A stretch of 64,000 nucleotides of DNA from Nemertoderma westbladi (lineage: Eukaryota; Animalia; Xenacoelomorpha): contig JAUCBJ010007250.1 in NCBI GenBank assembly GCA_032718475.1, positions 1-64,000 on the forward strand. Reading direction: 5' to 3'. Shown one piece after another: positions 1-64,000 of this stretch. Within the stretch, counting starts at the first letter, position 1. The number at the start of each line of letters is the position of its first letter. The position numbers were made by a program, and so were the translations under genes. The notes under the pieces are model-generated. The model did not search any database, had not been told where the DNA came from, and saw only the letters and a list, made by a program, of their open reading frames with translations.

Positions 1-1198
1 TACCTAAGTCTGTGCTAGTTAGCTGTCTTTTAACAGCTGGGGGCAAATCAGGCAATTTGCGACGGTAATATGTTTTTCTACGCCTACTTAGATGAGATCT
101 ATTTCCTCCGCCTTCAGGATCGGTAGTATCGCCTTCCTCCGAGGATGTGTATCCCTGGCGCTTGGGAGTAGATTTTCTCATCATCTGCATTTGATTAGCA
201 GTAAACTGTTTATTTATACTGTCTTGTGTCTCTTGCAGATTTTCCAACTCCAGTTGGGTAGTCTGCTCAGATGCTCTCCTTTCTGCTTCTGCCACTGCCT
301 TTGCTGCTTTTCTTTCTGCTTCTGCATCTGCCGCCGCTGCCTTTCTTTCTGCTTCTGCATCTGCCGCAGCCGCCGCCTTTGCTGCTTTTCTTTCTGCTTC
401 TGCATCTGCCGCCGCTGCCGTTGCTGCTAATCTTTCTGCTTCTACTTCTGCCGCCGCTGCCTTCTCTGCTTCTGCATCTGCCATAGCCGCCGCCTTTTGT
501 TCCTCTATTCTTTTTTTCTTTATTTGTTCTTCTTGGACTCTAACGAGGCGGAGTTTTTCATCACATTTAGCTTGTTCTGCAGCTAACATTTCCGCATCGA
601 TTGCGTCCAACACAAGCTTGGTTCCTTCACTATTAGGGCGAAGTCCAGACAGTCGTCTCCTCAACTCTTCGTCTCCTATGAATCGCTGATAGTCTGACAG
701 ATATATGTCAATGGCGTCTCTAGTTCGCGGCTTCTCTGCTGCTGTTAATTCGCTTTCCACTTCGCTTTCCACCTCGCTTTCCACTTGAGAAGAAGTGGCG
801 TCGGTTGATTCTTCATAGGTTGGCCGCTCATCATAAACCATATCCGCCATCTTCGCTCCGCGTTCGGGCGTCCGCTCCACAGTATCCGAACTACTGGAGC
901 TATCGGGCCGCTGAGAACTAGGTTCTTGGCTAGGAGGTTGCTGCTGTTTTATAGCTTCTTCTTGATCCCGCTTGACTTGGGCCCGAGTGCCTATGGCAGA
1001 CCAACGGCGCTTCACTAACTTCGCAAAATGCGAAATCGCTTCTACCAACCTAGGTTCTGATACAACCACTGCAGGGGTTGCCCTTCTTACAGTATGAGGG
1101 GTTTCAGACCTCGGTCTGGGATTCTCTACACTTTGATCTGAGAAACAGTCTGTTGTTTCTAGGAGACTATCTGACAGAGTTTGCCTTGTGTCAGCCAT
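1..1198 (-). pseudogene. gag: Decayed gag N-terminus of element C with AEAERKAAAA-type coiled-coil repeats
   Basis: Homologous to 37430-39339 of B, including DAIDIYLSDYQRFIGD. No long ORF survives, and there is an internal deletion relative to B. Confidence 0.8.
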
Positions 1199-2544
1199 GT
1201 TTGTTTACACAGTTGAATGCCTACGGCTACAAATACAGTCAAAGTAAGTCTAGTAATTCAGTATCACCGTTAGCCTAATAATTAATTGCCGATACTGCTG
1301 CTCAGTGTAGCGTGATATATATATAATATATTAGAATACCGGTATGCTTATAATATATATATAAGTATGATTACAGACTAGATTTGTCACAGAGTACCGG
1401 TATATAAATTTAGCACAAATATATATAAATATATAATAGGCCTATCGTGAATACCGGTATACAGCTGACACTTATAGTATATATAAGTATAATTATTACA
1501 GACTAGAATTAATTACAGAATACCGGTATGATTTCAGCTTAAATTTATAGAATAAATATAATAAGCCTATTGTAAATACCGGTATGTCAATTATTTTAGA
1601 ATAATTGAATTTCTGAATATTTTAGGGTTACTTGGTTACTTTAACTTACTCTGTTACCGTTATTTAAGCAGTAGTCCAACTGATTTTGAGACCTAGTTGT
1701 TGTATGACAGGCCTACTATTTATAAATCGTTTGATTTGATTTATAATATTTATATACCCGTTTATATGGGTTTTTGTCAATATTTGAAATAAATGTTATT
1801 ATTTCTGGGGGAGTCACTACACAGAAGCTGAACGCCTCTCAGTGAAGTGCTATTTATTTGACACTAAAACTGATAATTCTAATTTACCTAAGTTACTTAA
1901 TTACTACAAATTACTTACGATACGGGTGAGATTAATTCTCTAGTTAAACACAACAAAATATTACGTACGAAATTTTTAGGGTAATTTTACAGGAAGTCTA
2001 CAAACCAGTCCAACAAAGGGTTAGATTTCTGGTTATTACAAAGGACAGGGTACTACGGTATTTAAATAATAAGTAGTAGTAAATATATTGTACTGTCCAG
2101 ATAGGAAAATACCACCGCCTGACGACCTATAACCGTATCGCTATAGGTACTACGTTATGTATCACGGATTGTTCCTACCCAGAAGCTAATAGAGCTAACG
2201 AATGTGCCTATCAACCACTTTACAACACAAATATACTGCCTACACTAATTACTTCGGAAAGCACTGTACACTAAACCCTAAATTAGGTACAAGTACCGGT
2301 ATAACAAATAATCAGTAGTTAAATATACTTGAACAGTTAAAAGAACCACGGCATCTGCTGGAGTGACCGAAGCACAAAGTCGTCAGTCTTTACCTACGCC
2401 AAGCAGCCCTGATGTAGTACCGGGGTTAGTTTAACTATAACGGTATGTATAACAAGCACAATTACTGTAGGAATAAACTTGGGGACATGAATGTTGCGAA
2501 TAATCGCATAAACTCTGAATAATAAATATTACGCTACCCGTACA

Positions 2545-3085
2545 GAATACTCAAACAAATACAAACCAAACGCTGGCAGACTACTATTAAGCCTAAACAA
2601 ACTACAGTATGTGCAGATTCTGAAACTGTTAGTTAGTATGCGTTCTAACACGGTAGTACGACTTACTCTTTAAGAGGGGATTGACCTTACCGCTTATGGC
2701 TGCCCCAACTTACTAACGGCACTTGATCAGACCAACTCTACACACGCAGCAATCCCTTCAGACCTAAAAATAGCTAGACAACAATCCAGCCTACAAATAT
2801 TTAAGTAATAACTATTACGGTACCTGAACAGACCACACAAACAAACTCAGGCTAAAACACTGGCAGACTACGATCAAGCCTAGATAAACTACAGTATATG
2901 CAGACTCTGAAACTGTTAGTTAGTATGCGTTCTAACACGGTAGTACGACTTATTCTTTAAGAGGGGATTGACCTTACCGCATATGGCTGCCCCAACTTAC
3001 TAACGGCACTTTATCAGACAAACTCTACACACGCCGTAATCTCTCCAAACTCAACAACAGTCAGACAGCAGCTCAGCCTACAATT
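2545..3085. repeat. ~300-bp tandem duplication in the leader of element C
   Basis: CTGAAACTGTTAGTTAGTATGCGTTCTAACACGGTAGTACGAC occurs at ~2620 and ~2907. B has a single copy (~40690-40960). Confidence 0.8.
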
Positions 3086-3363
3086 ATCTGAACAATCTGA
3101 GCAGGGTCACACGCCTTCTGCTCAATATTAGCCTACTAGAAAATAAAACCGACAGAAATAGGTAAAATCTCAATAAAAATTCAGGGCTGCAGTCCCTGAT
3201 TAAGTACTAAGACCTACCAGTATACAATAATCAAATCGAATAATACTAAATGTACTTGTACAGCAGTACCGGTACCGGTTATGACAGTTAGGCCTACTGA
3301 CCTACAGAAGTACCGGTTCTTTGCAACCCTATTGCCTACTGCAATAAGATTATAAACTGTTAC

Positions 3364-4512
3364 TGTTCGCGCTTTTGAAGACCTTTAGCAGTTTAACCCG
3401 CCAAAATTTATATGTCTTTTAGTTAATTAAAACACCTTTAGCATACGACAATATTTTATGCTAATACGCAAAACATTAGCCGAAGGCAGCCCATGCGCGA
3501 TCATTCACCCGATGGATCTACACCCGGGAGGCTGAATTCGGATGCTTAAATTTTATTATTGCAGTGTAAGGTTGCAGTGTAAACTTACTGTATTATTCGA
3601 TAGATCGTTAATGATTAATTTCTGACAGATATTATTGGCTTTCGGGAAATATTAACAGTTCCTTTAGGACGTGGCGCTCTATCTATTTAAACAGAACTAG
3701 GACTTATACTAAACGCAACGATACTGCTTATGATTAAAGTATAAAGCGTATTCTTTAGGAAATACTTTGTTACCAATCACAATCATACACACTATTCTGC
3801 CGACCGTCAGTATATTTGATCACACATAAAGAGAGCAGTAATTGACTCATGTAGTGTCTGCTAAATAACATTAGATTCAATACACACCACATTAATATAA
3901 ATCGCAATTGTTATGTATAGCCGGTCTCTCTAACCTGTAGTGTATCAAGAAAATTGGGAATTTGGGTGATTTATCCGTATTATCCAAAGAGCAATATTTC
4001 CATCAACAAATAGGTACAATTAATAACTGACGGTAAATAACAGTACAAACAATATGATTAATGCAGTTAAATTAAGTGAGATAGTGAGTTCGTTCGATTA
4101 GTGAGATTAGTTTGGTAACAGTTTATACTTTCGATAATTTAAGCAGTTTTACTAGAGTTTCTAGAGCCGGTGTTTCTGGCTTAGACAGCAATAACAACAA
4201 AGTATCAAGTAAAAACAGTAAGACTGAACACTCTCCTTATGATCGGCCGAAAAGCTACACGTCGACAGGAAAAATCGCTCTGATTGGCTCAAGCCAAACA
4301 AAGAACCATGCGTCCAATGGCTGTTTCCATGTCAGCAACCAGCTGTTAGATGTCGTAATATGAATCATCACGGCTAAGCTGTGAAAGGTAGTTGGTGCAT
4401 TGCAGGTTTTTTGCCTTACCATGTCCGCCAAAACACGTATATAGCAGAATGACTTTTATGTCCGTTAAAACACCTGTAACGGTACCTTGCGGGCGAGGGG
4501 AATATATATACA
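3364..4512 (-). repeat. 5' LTR of element C
   Basis: Clear similarity to the B LTR (for example AAATATTAACAGTTCCTTTAGGACGTGGCGCT). TG...CA termini on the minus strand. Outer end approximate. Confidence 0.75.
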
Positions 4513-5218
4513 GTTAGAGAACCTTTTTAGAGTATTCCAGCGCCTGGGGGGAAACTGGATTGCGAAGCAAAAGGGGCCAGTTATATCCCACAGAAGCTTT
4601 TACAAAGTGCGTTTGCTAGAGTAGTGGAGGTCATGTCAGATATTGAATGTAGAGGAGGTAAGAGTCTTGGTAGAATTTTCTGCATTGCTACAATATCTAA
4701 AAGTTCGTGAGGGAAACTAGGCCGTTTGCTATGGTTACAAGGCTCATTGTTAATGTCTATTGCGCCGGATAACATCGTTAGGAGACTTACATCAATTTTG
4801 TATGAGATAGACAATGGGTTATGATCTGATATAGGTGGTTGATTTTGCAAGATATTAAGTTTCAGTTTGTCCAAGTCAGTATTGGAATTGCAAAGGCACC
4901 AATCCAGTTGTATCTGCAGAGACCCTCTCCAAAAGGTAATACCTCCATCGTTAGTAATATTCTTATGAACTAAGTGATTAATAGGTATCAGACTCATTTC
5001 CTTGATTATGTTGAGCAATGATTGGTTGAGCTTGATTATGTTTGTGTTTATTTTTTTATCTGGGTTTTGCGTAAATTTATAGGATGGACACACATCATTC
5101 AAATTTCCAAGTCTCGAGTTTAGGTCTCCTGTAATTATGATGGGAAGGTTGTTGTAACTTTTCAAAATAAGCTGGCCGGTGAGGGAAGCAAAGTAGTGTT
5201 CTGTAAAGTACGGGGAGT
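4513..5218 (-). pseudogene. LINE APE-endonuclease fragment (host of element B)
   Basis: ORF 4581-5165 has the APE motifs IITGDLNSR, QLDWCL and ISDHNPL. It continues across the B insertion at 42064-42170 (YIPP-YDSPYF-like, one frameshift) and probably at 44163-44357 (SWNING, IIFLRETH). Confidence 0.8.
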
Positions 5219-5223
5219 CATAT

Positions 5224-6327
5224 TGTTCGCGCTTTTAGACCTTTAGCAGTTTAACCTGCCAATTTTAGTTGTCTTCTTGTTTATAAATCGACTTTAGCCT
5301 AGACCAATTATTTAATGTACTGAAGTTACATCCGCCGAAGCCAGTCTGTGCGCGATCATTCACCCACAGTTAAGGGAGACTGGATTCGGGTGCTTTGAAG
5401 TTATTGCGGTGCAGACCTACTGTATTATTCGATTGATAGTTACTATATAATCTCTGACAAATATATTTACTTTCGGGGAAATATTAACAGTTCCTTTAGG
5501 ACGTGGCGCTTTAAGTATAAAAACAGAGTTATGACTTATACTAATCACAACTAGATGGCTACTGAGTTTCGTAAATAGCGCATTCTTTAGGAGATGCTTT
5601 ATTATCTGTCACACTACTTCACACGACTTCACACTACTGCACACTGATCTGCCGACCGTCACTGAATTTGATCATATATAAGGAAGATCGCAACTGACAC
5701 TTGTAGGGATTATGAAATAGCATTTAATTCACACAAAAACCACTATAATTTAAGTCGCAGTTGCTACCGGTAACCTGTTCCTCTCACCTTCAGTAATCAA
5801 GAAGATTGGGGGTTTTATGATTATTCATCGGTATTCTCCAAATATATCAGCAATATATATCCATATAACAACAATTAATAACAGAAGCAAATAATGCGGT
5901 GAACAATCAGTATGTGTTACGTAATGCATTGAGTTGTGTTATTCAGTATGTATGCAGGATAATAGATTTACGTTCTTGTAATCAAAGCCATCAGATGTTT
6001 AGGCCAAAGTCTGAAACTTCCAAAACAGAAGCACAGAAGAATTCTAAGCCGGTTATCTGGCTCAGAAAGGTAAACAAAGACCGTAATGCATTGCGCAGTT
6101 TTCCATAGGCCCCTGTTCAACATAAAATGAAAATCGCTCTGATTGGCTGAGCAGAACAAAGAGGTTCCACGTCTACAGGAAATCAGCTGACAGATTTCGT
6201 CATCTGAGCTCAAATCTTTTAGAGTATTATGCGCATTGCGGCAAAAATGACTTGTTATGTCCGCTAAAGCACCTACACTGTGCATTGCGGGGAAAAATGA
6301 CTTGTTATGTCCGCAAAAGCTTTTACA
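5224..6327 (-). repeat. 3' LTR of element B (1104 bp)
   Basis: Direct repeat of 41229-42058 with about 9 substitutions counted by eye. 6021-6296 is absent from the other LTR. Confidence 0.92.
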
Positions 6328-6405
6328 CCGCTCCCAGAAAATGGGATTTAATTCTATAAAATATAAAAAATCACAGTTTCTAAAATATAAAAATACTCTA
6401 AACAG

Positions 6406-7385
6406 TTAGTCCTTCTTACGTGAACGGCGTTTACGAAGTTTTTTGAGGCTAGCAAGAGTCCTTTTCTCTTTGGGGTGAGCTACTTTACTAGGAGGGCTAT
6501 AACTCTTGGGTGAGGGGTGCAATACAATTGCATCGGAAGGTTTAGGGTTACAGTCGGTGTATCCGCCGGTCGAGGTACCCGGTTGATCGATATCAACCTC
6601 AGTGGAACGAGGTCGAACAACCTTCAGAGCGCGTTTCAAGACAGCAGCTCTTACTGGTCCCTGACGAGTCGTCTGCACGAGAGCGGTAGGCGGACCGTGA
6701 GTAGTGCAAAATTTCCTCGGTTTGATGGTTCTTTCTAACTCGCATTCTCGGGCTCTATATTCATAGGGTCGTCTATGAACTTCCTGTAGTTCTGGATGTG
6801 AGTTGATGAACAAGTCACCATATTCTGGATTTTGACGGATGAAGTTGATCAAGTTATAGGAATTAAGGTCATTAGGATTGATGTTCCTGAGATACTTGCG
6901 AACAAATTTGGTCGAAATATTCTCGCCAATGCGTTTCATTAGCTCGTAGCTCCGTGTACGAGATTTTTGCTCAACCGAAGCAAAGAGATACGGGTGAAAT
7001 GCATAAACTCCTTCATAGGCACGTCCAGGGTAGTATCGATGACGTGACTCGCAGTGGAGATCCGCGTTATCTTCCCAGGCTCGAATGTAGCGCAGGGCAA
7101 CCATTTCATCTACACTTTCCAGATCTCGGTTGAAAGGGCAATCAAAACTTGCGTGTCCTTTAAACTGGCAATGATGGCATTGAGTCATAAATTGAGGGCA
7201 GACTGCGAAGATGTGTAAGTTATTGAGTCTACAATACGCACAATAGATCTCCATTGTAGGTTGGTCTTGGAAGTAGGAGCAGGGTACGTTGGAGTCCACC
7301 GGGGTGAAGTGGTCTCGAGATGCGCATAATCGGCAACGTTTCCTAGAAACATAATTGGCATGCCGATAATCGTATGCAGTGAGAC
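6406..7385 (-). pseudogene. C-terminal part of element B ORF2 (zinc knuckles), split off by insertion of A
   Basis: Removing A and one TSD restores one frame: WYQGPQCL|TAYDYRHANYVSRKRCRLCASRDH. CAYC..H..C and CHHCQFKGHASFDC align with the A ORF2 knuckles, and WEDNADLH aligns with WEDLADEH. Confidence 0.88.
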
Positions 7386-7511
7386 TATAGAATTATATTC
7401 CCTAAATGCCGTGGATTTTCAAAATTTTATTTTATTCGAATTAACTTTGTAAAGATTGCTTTGAGTTCTCATTAGTATTGGTTCTATCTATTATGCATCT
7501 ATCGGTCAAGT

Positions 7512-7598
7512 GGTTCAGTAGCTCAGTCGGTAGAGCGTTGGAAATTATATGTGTAGTAGGTATCGAGTTCGAATCCTAATAAGTGCGAATTATTTTTT
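7512..7598 (+). promoter_or_regulatory. tRNA-derived Pol III module in LTR A (second copy 24539-24625)
   Basis: A-box/D-arm TAGCTCAGTCGGTAGAGC (7519-7536), B-box GAGTTCGAATCC (7565-7576) and T6 run (7593-7598). Anticodon, T and acceptor stems do not pair. Confidence 0.7.
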
Positions 7599-7655
7599 GT
7601 GCAGAATTTCAACTCATTTAAATTAACCGCTACAAATTAATTGCATTTGTCTGTA

Positions 7656-7920
7656 CCAATGAGACCGTAGTTATTTGATTGTAACCAATGTCGTGCAAGT
7701 TATATATTAGCTGGACCAATAGCTATCTTTAAAACCTTGTTAGAATCTATAGAACAATCGAGAATTTTCTCGATTGATTGCGGCACAAATTTAGTATATA
7801 AAGGTGCGATTTCGTTCATTAGTATACTTACACAAACTAATTCAATCCATCATTCACTTTCTGTCTTATTTCAGATTACATTGTTTATTGTATAATAGTT
7901 ATTATATCTTTTGTAATAAA
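7656..7920 (+). promoter_or_regulatory. Candidate Pol II promoter and polyadenylation signal of LTR A
   Basis: CCAAT at 7656, 7685 and 7716 (about 30-nt spacing), inverted repeat CAATCGAGAATTTTCTCGATTG at 7755-7776, TATATAAA at 7795-7802, AATAAA at 7915-7920. Confidence 0.6.
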
Positions 7921-9306
7921 AGTCAGAAATACTAGTCACATCTCAGCCCTTTTCTATCTGTTTTACTATGGTTTCACTACGGTGAACAAACTCAGGGACA
8001 GGATGGCCGGCTAGAGATCGGGCCGCAGCAATGAACGGGAACATCACGGGAATGTAGACGAGAGACAACCCGCAATACCATCTTAGAGTTATTCGCCCAT
8101 CGCCTGAAAGGTTAGACAGCGTTCGATCCTTGCTACCTAAGTGTAAGACCAAAAGATCAAAGGTAGACGTAGTGACGCGCTGTAAGCCCAAAATTACATC
8201 ATAAGGACTGTACTGTCTTGATTCAGGAAAACCCACAGTAGACCTTCACATTCCTACGGGGGGAGGGAGAGAGAGCAGATACTAGTATGCAGATAGGACG
8301 TAGGCACACCGGTACAAGGCATACACATTGGTTAGGGTGCAGCAAACTGTACGCTTAACTCTTGCTAAGTACAGGTGTGTGTGCGACTATTTGCCGTACA
8401 ACAGTGTCCATTACATCAGAACTTGTAGGCTAGGGGGTTGCTGTGTTTTCACCTGAATTGGGATTGTACCGTTCAGGCGGTAGGGCAGTTTACGCTAGGC
8501 GCAAATAAATTGAGGCTATCAGGGATATACTAACATCTACCGTGTCCCCGCCAACGCCCTAATAGGAAGTTACCCGGACTACCTGGGTGACTAAAATTCT
8601 AGATAGGAGCCAGGATAGCTATTAGTACCCGTACGCCTACAGTAGTAAACTAACACATCTCTTCTTTGTATCAGGGACCTGGTACCTAAAATTGCCGAAT
8701 TCTGGGCGTAGTATTAACCTTATGCCTGAATTTGAGTCCTGGAAATACGCAAGAGGGGAAGGAACCTTATCATTCGTGAGTATTGGACCTACAAGTTATA
8801 AAATTAGAATATTCGTAAAATGCACACCGTACCCAGTAATTATATATGTGAAGGAGCAAAACTGTTTTTTGACCGTTCAGAATTAACACACGCGCGTTAG
8901 AAATTATTTACACCTCGAAATATATAAAATTAACTTAGTCCGTACTGTGCTTTGCCCGCTAGTTAGACATCTCCAAATCTGCTCTATACCTAGCTAGCGT
9001 CCCTTTGCCCAACCATATAAATCACACCGCGGCAAAGTATACGAGCCTCTTAGTCCGTCAGTGAGTCAGCCTGATTTTAGGATTCGCTGCGCGGGATTTT
9101 GTTTTATCGAAGTTTGTCTGCTCGTAGACTGTTTTCTGCCTCACCGGTTATAAGAGATCGATACTGCAATATATTCGCTTACTTTGGGTTTACTGTTTTG
9201 GTGAGAAGGTCGGATTTATGATTTGATTTACAAACTTTACAGTAGGATATTGCAGGTATTGTTACCGTCTCTTCCGATAGTAGGAATAGGCGTATCTCTT
9301 CAATTA

Positions 9307-9317
9307 GTAGGAATGTG
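9307..9317 (+). promoter_or_regulatory. Non-tRNA primer-binding position of A, complementary to LTR 8247-8257
   Basis: GTAGGAATGTG directly follows the LTR. Its reverse complement CACATTCCTAC lies at 8247-8257 and 25274-25284. No TGG. Confidence 0.75.
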
Positions 9318-10114
9318 TTTTACTGAACTACGGTTCGGTAGGACTAAAGTTATTTGAAAATTTTGTATTTTGAGGTAAAAATTTGTATTTGATTAGCTAA
9401 GTGCTAATTTTTTGAAATAAAATTTGATTTGAACCGCGTGTGAAGTATTTTGGAATTGAATACCGGTGTTTAAAAGGGTTTAAATACCATATTGTACCGG
9501 TACAAAATTTTCGTAAAGTAAAACCTAACTCTTTTGTTTTTTCAGGATTCAGAACTCATTTCTAGGCTGTAACGGGAGCAAGACCGTGTTTAGCAAGTTT
9601 GGGAGATAGATAACTCAACAACTTTGGTTGGGAAAATCGCGTTTCGTCCGCAACGTTAAAAACGGAAAGGTTCACGTTCGGTTTGTATCTGGGAATCTGT
9701 TTTTCTGGAGAATTATTGGAGTGGGTGAGTTCGAAAAGTTGCATAAATAAGTTAGGCATTACCGTATTAGTTAAAATTATTGTGGGTTCCACTGTCTCAA
9801 GTATTTATGCATTCCATATGATTTCTTTGTTCATTGCTGAATTAGTCCGTATTATTGTATTTAATTTACCCTTCGATAACGCATATCGTTATCCGATTTA
9901 TTTGTTATAAAATTGGCCGCTAGGCTAATTTTATTATATACTTATTCCGTGACATTTATTTGCTGTAAAATTGGCCGTTTAGGCTAATTTTATCCATCTG
10001 CTATAAGATCGGCCGGTAGGCTAATTTTATAAGACTGTAATTAGTACCGTTTAGATAAAAATACAGTAAACTCGATACTTTGACACTCACTTCACTTGAC
10101 TTACAACTACTGAA

Positions 10115-13100
10115 ATGAGTGACAAACAAGACTATACGAAGAATACACAAACCGACTATGACTCATGTGACGCGGATAAGTCAGCAGCGGAAGAACCACA
10201 GGGGAAGACTCGCGAGCCTACCGAACCTACACCGTGTGCGTCACCAGTACATCCAACGGGAGTACCGGATGCCGTAGTACGAGGCGACGGCAGGACCGAG
10301 GACTTTCTAACTGTTCCGCAACCTAGATATAGGGAAACGGAAATGGTAAGTTCAGCAGGAAGCACAGAAAGTGTGGTTAGAAGCGTCGGTGGTTACATGG
10401 CGCATATTACCAGGAGTATTGGAGAAGGCCAACGCATATTAGACGGGTTGACCGCTCCGATGTCTCGATTCGAGTTCTACACCCTCCAGGTTAGAGTACA
10501 GAGTAAAGTATATAAGTCCGTAGATAATCTAGTTGGCCTACAAGATCTAGCTAGACAGAGACAGGACATGGATACTCAACTTAGAATCCTCGAGAAACTA
10601 ATGATCACTAGAGAGAAACTGATTCAGTTTAAGTCGACGATTAGACAGATACAACAGGAACAAGCGGACCAGTTGCTAGGTGAGTCAGTTTCGGACGAAT
10701 TATTACAGCCCGAGGAAGAACAGGAACTGTACCGACTGGATGGACAATTGAAACACCTGACGGATCACTTGCGCATGTGCGGCGAAGACGTCGGGGATTG
10801 GGAAACCGTGCCGGAGGCTACGAGGGAAACTTCACTCGCACAAATCGAACTGGCACCGGGAACACTAAATCAATCACTGGTGAGTATTCGTAGCGAAATC
10901 TGCGAAGGAAGTATGGTCACGTCAGAAGTCGCTCGACAACAGCAAGAATTCTGCCGACAACGACAAGAAATGGAAGAACAAGCTCAACTTCTAGTGATGC
11001 AAGCAGCAGTAGAGGAAGAGAAGCTACGCGTTGCGAATATAGTAAGAATATCTCATCTACAGGAACAAGCTGAATTAGAAGCAGCTGAAGTAGAAAGGTT
11101 AGAGTTAGACATTGCCCGACAAGCGGCAGCGGCAGCGGCCGAGTTAGAGCGACAAAACGCGGCGGCCGAGTTAGAGCGACAAAACGCAGCGGCCGAACTG
11201 GAGCGACAAACGGCAGCGGCAGCGGCGGAATTAAAACGAGAAAGGTTAGTCTCAGAAGCACGGGCCGAAATGAGAACACGGCAAATAAAAGCTCAATCTG
11301 CTATACGACAAGCAGAATTTGAGGCGCAACAACGACAAACGGAACAACGAGAGAAGACAGCTAAACTTCATTTCGAACTTGAGAAGAAGGCGAGAGAATT
11401 AGCGAACGCTGAGGAAGATCTGGATCAAAGGGCCCGCGATCGATCGATGAGATCTCGTGACGGACATGATTTGGACCAGTTAGAGGTAAGACATCGCCAA
11501 ATTCAGGAACGGAAGAAGGAAGGAAGCGTAGGAGCACCCGGACGGGAACGACAATTAGTAAAGGACGTGTGTCAACGATTCCCACAGGTAACTCATATGT
11601 TTGCACCGGTTACGACTAAGGAACCTGTTTCGATTGCGGGTAGTAGTAACATTTCTCCTATCCATGGTGCGACGGAACACAGGTTTGTTATTCCGGACGA
11701 GTTTACACCGCCAAGAGCAACGTCGTCGCCTATTCCGAAAGTCAAGGTAAGTAACCCACCGATTACGGATCGTAGTAGTTTATTGACCGGACCTGCACTA
11801 CTGACGACAAAACAGGTGAGTCCACCGTCGACACCTAAACCCGTTACACACTACGCTTACCCAATGACGTTTCGACCAACAAGGCCTTTGGATTCAAATG
11901 CTGTCACTCGACCACCGGTTCAGTTTACATCGCAATCTACGACTTCGAGGAAGACTTGTGAGCCTACCGAACAACGGAGAACAGTGGATACGCGACCGGT
12001 TCAGTTTACATCGCAATCTACGACTTCGAGGAAGACTTGTGAGCCTACCGAACAACGGAGAACAGTGGATACGCGACCGGTTCAGTTTACATCGCAATCT
12101 ACGACTTCGAGGAAGACTTGTGAGCCTACCGAACAACGGAGAACAGTGGATACGCGACCGGTTCAGTTTACATCGCAATCTACGACTTCGAGGAAGACTT
12201 GTGAGCCTACCGAACAACGGAGAACAGTGGATACGCGACCGGTTCAGTTTACATCGCAATCTACGACTTCGAGGAAGACTTGTGAGCCTACCGAACAACG
12301 GAGAACAGTGGATACGCGACCGGTTCAGTTTACATCGCAATCTACGACTTCGAGGAAGACTTGTGAGCCTACCGAACAACGGAGAACAGTGGATACGCGA
12401 CCGGTTCAGTTTACATCGCAATCTACGACTTCGAGGAAGACTTGTGAGCCTACCGAACAACGAAAGCGAGACGATGTTCCGAAACGAACCGTTAGAATTA
12501 GTACGACGCAACGGACGCGAGCACGTCGACCACCATATCCAGATGATAGTAGTACTTCGAGCGAATCGGATTACCCGAAACGCGAGGTATTTAGAACAGG
12601 GGCGGCCGATGAATACAAACGCGAGCGTTCAGACAACTCCTTTGCAGACAATCCTCCACAGAATACACCAACACAGAAGGCGTTACAACCAACGGACGCA
12701 ATTAGTACACAACAGTTCGCCGACATCCTGCGACCAGTTGTCAATAAGTTGGCTCAAATCGAGGAACGTCTGGAGGAAGGTTACACCGACAGTTCGAGAA
12801 ACTCCGAATTCGAACCCAATAAACACCCGAAGGAACCACAAAGACCGGTACCTTCAAACCCCACATCGTATCAAAGAAAAACGCCAAGAAGGGAGAACAA
12901 CAACCCGGTTGCCAACCAAGGACGCGAAACTTTGAACGTTGCCGAGGAGATAGCGAAATTCGCAGCCAGACAGGGATTGCCGGTACAACAACCACCGAAG
13001 TTTTCCGGTAGCTCAAAACACTGGCATACCTTCGTAGACTATATCGAATCCCAGATCGCCGTGTGCGCCTTTACATCACGGGAGAAGTTCAATTACCTGC

Positions 13101-16100
13101 TCCAAATGTTGTCAGGAGAACCTAAACGTTTGGCGGAGACCTTCGTTGGTGTACCGGACGCTTTCGAACTAGCGTACGATCGTTTGACTTCGATATACGG
13201 AGGTACAGTGAGTATGGCCAGGTCAGTAATAGAGGAACTCTGTAAGGGAGGGGCTATCACTAAACCCGTCGACTTACTAAAACTGGCTGACGAGATTAAG
13301 AACGCTATCACTACCTTAAGATCAATTGGACAACTTGATTACGGGAATACCCCTACAGTTCTATTAAAGATAATAGGACGACTCCACCATCGACTTCGTC
13401 GGGAGTGGAGGAAGGTCGAATACCAGCGAGAGGAGCGAGGAGGATTCCTAAAATTAGAAGATGTGTACCTTTTAATATCCAGGGAGGCGGTAGTTGAAAC
13501 TCGATCTAACTATACCGACCAGCACATCGTGGCAGAAGGGATCACACTGCCATCCTCCAACCGACAAAAACCCCAGACAACATCCACAAAGACGGCCACT
13601 TACGCCACACCGACGGAATCACGACAATTCTCAGACGGTAATAGAGTATCTGCGCCCATTGGAACGAAACAGACGAGACAGCAACTCAGCGCCGACTTCA
13701 ACGGCTGCCAATACTGCGAACATTTAGGTAAGCGGTATATTGGTCACAAGTTACGAGGTTGTCGACAATTTCGCGAGTTGAACTCAGAAGAACGACGGCT
13801 GCAGATACGGCCACTGGACTCTTGTTGGCGGTGTACGCGACACGGACACGTCCGTAAGGATTGCCCAAATACCGACACTTGTCCATCCTGTGGACGCAAC
13901 CACGACGGTCTGCTCCACACAGACAGCCACACGCCGACGAAACGCTTCGCCAGGGAACACCCGGAAGCAGCAGCGAGATGTGATGCGGCCTACCGAAAAC
14001 GAGAATCGAAAACGACTCCAACATTCGTGACCCATATAGAGGATTGCTTTTCAGAACAATCCGGATCGTCGGACGAAGAATCAGACGACGACGAATATTC
14101 TAATGGAGACGAACAACCGTCAATCGCGCTCCTGACCACTGACCAACTGAAGGGATTCAGTGTAATCCCGATTAAAGTTACTGGCACAAAGGGGAGCAAA
14201 AGAATCTACGCGATTCTAGACTCAGCCTCATCTCACAGTTACGTGGATGAAAAGATAGCTGACGTCGTAACGGATCTCAGACAAGGTAAACACGTCAGTT
14301 ATACAGTAAGTAGTATGCACGGCCAGCGTGCAATACCAGTGACACGAGTTAAGTTGGACTTAGACTCTCTTCTTCCAAAATCGCAACACAGCGAGAGGGA
14401 GAGGTCTTTGTTGCCCTTTAGAGATCTAACCTTTGCGGCCACGAAGGACTTTAGTAACCTACTAGGTCCAGTGCCGGAACAATCTCTGGAGGACCGTAAG
14501 TATTTCAGACACCTTGGTGTACCCGAATGTCCTGTCAATTATAGATCGGTAGCAATGCTGATCGGGACGGACCAATTCAACCTACATCAGGTGTGGGAAA
14601 CCAGACCATCGGCAGTTGTAGCGGGAAACGCATACGCCTGCAGAACGCCGATAGGGTGGTATACTCGAGCGCCTGTGCGCACACTAGACGTAAGTGACGA
14701 GGAAGACGACGTACAGAGTACATGTAGTTTATTGACTACAAACTCAATTCATTCCTTTTCACACGACGTGAACCATACTACGCTACAGTCGACAAAACAT
14801 GACAGACGTGTAACTAGTATGATAAGTCACAAGGAGCAGCTAACCCACAAGGTGAGTTTAGAACTTGGGGAGAAGACGAATCAGCTAGAGATTCCATCGA
14901 CGACAGATGATAGGCTTGCGAGTCTACCTACCCCAACAACCTCAACAGTGCCCGTCGATATCGACGATGACGCGTTGAAAATTCATCAGTTGGAACAAGC
15001 CGCCTTGGACAAAGAATTAACGGAGAAGACTATCAGGTGGTTAGAACAAGATACAGCTGAACCTGGTAGCTACGAACCTTGTATGTCGGAACAGGAGAAA
15101 CAATCTCTGAAGATCATGGAGGATACTATCCGACAGACGGAGGACGGACATTACGAGGTGGGTATGTTATGGCGTAGCCAAAGTCCTAAACTTATAAACA
15201 ACTACCCACTGGCTTTAAGACGTCTACACTCAATACGGCAACGTCTATTAAAGGACGAGAAAGCCCATCTGCAGTACAACACTCAGATGGAGACGTATTT
15301 GACGAAGGGATACGCTATCCGAATGACTAACCCGGAGCAAGTGACCGACCAGACATACTACCTGCCACATCACTATGTGAGACATCCCGACAAACCAGAC
15401 AAAGTACGCGTAGTCAATGACTGTGCGGCTCTGTTTGAGGGAATGTCCCTCAATAGTGAGTTGATGGATGGACCGAACATGAATAATTATCTTATGGGGG
15501 TGATTATGCGCTTCCGTCAGCGTCAAGTAGCCTTTACTTGCGACGTTGAAGCGATGTTTCACCAAGTGAAAGCGTTAGAGCGAGACAGAGACAGTTTGCG
15601 GTTTCTCTGGTATCCGGAAGGGGACTTAAGTCTACCACCAGCGACTTACCAAATGCAAGTTCGCGTTTTCGGTGCCAGAGACAGCCCAAATTGTACGATG
15701 TACGCCTTGAAGCAAGCCGCTAGAGATCAGAAACATTTGTATGACCCAGAGATAATTAGAATTGTAGAACGTGACTTTTACGTTGATGACGGTTTACAAA
15801 GTTGCGACACAGTAGAACGTGCTACAACAGTAGCACATCAATTACGGGACTGCTTGGCGGGCGGAGGTTTTAACCTCACCAAATTCGCCTCAAACAGTGC
15901 CGAATTAGTTGACTCATTCGGAACTACTGAGCGTGGAGGTGGTGACATAGACCTAGAGTTCGAACCACTACCGACGACTAAGGTGTTGGGGCTCTTTTGG
16001 GACCCAAACACAGACAACTTTCGAGTGAAGGTGAGACTGGACAGTCAAGGAAACACACTGACCAAGAGATCATGCTTGTCAAAGTTGAGCCGATTGTTCG

Positions 16101-19100
16101 ACCCGTTAGGATTCATCAGTCCAGTGATACTGCAAGCCCGCATTTATATGCGCAGTATATGGAAGGATGGACTAACGTGGGACGAGCCGATCTCATCAGA
16201 CCAAGTGGACTTATGGAAGACCTGGGAGGCGGAATTGTCTTCGCTAGAGGATTATTTCATACCCAGGGTTTACTTTCCATTACAGAGTACATTTCCTGAC
16301 AACTTAGAACTACACTGTTTTTCTGACGCCAGTGACAACGGTTTTGGTGTGGCAGCGTATTTGCGCAGACAAGTAGAATCAGACGAGTTCGATGTTTCGC
16401 TCATTACTTCCAAGGCTAAGACCATGCCTACTAAGTATATGACGACACCACGAGCCGAGCTACAAGCCGCGACCCTGTCAACCACCATCGTGAACCTCAT
16501 ACAGACAGAACTACAGTCGAGTTTACAGATATTTTATTGGACTGACGCGACGTTGGTTTTATTTTACATAAACAACGACACACTCGAATTCAAGACATTC
16601 GTAGCTAACCGTCGCGCAGAGATTCTAGACCGTTCGATAAAAGAGGATTGGCGACATTGTCCCGGACCACAAAACCCAGCTGATATTGCGTCGCGAGGAA
16701 TGATGCCTGAGGAATTCTGTAAACCGGAGAACAAAGAGTTTTGGCAACACGGACCCCAGTTCTTGCAGAAATCGACACAAGATTGGCCTCCGCTATACGA
16801 CAACAAGTCCAACACCATTCCTAAGGACGCCGAAATCAAGAAACCAAAAAAGGGGAAGACAAAGAAAAGGACAACGGCGGCGAAACTAAAGAAAAAACCG
16901 AAGGCGAAATGGAAGGATATAACTTCAAAGGTCAAGAGAGGAAGACTTGCGAGCCTTTCTACACCAGACATATCGCCAGACGGTCGACCAGACATATCGC
17001 CAGACGGTCAACCAGACACTTTACTAGACAGTCAACCAGACATTTTGCCAGACATATCACAAAATGTTCCACCAGACGCTAGTAACACACTGACAAACAG
17101 TAAAGCCGCAGTTTCTCTATTGGAGCGGCCTTCTATTGACAAACAACTAGATACGTTACCAGACGTATCGCCAGACACATTACTAGACAGTCGACTAGAC
17201 ACTAGTAATGTATTGACTAACGATAAAGCCGCAGTTTCCCTATTGGAGCGGCCTTGTATTGACAAACTACCAATTTTGACACACTTGAGCAACCATAAGC
17301 ACGGTGAAACCTCATGTATTACAGATGTGGGTAGTACCTACGCTAATGTAAATACAGGTGTTACTCTGCGCTCAAGAGACATACCGAACTTGCAACCTAT
17401 AGTGAGACCTGGGATTAATGTCGGCAGGAAAATAAGTTTACCGAAACCTGCTGACCCCATAGAGTTCAAACCACCATTAACGATCGACTTACAAAGTACC
17501 GACAATCAAGGTAAGAAGACGAAGAAGGACAAATTACTTGTAGACCCGGACGGATCAACAGTCAACAAGGGAATACTTACCGGCGGACCCGTGGGCCCTT
17601 CTAGTAATTCAAAACCTTCCAAAATCTCCATTGACTTACCTGATGACGTCACAAATACTTACGTCGACCGAATTGTAAACTTAACAGACTCTTGGTCGAA
17701 CGCTTGCCGAAAATTAGCGTGGATTGTACGTTTCGTACAATACGTTAAAGGCAAACGTGACTTTACACGTCGACTTACATTGGCTGAGATTGACAGGTGT
17801 GAGATTAAATTAATTCGCCATTACCAACTGCGATATTTCGCGCGCGAATTCACATCCATAAATCAAGGTCAACCAATCAAGTCGTCACCGATACTGAGTT
17901 GGAGTCCGATTATTTATAATGGCTTAATTTGTCATAAATCTCGGCTTCAAAACATTGACTTTAACACAAACTTTAGGTACCCAATAATAATACCGCAACA
18001 CCACGAACTACAACGTGCAATGATACTGGACGCACATTTACATCTGAAACACGCTGGAAGACACCACTGTCTTTCCTACTTACGTACTAGATTTGTATTA
18101 ATTAGACCCAGTAAAGCATTGAGTTCAGTGACACGTACGTGTATTATTTGTAAAAAGGTACATTCTAGAATAGGTACCCAAGAAATGAGTGAACTATCAC
18201 AAGCACGACTTCAAGCATTCAGACCACCTTTTACAGAGACTGGAATTGATTGCTTTGGTCCCATACATACGAAACGTGGACGTATACTAGTAAAACGCTG
18301 GGGACTGATTTTCACATGTATGTCCAGTAGGGCAGTTCACATTGAACGTGTGATGGATCTTTCCACCAACGCGTTTATACTAGCACTGCGGCGATTTATC
18401 GCTAGACGCGGACTAGTAAAATGCTTGTACTCAGACCAAGGGACAAACTTTGTTGGTGCTCGGAATGAGATTGCTAGAGCCTTTAAGAGATTAGATCATG
18501 ATCAAATCTCGAACGAACTGCAACCTCACAAGATTGTTTGGAAGTTTAATCCTCCAGATAGTCCTTGGAGAGGCGGAGTCTGGGAGAGATTGATTAGATC
18601 TATCAAAACGGCCATGGCAAAGGTCATTCCAGTAAACCACATATTAACAGACGACCAACTGACAACATTGTTTGTTGAAATCGAGGCAATACTAAATACT
18701 AGACCAATAGTATTAGTACCCGATGACAAACAATCTCAGTTCGCTTTAACACCAGCACACCTGCTTATGCAGGCACCGACCACATTGACGCCGATTTCCA
18801 TTCCAATGGAAAGTGATAGTTACGGTAGAAAAGCGTGGAAAATCACGCAACTACTGGCTAACAAATTCTGGGAAATATGGCAAAACCATTATTTGCCCTC
18901 TATTTCTGCCAGAACAACATGGTACAATAACACCCGCGCATTAAAGCCGGGAGATCACGTGCTGTTGGCAGAAGTGAATCTAAAAAGACGCTTCTGGATA
19001 ACAGGTGTCATTTTAGCCACACATCCATCTATGGATGGAGTGACAAGAACTGTGACGGTACGAACAATTGACGGTCGTACAGTAGACAGACCAACTCAAC

Positions 19101-19171
19101 GTCTCGTACTTCTTGAAGAGACTCGTAACGAGTCTGGAGACTACAAATCTCCACCTAATACTAGTAAATAA
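10115..19171 (+). CDS. gag-pol: BEL/Pao Gag-Pol polyprotein, 3018 aa (Gag, Zn knuckles, aspartic protease, RT, RNase H, integrase)
   Basis: Gag PPKFSG..W..F; CWRCTRHGHVRKDC and CPSCGRNH; protease ILDSAS; RT YLPHH, DVEAMFHQV, FYVDD; RNase H HCFSDAS, PRAEL, WTDA, NPADIASRG; integrase H..H..CIIC, GIDCFGP, SDQGTNF, WERLI; domain order PR-RT-RH-IN. Confidence 0.96.
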   Translation: MSDKQDYTKNTQTDYDSCDADKSAAEEPQGKTREPTEPTPCASPVHPTGVPDAVVRGDGRTEDFLTVPQPRYRETEMVSSAGSTESVVRSVGGYMAHITRSIGEGQRILDGLTAPMSRFEFYTLQVRVQSKVYKSVDNLVGLQDLARQRQDMDTQLRILEKLMITREKLIQFKSTIRQIQQEQADQLLGESVSDELLQPEEEQELYRLDGQLKHLTDHLRMCGEDVGDWETVPEATRETSLAQIELAPGTLNQSLVSIRSEICEGSMVTSEVARQQQEFCRQRQEMEEQAQLLVMQAAVEEEKLRVANIVRISHLQEQAELEAAEVERLELDIARQAAAAAAELERQNAAAELERQNAAAELERQTAAAAAELKRERLVSEARAEMRTRQIKAQSAIRQAEFEAQQRQTEQREKTAKLHFELEKKARELANAEEDLDQRARDRSMRSRDGHDLDQLEVRHRQIQERKKEGSVGAPGRERQLVKDVCQRFPQVTHMFAPVTTKEPVSIAGSSNISPIHGATEHRFVIPDEFTPPRATSSPIPKVKVSNPPITDRSSLLTGPALLTTKQVSPPSTPKPVTHYAYPMTFRPTRPLDSNAVTRPPVQFTSQSTTSRKTCEPTEQRRTVDTRPVQFTSQSTTSRKTCEPTEQRRTVDTRPVQFTSQSTTSRKTCEPTEQRRTVDTRPVQFTSQSTTSRKTCEPTEQRRTVDTRPVQFTSQSTTSRKTCEPTEQRRTVDTRPVQFTSQSTTSRKTCEPTEQRRTVDTRPVQFTSQSTTSRKTCEPTEQRKRDDVPKRTVRISTTQRTRARRPPYPDDSSTSSESDYPKREVFRTGAADEYKRERSDNSFADNPPQNTPTQKALQPTDAISTQQFADILRPVVNKLAQIEERLEEGYTDSSRNSEFEPNKHPKEPQRPVPSNPTSYQRKTPRRENNNPVANQGRETLNVAEEIAKFAARQGLPVQQPPKFSGSSKHWHTFVDYIESQIAVCAFTSREKFNYLLQMLSGEPKRLAETFVGVPDAFELAYDRLTSIYGGTVSMARSVIEELCKGGAITKPVDLLKLADEIKNAITTLRSIGQLDYGNTPTVLLKIIGRLHHRLRREWRKVEYQREERGGFLKLEDVYLLISREAVVETRSNYTDQHIVAEGITLPSSNRQKPQTTSTKTATYATPTESRQFSDGNRVSAPIGTKQTRQQLSADFNGCQYCEHLGKRYIGHKLRGCRQFRELNSEERRLQIRPLDSCWRCTRHGHVRKDCPNTDTCPSCGRNHDGLLHTDSHTPTKRFAREHPEAAARCDAAYRKRESKTTPTFVTHIEDCFSEQSGSSDEESDDDEYSNGDEQPSIALLTTDQLKGFSVIPIKVTGTKGSKRIYAILDSASSHSYVDEKIADVVTDLRQGKHVSYTVSSMHGQRAIPVTRVKLDLDSLLPKSQHSERERSLLPFRDLTFAATKDFSNLLGPVPEQSLEDRKYFRHLGVPECPVNYRSVAMLIGTDQFNLHQVWETRPSAVVAGNAYACRTPIGWYTRAPVRTLDVSDEEDDVQSTCSLLTTNSIHSFSHDVNHTTLQSTKHDRRVTSMISHKEQLTHKVSLELGEKTNQLEIPSTTDDRLASLPTPTTSTVPVDIDDDALKIHQLEQAALDKELTEKTIRWLEQDTAEPGSYEPCMSEQEKQSLKIMEDTIRQTEDGHYEVGMLWRSQSPKLINNYPLALRRLHSIRQRLLKDEKAHLQYNTQMETYLTKGYAIRMTNPEQVTDQTYYLPHHYVRHPDKPDKVRVVNDCAALFEGMSLNSELMDGPNMNNYLMGVIMRFRQRQVAFTCDVEAMFHQVKALERDRDSLRFLWYPEGDLSLPPATYQMQVRVFGARDSPNCTMYALKQAARDQKHLYDPEIIRIVERDFYVDDGLQSCDTVERATTVAHQLRDCLAGGGFNLTKFASNSAELVDSFGTTERGGGDIDLEFEPLPTTKVLGLFWDPNTDNFRVKVRLDSQGNTLTKRSCLSKLSRLFDPLGFISPVILQARIYMRSIWKDGLTWDEPISSDQVDLWKTWEAELSSLEDYFIPRVYFPLQSTFPDNLELHCFSDASDNGFGVAAYLRRQVESDEFDVSLITSKAKTMPTKYMTTPRAELQAATLSTTIVNLIQTELQSSLQIFYWTDATLVLFYINNDTLEFKTFVANRRAEILDRSIKEDWRHCPGPQNPADIASRGMMPEEFCKPENKEFWQHGPQFLQKSTQDWPPLYDNKSNTIPKDAEIKKPKKGKTKKRTTAAKLKKKPKAKWKDITSKVKRGRLASLSTPDISPDGRPDISPDGQPDTLLDSQPDILPDISQNVPPDASNTLTNSKAAVSLLERPSIDKQLDTLPDVSPDTLLDSRLDTSNVLTNDKAAVSLLERPCIDKLPILTHLSNHKHGETSCITDVGSTYANVNTGVTLRSRDIPNLQPIVRPGINVGRKISLPKPADPIEFKPPLTIDLQSTDNQGKKTKKDKLLVDPDGSTVNKGILTGGPVGPSSNSKPSKISIDLPDDVTNTYVDRIVNLTDSWSNACRKLAWIVRFVQYVKGKRDFTRRLTLAEIDRCEIKLIRHYQLRYFAREFTSINQGQPIKSSPILSWSPIIYNGLICHKSRLQNIDFNTNFRYPIIIPQHHELQRAMILDAHLHLKHAGRHHCLSYLRTRFVLIRPSKALSSVTRTCIICKKVHSRIGTQEMSELSQARLQAFRPPFTETGIDCFGPIHTKRGRILVKRWGLIFTCMSSRAVHIERVMDLSTNAFILALRRFIARRGLVKCLYSDQGTNFVGARNEIARAFKRLDHDQISNELQPHKIVWKFNPPDSPWRGGVWERLIRSIKTAMAKVIPVNHILTDDQLTTLFVEIEAILNTRPIVLVPDDKQSQFALTPAHLLMQAPTTLTPISIPMESDSYGRKAWKITQLLANKFWEIWQNHYLPSISARTTWYNNTRALKPGDHVLLAEVNLKRRFWITGVILATHPSMDGVTRTVTVRTIDGRTVDRPTQRLVLLEETRNESGDYKSPPNTSK
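11915..12462 (+). repeat. Perfect 81-bp tandem repeat (6 full + 1 partial copy) in gag of A
   Basis: Encodes PVQFTSQSTTSRKTCEPTEQRRTVDTR repeats. Units appear identical. Confidence 0.95.
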
Positions 19172-19724
19172 TTAGGAGTTTACAAATAGACTTCCACGTA
19201 CCTGTACACCGTAGTAAGGACAGCGGTAGAATTCCATTGTCTTTATATGTGAACATTGAGGGTAGTACCCTTATGTGTCACATAGGAGCGGGATTTGTAG
19301 GTATAAGAAATGGAATTCTACTTGGAACTCACAATATTGAGACATTTTCGAAATTTTAGACAATCCATTTGGATTTGAAAAATTTTAAAAATTTTCTCCA
19401 GTGAATAGATTTCAGGGTACAGTCGGGTGGAACTTAAAATTAGAGAAACAAGAGAGGAAGACTTGCGAGCCTTTCTTAAAATTTTTAATTAAATTTTACA
19501 CGGTCTTGTTTCAATAAGTTACGTCAAAATAGACTCACCTATATTTATTACTAATTCTTGATTGCTTATTTTCTGATAATAGTTTGGGATCAAAAGGTGA
19601 GTATTTTAGACTCACGGCCAGTTTAGCCCAAATTCGTTTTTACTTCGGCAAAAAATTTTAGATAAGAAGCAGCGTGTCATTAAAGAAACCCTAGATCTTA
19701 GGCTATGGGTAGGAGGTTAGAGCG

Positions 19725-22700
19725 TTGTCGAAGCCCAAAGGGCAGACGAAACTCTCACGTCTCCTCACAACTAACTACAAACTCTGTTGTATTCCCTCTA
19801 GTAGTAATGATTATGTAACTACACCTCTAATTATGGAGAAAGGGACACAAGGAGAGCCAAGATGGGGATATGATATCCAAGAGGAGGCAGCAGCGCCATT
19901 CGAAAGATTTGGAGCCAAGGATTACACTATATTTGGTATAAAAGAATTATCGGAAAGTACAGCGAAACTCGCGAGAACTAAATATGACTCGAATGTATTA
20001 AAGAGAAGGCAAAACGCATTAAACGAAAGAATCGAAAGTTTGCGCCAAACCTTCAACGAACTTTACCCGTACGATGCTTTGTGTGACACGGGAGACATTA
20101 GCGAAGACCCCGATACTGAAATTAGTCGTTTGTATCATACCATGCAATACCTAAAGGCGCATGAACCTATGCCTGCGGTACGCGATGAATTCGATGGAAT
20201 GCATCTTTACAGACGAACTCGAGGGGACGATAGAGAAACCAAGGAAGCATTTTCAGTTTATAAACTTTATTATCAATGCGGTTCTTGTATGCGCGAACAA
20301 CGAAATGCGATTCCGATGCGTTTGAATAAGGAAAATCCCGAACCGATATTGGCGAGGTGTTCGAATCATCAACAACTACGCTACCAGGAAGGAGGGTATC
20401 CTTTATCGAATCCATATCATTCATTTGCTATGACCGGACCAAAGGCGGGAGAAACTGTCATTTACCCACCTAAGGTTGTTGAACCCGATGTATTTGAACT
20501 TACGCTGGACGAGGCGAATCAGTCAACCCGCGAAAAGAAAGAAGCTCTTAGCCTATACAGAGCCTACAAGGCTTTCGAGAAAGGTGAGATGGAAGAATGG
20601 GGTGGAAGACTCGCGAGCCTACCTTGCCATTGGACGTCACACGATCAAACTTCAGCTAAGGAGATGACACCGGAAGTTTTCGAGAGCATAAACTTTGCTC
20701 AAAACGTTATTCAGAGATTACAGATTGCATCCCCGGAGAGGCCAAGAGAAATGCAACCGTATAGTACTTCAACTACGAAACCATTGAGTACGACACTCAA
20801 TTTCCCTATTAGTATACCAGTCCGACAGGATACGACGTACGAAATACCCATCGTGGATCATCCAGAAATCATTTCAAACTTGGAGTTTCTTCCTGCAGTT
20901 GTTTTCAGCGATATGAGTAAGATATATGATTTGCGTAGACATATTACTCAAAAGGTCGTGAACAACGTTCCACCTCATATTCAAGATTTTAAGGAACTGG
21001 ATAGAGCTGGTGCCGACATAGCTCCGAGTAATCTGAAAGGATATCTAACCAAGACGATTCGTTTATGGATTGGAATCGGAACCTTCGAGTCGGATACGGA
21101 TATTGCCGCAGATTGGCGAGGTAAGGTTATTCGTTTCGATGAGGATAAGGATATAGAGAAGATTTGGCAACCTTCGGAAGAATTGTTGGATGAATGGACT
21201 AGGACGTTTAGATCGTTTCAGGAAAACGGTTATATGTTTTACGATAACGAGGGCGGCAGTCATCAGCAGAGTTTGACTTCTAAGACTATACAGATTAGAG
21301 CGGCGGACGGAGTCCTGCACGTTTTCAGTAGACAGAGGAGCGACAAACGAATGCCGATACCTCCAGCGAATACAAAGCGACACCATCTTATCACCGATAT
21401 AGTAAAGAAGATGGACCAAGCTTGTAATATTGACGCTAGAATGCTACCGAAGATGGTAAGAAACATGATTTTAGATAAAACTGTTGTAAAGGTTGGATCA
21501 GGAGTAAGGGAGGATTTAATTAGCGACTTCGTTGGCATGACGGACAGCGATGACCGACTACCGACACCATACGTCGACACTCGACCTCTTATTCTGTGGT
21601 CTATAGAACAGGGATATTTTCGTGAGTATAATACTCAGAAGACTGGAACTGGATACATTTCCTACCTGTTATTCAATTGGGATTATAAGGAAGGTAAAAG
21701 AAACAAGTATATTGAAACTTATGGAGAAGGTGATACTCCAGATATGAGTGAGTTTGAATCACAGCTTAAATGGAGAGGATGCGTGTATTGGGCTATTACG
21801 TCACCTCCAAGAGCGGTCTTACAATATTATTTAGCGATAGAGTCGTCAGTGAATGTTTGCCTAATCGCCGACATCGTGTCTCGGACTCTCAAAAGACATC
21901 CACTTTGTCTCGGAGAAGATCATACGTTCTACATGGAAGGGAGAATTCGTACCGACGTGTTTAGACGATTCCTTGAACCCTTCTACAACTCCGACGCTCA
22001 GTGCAATGCCTTTACTCGAGCAGGATTTAGTATATTTCGAGACGTGTATCTTCGCTGTGCGGGATCTCTTATCGAAAGACCATCTATGTTTACACTGTTA
22101 CCCTATGAAGGAGAACGTATCGTGGAGATTACGGATGAATCACGGCAGACGCGCGCGCCTATCGGTCACCTTGGTGATGAATTCGAAGTAACTACTACGA
22201 TCGCCGACGATCCTTTAGAGGAACTTCTTGAGATAGAAAGGAACCTCCCGAAGAAATCTCAGACGGAGATTCGACAACTTGAAGCAACAGATGCTATAGT
22301 TTGCCTACAACCTTCAGAAACCTACCAACCCATAGACCCAGATGATTACGATTATAGTATGGGAGGAAGCGCTCGACCGATTGGAGATCTTATATACGAA
22401 CGAGTGTGGTACCCTGCTAATACGATGTGTAGTAAATGTGGCGTCGCTGGACATCATATGGCAAAGTGCAGTGGAAAGCACATTACTACGACTCAGCTAA
22501 TCTGTGGATGGTGTGGGGATCAAGGGTCTCATACCTTTTATACTTGCTGGAGATTTATGGCTCAATGTACTTACTGCAATATAAAGGGACATCGAGCATC
22601 TGAATGCCAACTGAGAGACATACCTTATGAACATGAATCTGTAAAACTCGTGAGGAAGTTATTTGATGAGTGGGAAGATTTGGCCGACGAACATGTATCG

Positions 22701-23558
22701 GCACAGAGAAGACGGTTTCCGATGAGAGCGCATCTCGGATTTTGGGCGGTAAATCCCCAGACGATGATGTCGGAAGGATACATCTCCGCTATGCCCCAAT
22801 ATGACGAACTTATCGAGGTTGTTGATATTTTGCCCCACGACAGCGGATTCCGAGTGGTGCGTGAGTATCTGTTACAGATTCACCCAGATAACAAAAACAC
22901 GTGGAATTTTCAGAAAGTCGTAAATCGTATCACGTATGGTGAATTTGATCGTTTCCGAACCGAAAAGCGGAATAAAGGAGCTTGGTTAACCGTCGCATGG
23001 GCGTACCGAGCCGCGTTTTACCATAAACGTATACGAGCGAGCGTATTCGAGGAAGAAGAGGTCCTAGAGGCGACGAATATATCAGCCACTCCGGTTGCGC
23101 CGTCTGCACGTCACCCTCGGGAGGACGGGCAGGGTAGGATCATACGGGTCCAGAAAGTGGGCCAACAATTGAAGAAAATTATTAATGTGGAAGAACGCAA
23201 GGGAGTTGAGCCGACTATTCGAGTTACTCGGGATACGGTATCACTTCCAAGAGAACCGGTAGGAGGATCGGGACATACACCAGCTGATCAACAGGGGGCG
23301 CAAGCTACTCTTGGGTCTGCGTCGTCCACTCCTCGCGCGTTCCCAGACGTTCTACCAACTGTAGCGACAACTGATCGGTCACGAGGAATTGGTCGAGGTT
23401 TTGGGATGCCAAATAGACGAATTTGCGAGGAAATAGTCGCACCGTCTCTCAACGTCCCAAGTAAACCAGTGACTCGCCCCAATAGTCCCATATCGCGAGC
23501 AAAGTCACCTGTGCGCAGTTTTCGAGGACGCGGCAGGGCTCGATCTACTAAGCGATAA
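19725..23558 (+). CDS. ORF2 of element A: DnaQ/DEDDy-like 3'-5' exonuclease domain plus three zinc knuckles (first ATG at 19833)
   Basis: ExoI FYDNEG (D 21243, E 21249) followed by TIQI; ExoII LPKMVRNMILDKTVVKVGSGVRED (D 21513); YVDT; ExoIII-like YLAIE (21828-21842). CCHC-type knuckles at 22428-22607. No signal peptide or TM segment, so not env. Confidence 0.8.
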   Translation: MSKPKGQTKLSRLLTTNYKLCCIPSSSNDYVTTPLIMEKGTQGEPRWGYDIQEEAAAPFERFGAKDYTIFGIKELSESTAKLARTKYDSNVLKRRQNALNERIESLRQTFNELYPYDALCDTGDISEDPDTEISRLYHTMQYLKAHEPMPAVRDEFDGMHLYRRTRGDDRETKEAFSVYKLYYQCGSCMREQRNAIPMRLNKENPEPILARCSNHQQLRYQEGGYPLSNPYHSFAMTGPKAGETVIYPPKVVEPDVFELTLDEANQSTREKKEALSLYRAYKAFEKGEMEEWGGRLASLPCHWTSHDQTSAKEMTPEVFESINFAQNVIQRLQIASPERPREMQPYSTSTTKPLSTTLNFPISIPVRQDTTYEIPIVDHPEIISNLEFLPAVVFSDMSKIYDLRRHITQKVVNNVPPHIQDFKELDRAGADIAPSNLKGYLTKTIRLWIGIGTFESDTDIAADWRGKVIRFDEDKDIEKIWQPSEELLDEWTRTFRSFQENGYMFYDNEGGSHQQSLTSKTIQIRAADGVLHVFSRQRSDKRMPIPPANTKRHHLITDIVKKMDQACNIDARMLPKMVRNMILDKTVVKVGSGVREDLISDFVGMTDSDDRLPTPYVDTRPLILWSIEQGYFREYNTQKTGTGYISYLLFNWDYKEGKRNKYIETYGEGDTPDMSEFESQLKWRGCVYWAITSPPRAVLQYYLAIESSVNVCLIADIVSRTLKRHPLCLGEDHTFYMEGRIRTDVFRRFLEPFYNSDAQCNAFTRAGFSIFRDVYLRCAGSLIERPSMFTLLPYEGERIVEITDESRQTRAPIGHLGDEFEVTTTIADDPLEELLEIERNLPKKSQTEIRQLEATDAIVCLQPSETYQPIDPDDYDYSMGGSARPIGDLIYERVWYPANTMCSKCGVAGHHMAKCSGKHITTTQLICGWCGDQGSHTFYTCWRFMAQCTYCNIKGHRASECQLRDIPYEHESVKLVRKLFDEWEDLADEHVSAQRRRFPMRAHLGFWAVNPQTMMSEGYISAMPQYDELIEVVDILPHDSGFRVVREYLLQIHPDNKNTWNFQKVVNRITYGEFDRFRTEKRNKGAWLTVAWAYRAAFYHKRIRASVFEEEEVLEATNISATPVAPSARHPREDGQGRIIRVQKVGQQLKKIINVEERKGVEPTIRVTRDTVSLPREPVGGSGHTPADQQGAQATLGSASSTPRAFPDVLPTVATTDRSRGIGRGFGMPNRRICEEIVAPSLNVPSKPVTRPNSPISRAKSPVRSFRGRGRARSTKR

Positions 23559-23599
23559 AAGGGAGGGCAAGGGTGGACGGAAGACTCGTGGGCCTTTCT

Positions 23600-24400
23600 T
23601 ATGATTTGTGATTTATTTTGAATTATATGTTTTATATTTAGAAAACTTATGCAATTTGTATTGTTCCGAATTTATGAAATTTAGAAAGTTTATATTTAGA
23701 AGGAACTTATATTTGAAAGATTTATGTTTCATATTTGAGATGCAAAAGGTTTATATTATTTTAAACTTATGCAGTTTATATTTATATTTAAGTAAAGACT
23801 TATATTTAGTAAGATTTATATTTAGTAAGAATTTATATTTTATATTTACGTGATTATTTCGAACTTATGCAATTTATATCATTCCGAACTTATGCAATTT
23901 ATATTGTTCCGGATATTATGCAATTTATAAGCAGTATTTGTATTTACAGTGAAATAGAAAGTTTTATAGATAGAAAATTTTGTGCTCAGAAAGACTCATA
24001 TTTGTAATTATTCCAAACTTATGCAATCTACATTTAGGTACGAAAGTATTTGTAATTACTTGAATTTATGCAATATTTGAGATGCAATAGTAGATGGAAG
24101 ACTCGCGAGCCTTTCTTATTGTTTTCATTTATTTGTATTTGTAATTGTTTGAATTTATGCAATATCTGAGATGCAATAGATTTATATTGGTGAATTTAAT
24201 TTAGATTTATATTGTACTTACTTAGTAAAGCCTTAACTACGTAAAGTTTGAATTTGTAATTATTTTTGTATCGAATCATTACGTAAAAAGGAAGTATTGT
24301 TTGAAATTTAATTGTAAATATGTAAGTACGCCCTAAGTATTCTATAGTTTGATTGATTATTGGTGAAAACCGTATATTTTATGCACGATAATATCCTGTT
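23600..24400 (+). repeat. AT-rich 3' UTR of A with degenerate short repeats
   Basis: Recurrent ACTTATGCAATTT(A/G)TAT and GAATTTATGCAATAT units. Confidence 0.6.
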
Positions 24401-24412
24401 TTCATGGAGCGG

Positions 24413-26333
24413 TATAGAATTATATTCCCTAAATGCCGTGGATTTTCAAAATTTTATTTTATTCGAATTAACTTTGTAAAGATTGCTTTGAGTTCTCATT
24501 AGTATTGGTTCTATCTATTATGCATCTATCGGTCAAGTGGTTCAGTAGCTCAGTCGGTAGAGCGTTGGAAATTATATGTGTAGTAGGTATCGAGTTCGAA
24601 TCCTAATAAGTGCGAATTATTTTTTGTGCAGAATTTCAACTCATTTAAATTAACCGCTACAAATTAATTGCATTTGTCTGTACCAATGAGACCGTAGTTA
24701 TTTGATTGTAACCAATGTCGTGCAAGTTATATATTAGCTGGACCAATAGCTATCTTTAAAACCTTGTTAGAATCTATAGAACAATCGAGAATTTTCTCGA
24801 TTGATTGCGGCACAAATTTAGTATATAAAGGTGCGATTTCGTTCATTAGTATACTTACACAAACTAATTCAATCCATCATTCACTTTCTGTCTTATTTCA
24901 GATTACATTGTTTATTGTATAATAGTTATTATATCTTTTGTAATAAAAGTCAGAAATACTAGTCACATCTCAGCCCTTTTCTATCTGTTTTACTATGGTT
25001 TCACTACGGTGAACAAACTCAGGGACAGGATGGCCGGCTAGAGATCGGGCCGCAGCAATGAACGGGAACATCACGGGAATGTAGACGAGAGACAACCCGC
25101 AATACCATCTTAGAGTTATTCGCCCATCGCCTGAAAGGTTAGACAGCGTTCGATCCTTGCTACCTAAGTGTAAGACCAAAAGATCAAAGGTAGACGTAGT
25201 GACGCGCTGTAAGCCCAAAATTACATCATAAGGACTGTACTGTCTTGATTCAGGAAAACCCACAGTAGACCTTCACATTCCTACGGGGGGAGGGAGAGAG
25301 AGCAGATACTAGTACGCAGATAGGACGTAGGCACACCGGTACAAGGCATACACATTGGTTAGGGTGCAGCAAACTGTACGCTTAACTCTTGCTAAGTACA
25401 GGTGTGTGTGCGACTATTTGCCGTACAACAGTGTCCATTACATCAGAACTTGTAGGCTAGGGGGTTGCTGTGTTTTCACCTGAATTGGGATTGTACCGTT
25501 CAGGCGGTAGGGCAGTTTACGCTAGGCGCAAATAAATTGAGGCTATCAGGGATATACTAACATCTACCGTGTCCCCGCCAACGCCCTAATAGGAAGTTAC
25601 CCGGACTACCTGGGTGACTAAAATTCTAGATAGGAGCCAGGATAGCTATTAGTACCCGTACGCCTACAGTAGTAAACTAACACATCTCTTCTTAGTATCA
25701 GGGACCTGGTACCTAAAATTGCCGAATTCTGGGCGTAGTATTAACCTTATGCCTGAATTTGAGTCCTGGAAATACGCAAGAGGGGAAGGAACCTTATCAT
25801 TCGTGAGTATTGGACCTACAAGTTATAAAATTAGAATATTCGTAAAATGCACACCGTACCCAGTAATTATATATGTGAAGGAGCAAAACTGTTTTTTGAC
25901 CGTTCAGAATTAACACACGCGCGTTAGAAATTATTTACACCTCGAAATATATAAAATTAACTTAGTCCGTACTGTGCTTTGCCCGCTAGTTAGACATCTC
26001 CAAATCTGCTCTATACCTAGCTAGCGTCCCTTTGCCCAACCATATAAATCACACCGCGGCAAAGTATACGAGCCTCTTAGTCCGTCAGTGAGTCAGCCTG
26101 ATTTTAGGATTCGCTGCGCGGGATTTTGTTTTATCGAAGTTTGTCTGCTCGTAGACTGTTTTCTGCCTCACCGGTTATAAGAGATCGATACTGCAATATA
26201 TTCGCTTACTTAGGGTTTACTGTTTTGGTGAGAAGGTCGGATTTATGATTTGATTTACAAACTTTACAGTAGGATATTGCAGGTATTGTTACCGTCTCTT
26301 CCGATAGTAGGAATAGGCGTATCTCTTCAATTA
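24413..26333 (+). repeat. 3' LTR of element A
   Basis: Direct repeat of 7386-9306. Confidence 0.96.
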
Positions 26334-28340
26334 GAGACATTGTGGACCTTGATACCATTCCAAAACGTAGTCGTTGTCACTGCTCCTGGGCTCTGTGGGT
26401 TGAATCTCCTCGGATTCTAAGCAAATTAGTTCGTCTTCCAATTGCATAGCTGAGGTAGGTGTAGCTGTCTCCTCAAGCGAACCCACTGTTTGAACTTCCA
26501 CAATAGAATAACCTGTGGGGATTCGGGGTCTTTGTATAACAGAGGAATGTAAATTCTGTATACAAACGTCCTTGAAAATGGCGAATCCAGCGCTGTGTAA
26601 CTTCTCAGCAGCTGAGTCTCTTAGGCTGAGCTTGGTCAGAGCGCGGTCCTTGAACTGACTATCAACGTTACGGAACGGAGTCAGAAAGCGCCTAAAGCAT
26701 TCGAAGCGGATGAATTGATTGTGTTCATCTAGCTTGGCGAGTTTGGTTCCAAGTAACAAGGGATGGGCGCGTATAGTACGACTGCACACATTGGCTAGCC
26801 AACCGGCAAGTGCGGCGTTCTCGAAGATAGTGTATATAGCTAATGAGGGACGAAGTGGAACACTCATGAAGCTATAAACAACGCCAGGTGCGGTCAATGG
26901 TCTGTCGAAGTATAATCGAGAATAATGATCTCCATATACTTGTTGATAGTTGATAGGGTTTCCGACTTTGAAATTCCATCCGTATTCTTGAAAGGCAAGA
27001 TGTCTGATGGAGGTTCGTTGTACTTTATTGATGCCGCTGGATGTATTGGCATACATAGTGTGGAAGAAACCTCGGCCTTCTGCCCAGGGAGCAATCAGCT
27101 GGGTGTCTACGAAAGGATATGGGATATTCTCCATATTCCTGTTGTATTCCTAATATGTCTTCCATTGATGGTAGAGAGCAGGGGAAAGCCTATGTCGTAT
27201 TCAGAAATATTCATAAATACGATCTCAGTAGGAGGATTCAACATTCGAAGACCATCTCCAAATGAATTTATCCCCAATCATTAAGGGAGGTGAACAACCA
27301 GATTTATGACACATAATGGTACCAGCTGTTCACAGACTATCCGCGTGTCCTTTCAGTCCTTGTATCACGGTCGTGGACTTGAGGAAATTAGGGGTGGTTG
27401 ATTATCTAATCAACAACAAGAGGAGTAGTGGTTGATACTATGAATATCAACACAATGGTACAGGGACAGGAGGTGCGGACACCAATATAAGCATCCAAAT
27501 AAACAGTAAGGGATGGGGAGGTTTAGTAGGAGCGGTACGATCAATACCACGACACCACTATGATTGATCGATCATCTCCCAAAAGCGCCGAGTGTGTTGG
27601 GAAGAGAAGATGGGAAGAAGAGGGTTTCTCTATCAACGTCTTGTATCCTCGATATCGATAGATAGAGGGAGAATAGTAGTAGGGAGGAGGAAGTATATGC
27701 GTGTAGTATCTATAAGATACCACAATGGACATGTTTTCCCTTTACGTCATTACTCATTCTTACTCTTTGATTGTGACACTGATCACAATAATTGCAGGAA
27801 GAGGATGAAGTAAGAGGAAATTACAGCCTCCCGAAGGAGACCGTCCGCGAGCACCCGCGCCCCGGGGAAAACTATTCACATTATGGACCCTGGACATTAA
27901 TGTATGGTTTTTCTCCAGATGGTTCTCCTCTACTTGTCTTTACAAACATTCTTCCACATTCTCTCTTTCGATTTCGAATAGAATTTTCGTGTTCGATTCT
28001 CAGTTTATCGTTCCGACTCCGCTGGGTATGATATTTAAATAGGATCATTTCCCTTTCGGTGTCTACATCGTCCGTATCGTGTAAATCGATAGGATGACCA
28101 GTAGTTAAGAAGTCCATATACGTACCATTACGATGCGTATAGCAAGCGGTGAATTTTCTATAGTCCAATTCACGCGTGAGCTGTCCTTTGACATTGGCGG
28201 TTCGATATAACGGCCATCATCCTCCGTAGTGGGTTGACTAGCATCGCCGCGTATTAAACCGCAATATCAACAAATGCTTGCAATGGTAGGGTATATCGCT
28301 CCCTGATACCAAGATCATCTTCTATCAACTCAGCCATAGC
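26334..28340 (-). pseudogene. Central and N-terminal part of element B ORF2 (exonuclease-like homologue of A ORF2), decayed upstream of 27134
   Basis: PYPFVDTQ, YTIFE, VCSRTIRAHPLLLG, FRRFLTPF and AGFAIFKDV align with A ORF2 PTPYVDTR, YLAIE, IVSRTLKRHPLCLG, FRRFLEPF and AGFSIFRDV. The upstream boundary is uncertain. Confidence 0.8.
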
Positions 28341-29161
28341 TGCTATATGAGTTTATCAATATTATAATTAATTATAATTTAGGCTAGCGGTCGTCGCTGC
28401 CTCCCCCTCAATGCCCCCGGACAGCGCAAGATCCTCAGCGCTGATGTACTGTCACCGCTGTGCCTCTCGCCAACGTAGTAGCTACACAACGACAACAATA
28501 ACCAGCGCGAGTCACTCCACTGTCCGTCCCAAGGGCTTAGAATTACTTCAGGTTCTTGCTACAGAGGTAGGGCAACTTTCACAACTGCGACTCGCTACTG
28601 TAAACACACTTTAGTAGTAACATTCACCTATAAACGCACAAATTCCACACAACTGTCACAAATTGTACATATTCGGGCCATTTGTCCGTTAGTCAAGTGC
28701 CTTCCAGAATGCCATGTTATTATTATGTATCCCTGGATACTAGCAGTGTGCTATTTATTCCGTATGTTATTCAATGGGGCAAGCTTTCTATTGTTCTTTT
28801 AACTCGCTTCTAATTCTAGCGTGGTTGTTGCTATGGTGACATTATATGGAAAGCTAGCAGTAGAATTAGGGTAATTCTCATGCATACAGATCTGGGATGC
28901 TATTTAATAGTAATTCTTTAATTGTCAATATTCCCCTTTATACATGATTTTATGAATTTTATCGGCTATTGACTAGATATTGGAGATTCTCGCACACTAA
29001 TATACTTAATAGGGTGAATCTCCGCTCCCATGATCTATTAATTAATGGAATTTTGGGAATGTTATAAATTGTATAAAATGACAATTTATCAAATTCATGA
29101 GAGGATATGAATTTAAATTTATTTCCGTAAATTTTATTATTTAATATTAAAATAGACACAA

Positions 29162-29522
29162 TTTTATTCCAGAACATGTCTGGGGACTAAGATCCTTAAT
29201 TCTAGGGAATTTGTCCTTTTTAAGAGTATCGGTAAGTGCTATGATATCTTAATCGACAAGAATTTTAAAGGACCTGAATCCCAACAGATCTGGACCTATA
29301 GATTTTTTTTTCGGCTTACAAACTCCTTAGAGTCTATTTGTCTGCATTTACTCCATTATAACATTTGTTTTAATAGATTTTTGTAAATATTAAATAGTTA
29401 ATATTTAAGATGGGCACCGATTTATTCCAGAACTTGTCTGGGGACGTTAACCACTGATTCTAGAATTTTGTCTTTCAAGTATATCGGTGGGTGACGCGAT
29501 ATCTTAATCGACTAGAATTACA
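29162..29522. repeat. Two ~105-bp diverged direct repeats between pol and ORF2 of B
   Basis: TTTATTCCAGAAC(A/T)TGTCTGGGGAC...GATATCTTAATCGAC at ~29163 and ~29421. Confidence 0.7.
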
Positions 29523-30039
29523 GATGGTCAAAGGGTTTAACAGATTTATTTTGCGTTTTACGCTACTGTTAAATGGACATCATTCTACTATATGTATTAT
29601 TTAATATACGGTATGAGAGCAATATTGTAAGAAGCAATGTCAGTAAGAAGAGGCAAGTCGTTTCCAAGGTCTACCCAGAGCTTGGTTTAGCAGAGACACA
29701 AGGATCTGAACTTTGCATTCCTAATACTCTACTTACCAATAATACTTGAGTATAGTAGGAGCTTTATTGTACTTTAATAAGTACAGACATTTCATCTTAC
29801 TGTAGTCACATATTTATAATATAATACGGACAGTAAGGAAAGAGAAAAAGAATTATTTCTCGCCGTCGCACTAAATATATAATATATAAGTAATTAAGTA
29901 ATAAACGCGAATATATATTGCACTAATCTACTAGATAATCGCTAAAATAACATTCTACTAAATAAAATTAAAGAAAACGATTATAATAAAATTACATAAT
30001 AATACATACATAAATATAAAATAATAAAAACAAATATAA

Positions 30040-30812
30040 AATATAGTCACACAAACACTCCAGCTGTTGTTAAGTTAGGGAGTCCCTAGATGTTTGTTGG
30101 ATTAGGGAGGTGGTCGTGGGAAGAGTATCTTGCCTTCCATAGTTTCCGGAGAGTTCTCTGTCTCTTTCCAGTAAACATAAACGACCAACTGGGCGATTGA
30201 GCTGCTGTGTCTCGATGACAATTCCAGGTTTCCTCTTCGTCCTGGAATAGTGACGATAGAAACATCGCTTCAAATACGCAACGGCCTTACAAAGCCGATT
30301 CCAGGATCTATAGTGGTCCATCGCTCCCGGCAGGAGAGGTGAGAGTCCCGGCGAGACGTCTGGTGTTACAGATCTCCATGCTCTCTCTCTGATCTCCACA
30401 ACAGATCGGTTCGCGGTGGGGGAGTTTAGATCCACAGTGTCGTCCCTGGCAATGTGTAATACAGACAGATCTATCACGGGTTTAAATAACCTTGATTTAC
30501 TCGTCCGGGTTTTAGGTTTGAGTTTCTCCGCTCCCTTGGCTTGTCTAATCTCAGCCGTGGTAAGATGGGGAGGCCATTCATCTTCTTTACTTAGGAAGTT
30601 GGGTCCACCTAACCAGTCTGGAGTATCTGTCAGTTCTTGAGGAGTTGCTCCTCTGGAAGCGACATCAGCTAGATTAATCGTCTCGGGACAATGTCTCCAT
30701 TGATCTACATTGGAGTTAATATCGTCATTATCTGAGGAGTATGGCGTTCCCTCAGTTGGGTCGTCTACCTCACTGCTCTCCGCTTCCCATTCACTTACTT
30801 GGTATACCCGTT
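30040..30812 (-). pseudogene. Internally deleted mosaic duplicate of B pol
   Basis: 30066-30232 matches 30877-31040, 30233-30712 matches 32440-32925, and 30716-30810 matches 34686-34780. Confidence 0.8.
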
Positions 30813-30876
30813 CAAAAAAAAACCGTTCGTTTAAAAAATATAAAATAATGTAGTCACATACCCACTCCAGACGCTG

Positions 30877-33800
30877 TTACGTTGGGGAGTCCCTAGATGT
30901 TTGTTGGATTAGGGAGGTGGTCGTGGGAAGAGTATCTTGCCTTCCATAGTTTCCGGATAGCTCTCTGTCTCTTTCCAGTAAACATAAACGACCAACTGGG
31001 CGATTGAGTTGATGTGTTTCGAATACAATTCCAGGTTTCTTAAAGTTACGTCGCATGACGACGAGTTCTACCGATCGCACTAAACCATCATCGGATATAT
31101 GAGTCTCGATGATACGACCTGTCTGCCACCGCTTACGTGGAAGATCTGATTCCACAATAAGGACCATGTCTCCGGCGCTGACGTTTTCTTGCTGCGCAAA
31201 CCACTTGGTTCGAAGTTTTAGCGTAGGCAAATAATGTTTTTCGAAATGGTCAGCGAAACGACGGGATAATAACTGCATTGTTGCCAAGTTTGTCGGCAGT
31301 ATTCGTCTCCGTCCGTGATTTCCGATTGTGGGAGCATGGCTACAGGTTTCTTCAGTAGGAAATGCACGGGTGTTAGCGCTTCTAGGGAGTCGGGACTCGA
31401 TGAGACTGGCATAAGCGGTCTCTCATTAAGATAGGCGGCGATTTCTTCCATTAACGTCCGCAAAACTTCGTCGGTGAGATACGCGCGGCAAGGCACTATA
31501 AAGTGAAATGCGGTCTTCACGCTCCTTATTAATCTCTCCCAACTTCCTCCCCACCAAGGGGCGTCGGTGGCGTTGAAGGTCCAGCTAGATGCTGTTACCC
31601 TTGGCTGATCGTCCACCTGTCTTTGGTTCCAATCGTTGACGTAAGCCTTGATTTCATTGTTGGCGCCAATGAAGTTTGTTCCCTTATCAGATCTCATCGT
31701 GTTGCTAGTTCCAAAGCGAGCGATCTGTCGGCGTAAACTCAGTATGAAGCTCTTGGTAGATAGATCGTTCACCATATCTAGACGGATCGCTCTACAAGTC
31801 ATACAGACAAAGATGACACACCATCGCTTGACTATAGTCCTAGCACGATATACTTCAATAGGGCCAAATAAATCCACACCGGTATTAGTAAAGGGTGGTT
31901 CATAGAAGCTTACTCGTTCCCTAGGTAATTCTGCCTCTCGCTGTGTTAAAGAAAAAAGCCTACTGATTGCTTTCCTACAGGGTATACAGTTCCTAAGAAC
32001 TTGGTTCAGAGCTCTACGGGGTTTATGGAAATAATAGCGAGTTCGAATTTCGCTCAGAACTCGTTCTCTACCAGCATGGTAAAGCCTACTGTGAACATCC
32101 ACAATCATCTTGATTTGTATTTCAAGATTTCTAATGACTATGGGAAATTTAGTGTCAAAGGACAATGGAGCATTAGTTAGTCTCCCTCCAACACGTATTA
32201 ACCCATCTATCATTGTGCTAGAGAAACGATCCCTTAAGCGCATCTGTGGATTTCTCACCAACAGGAAATACTTATCGGAATCTTCATAGCATTGCAGGAG
32301 TCTCAGTATCTGCTTATTGGTTTCTTCATGCTCTTGGTAACTGATCTTCTCCGTCAGAAACCTATCCGACACTTTGTATGTGGGAAGATCTTTAATAGCA
32401 TGGACCTGCTCGGATGTCAGTGGAGCGGTATCACTAGCGATCTTCGTCCTGGAGTAGTGATGATGGAAGCATCGCTTCAAATACACGACGGCCTTACAAA
32501 GCCGATTCCAGGAGCTATAGTGATTTATCGCTCTCTGCAGGAGAGGTGAGAGTCCCTGCGAGATGTCTGGTGTTCCAGATTTCCAGTCTCTTTCTCTGAT
32601 GTCTATAACAGATTTATTTGTGGTGGGGGAGTTTAGATCCACAGCGTCGTCCCTGGAGATGTGTAGTACAGACAGATCTATCACGGGTTTAAATAACTTT
32701 GATTTACTCGTCTGGGTTTTAGGTTTGACTTTCTCCGCTCCCTTGGCTTGTCTAATCTCAGCCGTGGTGAGATGAGGAGGCCATTCATCCTCTTCTTTAC
32801 TTAGGAAGTCGGGTCCACCTAACCAGTCTGGAGTATCTATCAGTTCTTGAGGAGTTGCTCCTCTGGAGGCGATGTCGGCTGGATTAATCGTCCCAGGGCA
32901 ATGTCTCCATTGATCTACATTAGAGCGACTAAGTATAATGGCTACTCTGTTGGTAACGAAGACGCTGAACTGACAGACTTCATTGGTTATATACTCCAAA
33001 ACGAGTAAAGCATCAGTCCAATAGACAGTTTTCTCCAGTGGATAGTCGATCTGTTCTGTTACATTCCGGCCGATGGCTGTAGCGTCTAGAGCCGCCTTTA
33101 ACTCCGCTCGAGGAACTCGTAGTTTGTTGTTTATCAAGGCCTTAGAGGTGACCAAGGCAACTTTAATTCCATCCGGAGTTTCAACCCTCAGGTAGGCTAC
33201 TATACCTATTCCCATATCGCTGGCGTCTCCAAACACATGGAGTTGATAGGAATACGTGGGGAGAACGTGACCAAAATATGAACGGGAAATCATAAAGTTC
33301 TCGATGGAAGGTAGAGAATCTTCCCATTTCATCCACTTCTTTAGTAGTTCTCCCTTAAGTGGATCGTCCCACGAGTGGTTTTCAAGCCACATTTGTTGCA
33401 CTAAGCTCCGAGCAACCAATATAACTGGGCTAATAAATCCCAATGGATCGAAATAAGTGCTCAGGATACTTAGACAAATCCGTTTAGTTCTAACTGGATT
33501 ATCTCGCTGTTTTAACTGGAAAAACAAGATATCTCTCTCCGTGTCCCATTTCAAACCAAGCGTCTTGGTTTCCGGAAGATCGTCCTTGATGAGGTCCAGA
33601 TCTTTAACACCTCGGTCTTCTACCGGGATCGATTCCAGAAACTCACGGGAGTTACTAGTGAATTTGGTTAGTCGAAATCCACCGCGTCGCAAACACTCTA
33701 CCGTTCCCTTGGCAACATCAATGGCTTCTTTCACCGATGGGAGGGACTTTAAATTGTCGTCCATGTATATATCCCGTTTGATGTTGTCGATAACTGCTTT

Positions 33801-36800
33801 AGAGAAGGCGTCTCGGTTGTCATCAGCAGTGGTGCGCACTACTGAACAAGCGTTCGAGGGGCTCGAGATGATCCCGAAAGCCTGGATGGTCATCCAGTAC
33901 TCCACCGGTTTTTGGTTGAGGTCTCCTTCAGGCCACCACAGAAATCGTAGGCTGTCTCGATCCCTATCCAGCGCCTTGACTTGTAAGAACATGCCTTCTA
34001 TATCCGAAGCGAAAGCGATAGAATATTGCCGTAATCTTAATAGTATTCCCAACAAGGATTGGAGTAAGTTGGGTCCAGGCAACAATTCGGAGTTCAGGGA
34101 TTGGCCCATGTAAAGGGCGGAGCCGTCGAACACTACCCGGACTTCGTTGGGTTTACCGGGTTTGGGAACGTAATGATGTGTTAGATAATACGTTCTCTCT
34201 GTGATGGGTGTTTCTTCCGGTACTCGCTCCGCGTATCCCTTATCGATAAATTTCTTCAGCTGGGTCTTATACATTTCCCTGGCTGAGACATTGGCCGTAA
34301 GACGCCGATGTAGTTGCGCGATTCTCTTCTCCGCTAATGGTCGTTATTTATAAAGTTGGGTTCTCGCCGTCGGAACGGAAGACCAATCTCATAGCGACCT
34401 TGATCTTTAAGAAAACGGGTAGTCGTTTCCTGAATCTGCTTGGCTCTCTCTTCCTCGACGGACAGGGCCTTGTCGTAGGAATTAGGCTCTACTGCTTCTT
34501 GAGTAAAGAATCGTATGGCGTGTTCATCGCGAATCTTATTGTTGTATCGATCTATCACCTCGTTTAATTCGTCGTTGTAGTTGAATTGTCCGCCATAATT
34601 GATGAGATGGCACAGGTTTACTTGGTTTCGCCAAGTTTCATTTTCGGTGAGGAGGTCGATTGTATTTTCCTCGTCGAATAATTGGTTAATATCGTCATTA
34701 TCTGAGGAGTATGGTATTCCCTCAGTTGTGGTTTCTCCCTCACTGATTTCTTCTTCCCATTCACTCACCTGATGTATCCTTTCTTGAGGGAGTCTTTCCA
34801 TCAGTGTTCTACGGGAAGGTCCAGTGAAGTACCAACCTACTCTCGTTCTTCCCGCGTACGTTTGTAATGGTTGCGGTCAAGCAGGCCGTTTTTCTAATGT
34901 CTCTAGCGCCTCGTGCGCATTTTGGCCGATCAATATCTGTACCCCTGGGTAGTCGGTGTTGAATCTAGGGATATCATGCTGCTGGGTAAAATGATCTTCG
35001 TCCCAGTTGTAAGGTTCCACTTGGCTGGTAGCAAAGTTCTTTATCGCCACCATTTTTACTGACCTTATGCTATGTTCTCCTAGTTCATCCTGGGGAGTGG
35101 ACAACGCGCCTACATAGTAATCTGTAGCTACTGTGGATTTCCAAACCTGCATAATTCCTGAAAGGTTCAACTTAGTTCGGAACTTGGGTTGTCCAGCAAA
35201 GATGTCTTCGGCTAGTTCTTTGTCGATGAATGTACCTGTGCTGCCGGAGTCAAGGAGGGCGTTTACTATAAGACTCTTACTTAGCCCGTGGACTCTCAGC
35301 TGCACCACTGGGAATTCCCGGATTCCGACGTTGGAAGTTGGCGCTTTCCAAGATGGTTGTCGGTCCGGAATAGTCAGTTGCGCTTCGTTATCGGTTTCAG
35401 TCTCATACGTAAGCGCTCGATACACTGCGGTGTTTATCATATAACAGGATTCGTTTTCGTCGGAGAATTCGTCCGTGTAGAATCCTTCCATCTCAGAGCT
35501 GTGGTCAGTGTCGTTCACATCACTGAATTGGACATGTAGTTCGGACTCACTTACCTGACTCGTGCGGGTTCTATCAAATTCTGTGTGCAGCAAGATATGA
35601 TGTTTTGCGCCGCACTTAGTGCACCTCGTGTCTGAGTAACAGGTCCGCCGTTGGTGTCCTTGTCTGAGACAATTATAACACAACCGCTTATCCCACATGA
35701 CATCACGTCTATCCTTTAGGGATTTCTTCAAGAATTCATCACATCCACTCAAGCGATGGGGCCCGTCGCACAATGCACATTTGGGTTTGATGTTACTTAC
35801 TTTAACCTGGGTTGTGTTGTGCACACTTGTTCTTTCCTCGGGCTTTCTTCCATGAATTCTCTTAGGAGACATGGGAGGAGTTGTTGTTACCTGTTCTCTC
35901 CTGTCACTGGTTCGAGACTTAGATTTACTTACTGTCTTTACTGTGTTTTGTTGACATAATAAGATCTTTCGGTGTCTTTCCCGCTGTTCTCCTTGTGGGA
36001 GGTCTGGCTTTCGCCGTCGTCTGTATAACACACTGGTGTTACCTTTCTCCTAGAAACGGGTTTTTCACTCACCTTATTTTCCGGTGTCTTCTCTCGGGAC
36101 TGCTTTAGGAGCTGTAATCTTACCTCTCCATTTAAGAATGACATGAGATCAGCCATGGTAGGGTCTCTTTGTTGCTGGTCCATCATATAGAGAACTCTTT
36201 TGTCCCAACGAGTACCTACTCCACCCTTTGGCAAAGTAGATGCTACGGCTCCAACAACCATGGAACTCTGATATTCATGAGACTTACCTAACCAATCTAG
36301 TTGTCTACAGATCTCCTGAATCTCATCGGAAAACTCTATAATCCCGCTGCTAAGGAACTTTCGGGGCGCTACTAATTTCGCATACAAATACCTAGCTATG
36401 TTAGTCCTATTACCATACCTGATGTTTAGTGTATCCCAAACTTGTCTTAATCCATCTGGATGTCCAATAAACTTTAACGCCATTAACTTGGGAGGTCCTT
36501 CCAAGCACTCGATGAGGAATCTAAGTTTCTCTCCGTTAGATAGTACAGAGTTCTGTATGTTATCTTTATAATACTCATTAAAAGGTAACCATTTCATCTC
36601 ATCTCCATTGAACTTGACGATCTCTCCCACCTTTACCGCTTGACGGGCTTCGGTTCTAGCCATTTGACGCATAAAACTTTCTTGGGCCATCGTATTATTT
36701 AATATCGAGTTATCGGTATATAAATTTCTCGGATTATGATCAGGTCTTATGGAATATCATTATCAACAGGTTTATAATTACCCTTAATAGGGGCTACTAT

Positions 36801-39339
36801 AGGAGTTTCTACTTCACTAGCAGTATAGATGCGTGTAGGCTCCACACCTTGCGCATGAAATACTTCAGACCTAACAGGTTGACACATTGTTACAGGTGGT
36901 GGTATACCCCTTTGTATATTTACTAATTTATCGCGTTCTAACGCGATACTCTGCTGCACTTCTTGCAATTCTAACCTACTCTCTCTTACTGTTCCCTTTA
37001 ACTGCTGAACAGTCCCTTCCAACTCTCGGACCTGTTGGGAGGAACGTATACGATGTTCCTCCAGCTGCCCGAGCAGGAGATCCGTCCCCCGCCGTCCCTC
37101 ATCCACCCACTCTACCGCCGAAGCGGGAGCCGCCAACATAGTAGCGGGTAGACGAGGGACGACGGGCGACAAATCGTTGATGTCTTGCTCGGCGTCCAGG
37201 ACTGGGATTGATTCAGGGGCTGTTCTACTGGGCACAGGTAGTTTAGTACTGTGCAAAGGGAATTTAGAGTTAGGTTCTGGAAGTACAGGGGTCTCTATCA
37301 CAGAGGGAGTGGCTTCGAGAACAGGCCTAATTATTTCAGGCTCATCTACTATAGTAGGGAGTCTTTCTACCCTAATAATTTGGTCTGTAGGCGCAGGATT
37401 ACTTAAATCTACACTAGCTAGTTGCCTTCTCACAGCTGGAGGCAAATTAGGCAATTTCTGCCGGTGCAACGCCCTTCTACGTCCGCTGGAACGAGATTTA
37501 TTTCCTCTACCTTCAGGATCTGTTGTATCGCCTTCATCAGAGGATGTAAATCCCTGTCTCTTGGGAGTAGATCGACTTAGCAGCTGCATCTGAGTAGCTG
37601 TTCTCTGTTTGTTTAAGTAATCTTGCTTCACTTGAAGATTTTCCAGCTCTAGTTGGGCTGTCTCTTCAGATGCCCTCCGTTTTGCTTCTACCACGGCCTC
37701 TGCCGCTTTTCTTTCAGCTTCTGCCACCTTTCTTTCAACTTCTGCCGCTGCCGCTGCCGCTTTTCTTTCAGCTTCTGCCGCCTTTCTTTCAACTTCTGCC
37801 GCTGCCGCTGCCGCTGCCGCTGCTGCTGCCGCTGCCGCTTTTCTTTCAGCTTCTGCCGCTGCCGCTGCTGCTGCCGCCTTTCTTTCAGCTTCTGCCGCTG
37901 CCGCTGCTGCTGCCGCTGCCGCTGCCGCTGCCGCTGCCGCTGCCGCTGCCGCTGCTGCTGCCGCTGCCGCTGCCGCTGCCGCTGCCGCTGCCGCTGCCGC
38001 TGCCGCTGCCGCTGCCGCTGCCGCTGCCGCTGCCGCTGCCGCTGCCGCTGCCGCTGCCGCTGCCGCTGCCGCTGCCGCTGCCGCTGCCGCTGCCGCTGCC
38101 GCTGCCGCTGCCGCTGCCGCTGCCGCTGCCGCTGCCGCTGCCGCTGCCGCTGCAGCTGCCTTTCTGTCTTCTATCTGTTTTTTCTTTAGTTGTTCATCCT
38201 GCTCCATAGCGATGAGGATGCTTTCATCAAATTTAGCCTGCTCAGCGGCTAATATTTCCGCGTCTAACGAGTCCAACACAAATTTGGCCCCCTCACTATT
38301 AGGGTGAAGTCCAGCTAGCCTTCTCCTTAGCTCTTTGTCACCTATGAATCGTTGATAGTCCGACAGATAGATGTCAATAGCATCCTTCTTCTGAGGTTTC
38401 TCGGATGTAGCTTCGCTTTCCACCTGAGAAAAGGTAGCGTCTGTTGATTCTCCGTGGGTCATGCGCTCGGTTAGCTGAGCTTTCCATTGTGTCGTTCCCT
38501 GGACTTTAAGACTCACCCATTGGAACCAAGTCTTTACGGCCACTTGCAACGACGTGTCTTGGCTTCTCTTCGAAGCTTCCTCAAAGGCTGAAAGGATTAG
38601 TCTGATCCGTAAAATTCGTTCTCGCACTTGATAAAGCAGCTCTCCCTGCTCTTGAGGTCCTTGACGTTGTTGAAACAGGTGTTCCTCTAATCGCTCCAAA
38701 GAGCTGAAGAATCCCTGGACATATCCTGCTGCCGACCTCTTCCACACAGCTGGATCTCGAGTGTCCCTTACTACTCCCATCCTGTATAAGTCCTCCCAGG
38801 CAGCTTCCGATAAGTTAAACGGGAGTCCGGGTCCGGGGAAGTTCCATTGCGTCTCGACAATAGACCTTCAGTTCCTCCATCGTGTATCCCGCATAACTGT
38901 CCTTGGTCGATCGCTTACTTCTCGCCCAATCGATTTGATGTTCTTCCACAGCAATCAATACTCTAGTGAGTACGGCTCCAGGAAGAATTAGAAGTGGATC
39001 TGGATAAACCGCTTCTGTCATCCTTGCTCCGATCTCGGGTGTCAACTCTACAGTGTCTGAACTACTGGAGTTATCGGGCCGCTGAGAAATAAGTTCTCGG
39101 TTCGGGTGCTGCTGCTGTTTAACAGCTGCCTCTTGGTCCCGCTTGACTTGAGCCCTAGTGCCTATGATAGACCTATGGTGCTTTACTAGCCTAGGGTCTG
39201 ATACTACTACTGTAGGGATGACCTTTCTTACAGTAGGAGGGGACTTGGACTTCGGTCTCAGATTTTCTATACTCCTATCTGAGTCACAGACTGTTCTTTC
39301 TAGGAGACTATCTGACAGTGTTTGCTTTGTGTCAGCCAT
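30877..39339 (-). pseudogene. gag-pol: Frameshifted BEL/Pao gag-pol of element B (7 ORF pieces)
   Basis: Gag KFNGD..W; CALCDGPH, CYNCLRQGHQRRTC, CTKCGAKH; protease LLDSGS; RT YMDD; RNase H HVFGDAS, PRAEL; integrase GVDLFGP, SDKGTNF, WERLI. Confidence 0.93.
37740..38160 (-). repeat. (GCGGCA)n hexamer expansion encoding ~90 consecutive alanines plus AEAERK repeats
   Basis: Near-perfect (GCCGCT)n on the plus strand at ~37891-38160, in frame in ORF 36747-38780. Confidence 0.92.
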
Positions 39340-41228
39340 GATTTATATTGCAGTTGAATGCCTACTACTATAACGACAGTTAAAGTAAGTCTAGTAATTC
39401 AGTATCAACTGTAAGCCTAGTAATTAATTACCGATACCGTTACTCAGTGTAACGTGATATATATATATATTAAAATACCGGTATACACTTATAGTATATA
39501 TATAAGTATTATTATAGACTAGGGTTAGTCACAGAATACCGGTATATAATTTCAGCCTAAATTTATATAAATATATATAATAAGCCTACCGTAAATACCG
39601 GTATACACCTATAGTATATATAAGTATTATTATAGACTAGGATTAGTTATCAGAATACCGGTATATAATTTCAGCCTAAATTTATATAAATAAATATAAT
39701 AAGCCTACCGTAAATACCGGTAATGTCAATTATTTTATAATAACTGAATTTCTGAATTTTAGGGTTACTTTCCTTTACTTTATTACTGTTATTAAGCAGT
39801 AGTCCAACTGATATTAAGACCTAATTGATGTATAACAGGCCTACTATTTTATAAATCTGTTTTAGTTGATTTATAATATATTATGTACCCGTACAAGGGG
39901 TTGTGACAATAGTTTGAAATAAATGTTATTATTTCTGGGTAAGGAGTCACTGCACAGAAGCTGAACGCTCTCAGTGGAGTGCTACTTGTTGGACACTAAA
40001 ACGAATAATTCTACTTTACTAAGTTACTTATCACTACAAATTACTTACAATTACAGTTTGAGATTACAATCTCTAAATAAACACCAAAAGTTACACGTAC
40101 AAATTTTAGGGTAATTTTACAAGAAATCTACAAACCAGCCTAACAAGGAGTTAGAATTTCTGGTTCTTACAAACTGACAGGATACTACGGTATTTGAAAA
40201 CAATAAAGCAGTAGTAAGTAAATTGCATTATCCAGATAAGAAAATACCACCGTCTGACGACTTATAGTCTTAGCTCTATAAGTACTACGTTATGTACCCG
40301 GAGTGTCCTTACCTATAAGTCAATTACCGCAGCCAACCAGAGCTAACGTGCCTATTAACCACTTTACAACACAAATATACTGCCTACACACTAAATTACT
40401 TTCGGAAAGCACTGTACACTAAACCCTAAATTAGGTACAAGTACTTATACAACAAATAACCAGCAGTTAAATATACTTGAACAGCTAAAAGAACCACGGT
40501 ATCTGCTGGAGTGACCGGAGCACAAAATCACCAGTCTTTACCTACGCCAAGCAGCCCTGATGTAGTACCGGGGTTAATTTAACTATAACGCTATGTATAA
40601 TAAGCACAATTACTGTAGGAATAAACTTGGGGGGTTGTAGGTTGCGAATACTCGCATATACTCTGAATAATAAATATTACGCTACCCGTGCAGACTATAC
40701 AAACAAAATACAGACCAAATGCTGGCAGACTACTGTCAAGCCTAAATAAATTACAGTATATGGAGACTCCGAAATGGTTAGTTAGTAGGCGTTCTAACCA
40801 AGTAGTACGACTTATTCTTTCGGGGGGATTTACCTTACAGCACTGGATGCCCCCCACCTTCCTAACTAGCACTTTATCGGACAGACACTCTACACACACT
40901 GCAATCGCTTCGGACCTAACAACAGTCAGACAACAATCCGGCCTACAAATTATTTATACAATCTGAGCAGGCTTACACGCCTTCTGCTCAATATTACACT
41001 TACAGATAAATAAACTGACAGAAATAAGTAAACCATACAAAGGAATAAGGGGTGATCAATCCCTAATCCCCTAACAGCCTGCAATATACAATATTTTACA
41101 ATCGAAATAATACTGGTACCTGTAAGTACCGGTTCGGGTGGTTAGGTAGTTAGGCCTACAGTTCACCGTCCAACCGGTACATTCGACTTTATTGCCTACG
41201 GTGCGATAAAGAAACAAAAATCTATTAT

Positions 41229-42058
41229 TGTTCGCGCTTTTAGACCTTTAGCAGTTTAACCTGCCAATTTTAGTTGTCTTCTTGTTTATAAATCGACTTT
41301 AGCCTAGACCAATTATTTAATGTACTGAAGTTACATCCACCGAATCCAGTCTGTGCGTGATCATTCACCCACAGTTAAGGGAGACTGGATTCGGGTGCTT
41401 TGAAGTTATTGCGGTGCAGACCTACTGTATTATTCGATTGATAGTTACTATATAATCTCTGACAAATATATTTACTTTCGGGGAAATATTAACAGTTCCT
41501 TTAGGACGTGGCGCTTTAAGTATAAAAACAGAGTTATGACTTATACTAATCACAACTAGATGGCTACTGAGTTTCGTAAATAGCGCATTCTTTAGGAGAT
41601 GCTTCATTATCTGTCACACTACTTCACACGACTTCACACTACTGCACACTGATCTGCCGACCGTCACTGAATTTGATCATATATAAGGAAGATCGCAACT
41701 GACGCTTGTAGGGATTATGAAATAGCATTTAATTCATACAAAAACCACTACAATTTAAGTCGCAGTTGCTACCGGTAACCTGTTCCTCTCACCTTCAGTA
41801 ATCAAGAAGATTGGGGGTTTTATGATTATTCATCGGTATTCTTCAAATATATCAGCAATATATATCCATATAACAACAATTAATAACAGAAGCAAATAAT
41901 GCAGTGAACAATCAGTATGTGTTACGTAATGCATTGAGTTGTGTTATTCAGTATGTATGCAGGATAATAGATTTACGTTCTTGTAATCAAAGCCATCAGA
42001 TGTTTAGGCCAAAGTCTGAAACTTCTGATGACTTGTTATGTCCGCAAAAGCTTTTACA
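41229..42058 (-). repeat. 5' LTR of element B (830 bp, with a ~275-bp U3 deletion)
   Basis: Matches 5224-6020 and 6297-6327. Followed by TSD CATAT. Confidence 0.92.
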
Positions 42059-42199
42059 CATATGGTGGGATATACATGAAAAGTAAAGACGATCCATCTA
42101 CTAAACGTAATTGAAAACAATCAGTATAGAATGATTCAATTGACAGAATTAAATGTTTCATTGATAAACGGTAAGAAATGGAGCAGCCGCCACTTGGGT

Positions 42200-42440
42200 A
42201 GAGCTCAATACAGTTTGCAGTCAATGCAGGACATTGCTTTCGCCGTGAGGACCAGCCAGTGCATAATCTTGTACTTTGGCTGCCTCATGGAGTGAATAAG
42301 CATGGTGGCCAGCCCATGACTTTCTTGAGACGCATCTTAAAGGACACTGGCCTTGAAGATGCGGGTGATCTAGCAAATGTCATGGGTGATAGGGAGTTGT
42401 GGCGGTGCAATTTTGTCGAAAATGCAGCTGCAATGCAGCA
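42200..42440 (+). pseudogene. 3' fragment of an RTE-clade LINE
   Basis: GHCFRREDQPVHNLVLWLP..G.P.T..LKDTGL..MGDRELWR resembles the RTE ORF C-terminus. Confidence 0.65.
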
Positions 42441-42699
42441 TGCCGATCCTAGAATACAGTTTAAATCGGGAAAGTTAACAGTATGGTAACCCTGTCCACG
42501 AAGCTAAGGAAAATCAACTACTTTCGCTAAGAAAGATTTTCCTTAGCTGAGATGGTCTATTCATAGTGGGCTATTTTCCTTGTATGGAGCAGATTTGGTT
42601 TTTTTGACCCCCGGCAAATCTAGCCTTTAAAAGTACCCTGAAATTTTGCATGTATATACTGCTCGGCGAGGCGCATCTTTTGGGCCGGGTCTCATATCC

Positions 42700-44100
42700 A
42701 GGAAAAATCTGGTTTCCATGGCAACGGACTTAGAAAAAAGTCTATGTATTTCAAGTCAATATTTATAACTCTATTTATAGGAAAACTATAATAGATATAA
42801 ACTTGGGGTTTCGCAACACAACTATAAGGTCCATAGCAGATCCGATTGAGGCTAAATAGAAAATCCAGTTACCTTGGCAACCGGGATAAACAGATGTTAA
42901 AATTTATAAAATGTTAATTTGAGGCCTAAGGGCAAGGTGTTATGACTTGGGACCAACCCGTACCCCCACTATATAACTTATTCTGCATCCGAATTACATT
43001 GTTCTATTTTTCAGTTACCATGACAACCGCTGAAAACAGATGTTTTTATTCAAAACTTATTCATTTGGACATAGACTTCACGATAAAATTTTACAAAACT
43101 GGGTATGTGTTATCTGGACAACTAGTTGGAACTTTTAGTGAAACTCAAATCATTCCAGAAATATCTAGTTACCGTGGTAACTGGAGTTTATTACAGATTA
43201 TATCATTCAAGTCTATATTCATAACTCTATTTGTAGAAAAACCGCAATAGATATAAACTTGGGGTTTCTCAACTCAACTATAGGGCCATAGTCGAGCAGA
43301 TTGAGGTAAATTAAAAAATCATGTTACCATGGCAACCAGGCTAAACAGATGTTCAAATTTAAAAATGATAATTTTAAGCAAAAGTTAAAGGTATTACAGT
43401 ATGACATGGGACCAATCCCTACCCCCTCTATATAACTTATTCTGCATCCGAATTACGTTGTTCTATTTTTCAGTTTCCATGGCAACTGCTAAAAACAGAT
43501 GTTTTGACACAAAAATTGTTCATTTTGAACATAGACTAAGCGATAACATTCTCTGAAACTGGGTATGTAATACATGGACTCCTATTTGGAACTTTTAGAA
43601 AAACTCAAAACTTCTAGAAATATCTAGTTACCATGGTAACTGGAATTTATTAAAATCCATTACATTAAAGTCTATTATCTCTATTTGTACAACAACCATA
43701 ATAGATCGAAACTTGAAGTTTTTCAACTCAATTATAAAGACAATTGTTGCGCTTATTGAGGTCAATTAGAAAATTCAGTTACCAGGCAACCAGGATAAAC
43801 ATATGTTTAAATTTATCAAATAATTACTTAAGCCATACATTTAGATATTACGACTTGGGACCAACCCCTACCCCCACTATATCACTTATTCTGCATCCAA
43901 TTAACGTTTTTATATTTATCAGTTTCCAAGACAACCACTGCAAACTGATGTTTTAACAAATACATCCTTAATTTTGGACATCCACTACTCAATGAAACTT
44001 CTTGAAGTCAATTTGTGTCAAGGAACCACAAACTGGATCTTAATGTAAAACCGAGCAGTTCTAGAAAACTCCAGTTGCCATGGTGATGGGAGTTGAATTA
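42700..44100. repeat. Satellite-like array: ~153-bp monomers in ~456-bp trimers, each monomer with a GTTNCCATGGNAAC palindrome
   Basis: Motif copies at 42712, 42868, 43014, 43168, 43323, 43473, 43627, 43778, 43922 and 44074. Every third monomer is most similar. Confidence 0.85.
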
Positions 44101-44162
44101 AGACATATGACTTTTACCTAGGTAAACCAATGAACTGATGAGGCAAGTGTGTTTGATTTTCA

Positions 44163-44357
44163 TTAGCTTCGTGGTTGCATTTCCTTAAGGAAATGCCTTT
44201 CTAGTAAATTAAGATTACACTGGTTTTTTACAGTATGAGTTTCACGAAGAAATATTATATGAAAAATAGACAAAAACCAGTTTATATTCATGTTATTTAA
44301 AGTGTTAGTACCATTGATATTCCACGAAAAAATGTTTAAGTCAATAAACTGCCACAC
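44163..44357 (-). pseudogene. N-terminus of a LINE APE endonuclease
   Basis: IFSWNING...IIFLRETH motifs. Confidence 0.65.
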
Positions 44358-44418
44358 TAACCCCTTTTCTTAAAAACCGAGTTCGGCATCTTCAGGCGGT
44401 CAACTTCTATGTAACTAT

Positions 44419-45042
44419 TATACCGGGTGTTCCACAATGATTGCCCCCCCCCCCCCCCCAGGCCAGCCAAAACTACCAGACATGCACCTTAGTGTACTAT
44501 ATCATTCGAAAGATAATTTATTTCTGAGCTTGCATGCAAAAATTTAGGGCCCAATACAAAAGTATAAAAATTTTATAGGCAATTCTTTAAACCGATCTTA
44601 CTTTTCAATATTTGTGATTTAATCACAATTAAAAAAATATATAATTTATCCAGCGTTAGTCATCAGCTTTACAGCCATGTTTCCCCTTTGCAGCACGGGG
44701 AGCTCCTCGATAGTGGCAAAGGATGTTGGCCCTTAAAAGGTCCGTTTTGGTTTGAGTTCAGTTTGATTATGCCACAGAATCACGACCCTCTCTAAATGTA
44801 ACATCTCTAATCCTGTCAACCATACGTTTTTCTTCAGAGTCATCGAAGATTGTACTGCAACTTGTCATTTGAATTACTTTTGTTAGGCCTAATTCAGTAA
44901 AATTACAAAAGAATCACTAATACCGGTAACGTAATAACTGTAATATATTGCAATACAGCAAAACTGTTTAAACAGGTTGCAACCTGCAAAGCTAATAATG
45001 ACTAACTAACGCTGGATAAATTTTATTTTATTTTTAATTGTC
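44419..45042. mobile_element. Non-autonomous DNA transposon remnant (Tc1/mariner-like end), right end truncated
   Basis: TA-CCGGGTGTTCCA end. Internal inverted repeat ACAATTAAAAA..ATTTATCCAGCGTTAG (~44626-44660) vs CTAACGCTGGATAAAT..TTTTTAATTGT (~45006-45041). Confidence 0.5.
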
Positions 45043-45044
45043 AA

Positions 45045-46345
45045 TTCGTCAAGGAGACTGCCTCTCTCCTTTATTATTTCAATTATTTATCAACGAGGTT
45101 TGAAGCTGAAATAGCTTGCTCTGGCATTGATTGTATTCAAATTGGTTCTTTGAAATTATTTTTGCTTTTGTACGCCGACGACGTTATCCTGGTTGCAGAT
45201 ACTGTACATAATCTGCAGATTTCATTGGATGTTCTAGAAAATTACTGCAAATACTGGTTACTGTCGGTTAATCTAGATAAAAGTAATATAGTAATATTTC
45301 GAAAAGGTGGAGGAGTGAGCAACAGTGAGAAGTGGACATATAAGGGAAATAATATGACGATCGTAAATTGTTACACATATTTGGGTATAGATTTCAGTCA
45401 GTTTCACGGGGAAATTTAATACTGCGCAGAAAAGCCTTGCAAATAAAGGGGAGAAAGTGTATTTCTCACTGATGCGGTACTTGACGTTTTTTCCTAACAT
45501 AGCTTTTCTTTAGCAAATTACCTATTCTGTTGCCTAGTCAAGCCGATTTTAACATATGGTTGTGCTGTATAGGGTTTTAATTCCGGTCCCGATGTTGAAC
45601 GAGTTCATTTAAAATTTTTGAAAAACTTTCTAGGTGTCAAACCGTCGACTCCAAATTTTATTGTATATGGCGAGACTGGTGTTTTCCCGTTACAATTGGA
45701 CCGCAAGTTACAAATTATAAAATATTGGTTAAAAATCTTAAAACTTCCTGATATGCGACTAGTTAAACAAGCATACCACATGCAGCTGTCGGATATACTT
45801 ATCAAAAATTCGAAAAACTGGGCATCTCAAGTGCGAGACACTCTTAATTCGATCGGCCTATGTTGGGCTTGGAATCTTCAAGATGTGCAGTGTAACGGCC
45901 AATTTCTTAGAGGTAAAGGAACGATTATACTCGCAGTATATTCAAATCTGGTGGTCTGCAAAACACTTGTCTCCCAAAGGTGCGCTTTATTTTAAGAACT
46001 TGTATGCAACGGATCCATATTTAAATAATTTGAGGGCGCATGTAACCTTACGTAGACTTATAGCCCGGTTACGCTGTTCTTCCCATACGCTTTTAATAGA
46101 GTACGGTAGATGGTATAACATCCCCCGGGAGCGTAGACTCTGCCGTCTCTGTCACAAAAATGAAGTGGAAGATGAGTATCATTTCCTACTGGTTTGTAAC
46201 CGTCTTAAAGAAATAAGGAGAAAATATTTAGGGGTTTATTTTTTGTTTAATCCTGGAGTAAATAAAGAACACGAACTTGTTACTACCAAATCACAGGTGA
46301 AATTACTGAACTTAGGAAAATTTATTCTGTACGCAAATAAATTAA
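45045..46345 (+). pseudogene. 5'-truncated LINE RT and C-terminal CCHC region (RTEX/L2-like)
   Basis: RQGDCLSPLLF, LLYADD, YTYLG, GRWYNIPRERRLCRLC..EDEYHFLLVC, with frameshifts and stops. Confidence 0.85.
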
Positions 46346-46500
46346 CCCTATTAAACCCGGGGGGGGGGGGGTCAATATGACCTCCCCGTGGATTTTTTAT
46401 TATAATTCTGAAACAAACACAGTTGGGAATCTGAAATTTTATGACTTTTCCTAAAAATCTATTGTCTTCCTAGTAGTGAAAACCGTTTTCAAAAATGCAA
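46342..46500. mobile_element. Terminal fragment of a TTAA-type (piggyBac-like) non-autonomous element
   Basis: TTAA-CCCTATT..CCGGGGGGG terminus. No partner end found. Confidence 0.35.
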
Positions 46501-47135
46501 GTGTGTCTCCTTGGAGGACTCCCCATAATACTTCAAATGGTTCTGTGTCACCATCAACAAAGCAGCCTTAACTGCATTCTTGGCCACTGTAGTCTGTTGG
46601 GACTCTTTCTGCGCCTTATAGAGGTTATTTCGGCACATATGAAGTTTGTGGTCATTAGTTTTTTCCTGTTTCGAAGGTATACAGGAACTGTTTCTGCAGC
46701 TGCTAACTTAACTGCTTCTGTAAAGGCAGTATATAGCCCTCACAGTAATCTGCCACCTCAGAGGCAAGAACCTCATACCTGTTGCTCAGCTGTAGTGTGA
46801 AGCTGGATCTCACACTTGGCTGTTGCAACAGAGAGGACCAGTCATGCCGCGGCAAGGCAGATTTCGTTGTTCTGCTAGCACGCAGACTAAGTCTTACCTT
46901 GGCCACAATAAGGCGGTGATCACTGGAGAAGGGTCGAAGTGTAAATGCATTACAGTCTTGTATAGATCTCCTGTATTTCCTATGAAACAGATTATGGTCT
47001 ATCTGGGACTTGTGACCACTGGGACCACTATGAGTCCATAGCTTTCCAGTTTGATTCTTGAACTGGGTTCCAGTTGAAAACAATCCATTTCCAGAGATAA
47101 AATCCCGAAGATGGATGGAATTTCGGTTTACAAAT
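46500..47135 (-). pseudogene. RTE-clade LINE endonuclease fragment
   Basis: LWTH..PSGHKSQIDH..SSDHRLIVAKVRLSLR. Confidence 0.75.
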
Positions 47136-47424
47136 CTTTTTCAAATCTGGGCAAATCATATTCCTATAATCATGTTGGAATTATGTTCGTCTCAATAGGA
47201 ATTAAATTCGCTTTTGAAAATGTTAGATTGGAACTATGTTAGTGCTATGCATCACAAGCATTGCCAGTTATGCTTTAATGACAATAATCGCTGTATTAGA
47301 GTTATGTCATATTCGTAAGAATATCAACTCAATCCACTAGGATGCATTGATTTTGGGTGAATGAATGAATTCATATTATTATAACTATCATTGGGTACAG
47401 CTTAGGAAAGCCAGCAATACCATT

Positions 47425-47505
47425 CAGGTAGTGATGGGATTGAACTGATGACTTTTAGGTGGGAAGTCTGATGCTCTAACCATTCTGCTAGCAGTAGCGG
47501 CTCGG
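47425..47505 (-). mobile_element. tRNA-derived SINE head remnant
   Basis: Minus strand TAGCAGAATGGTTAGAGC (A-box) and CAGTTCAATCCC (B-box). Confidence 0.45.
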
Positions 47506-48066
47506 GGTAGACCTAGAAATACTACCTGATTCCATGTACTCTATGTACACAATTTACGTCCTCATGGCTTCCCATCTATCAGTACCAGTTGTATTTTTCT
47601 ATGGGTGTAAGTGCCCTGTCTAACTCCCACTATGTGATGGTGCTCTGGTCGCACAAGTTCTACGCAAGTCCCCATATACTGATGGAGCAACAATCTGCAT
47701 TGGAAAAATGCTTTATATCACTGAAAAGAGGGGAAACTCTGTAATACTCGTTCCAAAAACCACTTATTCCCCAACCAGGTCTTCTGTGGTGTCCATATCT
47801 GAGACATGGATTCAGTCTGCCAGCCTTCCAATAGGCATAGTTAATTGGAGCGCTCTAGCCAAAGAAATTATCAGACAAGTTGCTGGTCGACCTGAACACA
47901 TGGCTTGGATCATCGAAAGGTGGGACCCAATCTCAGTGATGAGGAGGTAGCTGATGAAGTGTATGCAAAGGTTCTCCCTGAGGAGCTGAATGTGGGCATA
48001 CCACTGCCCAAGTTGGCCATCACGAAGCTCATAGTCCACAAGTTTATGAAGTTATCTGGAGTAGCG

Positions 48067-49177
48067 GGAAGCAGGACAATTCGGTCCCGGACAATTCGGT
48101 CCGGACAATTCGGTCCCGGACAATTCGGTCCCATTAATTTTGTGTTTTGGGACCGAATTGTGCGGGACCGAATTGTCCGGGACCGAATTGTCCGGATACT
48201 GACTAGGACAATTCGGTCCCAAAACATGCATATTAATGGGACCGAATTGTCCGGGACCGTATTGTCAGGGACCGAATTGTCCGGGACCGAATTGTCCAGG
48301 ACTGAATTGTCAGGGACCAAATTTAATTGGTACTATATAATGGTGAATGTTCTAGAACCGTAACATATATTATTATATGGTAGCTAGTGTTTTTTTTACT
48401 AGTTAGTATTTTTTTTTAAATAAAAAAAATTTACTTTTTTTGGTAACATTATTAGTTATGGTAGCTATGGTGTTTTATAGAGCTTGTGAATTATAGTATA
48501 TAGTATATATATAGTATATATATATTATAGTATAGCTAGTAATAGTATATATTTAAAATGTTTAAAACTGATTTTTTTTATATATTGCGTAAGTATACTG
48601 TATGTGTTATTGGTTGGTTAACAAGCCTAAATTATTATCCTAGATAATATCTGGATCTCATTCAGGGACTGTTATAATATCATCAATATTGTTGGTAATT
48701 GATATAATCAGCAACAGTTTAGGCCTAATTCTGAAATATCAATGTTTTTACAAGTGTTTTTATAATTTCAAGGAAATGCTAGCTAGTAAAAAAAAACACT
48801 AGCTACACCTTAATAAATAATATATAATAATGTTCTTGAACACTTACCTATAACAAAAATAAAAAAAATGCAGTATTTTTAAAATTTCAAAAAATAAAAT
48901 TCTAGCAAGTAAATAACACTAGCTACCATAACAAATATCTCTACTAATGTTCTAGAACATTCACCAATATCAAAAAAGCACTAAAAAGTTGCTATCAGGA
49001 ACCGGACAATTCGGTCCCGGACAATTCGGTCCTAGGACAATTCGGTCCTAGGATAATTCGGTCCCGGACAATTCGGTCCCATTTATTTAGTGTTTTGGGA
49101 CCGAATTGTCCTGGACCGAATTGTCCGGGACCGAATTGGCCGGACCGAATTGTCCGGGACCGAATTGTCCTACATCC
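48067..49177. mobile_element. Foldback-type non-autonomous DNA transposon (MULE-like) with 15-bp tandem subrepeats
   Basis: TIR GGA(A/T)G(C/T)AGGACAATTCGG. 9-bp TSD GGAGTAGCG at 48058-48066 and 49178-49186. GGACAATTCGGTCCC arrays in both orientations at both ends. Confidence 0.88.
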
Positions 49178-49538
49178 GGAGTAGCGATGTATGGAGATAC
49201 TTGTGGCAGAGTGGCTCATACAGTGCTAGTGGAAACAGTGTACCAACCTCAAAGATTCATTCAACTGTTGGTGTATTGTAATAATAATAATTGGTAATAA
49301 TAACAATATTGACAGTATATTAATAAAGTAAACTAAGTAAACCCTGTTGTTGTGGCTGTACGTACTATACTGCTATACTCAGTTATATGGATACCGGTAG
49401 GCATTGTTCTGACTGCCAGAAGGCAGAATGTGCATTAGATCCTGGAGGTAGGATAGTAACTACTAGGCCAATTCCTAAAAACTCTCATTCTAATCTCGAT
49501 ACTTTTGAGGGCAGATTGCTCTGTCAAAGTTGTAAAGT

Positions 49539-50927
49539 GTGGGCAACCGTGACCCACCTAACGCCAACAGCGTTCTGGAAGACGATTCATCAGACGAGGA
49601 TGAGTTGTCTCAACTTGAACCTGCCACTTCCAGGCTGGAGTCAGTTGGTCTATCGACCGACAATACGGAAAATCCCAAAGTTATTTACGAGCTGCTATGT
49701 TTTGTGCAGTTTCAAATTTCCTCAATGGACAAAACATCACTCGTTTCGGTTGTTTCAAATTTTTACTCCCTCTCTGAGGTAGTGGCTGCCAAAAGACTCC
49801 TCTTTGATGAAGCGGGTAAATGCGCATCCGCCGATCGTCCTCTGCCTGCGTGGGTGGGTCGGATGGGTAATAAAAAGAAAAAGGCCCACATTAACGATAT
49901 ATTTAATCTGTTCAATGAGAGCGCTTTTATCGATATCCCCACGAGACCTATATTTGTTGCGCTAAACACTTCTCGTCTACCCACTTCCGATAATTTGTCG
50001 GCTAAGGCAGCAGTTAGGGACGAAGAAGTACGTGACCTACGGGACCTGGTTATTTCGCTAAAAGAGAAGGTTTTGATCCACGACTCCCTATTGACCTCTT
50101 CTGTCTGTAGTCGGGAGGATTACTTGAAGCTAAAGCACTATGTTTTAAGTAACAATTCAGTCAACGTTGTGTCTGCTGGGGGAACTCCTGGGTCAGCTAC
50201 CGTGTGGAAACACCAAGTCGCCCCTCCTCCTCCGCCAGTGATCCTCGTTGATGGGGATACGGCGGACAGTCTGGATAATGCCCCGCTCCGGGCATATAGG
50301 GATACTCCGGGACCGGCTCCCGGCAATTACCCCCGTTCCAGAACCGGCCGGCCTCCGCAAGGCTATCGCTCTAGTGATGTTGGCGCCAACGTCTCGCTCC
50401 GCTCTCGGTCCACTGTACTCAACCATGATCTACCTTTACATTCAGGTTCTACTGGCGGTAATGCCGCAGCCGATTCTAATATTGATGAGGATGGATTTCG
50501 TCTCGTCCGTAATAAAAAGAAACGTGCGGCTCCGCGATTTGGGACAGGAGATTTCTCGTCTGGGGATTTTGCTGATCTCTCGCTGGGCTCACCCTCTCGG
50601 CTAAAGAGGTTCCAGAAAGGAAGGGATCAAATATTTGTATCGCGATTTAAGCCGCATGTATCTGCTGACTTGGTTAAAAACTTCTTATCTGATAAACTTA
50701 ACGTAGATGTGGACGTTGTTGAGAATCCTAATAAAATCAACAATTCGTATAACTCCTTTATTGTAAGCCCACCTGACGAGTCTTCCTTCTCTACACTCCT
50801 ACAGTTGGATTCATGGCCAAAGGGTATAATTGTTAAGCGCTTTTGGCCTGCGCCGCGTTCCGGCTTCGCCAAACCGACATCCTCACCGCCTTCGACCCGC
50901 AGGGTGGGTGAGTCACCAGTAGCCTGA
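49539..50927 (+). CDS. LINE ORF1 protein
   Basis: Lies upstream of APE-RT. ELLCFVQ N-terminal domain, coiled coil, DEDGFRLV, and RRM-like IFVSRF...YNSF..WPKGIIVKRF. Start codon uncertain. Confidence 0.75.
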   Translation: MGNRDPPNANSVLEDDSSDEDELSQLEPATSRLESVGLSTDNTENPKVIYELLCFVQFQISSMDKTSLVSVVSNFYSLSEVVAAKRLLFDEAGKCASADRPLPAWVGRMGNKKKKAHINDIFNLFNESAFIDIPTRPIFVALNTSRLPTSDNLSAKAAVRDEEVRDLRDLVISLKEKVLIHDSLLTSSVCSREDYLKLKHYVLSNNSVNVVSAGGTPGSATVWKHQVAPPPPPVILVDGDTADSLDNAPLRAYRDTPGPAPGNYPRSRTGRPPQGYRSSDVGANVSLRSRSTVLNHDLPLHSGSTGGNAAADSNIDEDGFRLVRNKKKRAAPRFGTGDFSSGDFADLSLGSPSRLKRFQKGRDQIFVSRFKPHVSADLVKNFLSDKLNVDVDVVENPNKINNSYNSFIVSPPDESSFSTLLQLDSWPKGIIVKRFWPAPRSGFAKPTSSPPSTRRVGESPVA

Positions 50928-51034
50928 TAGGTTGCTGATATGGTTCTGTTTTATATACACATTACACAGTATAACTTTTGCGCTCATATACTCTACAGTG
51001 AAACTCTTCATTGATCATAAACTTAACATTATCA

Positions 51035-53715
51035 ATGGCTATCCTAAACTCACTTAGAATATGCACTTATAACTGCAGTGGCCTGAATAATAACCCGGAT
51101 GTCATTAAGGCTTTATGTGACTCGCATGACGTCGTTTTTTTTACAGGAAACCTGGTTGGTGAAGCAAAAATTGCCCAAATTAAATTCGCTCCATAATGAC
51201 TTTTTTAGTTCGGGTGTATCTTCCGTCGATTTGGCTGATGGTCCATTGGTCGGCCGTCCTTTTGGCGGGTTGGCTGTTTTATGGCGCAAACATTTATCCA
51301 GTTCAATAAATATAGTCAATATTAATGAAAGAATTATTGGTTGTAACATTAAAAGTACTGACGGTTCTAACACTCTGTTACTGAATGTATATATGCCTTG
51401 TGAATCCGTTGATAATTTAGATTTGTATCTAGAGTTATTAGGTGAATGTTCTGCGTACATTGCTGAGCACCCTGGTTCTAAATGTGCTATTTTGGGAGAC
51501 TTTAATACTGCTCCCGATCGACCGTTTGGTAATGAACTGAAATTATTTTGTGATTGTTTTTCATTGATATGGTCTGATTTACATATTCTACCCGATGACA
51601 CTTTTTCATTTACCAGCCATGTACATGGCACAGTGTCGTGGTTAGACCACATCGTTTCCACCGCCGACTTTCATTCCTCTATTAGTAATATTACTGTCCT
51701 ACGTGATCTTGTTTATGATGAACATTTACCCGTCTCAGTGACTGTATCTTTGCTGCTTAGTGCGTCCACACCTGGCAGTAGCAATAACATCACTTTTTCC
51801 AATAACGCAACGTGGGATAAAGCCAGCGGTGAAAATATTTCAAAATATTCTCAAACTGTTGATGAACAACTACGTTTATTACAGTTACCCCTTTCTGCTT
51901 TAACTTGTTGTGATATTCATTGTGAGAATATTAACCATAAAATGTCACTAAATTCGTGTTATACTGATACTATTAATATTCTACATAGCTGTACATCAAA
52001 ATTTATTCCTCAAAAAAGGGGTAATTCAATCTCCAATTGCATTCCTGGCTGGAATGAGTTTATAAAAGAAAAGCGGGCTGCGGCGCAGGAGGCTTTTCAT
52101 ATTTGGTGCGAACAAGGGCGGCCTAGGTTTGCCCTTGTATGGGAGGTAAAGAAAAAAACGGCCGCGCAATTTAAATTGGCTCTCCGAAATTGCAAACGGG
52201 AGGAAGGTGCTTTGCGAGCAGATCGCCTAGCGGCTTCTTTTATTAACTCCAGAAAAGATTTTTGGAGTTCAATAAAGAAAGCAACAACTATTACAATGGG
52301 TTTAGCAACCTCTGTCGGCTCCGCCCACACTGAGGAAGAAATAGCCGATTTATTCAAATCTAATTATTATGATATTTTTAATTCAGTCCCTGTATCTGAA
52401 ATTGACTCTACTTTTGTGCAGTGTAAGTTTTCTGAATGGGACGGCTCCAATAATGTCCATATTTCTGCTGATAAGGTGAAAGATGCCATCAACGGTCTGC
52501 AGTGTGGAAAGGCTGCCGGGCCTGATGGCATCTTCCCTGAAAGTTATATTTTTGGCGGTAACCTTTTGCCAGTAATTTTGTGTTTATTGTTCAATTCATT
52601 TATAACTCATGGGTTTTTGCCTCAATCGTTAATTAATTCTAGTTTGTTGCCTATTATCAAAGATAAAAACGCTAGTATGAGTGAACGTTTGAATTACCGA
52701 CCCATAGCCAAAGCTACAGCTGGCTCTAAGGTTTTGGAAACGTGTTTGCTTCGGCTCGTTGCCATGCATTCCAATATATCTGACAACCAGTTTGGTTTTG
52801 CAGAGGGCCTAGGTACAGAAATGTGTATTTTTGCCTTAAAACAAACAATTCACTTATATATTAGTAAAGACTCACCTGTGTATACTGCCTTCTTAGACGC
52901 CTCGAAAGCGTTTGACCGCGTCAATCATAGTAAACTTTTTCGAAAGCTAATTGAACTTGGTGTTGTATTATTGGTATTGTAAGACTCTTGGCCTTTTGGT
53001 ATTCCCATCAACTAATTTATATTAGCTGGGGTTCTGCTTCTTCCGGTGCATTTTTGGTTTCAAATGGTGTCCGTCAAGGAAGTTTGCTCAGCCCCCTCTT
53101 ATTTAACATTTATATGAATGACTTAAGTGTAGAACTCAACAAATCTAATGTTGGTTGTAGAGTTGGAAAGAGTCTTTTAAATCACTTATTTTACGCAGAT
53201 GACCTGTGTTTACTGTCGCCGAGTATTTTTGGGTTACGTGCACTAGTCAAGATATGTGAGCGTTACGGCGCTAAATTTGATATTTTGTTCAATCCACTGA
53301 AATCACACTGTTTGTATTTTATGCCCTATCGTTTTCACCGTGCAGGCGACATCTATCTCAATGGAAAACCGTTAGAGTGTGTTAAGCAGGTTTCTTACTT
53401 GGGACACATTATAAGCTGTGACCTTTCTGATGAAGCAGACATAAATAAAATTAAATCTTCTTTATTTTGTCGAGGTAATTTGTTAGTTAGAAATTTCTCT
53501 CGGTGTTCTCTTGGTGTTAAACTATGTTTGTTCAAAACTTATTGCTACAGTTTATATTGCAGCTCTTTGTGGTCTATTTTCCGTGTTCAAACTTTGCGAC
53601 AAGTGAAAGTAGCCTATAACATGTGTTTTCGTCTGTTGTTTAAATACTCCCGCAGTGACGATGCAGACACAATTTTTGTTAATAATAGAGTAAATACCTT
53701 TAAGGCCATTATGCG
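51035..53715 (+). pseudogene. LINE ORF2 (APE endonuclease + RT) with two frameshifts, truncated by the Gypsy insertion
   Basis: TYNCSG, LQETW, GDFN, WLDH; GKAAGPDG, NYRPI, QFGF, LDASKAFDRV, GVRQGSLLSP, FYADD, YLG. Frameshifts at the T-run ~51135-51142 and at ~52970. Confidence 0.9.
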
Positions 53716-54239
53716 TGTTAAGGTCCGATATGAATCAAAATAAATTGTAAACTTTTATCTGACTAAGTAGTATATTTTCTAGATTGATCTAACCGAATAA
53801 TAAATATTATATCCTACAAACAGCTGTACTACGTTGTATAATCTAAGTAAAGGTCATATTACTGGATGGTGTAAGAGTCAATGTATCGAGATTTGATTAT
53901 CCCATTATAGTCATTTATATAAGGTATTTTTCCAGTGTTAATTACATTGCAATATAATTAAGGATTAAAGCAATATACACTTTTATTGACTCTTACACGA
54001 CACCCCTCGTTAAGAGCGGAGCTCATAATTTAAAATGCTATATGGAAATAAAGAACTTCCAAATAACATCCAAAAAATATATTTCTTATAACTAATATGG
54101 CCGCCTACTACGCCCGATTACTAAAAATATAATTATTCTGTAGGTTTAAACGAAATAATCAAATAATTATACCAAATACATTATATTAAGTAATTTGCAT
54201 GTGTGGAACAAACATATTATAATTAATTATGTATGAATG

Positions 54240-55416
54240 CTACTGAATTGGGAATTGAAAACGAACTTTCTTTATTGATTTTGTTTTGTCAGATATATGA
54301 TTTATTACGGGTTTGACCCTATCTAATGATATTACTTCATTTTTATCCCGTAATTTAATCGTAATAGTTTTTTCCTTGAGTTGTACAATTTCATATGGCC
54401 CTTTGTACAATGGATGCAGCGAAGACCGCTTAATAGGATCACGAATCCATACATGAGTAGCTTTTTGTAGAGATTTAGGAACGTAACCTTTATTTGAATA
54501 ATTTCTTCTTGGGGGAAGAAATTTGTCAACTTTTGCAAAAAGTTTTTGTACGAATTCTGGAACTGTTGGGGTATCTTTATGTGATTCTGGCTCAAAAAAT
54601 TGTCCAGGAAGTAACAATTCAGTTCCGTATAAGAGCTGAGCTGGCGAATTACCATGAATTCCTACGGCTGACCTTAAACCTAAAAGGACTAGTGGCAGTT
54701 CGTTATACCATGAAGAATTATTGCACTTCGCTCGCAATGAAGCTTTTAATGAGCGATGAAATCTCTCTACGAGACCGTTGCACGCTGGATGATAAGCAGT
54801 AGTTCTCGACCTATCAATTCCTAATTCTCGAATAAGCGCACTGAATAATCGAGACTCGAATTGTGAGCCACGATCAGTTATTATTTTTCGTGGAACGCCG
54901 TATCGACTAACCCACGATGTCAGAAAAGCGTTTGCAATACTATCTGTTGTAATATCACGTAGTGGCGCAACCTCTGGCCACCTAGTAAATCTATCTATGG
55001 CTGTAAATAAGTATTTGTATCCACACGATGAAGGGAGAGGACCTACAATGTCTATATGTATGGTATCAAGTCTAGAGTAAGTTGGTATAGATTCTATTGG
55101 CATATTAATTTTACGAGTTACTTTTGATACTTGACAATTAACACACTCATTAGCCCACTGTTTTATTTATTTATTCATCCCTGGCCAAATGTATCTACTA
55201 GAAATGAGGCACAATGACTCTTTCCAACCAGGATGTGCAAGGTTATGAATTGAATCAAATATTTCCCGTCTTAATTGCACAGGCAAATAGGGTCTTAAGT
55301 TAATGGATGTGTCATCATACATTACAAATTGGTTCTCATTTACCGCAATTCGTTTCAAAGGTAAATTGGTTGATTTAAAAAATAACAGTAGAGCCTTATC
55401 TTTTAACTGAAAATCC
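54240..55416 (-). pseudogene. Gypsy integrase, disconnected from the upstream pol by a frameshift/stops
   Basis: HNLAHPG and C..C zinc finger, HIDIVGP, TDRGSQF, NGLVERFH, YKGPY. Confidence 0.88.
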
Positions 55417-58400
55417 CTAATTCTCCGCTAATTCTCTCAAATTGTCAAATGAGATGGTTGAACAAGGTCTAGACAATGTGTCGGCTACGATATTGTCTTT
55501 TCCGGCAACATGTTTTATTTCACAATTAAATTCCGAAAGGAAAGATAGCCAACGGGACTGCTGTGGTGTCGGATTTTTCATATTTAAACAATGAACGAGA
55601 GGTTTGTGGTCAGTATATATTGTTATGACTTGTCCAAATAACCAATCGTAATGTTTGAGTGTTGTGTATATCGCCAGTAACTCACGGTCAAATGCAGATT
55701 TTTTACTTTCAGTGGATGTAAGTTTTCGTGAAAAAAATGCTAGTGGTTCAGATTTTCCTTCTACCATTTGATGCACTACAGCACCTACCGCCTGCCCTGA
55801 TGCATCTGTCGTTATGGTTAATGGAGCCCCGGGTGATGGAAATGATAATGTTACAGTTTGTTTTAATGCCTCTTTTAGCCTTATAAAAGCTGTATCTGCC
55901 TCCGGGGTAAATGAAAATTTTTCACTTTTCGATTTTGTGGACCTAGTTAGATCAGTAAGCGGAGCTGCAATAGATGAGAAGTTTGGAGTGAAACGGTGGT
56001 AAAAGCCACACATACCTAGAAACCTGCGCAGTGAGGATATGGTTTTTGGCCTTGGAAACTCGTCTATCGCTCTAATTTTCTCAGGGTTTGGACGAACGCC
56101 TGATTTAGTAACAATGTACCCAAGAAATAAAACTTCCTGCTGTATAAATGTACATTTGCTAATGCTAGCCTTAAGACCCCTTTCCTCTAATCGTTTAAGA
56201 ACCGTTTCTATGTCTTTATAGTGCTGTTCTATGTTTTCACTGGCTATTAATATATCGTCAATATATCCAATTGCAAATTTTAAGTTGTAGAGGGTTGTAT
56301 CAATTAGCCGCTGAAATGTTTGTGAGGCATTTCTTAATCCAAATGGCATTCGCCGAAAAGAAAACATACCAAATGGCGTGGTTATTGCAGTTTTTTTAAC
56401 ATCATCAGGCGCGACCGGTATTTGGTGAAAAGCTGTTTTCAAATCAATTTTTGAAAAAATATTACAACCTCTACAATTGTTTGTAATGTCTGCAATGTTT
56501 GGCATAGGATAACAATCCCGGACAGTCAATCGGTTCAATTTCCTATAATCACCACAGGGTCTCCAGCTACCATTGGTTTTAGGGGCAAGATGGAGAGGCG
56601 AGGACCAGCAGGATTCACTACGCTCTACTATTTTTGAGTTCAACAAATCATCGAATTCTTTAGTAGCTATTTTGAATTTTTCTCCGTACAATCTCCGTGG
56701 TCTAGAAAAACATGGAGGTCCGGTTGTTAAAATATGATGTTCGATATCATGTTTGACAGGTGCATCTAAGCTTTCTGACGCAAAAACTGATTTATATTTT
56801 TGAGTAATTTTATTTAAACGATTATCTGAGGTAATTCGATTAATATTCGGATGCCCTTTTTTATGACTCTTTTGAAAATATATATCTGACAAACATAAAT
56901 CAATTTTAGGAGGGCCTGAACATCCTATGAATTCATTTCCTACAGTAAAATCGTCTAAAGTAAGACCTACAACGCTACCCATAACACCTATAATGAAAAA
57001 TAATGGTAATATTTTAAAGTTATGAAGAAAATAAGCACAAGGGTAACACGAAGTTAATATCAGTAATAGTAATATCACATTATTTTTAAATGATGAAAAA
57101 TACCTACTATTACTTCTAAAAGATTCCCTCTTGTGAGTCGTATCACTTTCCTGAGAACGTTTTGGAATATGTTTAGAATTCGGTTGTTGTAATTTTGGAA
57201 TGGGTGATTGCTCACATGAGACATTCTTGACTTTGTTTACACATGAGACGGACGTCCTATTCATACTATTAAGATTGCGGAAGTATACCTTTCTATTTCT
57301 ACAGTCTATGTTAATATTGTAGTGTTGATGAAGAAAGTCTAAACCAAGAATTGGTTGACTTACATCAGCAACAATAAATGTCCATGAAAACAATTTATTG
57401 GATAGTTCCGGTATAGAAAAAGAAAGTTTACCTTTACCGTAAGATTTTATACTTGAGTGATTGGCAGCTGTTAAACTTTCAGAATTTGGTACTAATTCTT
57501 CTAAGTACATTTTGAAACATGGTGGCAAAATGGAGAGGTCACTTCCGGAATCTACTAATAATTCACCTATAGGTAAAGCTTGTACATGTATAGCGTTGAC
57601 ATCGCTAGTATTATTATAATTTTGATTTGAGTTACCTGGCATTGTTGAGCTTGCCTTAGAGAAATCTTTCCAGTTACATGGAGGTTCACACTTCGATGCC
57701 TCTTTACCGTAGGTGAAATGGTAGTAGCACCATGGCCCGGTTGGATTATATGAGCGAGATTCAGAACGTCGTCGGCTGGGAGTTCTTTGCCGACTTAGTG
57801 ATCGTTGTTGCCATGAACGACCTCTACCATCTTCTCGATTAGATGACATAGCTCGTAGCTGTGTGTTGATTTGGTTAATCTGATCAGAAAGCATCTGTTG
57901 CGATTGTACTAAGAGTCTTTGAGATTCTTGCAGGGCACCAAGTTCGGTAACGTGAGCAACTGGAAATAAAGATGATTGATCTGTTTTCGACTGATGCTGC
58001 TCCATCATCTTGTCTGCTGTTTCTGACAATCTTTCCAGGTTAAGGTCATCTAAAGTTGATAACACAATACTAATAGTGGGAGGAAGAATTTCAAGAAATC
58101 GCAATCTAACAACCTGCTCGTTGCCAGGTGCAAGACGCAACATCTGTCGCAAAGCCGCTGACGGTTTTCGATCGCCGAGCTCCTGTTCTGCCAGGAGTCT
58201 CCTTAAGCGTCTGTCATCACTATCGGCGAGGTGAGTGATGATGTTGCTCCGAATGATGTCAAAAGAATCCGTTACATTGACACCTGCATCTAATATTATC
58301 TCTGTAGGTAATGCTGCTAATAGATTCGATTTCATAGATGAATGACTGTGTCCCAGCAATACCGCTTCAACCTGGTGGAACCAAACACGTGCGTCTTTTG

Positions 58401-58635
58401 GATAGAATTCAGGTAACCTTACCTTTTGTTTGATCTCACCTCCAGACGCCATTGGTTGTTGTTGGTTAGCTGATTGCGCGTGGCTGAGCATAATTTTAAT
58501 AACAGTTAGGTTCTCTTTATCAAGTTCTTCAATGATTTCCTTTTTCGTTGCTGGCATTTTGAAATCGTCATTTTCAGCTCGTAATTGACTGAGAACTTCT
58601 TCCAGTTGGCTCTTACGGTAAGTGTTTAAAGACAT
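55417..58635 (-). CDS. gag-pol: Gypsy Gag-protease-RT-RNase H
   Basis: LPEFYPKDARVWFHQVE; CYYHFTYGKEASKCEPPC; LVDSGS; CGDYRKLN; MPFGLRNA; YIDD; TDASG; YTDHKPL; NIVADTLSR. Confidence 0.92.
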   Translation of the reverse strand: MSLNTYRKSQLEEVLSQLRAENDDFKMPATKKEIIEELDKENLTVIKIMLSHAQSANQQQPMASGGEIKQKVRLPEFYPKDARVWFHQVEAVLLGHSHSSMKSNLLAALPTEIILDAGVNVTDSFDIIRSNIITHLADSDDRRLRRLLAEQELGDRKPSAALRQMLRLAPGNEQVVRLRFLEILPPTISIVLSTLDDLNLERLSETADKMMEQHQSKTDQSSLFPVAHVTELGALQESQRLLVQSQQMLSDQINQINTQLRAMSSNREDGRGRSWQQRSLSRQRTPSRRRSESRSYNPTGPWCYYHFTYGKEASKCEPPCNWKDFSKASSTMPGNSNQNYNNTSDVNAIHVQALPIGELLVDSGSDLSILPPCFKMYLEELVPNSESLTAANHSSIKSYGKGKLSFSIPELSNKLFSWTFIVADVSQPILGLDFLHQHYNINIDCRNRKVYFRNLNSMNRTSVSCVNKVKNVSCEQSPIPKLQQPNSKHIPKRSQESDTTHKRESFRSNSRYFSSFKNNVILLLLILTSCYPCAYFLHNFKILPLFFIIGVMGSVVGLTLDDFTVGNEFIGCSGPPKIDLCLSDIYFQKSHKKGHPNINRITSDNRLNKITQKYKSVFASESLDAPVKHDIEHHILTTGPPCFSRPRRLYGEKFKIATKEFDDLLNSKIVERSESCWSSPLHLAPKTNGSWRPCGDYRKLNRLTVRDCYPMPNIADITNNCRGCNIFSKIDLKTAFHQIPVAPDDVKKTAITTPFGMFSFRRMPFGLRNASQTFQRLIDTTLYNLKFAIGYIDDILIASENIEQHYKDIETVLKRLEERGLKASISKCTFIQQEVLFLGYIVTKSGVRPNPEKIRAIDEFPRPKTISSLRRFLGMCGFYHRFTPNFSSIAAPLTDLTRSTKSKSEKFSFTPEADTAFIRLKEALKQTVTLSFPSPGAPLTITTDASGQAVGAVVHQMVEGKSEPLAFFSRKLTSTESKKSAFDRELLAIYTTLKHYDWLFGQVITIYTDHKPLVHCLNMKNPTPQQSRWLSFLSEFNCEIKHVAGKDNIVADTLSRPCSTISFDNLRELAEN

Positions 58636-61417
58636 GTCCGGGTCACCAATATGTTAGGGTCCGATATGAATCAAAATAAATTGTAAACTTTTATCTGACT
58701 AAGTAGTATAATTTCTAGATTGATCTAACCGAATAATAAATATTATATCCTACAAACAGCTGTACTACGTTGTATAATCTAAGTAAAGGTCATATTACTG
58801 GATGGTGTAAGAGTCAATGTATCGAGATTTGATTATCCCATTATAGTCATTTATATAAGGTATTTTTCCAGTGTTAATTACATTGCAATATAATTAAGGA
58901 TTAAAGCAATATACACTTTTATTGACTCTTACAATGCGCAAATCTATATTTTCCTTGTTTTCATTGCTAATTGGTGCTATTATAACTAATTTTTCAGTGA
59001 ACTCTGTTCTGATTGATCGGTGGCACAAGGTGCTTGATCCAAGTTTAACGTAATTATCGTATTCGGAATACATTGTTAAATTTCCTTTATTTTCGTACTT
59101 GGTGTAATTCTACTTTAATGTGCTGTATTTCTCAAATTTAGTTTAGTTAGTTCTGCCTTGTATGTACAATGGATCGTTTGTGTCCGAGATTATAAATAGA
59201 TAATAATAAATAATAATTGTCAACACTCCTGAGACTCCTACGTTACAAATGGGCGCGGTTTCCTGATGATGCTCCAGGCATCTTGACTTATTATTCCTCT
59301 TTCCTTTAAGATGGGACCGCACTACTCATTTAAGTTCCAGCAACGTGTTGATAGGGATCATTGGCTGAGAGTCAAATCTGGGTCTCCATGGAGTCGTGAG
59401 ATTAGAGCTTTGAAGGCTGTTGAGGAAGACATACTCCCTTTGTGTTTACACTGCGATCACTCACATTTGGGTTACTGCATGAAGGCCCTGACCAGGCATG
59501 CAAATGGATATTGGATATACAATCCCTATAAAATACCCTATAGAGGTGATGGGACCCCACAATGCCGATTCTGCAAGATATATTTGGTCATATTGATGCT
59601 GATTGTTTCCTTCTGTGACGGGACTTGAACAAGGAATTCGAGGTTTCAGCAATTGCCATTGAGCAAAGGGATAGGCGTGGAAACCAAGAACTACTTCCCA
59701 TTATTCAACAGAAGCCTTTTTGGTGGCATCAAGTGCATATCTTCAAACCAATATATTCAACGAGCACCTCAAAAATGATCTGACTGAAACATTCATATAA
59801 CTATGAATTTAAAGAATTATGGTTCATAAATTTTGCTAAATAAAAAATAAATATATTATATAGTGTTAATTAATTTATCAAATAAATGTGGTGTTAAGAA
59901 CCGAATCCACAAATGTTCTCACTTTGGATCTCGAGGGGCTAGTAGTTCTTCGCTGGATGCACTGTAATCCAGGGGTTAGAAGGTCTAATATGTCGAGCCA
60001 TCCTAAATCTTGTCTCAACTACCAGTACTAATTTTATCCAGTAGTCTTCCCACTAAGGTCCACCAAACACTGCTAAGCCCCCCTGAACAGTGGAAAAATC
60101 GATAATTTTCCTATTCAGGCGTACAGCTGTTGCTAACTACAGCAAATATTTAACCTCACCAGGGCTATGGTCTCTAGTAGGGATGGAATCAATTTTATTA
60201 CTCAAAGAAATGAAGCCTCACTAACTGAACCAACAGACAATCTCTAGTTCAGGGTTCGCACAAGGGCACGCGGCTAATTTAATTTTTATAATTTTATTAA
60301 AAATATATAAATTAAAACATGAATACCGAATGTGTAAAAAAACACAACACCGGTTTCTTTGTACTAAAATGTGTAATATAAAAAAAAAAAAATATATATA
60401 TATAATAAAATATGTACTAAAATAAAATAAATAAAAGAAATTAAATCCCAATTGTCCCTAATCTGGCAAATACAGTGCAGCGAGTACTACTCACTCAATT
60501 TCGAGTCGGCGAAGCCGTTGCCCAATGCGTCTATTAAACCCAACATCGCCTAAGTAATGCGCTAATAACTCAGCAAATACCTAATTTCAGTCCAAATTTA
60601 AACAATAATAAGGTGTGTTTTGTTGCGTCCCTAATTTAAATAATCGCTGCCCCTTATACTAAATTTTGGCTGAAATGGTTGGTTCTAATTATTAAACTAA
60701 AGCTCAAACAGTTTGTATATTCTGACTTAAAACGTTAGTACTTTAATACCGAATTGCGCTAAACAAATTTTGGTTATCAACTTTAGGTTGTCAAACTTAG
60801 ATTAGTCGGACTAAAACATTTAACATTTGGATATAACATTTGGACTAAACTTGGTCTAAAACAATGGGAAATATAAAATTTGGTCTAAAAACATTTGGAC
60901 TAAAATATCGAAGGTGTTTCCGGCCTGTCAACAATGTAAAACTGTTGCCAAAACCCGATATGATTTAAGAACCCCAACTGTAATCCCTCCCCAATAGTGC
61001 TCCTAAAAAACGGCCCCGGTACTTCCCTTCATGAATGCAAGCACAGCACCTGTCATCTGACATCCTTCATCCAAAACCCCTGCGCGCTTGGCGGATGCGT
61101 CCCTAACATCTCTCTATCCCATTATTACGTAACCCAATGTATGCTACCGGTACGTAGAGCAGTAGCAGGTACTGCTACAGTAGTGAAGCAGAAAATAACA
61201 CAGTCACGATAGTAACAGATTACATAATACTGTATTGCATAATCAGCAGTCATGCATATTTGCAACAAAGTTACTGGATTTCAGCAGTAAACCGTTAAAA
61301 TTTTACACAAAATCCATAAGTATATTCACAAATCGAAGAAAATCAGAAGGAATAAGTAGGCCTATAATAAGAATAACTTTTAATAATTAGCATTACAGTA
61401 TTGTTGTATTTAATGTC

Positions 61418-61540
61418 GACCGGGGTGATGTGTTAATTGGCAAAATGGATGTGAAAGACGCCTTTAAAACGCTGCCGCTTTCCAAATCTGACTGGTCACT
61501 CTTCGGAATATGCTGGCAGGGTTTATTTTTCGTTTATGTC
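61418..61540 (+). pseudogene. Short DIRS/Ngaro-like RT fragment
   Basis: Translates as KMDVKDAFKTLPLSKSDWSLFGICWQG. Confidence 0.55.
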
Positions 61541-62089
61541 AGAATGGTATTTGAGAGAATGCTATTTCAAATTTGATGCAATCTCAACAACATTTGGAGG
61601 CATTTCTCCTGATGAAATTAAACAGGTATTGGCAGGTAATCTGGCATTTATGAATAGGCCCCTGTTTTCGGATTTTCCGGGCCCCTCTCTGGGTCCTACC
61701 ACGCCAATGGAAGGATCTCATTTCAACTCTCAGAGATTGTTAGGTTAGTACAGTACATAGTTAACTAAAACTAATAGTTAAATAGTTATCGTAAAATATT
61801 AAGAATTTGTTACACCTTTACTACAGTAAGTTAACACACACAAATTTTCAGACACTTTCTTAAAAAAATGTAAATGTAGTAGGATTTACGAAAATATTTC
61901 GAGATAATTCACTTCAGGTTCAGAGATTTATATAAATATATAAATTACGATCCTCCATGAGTACTATGATCACAAATAATATTTGACCAATCACCATAAA
62001 TAAGAATTACCGTTTGCAAACAAACAATATTACAGTATTTTGCAAATACGCAGCCCATAACCAATATATCAAGTTTTATGAGGATAGTT

Positions 62090-62461
62090 TTAGGTGTTGG
62101 AGCACATATAATACTGGTGAGTGTGATCGTAAAAGTAGGACCACCAGCGTCGGAGGGAATCCTTTACTAGTAGAGGACATCCGTCTACTACAGCGGTATT
62201 AAACTTGGGATCTATATCGTTGACTCCCGGGACGAAGTAACCCGACCAACCACCTCCGAACCACTGGATGCGGTAAAATATGATCCTAGCATCGTATTTG
62301 TGCAATCCCAGGTAGGGGTACAATCCCGCCTTAAATTCACAATCCTCTGTTGGCCCTGCTGTGACCCATTTGCACTTTGCTTCGTTCACCACATGGGACA
62401 CAAACTGGGACTGAACCAAGATGGGGAGTAACACGATAGCGAGAAACATTTTCGGAACCAT
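62090..62461 (-). CDS. Small secreted Trp/Cys-rich protein, 123 aa (likely host gene)
   Basis: Hydrophobic signal peptide MVPKMFLAIVLLPILVQS, 4 Cys, single coding exon. Canonical 5' UTR intron at 62474-62884 (CAG|GTAAGT...TTTTCTCACTACAG|G). Confidence 0.75.
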   Translation of the reverse strand: MVPKMFLAIVLLPILVQSQFVSHVVNEAKCKWVTAGPTEDCEFKAGLYPYLGLHKYDARIIFYRIQWFGGGWSGYFVPGVNDIDPKFNTAVVDGCPLLVKDSLRRWWSYFYDHTHQYYMCSNT

Positions 62462-64000
62462 GATTGGAGATACCTGTAGTGAGAAAATAGTAGGAGAGAT
62501 TAATAAGGATGGATACGAAATCGAGTTGATTATACATTACATATATTTTATTGTAACGGACATAATTAATTACGGACTTAATTAATAAATCGTAACGGAT
62601 TAAGTTAGTTAATTTGAAGTATTTAAAAATATTAATTTGATTCCACTCTGTTATTTTGATGGTTTTTGAGATTTCTAGTTTACAATAATTTGAAAATTTA
62701 AAATCACAATAAGTAGGCCTAAATAAAGTCAATCTTGGCTCTCTTCGTTTTATACTGTATTAGGACCGTTTTGTATAAATTATATTGTTTTGTACTATAA
62801 TTGAAAAATCTACAACGAAATCAAGTTGAAGTGATAATTGTTCATTATCATACAGTATAATTGATATGAAGTAGAGGGACTTACCTGAAACTCCACAACA
62901 CTTATTAACAAAAAAAATATTGAAACTTTAATGTCGACTTCTACAAGTACAATATGGAAAATAGCATATGAGTGAAATAAATGGTTGAAGATGTGGTTCC
63001 TATAGAAATAGCTCTTATATCTGATGTCTATTAATCTTATAGATATGGCTTTCTATGCCGTTTACATCACAATACGTGTCTTTATACTGCGTAACAATCT
63101 AATGATAACATCAAAAGATATGACAAGTGGATCATTAATGAACTTCAGAAGAAAGTTGAAATTATAAAAGAGCATTTATGATAAACCACAAGAACTTATT
63201 CTGTCTTATGTTCCTTAATTGAACAAGAGGTAGTCCTAGAGTTTCATAACTTCAAAGTTAATTCATTGATATCAAAGTTGCTGTTCGTATTGCAGTTCTT
63301 TCAAACGTCTAACAAGCACGTGCACCTTATAAATAGTGTACTGTAGTCTTACATAATCGAGAACTGCGTGTCTTTGAAGATCTTTTGAAGATAAATTATT
63401 ACACATCAATTTAATATGGTTATACTTAGCAGTCCTTTTGATGTCATCCTAATTGTCAAATATAATTGAAATGCATAAGCATCGTTTCATGTAAGAGACA
63501 AGTAAACCTACAGCTCTACATAGGTCTACTGTTACAGTATTAATAGGTACCATATGGAGGGATAAGAACATCACACTCACTCACTTATCCATCCATTCTT
63601 CAGAGTTATTTCTGTCCGATATTCAATTGCAGTCAATCATAGTATATTTACTTGTAAAAGATTTGATCAGGTAAGTTCCATCAATATTTTTATTAGATTA
63701 TTACAATACATAGCTACCATACTCTTTAGAAATGTAAGTAGTATGCATATGTAGCTTTCGGCTTTTAAACAACTCGTTAACGCAGCTCAGATACCGTTTT
63801 GTTTTCAGCTCGTAAATGTAGGTATTATCTATCATGAAATGGAATTGATTTAGGGAAACGCAATGAAAGGATGAAAGTATAACAGCAAGCGCGTCAATCT
63901 TTAACTTCATATAAATATACTAAACCTATACACATACTTGTTACTCATACATACCGAGATTATTAATTTTAGATTTTTACATTTACTATACAGTACTGTA

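Follow-up and report, generated by a model that had tools for sequence, protein, structure and literature searches.

Candidate Tf1-like self-priming in BEL/Pao-lineage elements whose PBSs complement their own LTRs

BEL/Pao elements are described as carrying a PBS of 18 nt that pairs with the 3' end of tRNA-Arg or tRNA-Gly, and their replication is regarded as poorly understood (PMC8742986). In the window analyzed here, that is, the whole 64-kb stretch of DNA, an element designated C bears directly after its 5' LTR a 13-nt PBS whose exact complement lies within that same LTR, which raises the question of whether the primer of such an element may be a piece of its own transcript. A precedent is provided by Tf1 and Tf2, in which a primer at the 5' end of the RNA anneals to the PBS and is released by RT cleavage (PMC4600332, PMC5341516, bioRxiv 2022.12.06.519325); self-priming is also described for Tf1/Sushi, Tcn1 and TAR elements (PMC6317226). 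Other background sources were PMC3601003, PMC554778 and PMC3286476 (Ty3/gypsy, uninformative), and the terms 'primer', 'PBS' and 'tRNA' are absent from PMC3118150, PMC2774666 and PMC6238403. No report of BEL/Pao self-priming was found in the literature searched, prior mention in subscription journals, Repbase notes or supplements being possible, and an element-encoded tRNA-like primer in Caenorhabditis Cer elements was not confirmed in that literature.

Three elements of the BEL/Pao lineage are present in the window, namely B, A, which is nested in B, and C, of which the window holds the 5' part only, the other end lying outside. Their features are collected in Table 1 together with those of a control element, D.

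Table 1. Positions of features of elements A, B, C and D in the window.
Feature	Position	Strand	Remarks
C PBS, 13 nt, sense GTAACAGTTTATA	3351-3363	minus	Adjoins 5' LTR; first 30 nt without TGG
C candidate self-primer, exact PBS complement	4115-4127	minus	LTR position 478-490; 751 nt before LTR end
C 5' LTR, 1241 bp, TGT...ACA	3364-4604	minus	Homologous to B LTR
C gag-side ORF start, off window edge	2-1204	minus	Homologous to B gag-side region
Predicted hairpin directly after C PBS	3326-3350	minus	As stable in 13/500 shuffles
Segment right after C primer end	4063-4114	minus	Short internal duplications; common to few sister sequences
Element B	5224-42058	minus	TSD CATAT at 42059-42063 and 5219-5223
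B PBS, 11 nt, sense ATAATAGATTT	41218-41228	minus	Adjoins 5' LTR
B candidate self-primer, AAATCTATTAT, in 5' LTR	41964-41974	minus	3' LTR counterpart at 5959-5969
B 5' LTR, 830 bp	41229-42058	minus	274 nt shorter than 3' LTR
B 3' LTR, 1104 bp	5224-6327	minus	9 differences vs 5' LTR over 797 nt
B RT/RNase H/integrase ORF	31218-34343	minus	PF05380, PF17921
Element A	7386-26333	plus	Young; open gag-pol; TSD GAGAC
A PBS, 11 nt, GTAGGAATGTG	9307-9317	plus	Adjoins 5' LTR
A candidate self-primer, CACATTCCTAC	8247-8257	plus	1049 nt before LTR end; 3' LTR copy at 25274-25284
A 5' LTR, 1921 bp, termini TA...TA	7386-9306	plus	Nested in B
A 3' LTR	24413-26333	plus	3 differences vs 5' LTR
A gag-pol ORF, 3023 aa	10100-19171	plus	PF03564, PF05380, PF17921, PF18701
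A extra 3' ORF, 1281 aa	19713-23558	plus	Weak zinc-knuckle matches and 3'-5' exonuclease-like region (lead only)
Control element D, Ty3/gypsy-type	53716-58933	minus	TGG 3 nt after LTR

On the forward strand, TATAAACTGTTAC occupies 3351-3363 and GTAACAGTTTATA 4115-4127, with the LTR end running from 3364, and each of the two 13-mers occurs only once in the window. An earlier note on this DNA had described C as giving an independent 13-nt replicate of the self-complementary PBS, abutting the LTR end and with its exact reverse complement at 4115-4127; the complement and both positions were confirmed, C is indeed an independent case, with A adding a third and more distant one, and the match was reached in 0/5000 dinucleotide shuffles of the full C LTR (3364-4604). 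That full LTR was used for this contiguous-match shuffle test only, and the C LTR end was taken as 4472, not 4604, in the B/C site alignments, the motif scan and the spliced-primer test. The C LTR starts with TGTAAAAGC, like the B LTR. On the sense (minus) strand, the PBS follows the terminal ACA of the LTR with a spacer of 0, and pairing reaches the LTR edge without extending a single pair beyond it, a geometry that fits the need of a primer because the base immediately following the LTR is paired with the primer 3' end. Edge-anchored exact matches of 11 nt were found in both B and A (5/5000 and 2/5000 dinucleotide shuffles of their own LTRs, respectively), and all 35 of the 35 duplex pairs in the three elements are Watson-Crick, with no G-U pair and a spacer of 0. 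The three elements have three different PBS sequences, and TGG is absent within 30 nt after the LTR in each (3/3). Control element D was without a self match, its best being 5 nt and reached in 228/400 shuffles.

The loop between primer and PBS is long (735-1050 nt). When the RNA was made to start at the site, the duplex was present in the minimum-energy fold of all three elements (13/13 pairs in C, 10/11 in B and 10/11 in A), with a mean pair probability of 0.93 in C, 0.18 in B and 0.93 in A; the B duplex is weak (-8.0 kcal/mol). The predicted duplex was lost in B and C with 50 nt of upstream RNA added, and in all three elements with the longest extension, a behavior of the folding model that may point, weakly, to a transcription start near the site. 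A hairpin is also predicted after the PBS of A (as stable in 1/500 shuffles) and, weakly, after that of B (176/500). Flanking duplexes of the kind that form the Tf1 'pretzel', searched for over 20-25 nt on each side, were no better than shuffles in 6/6 tests (20-99/100).

The B and C LTRs, which the earlier note regarded as homologous, indeed share 70% identity over 713 columns, and the two PBSs are positionally homologous, each placed after an LTR end that is conserved between B and C. Inspection by eye shows two transitions and one indel between the PBSs within their first 11-12 nt, and these differences are mirrored in the LTR sites. The note had read them as compensating changes within one duplex. 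Its observation that the letters of both halves differ in a mirrored way holds, but descent from one ancestral duplex is less secure: the LTR sites of B and C, both situated between the same two conserved anchors, are out of register, free alignment scored above alignment forced at the primer ends in 5/5 scoring schemes, and the forced alignment was no better than shuffles in four of the five (74, 104, 74 and 274 of 300), the fifth giving 6/300. Because the LTR sites are out of register in these alignments, compensating change from one ancestral duplex is a plausible reading only; the offset would mean either that indels moved the site or that a new site took over. The two elements have the same orientation and lie 620 bp apart (4605-5223), on either side of a fragment that resembles a LINE endonuclease by eye and has no Pfam match. 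Late in the C LTR there is a donor-like GTAAGT (3583-3588), with GTAGGT at the aligned place in B (by eye), and splicing from it over the PBS could give rise to a subgenomic RNA.

Contigs of four of the seven listed runs were mapped on C, and those of two runs (X1 and X3) were mapped again on 3335-4150. The C family is abundant, 7350 and 1416 contigs having been mapped in the two runs. Summed depth, which is not copy number, amounted in X1 and X3 to 377,000 and 250,000 at 4119-4146 and to 56,000 and 37,000 at 4091-4118, and did not exceed approximately 5,000 at individual places in 4081-4102; the PBS bin had 270,000 and 116,000. If depth is flat on both sides, approximately 4 of the 28 places in the middle bin are high (3.8 and 3.9), which places the step at around 4115. 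Sister sequences have a block in common that covers the C primer and appears to end at about 4115, the primer 3' end. None of the 22 variants listed at 22% or more, in a list that is not exhaustive and misses a change at 3399 seen in the other mapping, falls at any of the 26 duplex positions. Sister copies of C lacking the match, which the earlier note had named as the contrary case, were thus not encountered, as far as variants of at least 22% in the two runs show. X1 may be the window's own sample, and a gap at 4086-4129 in run X5, which is RNA by guess only, was not used. The most conserved block of the LTR is 3643-3698, where B and C are 92% identical over the 50-nt bin that runs down from 3672; it also has the highest depth in runs X1, X3 and X5.

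Assignment to the BEL/Pao lineage is based on Gag and Pol for A and B. Both carry Gag and Pol domains of the Pao type, ordered PR-RT-RH-IN (PF03564, PF05380, PF17921 and PF18701 in A; PF03564, PF05380 and PF17921 in B), and their RT-RNase H falls among BEL/Pao sequences, with PF05380 present in all but 4 of 86 matches. The RT-RNase H regions of A and B are 45% identical, and the two elements make up a separate clade on a long branch (support 0.998) in a FastTree RT tree of 153 sequences, which was midpoint-rooted and contained no named reference elements, so that a clade such as Sinbad, Suzu or Tas is not assignable. C, without pol in the window and with a gag-side ORF that has no Pfam match of its own, was assigned by DNA homology to B (82% over 2022 columns). 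BEL/Pao-type LTR features were found as well, namely the 5-bp TSDs of A and B and a polypurine tract, GGAGCGG, which precedes the 3' LTR in both. Two traits given by ICTV were not found. None of A, B and C has the 18-nt tRNA-Arg/Gly PBS (no TGG within 30 nt of the LTR), and against the Belpaoviridae genome size of 4.2-10 kb and LTR size of 0.2-1.2 kb (PMC8742986), A measures 18.9 kb and B approximately 17.9 kb without the nested A, with LTRs of 1921, 1104 and 1241 bp in A, B and C, respectively. By protein, and for C via DNA homology, the three elements belong to the BEL/Pao lineage, but they appear to depart from the priming described for it.

Several other structures in the window were recorded. 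The A termini are TA...TA instead of TG...CA, yet the 5-bp TSD and the GGAGCGG tract are as in B. The shortness of the B 5' LTR is due to a deletion upstream of the primer site; at the deletion point (42025/42026), 274 nt are missing, including a CCAAT motif common to C. The coding region of B is split into several ORFs, its gag-side ORF contains an in-frame CTGCCG x60 (poly-Ala) expansion (37796-38160), and pieces of its pol are duplicated downstream of the integrase (30029-30876, 89-91% identity). In the A gag-side ORF, an 81-bp unit is repeated in frame 6.8 times with 100% identity (11914-12462). Motifs resembling the A-box and B-box of a tRNA were seen by eye in the upstream part of the A LTR (~7510-7590) and were called by neither ARAGORN nor Rfam; ARAGORN found no tRNA gene in the window, and Rfam gave for 1-10200 one weak U12 match (E 0.11), taken as chance. 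Elsewhere, a 459-bp tandem array and a MITE-like unit with inverted 15-bp subterminal repeats occupy 42750-43958 and 48074-49170, and a LINE with ORF1 and an endonuclease-RT ORF2 (49536-53743) ends where element D begins.

Relatives outside the window were collected by a metagenome scan that gave 80 loci, of which the 75 of at least 3 kb were searched for terminal repeats; 34 loci with LTR-like repeats were inspected, and the 15 with a fixed LTR end, representing 10 families on the tree, were used. A scan of viral contigs found no relative. TGG begins next to the LTR in none of the 15 loci, and none has a contiguous self match of at least 10 nt (best 9 nt, in L073), an absence that splicing would explain: in 9/10 families (14/15 loci), a PBS complement of 10-15 nt is present only across a GT-AG junction in the LTR, and these spliced matches were reached in 0-3/200 shuffles for each family. 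The predicted LTR introns measure 71-186 nt, and the donor is GTAAGT in 7/9 families. With 3' LTRs, the spliced match was found in L010, L017, L028, L047, L053, L062, L065, L073 and L074 and in sister loci; L078 passes only with the 5' LTR copy, and L041 failed (7 nt, 32/200 shuffles). The allowed spacer had been widened post hoc to 0-7 nt after the LTRs were read, equally for the shuffles; with the spacer restricted to 0, three families had shown a spliced match. When the same test was applied to A, B and C, the best spliced match was only 7-8 nt (107-156/200 shuffles); a spliced primer was rejected for these elements, and their match is the contiguous form.

No duplex, contiguous or spliced, ends more than 6 nt from the LTR edge. 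The primer end conforms to A[C/T]^[C/G] (last two bases ^ next base) in 12/12 families, that is, the nine outside families and A, B and C, and the PBS has different letters in each of the 13 families, 10 of them outside and 3 in the window. Outside families keep the intron in the LTR DNA, which would fit a spliced 5' copy acting as primer and an unspliced 3' copy acting as template. Only 4-9 nt of the first exon pair, and spliced primers may thus carry an unpaired 5' part. In L062, L058 and L078, short tandem units lie right after the primer end and vary in number between sister copies; in L058, the number differs between its two LTRs, and assembly collapse is possible. L045 carries an antisense ORF of approximately 1050 codons (152-3319) upstream of BEL/Pao gag-pol.

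These data suggest, with a probability that we put at roughly 70%, that C, like B and A, is primed in a Tf1-like manner by a piece of its own 5' LTR transcript and without a tRNA. This reading is drawn from the exact edge-anchored complements, the absence of a TGG site and the presence of three sequences in three elements, and it is strengthened by the deep divergence of A and B, the spliced matches in relatives and the precedent of Tf1, Tf2 and Tj1. The transcript would begin at the 5' LTR site or upstream of it, and the site would fold onto the PBS across the long loop. A nuclease, by analogy with Tf1 the RNase H of RT, would then cut just 3' of the site at A[C/T]^[C/G]; strong-stop DNA would extend to the cut and jump to the 3' LTR copy there, and plus-strand synthesis would finally recopy the primer into the PBS. 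Strand transfer at the cut would account for the variability and the many duplications of the segment that follows the primer end, and a PBS recopied from the primer would stay purely Watson-Crick in its match while the letters drift.

Chance recurrence in long, A+T-rich LTRs can be set aside as having practically no probability, being refuted by the 0, 5 and 2 of 5000 shuffles in the three elements together with the nine of 10 outside families. A primer with the same letters might also act in trans, either as an independent short RNA derived from solo or 3' LTRs or as a small RNA cut from LTR transcripts, which would be packaged and anneal to the PBS. Such a primer would have a plentiful source in the two runs with 7350 and 1416 contigs, would need no long loop, would not be affected by the loss of the predicted duplex on upstream extension of the RNA, and could account for the spliced primers of relatives by a separate spliced transcript; however, in each family tested the PBS matches the LTR of the same element, a result that action in cis gives without further assumptions, and the apparent step in conservation at the primer 3' end fits a template 5' end at that place. 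We consider action in trans unlikely. A slightly smaller chance is given to the view that the pairing is a structural switch for packaging, dimerization or translation and that the real primer is a host RNA, for example, an internal fragment of a tRNA. Half-tRNA primers exist in Ty1/copia (PMC6317226), and ICTV gives tRNA priming for the family (PMC8742986), but the PBS letters differ in all 13 families, which one host RNA cannot serve, and the closeness of the duplex end to the LTR edge (6 nt or less), the shared end motif and the lack of G-U pairs in A, B and C argue against a mere switch.

The earlier note had pointed to TATAAA in the C segment and had supposed that the site could lie at or before the transcription start, with the primer coming, unlike in Tf1, from the 3' LTR copy in the RNA. 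The motif is indeed present on the C sense strand (4122-4127); its reading as a TATA box, with the site in U3, is improbable. A CCAAT motif common to B and C lies 160-177 nt upstream, and the variable segment, which would likewise contain a start approximately 30 nt downstream, does not decide the matter. Neither the B site nor the A site, however, contains TATAAA, the first TATAAA of the B LTR being at position 1043 of 1104, and in C the motif is simply the complement of TTTATA in the PBS. Moreover, a cut in the 3' copy would leave the genome without its strand-transfer acceptor, a primer with a long 5' body would set no natural limit of 11-13 nt to the match, and relatives need a spliced primer yet retain the intron in their LTRs, which favors the spliced 5' copy.

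A and B share an extra 3' ORF, homologous pieces of which lie at 26331-27149 and 6406-7392 in B. Its zinc-knuckle matches are below the Pfam cut-offs, and 24/30 of its matches in the Atlas are to clusters with PF01612, a 3'-5' exonuclease, with a score of 0.92 and the family assigned to 50% of members. Sequence searches found no homologue, Pfam and PDB gave no exonuclease match, and a single-sequence structure model was unusable (pLDDT 33); the exonuclease-like assignment, taken from Atlas features, is a lead only. Most outside loci are without such an ORF, which argues that it is not needed for the primer in general.

More tentatively, and at somewhat less than even odds, a broad BEL/Pao branch may have swapped the tRNA for an element-encoded RNA primer, which would be contiguous in A, B and C and put together by the spliceosome across an LTR intron in nine of the 10 outside families. 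Its members would share the cleavage signature A[C/T]^[C/G], and the PBS would be re-templated in each cycle so that the letters and even the position of primer and PBS could change in concert. In the A/B clade, the 3'-5' exonuclease-like protein may trim the primer end. What was tested here is a divergent long-LTR clade with a putative contiguous primer, a predicted spliced form in nine outside families and a common end motif. If this is true, Tf1-style priming reaches the third LTR superfamily and animal elements outside chromoviruses. A self-primer would account for the missing tRNA PBS in annotations of such elements, which would also no longer depend on the supply of tRNA and would escape silencing by tRNA fragments.

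With the Belpaoviridae (PMC8742986), the elements described here share DUF1759 gag, the Pao peptidase and RT-RNase H, a downstream integrase, LTRs, a short polypurine tract and a 5-bp TSD. They differ in having no tRNA PBS, a length of approximately 18-19 kb, LTRs of up to 1.9 kb, TA...TA termini in A, and an extra 3' ORF whose signals are zinc-knuckle and exonuclease-like and not those of env. The bdelloid LTR elements Juno and Vesta carry an ORF3 with a DEDDy exonuclease in the env position (PMC5408684); both cases involve an extra ORF at that position with 3'-5' exonuclease-like features, which here are an Atlas lead only. For the TAR lineage of Ty1/copia and the Tcn1 clade of plants, the same kind of test was used (a complement of at least 10 bp, 0-5 bp after the LTR; PMC6317226); superfamilies and hosts are other than here, and in both studies self-priming is a prediction from sequence. 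Compared with Tf1 and Tf2 of Schizosaccharomyces pombe, Tj1 and the Tf1/sushi group, a tRNA PBS is likewise absent and a short PBS by the 5' LTR complements the element's own LTR. The Tf1/sushi elements are Ty3/gypsy chromoviruses, whereas those studied here are BEL/Pao, with a Pao-type Pol and no chromodomain match; unlike in Tf1, the loop spans 735-1050 nt, the 'pretzel' duplexes are not significant, and the primer of relatives would be formed across a splice junction. The Tf1-type trait itself, a PBS that is the complement of a site in the element's own LTR and ends at the LTR edge, is found in A, B and C alike.

Follow-up and report, generated by a model that had tools for sequence, protein, structure and literature searches.

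Reverse transcription primed by the element's own RNA has been described for LTR retrotransposons belonging to the Tf1/sushi group and predicted for some plant lineages. In Tf1 and Tf2 of Schizosaccharomyces pombe, and in the Tf1/sushi group, the primer-binding site (PBS) pairs not with a tRNA but, over about 11 nt, with RNA that stems from the element's own LTR (PMC7175516; PMC4600332; bioRxiv 10.1101/2022.12.06.519325). For plant Ty1/copia elements of the TAR lineage and for Tcn1, self-priming has been predicted from an LTR match of at least 10 bp located 0–5 bp after the LTR (PMC6317226). A second relevant precedent comes from the bdelloid Juno and Vesta elements (Ty3/gypsy) and from Athena/Terminon, which carry behind pol an additional ORF, ORF3, with an RNase D-like DEDDy domain, an altered acidic motif and a putative function; the main text of that article draws no link between the DEDDy ORF3 and the PBS or self-priming (PMC5408684). 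BEL/Pao elements, for which a literature search returned no description of self-priming or of a DEDDy-type ORF, are given in one account as 4.2–10 kb long with LTRs of 0.2–1.2 kb (PMC3118150).

The stretch of Nemertoderma westbladi DNA analysed here (the window; 64,000 nt) contains three BEL/Pao elements, A, B and C, and a Gypsy element. The three resemble Tf1/sushi in having a PBS complementary to their own LTR, and TAR and Tcn1 in that self-priming is predicted from the same type of sequence evidence, whereas the extra ORF that follows pol in A (ORF2), with its DEDDy-like domain and altered acidic motif, recalls Juno and Vesta. Tf1/sushi elements are Ty3/gypsy chromoviruses and A, B and C are BEL/Pao; TAR and Tcn1 belong to other superfamilies and hosts, and the account that we draw on mentions no extra exonuclease ORF in them (PMC6317226). 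ORF2 of A, compared with Juno/Vesta ORF3, resides in a BEL/Pao element, is 1241 aa long, is fused to zinc knuckles and is changed at ExoIII rather than in the 'DEED' manner.

BEL/Pao elements of the window and their primer-binding sites

Element A lies on the forward strand between a 5' LTR at 7386..9306 (1921 nt) and a 3' LTR at 24413..26333, which differ by three mismatches, have TA..TA instead of TG..CA termini and are flanked by a 5-bp target-site duplication (TSD; 7381–7385 and 26334–26338). Its open gag-pol (10100..19171, 3023 codons) contains an RNase H region with acidic motifs that we take to be those of the enzyme, and is followed by ORF2 (19833..23558, counted from the first Met) and a polypurine tract (24405..24412). 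The Pao-specific domains DUF1759, Peptidase_A17, integrase zinc-binding and DUF5641 (PF03564, PF05380, PF17921 and PF18701), which with the 5-bp TSD give A its likeness to BEL/Pao (Belpaoviridae), recur in pieces in B, and the RT-RNase H matches listed (34%–43% identity) all carry PF05380 (120 of 120). Judged by a gag-PR-RT-RH-IN make-up with Pao domains, by RT-RNase H and LTRs with 5-bp TSDs, A and B can be assigned to the BEL/Pao LTR retrotransposons, although A departs from the usual members in its total length (18.9 kb), 1.9-kb LTRs, non-tRNA PBS, TA..TA termini and an extra ORF that is not env-like. A 17-nt motif, a candidate ligand of ORF2, occurs in 13 copies along A.

Element B, on the reverse strand, has its 5' LTR at 41229..42058, with an internal deletion of about 270 nt in U3, and its 3' LTR at 5224..6327, and is flanked by a 5-bp TSD. 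The insertion of A interrupts its ORF2, leaving a 5' piece at 26334..28100, open from 27149 to the insertion, and a 3' piece with zinc knuckles at 6406..7385; the N-terminal half (about 27150–28100) contains stops and frame changes. Element C, also on the reverse strand, is seen without its 3' half, which falls outside the window; its 5' LTR (3364..4604) is about 70% identical to that of B across R-U5.

In each of the three elements the PBS is exactly complementary to a segment of the element's own LTR. The PBS of A (9307..9317) pairs with the 11 nt at 8247..8257, as the earlier note had proposed, and the segment recurs in the 3' LTR at 25274–25284; the PBS of B (41218..41228) pairs with 11 nt at 41964..41974 (3' LTR copy at 5959–5969), and that of C (3351..3363) with 13 nt at 4115..4127. 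The three PBSs differ in sequence, are non-TGG and are flush with the LTR end, and each finds its best match in its own LTR, cross-matches extending over 4–9 nt. Such matches are expected by chance 4e-4, 1.3e-3 and 1.1e-4 times per LTR in A, B and C, respectively, and the empirical background in the window is about 0.5% for 11 nt and about 0.3% for 13 nt. The Gypsy element, which as a control belongs to a different superfamily, has TGG 3 nt past the LTR, a PBS that we take to be of the tRNA-Trp type, and a self-match of only 5 nt. A spliced extension of the PBS match was sought in all three elements: there was none in A and none longer in B, and one of 2 nt in C was treated as chance. A tRNA-like stretch in the U3 of A was rejected as a primer source, having given no ARAGORN or Rfam match and not containing the segment. 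These complementarities make it likely that A, B and C use their own RNA as the primer of reverse transcription. The suggestion that A and B share both the self-complementary PBS and the exonuclease ORF holds for the pairing in both; the ORF2 of B, however, is split and, in its N-terminal half, broken.

Self-complementarity in relatives without ORF2

Among 80 metagenome BEL/Pao loci, none of which yielded an ORF2 match, 11 have LTRs delimited at both ends and too little space for ORF2. Eight of these carry a self-complementary PBS, two a TGG-type PBS and one is ambiguous. In the eight, merely 482–863 nt separate the end of the integrase from the end of the 3' LTR, and stop-free stretches between the integrase and the LTR end reach at most 138 codons in the ORF2-less relatives. 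Shuffled LTRs attained the observed scores in 0–2 of 100 trials and decoy PBS positions in 0–1 of 50. The segment spans a splice junction in six of the eight loci; such frequent assembly across an LTR intron distinguishes these BEL/Pao relatives from Tf1. A, B and C are set apart from the relatives by contiguous segments and a very long R-U5; one ORF2-less locus, L039, also has a contiguous segment. Counting A, B and C with the eight loci, 11 elements with different PBSs have an own-LTR match that starts 0–4 nt from the LTR end, and the primer would end in AC or AT in 10 of them (A, B, C and seven of the eight), with and without ORF2 alike, which points to shared enzymology.

These relatives remove the main support for a link between exonuclease and primer. 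It had been proposed that ORF2 makes the primer and that the two traits should co-occur across BEL/Pao families; the reverse case, which the proposal itself had named as a refutation, was found, with a self-complementary PBS but no ORF2 in eight of the 11 assessable loci, and because these relatives show the same pairing, ORF2 is probably not the source of the primer. It is conceivable in principle that elements lacking ORF2 are supplied with it in trans. Nor do A and B provide two cases of the association: in a BEL/Pao tree without outgroup they are sister lineages (support 0.999), so that the exonuclease ORF and the self-complementary PBS co-occur as a single event. Self-complementary loci are scattered across several clades, A and B falling in one, and ORF2 was, we infer, acquired later, in the A/B lineage. 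Self-priming that is clade-wide among these BEL/Pao elements is the best reading, and the sequences suggest that, in this animal superfamily, priming without a tRNA is common, with a primer that is internal and sometimes splice-assembled.

Five further loci with a cut 3' LTR were scanned and left out of the counts: L001, L005 and L015 (the last of the same family as L014) gave 11-nt spliced matches, a length reached by 1, 3 and 0 of 10 shuffles, respectively, and L011 and L012 gave nothing credible. A regex survey of TGG PBSs across 58 loci was too noisy for counting, and no BEL/Pao loci were found in viral contigs.

ORF2, a remote DEDDy-like protein

ORF2 of A appears to combine a remote DEDDy-like (RNase D-type) domain with zinc knuckles (about 22420–22620), as judged from one homologue (P0122) and weak profile matches. 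The D-x-E of ExoI (D471/E473; 21243–21251) falls in register with the ExoI motifs of RNase D, Pol I and P0122, and a weak epsilon-subunit match (E 0.034) crosses the same stretch, although a BLAST pair alignment places ExoI differently. ExoII is matched to RNase D and Pol I by hhalign (probability 68.7, E 4.6e-5, 45 columns) with D561 (21513–21515) aligned. At ExoIII, A, B and P0122 have YxxxE (21828–21842 in A) in place of the canonical YxxxD, and the MAFFT placement, 14 residues upstream, contains no acid whatsoever. The earlier description of ORF2 as an exonuclease is in part upheld by the ExoI and ExoII acids and the ExoII profile, and weakened by the non-canonical ExoIII and by the lack of any Pfam match at E ≤ 0.01.

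Other searches added little. For a DnaQ/RNase H-like fold, AlphaFold models were of low confidence (pLDDT 30 and 33), and Foldseek with one of them returned no match at E ≤ 0.001; sequence searches of the PDB with ORF2 or its alignments gave nothing relevant, and P0122 retrieved zinc-knuckle proteins and one unrelated chain only. Word-indexed searches for homologues had 0 matches among 2179 and 301 candidates, P0121 was discarded as a false match driven by repeats, and no genomic context for P0122 was found in viral contigs, prokaryote contigs or plasmids. ORF2 is most likely an accessory RNA-binding or RNA-trimming/nuclease protein, with a putative role in packaging, export or anti-silencing.

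Transcription signals and formation of the primer 3' end

How the primer 3' end is formed in BEL/Pao elements is a real and testable question. We favour, at a probability of about 0.5, a mechanism in which A, B and C self-prime with their own LTR RNA and the primer 3' end is produced by the element's RNase H and not by ORF2 trimming. Transcription would begin upstream of the segment, at a distance of up to about 420 nt in A and of about 100 nt in B and C as well as in several relatives. The 5' R copy of the segment would pair with the PBS, and RNase H would cleave just 3' of the segment, as in Tf1, leaving a capped 5' fragment as the primer. Strong-stop DNA would then extend back to the cut and jump to the 3' R, a step that requires polyadenylation to take place downstream of the segment, which in A means AATAAA 8504 or a later site.

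Start and poly(A) sites were placed by sequence motifs. In A, three CCAAT boxes and TATATAAA form a candidate promoter (7656..7802); TATATAAA, at 7795, lies 452 nt upstream of the segment, in agreement with the roughly 450 nt noted before. TATATAA occurs 124–135 nt upstream of the segment in three of the eight ORF2-less self-complementary relatives. The upstream TATATAA and the splice-spanning segments of relatives agree with the earlier view that the segment of A probably does not form the opening 11 nt of the RNA; in A, B and C it is probably internal, unlike the 5'-terminal 11 nt of Tf1. An AATAAA or ATTAAA follows the segment by 14–94 nt in five of the eight relatives and precedes it, outside the intron, in none, which is the layout needed by cut-and-jump. 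Element A has one AATAAA upstream of the segment (7915..7920) and another 247 nt downstream (8504..8509); the former, followed by a U-rich tract, looks the better signal. Were it in use, cleavage within one molecule would leave that molecule without R homology and call for a second copy of the RNA. Low-depth contigs from one sequencing run included none that bridges 8078–8404 or the PBS, and no joints.

A host 3'–5' pathway (deadenylase, exosome or similar) that shortens the genomic 3' R, or a short LTR transcript, as far as the PBS duplex would require no element exonuclease, would operate without ORF2 and would suit the short terminal-exon-like unit of relatives, in which acceptor, segment and poly(A) signal follow one another in five of eight. 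We consider it unlikely: the duplexes (−8.0 to −17.1 kcal/mol) are weak for a precise stall, 735–1049 nt separate the segment from the LTR end in A, B and C, in B and C long folds, unreliable at such length, predict that the bases following the segment on its 3' side are paired, and a fixed AC/AT end would be unexpected of a sequence-blind stall. Very doubtful is trimming by ORF2 itself, even if restricted to the A/B/C lineage. The ExoI and ExoII acids, the invariant YxxxE (three of three members) and the contiguous segments and long R-U5 of A, B and C speak for it, but the self-complementary PBS is present in eight of 11 ORF2-less loci, the acquisition was a single event, the primer end is identical with and without ORF2, ExoIII is not YxxxD in either alignment and L039 is contiguous without ORF2. 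A related and equally speculative idea is that a large BEL/Pao branch primes with internal, often splice-built RNA of its own and that in A, B and C, with their intron-less segment and kilobase R-U5, a DEDDy-zinc-knuckle protein acquired by capture attaches to the RNA and finishes the primer end by trimming or polishing, acting as an element-encoded primer maturase.

The strict Tf1 mechanism, with transcription starting at the segment and an RNase H cut after base 11–13, strikes us as rather improbable. It would agree with segment lengths of 11–13 nt, an Inr-like match at position 863 of the A LTR, a B/C LTR similarity that starts shortly 3' of the segment, TATATAA at −31 in L008 and the high primer:PBS pairing in A and C when folds start at the segment. 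Against this, A, B and C have no TATA at −30 of the segment, in B and C it is preceded by CCAAT at 160–177 nt and by an Inr-like site at about 100 nt, and in the spliced relatives the first exon would measure only 4–9 nt if transcription began at the segment. That the pairing is structural only, the primer being some other RNA of the host, for instance a tRNA half, is highly improbable, since 11 elements with different PBSs each match their own LTR and no single host RNA fits them all.

The three-duplex 'pretzel' of Tf1 was not recovered by folding: one side duplex is possible in A and none was found in B or C, and the folds shift with the chosen 5' end. In long folds with the 5' end moved upstream, primer:PBS pairing fell from 0.92 to 0.0 in A and to 0.0 in C. 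Pairing of the post-segment sequence with the U5 end ranked 38th of 1846 25-nt windows in A, 590th of 1029 in B and 1088th of 1166 in C. The purine run that had been noted directly 3' of the segment of A is present (8258..8275), and the folds differ as to whether it pairs with the U5 end.

Self-complementary PBSs in nested BEL/Pao elements

The window carries BEL/Pao elements in a nested arrangement. Element A (7386–26333, forward strand) has 1921-nt LTRs with 3 differing positions, a gag-pol frame open over 3023 codons and, after it, an extra frame, ORF2, which is also open (1241 aa counted from the first Met). It is inserted inside ORF2 of element B (reverse strand; LTRs 42058–41229 and 6327–5224; 5-bp TSD), and one public contig contains related sequence without the A insertion. 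Element C (reverse strand), a relative of B, is present with its 5′ LTR (4604–3364), its 3′ half lying beyond the window. Among the matches listed, the nearest named proteins are from cnidarians, molluscs, fish and other animals (34%–43% identity). The termini of A are TA..TA (7386–7387, 26332–26333) with a clean 5-bp TSD; TA ends also occur in the metagenome loci L034 and L039, but both begin with TG. The A polyprotein has a long repeat-rich in-frame insert between RNase H and integrase (16880–17600) and its gag a perfect in-frame 81-bp array (11833–12561), pol pieces of B are internally duplicated near its 3′ end (30025–31039, 32441–32925), and the insertion sites of both B and C lie within or next to a LINE-like endonuclease fragment (4581–5234).

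In all three elements, the sequence flush with the 5′ LTR end is exactly complementary to a segment of the same LTR, over 11 nt in A (PBS 9307–9317, segment 8247–8257), 11 nt in B (segment 41974–41964) and 13 nt in C (segment 4127–4115). The chance expectation per LTR is 4e-4, 1.3e-3 and 1.1e-4, respectively, and the empirical window background 0.3%–0.5%. The three PBSs all differ, none starts with TGG, inter-element PBS/LTR cross-matches span 4–9 nt, and B and C have different PBS/segment pairs despite ~70% identity over R–U5. Judging from these sequence features, we regard the pairing as a genuine self-priming signature. The Gypsy element of the window, described in an earlier note as having a normal tRNA-Trp PBS, indeed has a TGG-type PBS and a self-match of 5 nt; the tRNA-Trp label is putative. 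On visual inspection, each of the three PBSs is followed by a small hairpin (9320–9340 in A, ~41185–41210 in B and 3335–3350 in C), and U5 hairpins differing in their letters are common to B and C. An 8-nt second copy of the A PBS start lies in U5 at 9280–9287, 27 nt upstream and directly after an acceptor-like site, and could be a decoy or a switch.

Self-priming is already known as a kind, of which the BEL/Pao form would be a new variant. Outside subscription papers and Repbase notes, we found no description in the literature of BEL/Pao self-priming (on which PBS tables in supplements could bear), of splice-junction self-priming or of a DEDDy domain with BEL elements. Further sources, cited in part, are PMC6317226, PMC4600332, bioRxiv 10.1101/2022.12.06.519325, PMC3118150, PMC3601003, PMC554778 and PMC6338049.

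Relatives lacking ORF2

The earlier note linked ORF2, as an exonuclease, with a self-complementary PBS from the co-occurrence of the two traits in A and B. A scan of metagenome contigs yielded 539 confirmed BEL/Pao stretches; in the best 80 of these, many of them incomplete, neither A ORF2, nor either piece of B ORF2, nor P0122 (a protein matched by the ORF2 profile) had a match at E ≤ 0.01. Among 28 loci with direct repeats, the LTR end was defined in 12 and 11 were kept, L041 being left out because its repeat ends before the LTR end; several of the 11 are collapsed assemblies of different copies (the LTR parts of L019 are 88% identical). A self-complementary PBS of 10–15 nt, 0–4 nt off the LTR end, was present in eight of the 11 and a TGG-type PBS in two (L061, L079), with L049 assigned to neither class. 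Six of the eight matches (L034, L044, L014, L008, L016, L046) span an intron whose donor is GT and whose AG acceptor is pyrimidine-rich, and those of L039 and L019 are contiguous. Shuffled LTRs attained the observed match length in 0–2 of 100 cases and decoy PBS positions in 0–1 of 50. Of the L019 LTR copies (1–326, 6560–7103), the 5′ one keeps the intron acceptor and the other has joined exons; an intron-less LTR form therefore exists in this family. At its 3′ terminus the primer reads AC or AT in all three window elements and in seven of the eight relatives.

From integrase end to LTR end, all 11 loci span 215–863 nt with at most 138 stop-free codons, which leaves no room for ORF2. In an RT–RNase H tree with midpoint root and weak deep nodes (A, B, 65 of the 80 loci and 18 named proteins; 15 short-match loci, including L044, omitted), A and B are sisters (0.999), self-complementary loci fall in several clades, and L061 and L079 share one (0.989). 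Hence, the self-priming signature is wider than ORF2, the co-occurrence of the two traits in the window counts as one event, and the proposed linkage is not supported: PBS–LTR pairing is independent of ORF2 in the relatives. L022 and L023 lie on one contig, in which a 6138-nt BEL/Pao unit is present as three exact tandem copies, either an assembly artefact or a circle-derived array.

Segment position and primer formation

TATATAA lies 124–135 nt upstream of the segment in three of the eight self-complementary relatives, at −31 in one and far upstream in another, with no TATA-like site found in the remaining three; AATAAA or ATTAAA follows the segment by 14–94 nt in five and precedes it in none. 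B and C share a conserved CCAAT box 160–177 nt upstream of the segment and an Inr-like site ~60 nt past the box. This layout suggests that the segment is probably internal to the transcript, in agreement with the earlier proposal that it is unlikely to be the first 11 nt, as in Tf1, the self-priming element of Schizosaccharomyces pombe. The signals of A conflict: one AATAAA lies 342 nt upstream of the segment end, another 247 nt downstream. The segment-to-LTR-end distance is 735–1049 nt in A, B and C versus 88–216 nt in the relatives. Folding does not discriminate between positions of the segment in the transcript: Tf1 side duplexes were not recovered for B and C, and predicted primer:PBS pairing varies with the 5′ end chosen. 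A tRNA-like stretch in the A U3 (7510–7590), with a T run and motifs resembling the A-box and B-box consensus, received no call by ARAGORN or Rfam.

We favour, with a probability of about 0.52, a model in which the 5′ R segment would pair with the PBS, RNase H would cut at the segment 3′ end, the capped 5′ fragment would serve as primer, and transfer would go to a 3′ R reaching beyond the segment. Primer release by RNase H is established for Tf1 (PMC7175516, in part). Intron retention in progeny LTRs would also be accounted for if the cut lay downstream of the splice junction, although 3′-end models can explain it too. Host trimming of a short LTR RNA or of the 3′ LTR RNA, which would likewise make the primer end, is an unlikely competitor. 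A strict Tf1 scheme, with transcription starting at the segment, is still less probable in view of the motif layout. That ORF2 trims RNA to make the primer, as the earlier note held, draws on the co-occurrence in A and B, but the signature recurs in eight of 11 ORF2-less relatives and the co-occurrence is one event; the idea is thus unsupported, and even a lineage-specific role of ORF2 in making the primer seems improbable. We give very little credence to pairing with no priming role.

ORF2 and other features of the window

Pfam returned no match at E ≤ 0.01 for whole ORF2 and zinc knuckles in one part of it. A profile of A and B ORF2 had two matches among 1.84 billion proteins, P0121, rejected as spurious, and P0122, which has the ORF2 domain (pair E 4e-11) and zinc knuckles in common. 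P0122 resembles DNA_pol_A_exo1 weakly (E 0.059–0.2) and RNase D with z 5.9, a score reached by 0 of 300 shuffles; A ORF2 alone gave no signal against RNase D (z 0.4 and 1.0). Over ExoII, the three-member profile matched RNase D and Pol I (probability 68.7, E 4.6e-5), and its ExoI and ExoII acids align with theirs; ExoIII reads YxxxE in all three members, the acid being absent in the MAFFT placement. Two AlphaFold models gave no usable fold (pLDDT 30 and 33). ORF2 is probably a non-canonical member of the DEDDy fold and would best fit an accessory protein that binds or trims RNA. Of the claim that A and B both combine an exonuclease with a self-complementary PBS, the PBS part stands; the exonuclease identity is remote, ExoIII is non-canonical, and B ORF2 is split by A, with stops and frame changes over ~27150–28100. 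Bdelloid Ty3/gypsy and Athena elements similarly carry a DEDDy-type extra ORF, ORF3, of putative activity (PMC5408684, in part, where the PBS goes unmentioned).

Element A carries 13 sense-strand copies of a 17-nt motif, none with more than 2 mismatches, spread over two reading frames and non-coding DNA (10203; seven copies in the 81-bp tandem array at 11949–12435; 16940; 19456; 20604; 23579; 24096), and one copy with 2 mismatches on the opposite strand (14928). A longer form has five matches versus none in 100 shuffles; the 17-nt pattern is absent from the 80 metagenome loci, and B yielded no analogue. At the RNA level the motif is a candidate signal for packaging or export, and ORF2 or Gag may be the protein that binds it.

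Elsewhere in the window, a 15-bp unit forms arrays in both orientations, ~1 kb apart (48067–49187), which resemble a foldback or MITE-type element. The Gypsy element (53716–58933), which is young, its 282-nt LTRs having 2 mismatches, truncates the 3′ end of a forward-strand LINE with endonuclease and RT (49536–53743).

Follow-up and report, generated by a model that had tools for sequence, protein, structure and literature searches.

Three BEL/Pao elements in the window

The window analysed here is a 64,000-nt stretch of Nemertoderma westbladi DNA (assembly GCA_032718475.1, contig JAUCBJ010007250.1, positions 1 to 64,000, forward strand). It holds three BEL/Pao elements, called A, B and C, which were delimited by self-comparison and by their flanks, with LTR ends set by direct repeats and 5-bp target duplications (Table 1). 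Element A sits inside the second ORF of B. Its ends read TA...TA, not TG...CA (7386-7393 and 26326-26333), and are bounded by a clean 5-bp target duplication. Since its 5′ and 3′ LTR copies show only three differences and the target duplication is clean, we regard A as a recent insertion with non-canonical ends. Element B spans 42058 to 5224 on the minus strand and has TG...CA LTR termini. For C, the window contains the 5′ LTR, the leader and the start of gag, the remainder lying beyond the window edge. C is related to B (82% over 2 kb of internal sequence), and 528 of 697 aligned LTR bases downstream of the site discussed below are identical between the two.

Table 1. Features of elements A, B and C in the window. 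Segments and sites are those predicted from the sequence.
Feature	Position	Strand	Remarks
Element A 5′ LTR	7386..9306	+	1921 bp; termini TA...TA; TSD GAGAC at 7381-7385 and 26334-26338
Element A 3′ LTR	24413..26333	+	purine-rich tract ending GGAGCGG just before
A predicted self-primer segment CACATTCCTAC	8247..8257	+	3′ LTR copy at 25274-25284
A candidate poly(A) signal	8504..8509	+	sole AATAAA/ATTAAA between primer segment and LTR end; putative function
A primer-binding site	9307..9317	+	from first base past LTR; without TGG
A gag-pol frame, open	10100..19171	+	3023 aa stop to stop; DUF1759, Pao peptidase A17, integrase zinc finger, DUF5641
A second ORF	19713..23558	+	1281 aa; zinc knuckles below Pfam cut-off; weak 3′-5′ exonuclease lead
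Element B 5′ LTR	41229..42058	-	830 bp; about 274 bp missing near outer end relative to 3′ LTR
B predicted self-primer segment AAATCTATTAT (element sense)	41964..41974	-	
B primer-binding site	41218..41228	-	from first base past LTR; without TGG
B gag-pol region	30070..39342	-	several broken frames, partial internal duplication; RT-RNase H 45% identical to A
B second ORF, part upstream of A insertion	26331..27149	-	
B second ORF, part downstream of A insertion	6406..7392	-	
Element B 3′ LTR	5224..6327	-	1104 bp; primer-segment copy 5959-5969; TSD CATAT at 5219-5223 and 42059-42063
Element C 5′ LTR	3364..4604	-	1241 bp; outer end supported by purine-tract loose end at 4604 in run X1
C predicted self-primer segment TATAAACTGTTAC (element sense)	4115..4127	-	
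C primer-binding site	3351..3363	-	from first base past LTR; without TGG
C gag frame start	2..1204	-	homologous to B; continues beyond window

The domain order in A is DUF1759, Peptidase_A17 (1e-41), Integrase_H2C2 and DUF5641, and B has the same order in broken frames. PF05380 was present in 120 of 120 homologs among the matches listed. By protein ancestry A and B are assigned to BEL/Pao, and C is placed with them by its DNA similarity to B, its pol lying beyond the window. The best listed database matches to the B pol piece were 33-36% identical over most of it, the named ones coming from sea urchin, coral, ribbon worm and fish. The gag of each element contains tandem repeats that keep the reading frame, the units being 81 nt long in A and alanine-rich, of 9-18 nt, in B and C (11833-12561, 37646-38200).

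A second ORF is common to A and B, and the two versions are homologous (E 5e-24 and 2e-20). It encodes zinc knuckles and gives a weak 3′-5′ exonuclease lead (Atlas 0.86); no homolog was found at E<=0.001 among 4833 candidates. Rotifer LTR elements that carry DEDDy exonuclease ORFs are known from the accessible text of PMC5408684. A role of the second ORF in primer trimming is conceivable.

No tRNA gene was detected in the window by ARAGORN, and Rfam gave nothing above the gathering score. The LTR of A contains a tRNA-like stretch at 7510-7599 (copy at 24537-24626), with A-box and B-box matches at 7519 and 7565 followed by a T run. It received no ARAGORN or Rfam call and its folding z was 0.04; it is possibly a captured Pol III promoter, and it excludes the primer segment.

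Further elements are present as well. A young Ty3/gypsy element (53716-58933) has 282-bp LTRs that are 99% identical, followed by a TGG primer site of the usual kind. A 1.1-kb element with long inverted arrays of a 15-nt repeat (48067-49177) is adjoined by a two-ORF non-LTR retrotransposon encoding endonuclease and RT (49536-53743).

Each primer-binding site is complementary to its own LTR

The earlier note had reported that none of the three elements has a TGG tRNA primer-binding site and that the bases just after each 5′ LTR exactly match the reverse complement of a site in that element's own LTR. Seven of the seven coordinate pairs behind this report were confirmed against the sequence, and both statements hold. 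In A, B and C the 8 nt that follow the LTR contain no TGG, while the Ty3/gypsy element, used as a control, has TGG 3 nt past its LTR and a self-match of merely 5 nt. The longest anchored LTR complement is 11 nt in A, 11 nt in B and 13 nt in C, and each of these helices begins with the base that directly follows the LTR. Allowing a splice junction gave no longer helix in any of them.

Dinucleotide shuffles of the LTR attained these lengths in 5 (A), 6 (B) and 2 (C) of 5000 cases, in agreement with the chance of about 1e-3 per element that had been estimated from the sequence. Among other window positions, the same lengths were attained at 7 (A), 2 (B) and 0 (C) of 9139. The three sites differ in their letters. 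The six cross-element pairings, each matching one primer site to another element's LTR, gave 4-9 nt. Once the 3′ ends of the B and C sites are put in register, 4 of 11 positions are different, without a mismatch in either helix.

The distance from the site to the inner LTR end is 1049 nt in A, 735 nt in B and 751 nt in C. The earlier note had B and C using a homologous LTR position. The 5′ edges of their sites align, after GAACGT/GAAAGT, but the alignment is gappy, with a 12-nt indel in or beside the site, and exact positional homology is not certain.

The contigs of run X1, the one run found to contain the stretch and one whose RNA nature is a guess, showed no GT-AG joint and no ends. Two of them have C>T at 3363, their cover leaving out the LTR counterpart (4096-4190), and a 35-letter insert occurs in X1 contigs at 3369/3321.

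A second 5-bp helix behind a bulge had also been described for A and B. As a general feature this was rejected, as it reached p<0.05 in just 3 of 15 elements (B, L007 and L021) with gaps of up to 5 nt. In A the letters exist (8236-8240 with 9321-9325) but need a 6-nt gap, and C has none. If the geometry of the fission-yeast element Tf1 holds, such a helix would fall upstream of the RNA start.

Most relatives have a corresponding self-complement, mainly across a predicted splice junction

Covariation between primer site and LTR in homologous elements had been named as a check in the earlier note. We examined relatives in metagenome contigs. An alignment of A, B and 19 homologs served as query, and the best 80 of 554 confirmed stretches (37-42% identity) were taken as loci, so that selection was by RT similarity alone. 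A flanking direct repeat was found in 40 of the 80 loci. We picked 18 where the repeat seemed to reach the LTR inner end; two of them lacked a CA/TA end, and 16 remained. L033 was dropped for want of such an end, L024 was moved to the blind scan described below, and 12 of the 40 repeat-flanked loci fell outside the tests. The first matching rule allowed a spacer of 0-6 nt and one GT-AG intron, with consensus donors favoured.

Under this rule, a perfect helix of 10-15 nt was present in 12 of the 16 relatives with both LTR ends fixed. It is contiguous in L007; in the other 11 it forms only across a predicted GT-AG junction within the LTR, with introns of 71-186 nt and 4-6 paired nt ahead of the donor. 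Each of these helices was attained by 0-2 of 200 shuffles. The letters differ between relatives while the helices remain perfect, and mismatched cross-pairs reached 10 nt in 4 of 376 cases and 11 nt in none of 376. Covariation of site and LTR is thereby seen within the window as well as between these distant families. The predicted splice junction across which most relatives form the helix is a feature that the earlier note had overlooked.

A second rule accepted any GT donor and required a pyrimidine-rich acceptor. Helices of at least 10 nt were then found in 11 of 16 relatives (L001 and L021 dropping out and L065 coming in) versus 9 of 376 cross-pairs, two of which attained 12 nt. Eight of the ten spliced matches under this rule use GTAAG or GTACG donors. 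Among the relatives missed by the first rule, L050 and L062 have a clear TGG site and a self-match of no more than 5-7 nt, L031 departs from its sister L021 by one mismatch, and the donor of L065 is weak.

The blind scan covered 11 loci in which the LTR start alone was fixed, with four shuffles per locus as null (maximum 10). Spliced helices of 10-15 nt were found in 8 of the 11; four of these loci are near copies or sisters of tested ones, and L012, L016, L039 and L045 are new. L025 gave a contiguous 13-nt match, and nothing was found in L008 and L064. At L025:16-620, where the LTR end is not fixed, a TATA box is followed by the contiguous self-match past the likely start and then by an intron-like stretch. 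Searching metagenome contigs with an LTR pattern gave 0 matches, and two scans of viral contigs gave 0 loci.

These results bear on whether the complementarity is accidental, or a one-off inverted duplication without function that was simply inherited. The window itself offers just two independent lineages (A, and B with C), and the pairing was first picked by eye. However, the chance per element is about 1e-3, the letters differ in each element, and the pattern recurs in relatives that were chosen without regard to it. The shuffles, the relatives and the second splice rule largely refute such an origin, which we consider extremely improbable. On this evidence, the complementarity in A, B and C is real, goes beyond chance and is common to a wide set of relatives.

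In the tree, A and B form one clade (100/99) within a 23-row group that stands apart from five insect proteins (100/100). This group includes the relatives described above, and the sister of A+B is not resolved within it. L025 groups with the TGG-type loci. With L065 labelled as TGG, the self-priming label requires two changes and does not mark a single clade; its match under the second rule suggests that L065 is of the self type. The tree gives no ordering of intron gain and loss. A, B and C are likely the form with a long leader and no intron within a wider BEL/Pao group, whose primer mostly arises when an intron is removed from the 5′ LTR.

Position of the helix in the element RNA

In the 12 relatives the LTR ends 87-278 nt past the helix, compared with a loop of 735-1049 nt in A, B and C, and a poly(A) hexamer lies 11-128 nt past the helix in 10 of the 12. 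Starts of Pol II transcription are marked by Y|R steps. A Y|A step forms the 5′ edge of the helix in 7 of 12 relatives (background 0.136, p 4e-4), a count that is not fully independent because the rows are related. In B the helix begins at T|A; for A and C to agree with Y|A, one end pair has to be counted as chance. In the relatives, the Y|A edge and the downstream poly(A) signal are indirect signs that would suit a primer located, like that of Tf1, at the 5′ end of the RNA.

It is also conceivable that the elements self-prime with something other than the first bases of their RNA. The site would then lie in U3 or in a longer 5′ region, and the primer would come from the 3′ LTR copy, from internally cut RNA or from a separately made LTR RNA. 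An R-U5 of the length required in A, B and C would far exceed that of the relatives. A TATA box about 30 nt upstream of the site was found in none of A, B and C and in 1 of the 12 relatives, and B and C have CCAAT boxes 160-190 nt upstream of the site. Duplex folds of A, B and C extend 15-45 nt upstream of the site by weaker, bulged pairing, which in these models would fit a longer primer, and the 13-nt helix of L025 (LTR end not fixed) lies about 17 nt downstream of the TATA-predicted start. Against these points, the Y|A edge is sharp in the seven relatives and in B, those relatives have only the few paired bases noted above ahead of the donor, and the second helix is not enriched. If the intron were spliced out of the 3′ copy, progeny would tend to lose it, yet it is kept in 11 of the 12 relatives. 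We consider a primer from elsewhere in the LTR RNA unlikely.

When the RNA ran from the site to 60 nt past the LTR, the helix was part of the predicted minimum-energy fold in all three elements (mean pair probability 0.69-0.96). With a leader of 200 or 400 nt it appeared in only 3 of 54 folds, so folding gives no support for the helix.

The 3′ end of the predicted primer is AC in 11 of 12 relatives and also in A and C; B ends in AT. This common end could mirror the end of a common host primer, which would suit a reading in which a host tRNA fragment or another small RNA primes and the helix between LTR and leader serves packaging, dimerisation or translation control. Half-tRNA primers do occur in Copia lineages according to the available sections of PMC6317226. 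However, the sites vary between families beyond the first two bases, each matching its own LTR alone, and even the close relatives B and C have diverged at 4 of 11 positions. The helix also always spans the position required for a primer 3′ end, 0-4 nt from the LTR. Judged by these sites and helices, a host small RNA as primer seems to us quite improbable.

Proposed priming mechanism

Priming by the element's own LTR RNA, independent of tRNA, is the best reading of these sequence data. This had been the central inference of the earlier note, and it gains support at the sequence level from the same signature in 12 of 16 distant relatives. We hold self-priming in some form to be highly probable for A, B and C, and it is probable, with less assurance, that the leading 10-13 nt of their own RNA serve them as the minus-strand primer in a Tf1-like geometry.

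In such a scheme, transcription would begin on the 5′ edge of the LTR site or one base further in. The 5′ end of the RNA would anneal to the primer site of the same RNA or of a second packaged copy. A cut in the RNA directly behind the paired bases, presumably made by the RNase H of the element, would leave a 3′-OH beside the LTR end, and strong-stop DNA would cover 735-1049 nt. Retroviruses recopy their primer site from the primer while the plus strand is synthesised. If the primer is likewise copied in plus-strand synthesis in these elements, the primer site would be rewritten each time, and this would explain the perfect covariation, in which the helix is kept while its letters drift. The long R-U5 of A, B and C would not be shortened by splicing in the packaged RNA, so pairing between two packaged RNAs would be possible. 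For the relatives, the primer would be the one place where an LTR intron could be spliced at the 5′ end and still be inherited through the 3′ LTR copy.

Two local features of A should also be noted. A purine run, GGGGGGAGGGAGAGAGAG, occupies 8258-8276, from the base directly after the predicted cut, and B and C have no such run. At 9256-9547, the primer site lies between a donor-like site near the LTR end and a leader sequence that scores as a strong acceptor, and splicing from one to the other would remove the primer site from the mRNA.

Extending these results to the wider group, we somewhat favour a scenario in which a large animal BEL/Pao branch abandoned tRNA priming. Most of its members would form a 10-15-nt self-primer through removal of an intron from the 5′ LTR, with host splicing licensing reverse transcription, and the window elements would be intron-less with a leader of up to 1 kb.

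Significance

Self-priming has so far been shown for fission-yeast Ty3/gypsy elements and predicted in one plant Copia lineage, as given in the accessible text of PMC7175516 and PMC6317226. If confirmed, the BEL/Pao elements described here would make a third LTR superfamily with self-priming, which bears on whether self-priming is ancestral or has arisen repeatedly. Such elements would escape host control via tRNA fragments, and LTR annotation based on primer-binding sites would undercount them. Through the spliced primer of the relatives, the onset of reverse transcription would be coupled to splicing by the host, and the literature search found no paper on such a connection. The primer predictions are precise to the base.

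Comparison with known systems

Literature searches found no description of self-priming in BEL/Pao or of a spliced primer, as the earlier note had also stated for self-priming; papers were mostly judged by title and the start of the abstract, and subscription papers, Repbase reports and supplements, which lay outside the scope, may hold one. In term look-ups of the text available, PBS and tRNA were absent from PMC3118150 and PMC554778, primer and tRNA from PMC6238403, and PBS, primer and self-priming from PMC2774666. The accessible parts of PMC3601003, PMC6934838 and PMC8220671 do not link self-priming to BEL/Pao. An element-encoded tRNA-like primer, reportedly present in Cer7 of C. elegans, found no support in a literature search and was not used.

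The ICTV description of Belpaoviridae (genus Semotivirus) gives an 18-nt primer site for tRNA-Arg or tRNA-Gly, LTRs of 0.2-1.2 kb and genomes of 4.2-10 kb (PMC8742986). The window elements share with BEL/Pao the domain set and order, the LTRs, the 5-bp target duplication and the purine tract before the 3′ LTR. Element A differs from that description in having no tRNA site, a 1.9-kb LTR, TA...TA ends, a length of 18.9 kb and an extra ORF. By the bases that follow their LTRs, which lack TGG in the first 8 nt, all three elements depart from the ICTV account of priming.

In the plant Ty1/copia lineage TAR (Houba, Osr-1), self-priming was predicted from an LTR complement of at least 10 bp located 0-5 bp after the LTR, according to the sections available of PMC6317226, where the same measure was applied to Tcn1. 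The helices of A, B and C have this length and position. TAR differs in belonging to the Copia superfamily and in its plant hosts, and in the same accessible text its self-priming is likewise just predicted.

A close parallel is with Tf1, in which the RNA's initial 11 bases pair with the primer-binding site and RNase H cuts between bases 11 and 12, as described in the available text of PMC7175516. Tf1/Tf2 of Schizosaccharomyces pombe, Tj1 of S. japonicus, the Tf1/sushi group and Tcn1, all Ty3/gypsy, are alike in having a primer-binding site complementary to about 11 nt of their own LTR and no tRNA match (PMC7175516 and PMC4600332, in their accessible parts). A and B belong to another superfamily, as seen from their Pao peptidase A17, DUF1759 and DUF5641 domains, and lacking Ty3/gypsy ancestry they are not members of this group. 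Unlike Tf1, A, B and C have a loop of 735-1049 nt, and in most relatives the primer lies across a predicted splice junction, a feature that the same parts of PMC7175516 and PMC4600332 do not mention for Tf1. What A, B and C share with Tf1/sushi is a complement of about 11 nt to their own LTR adjoining the LTR end.
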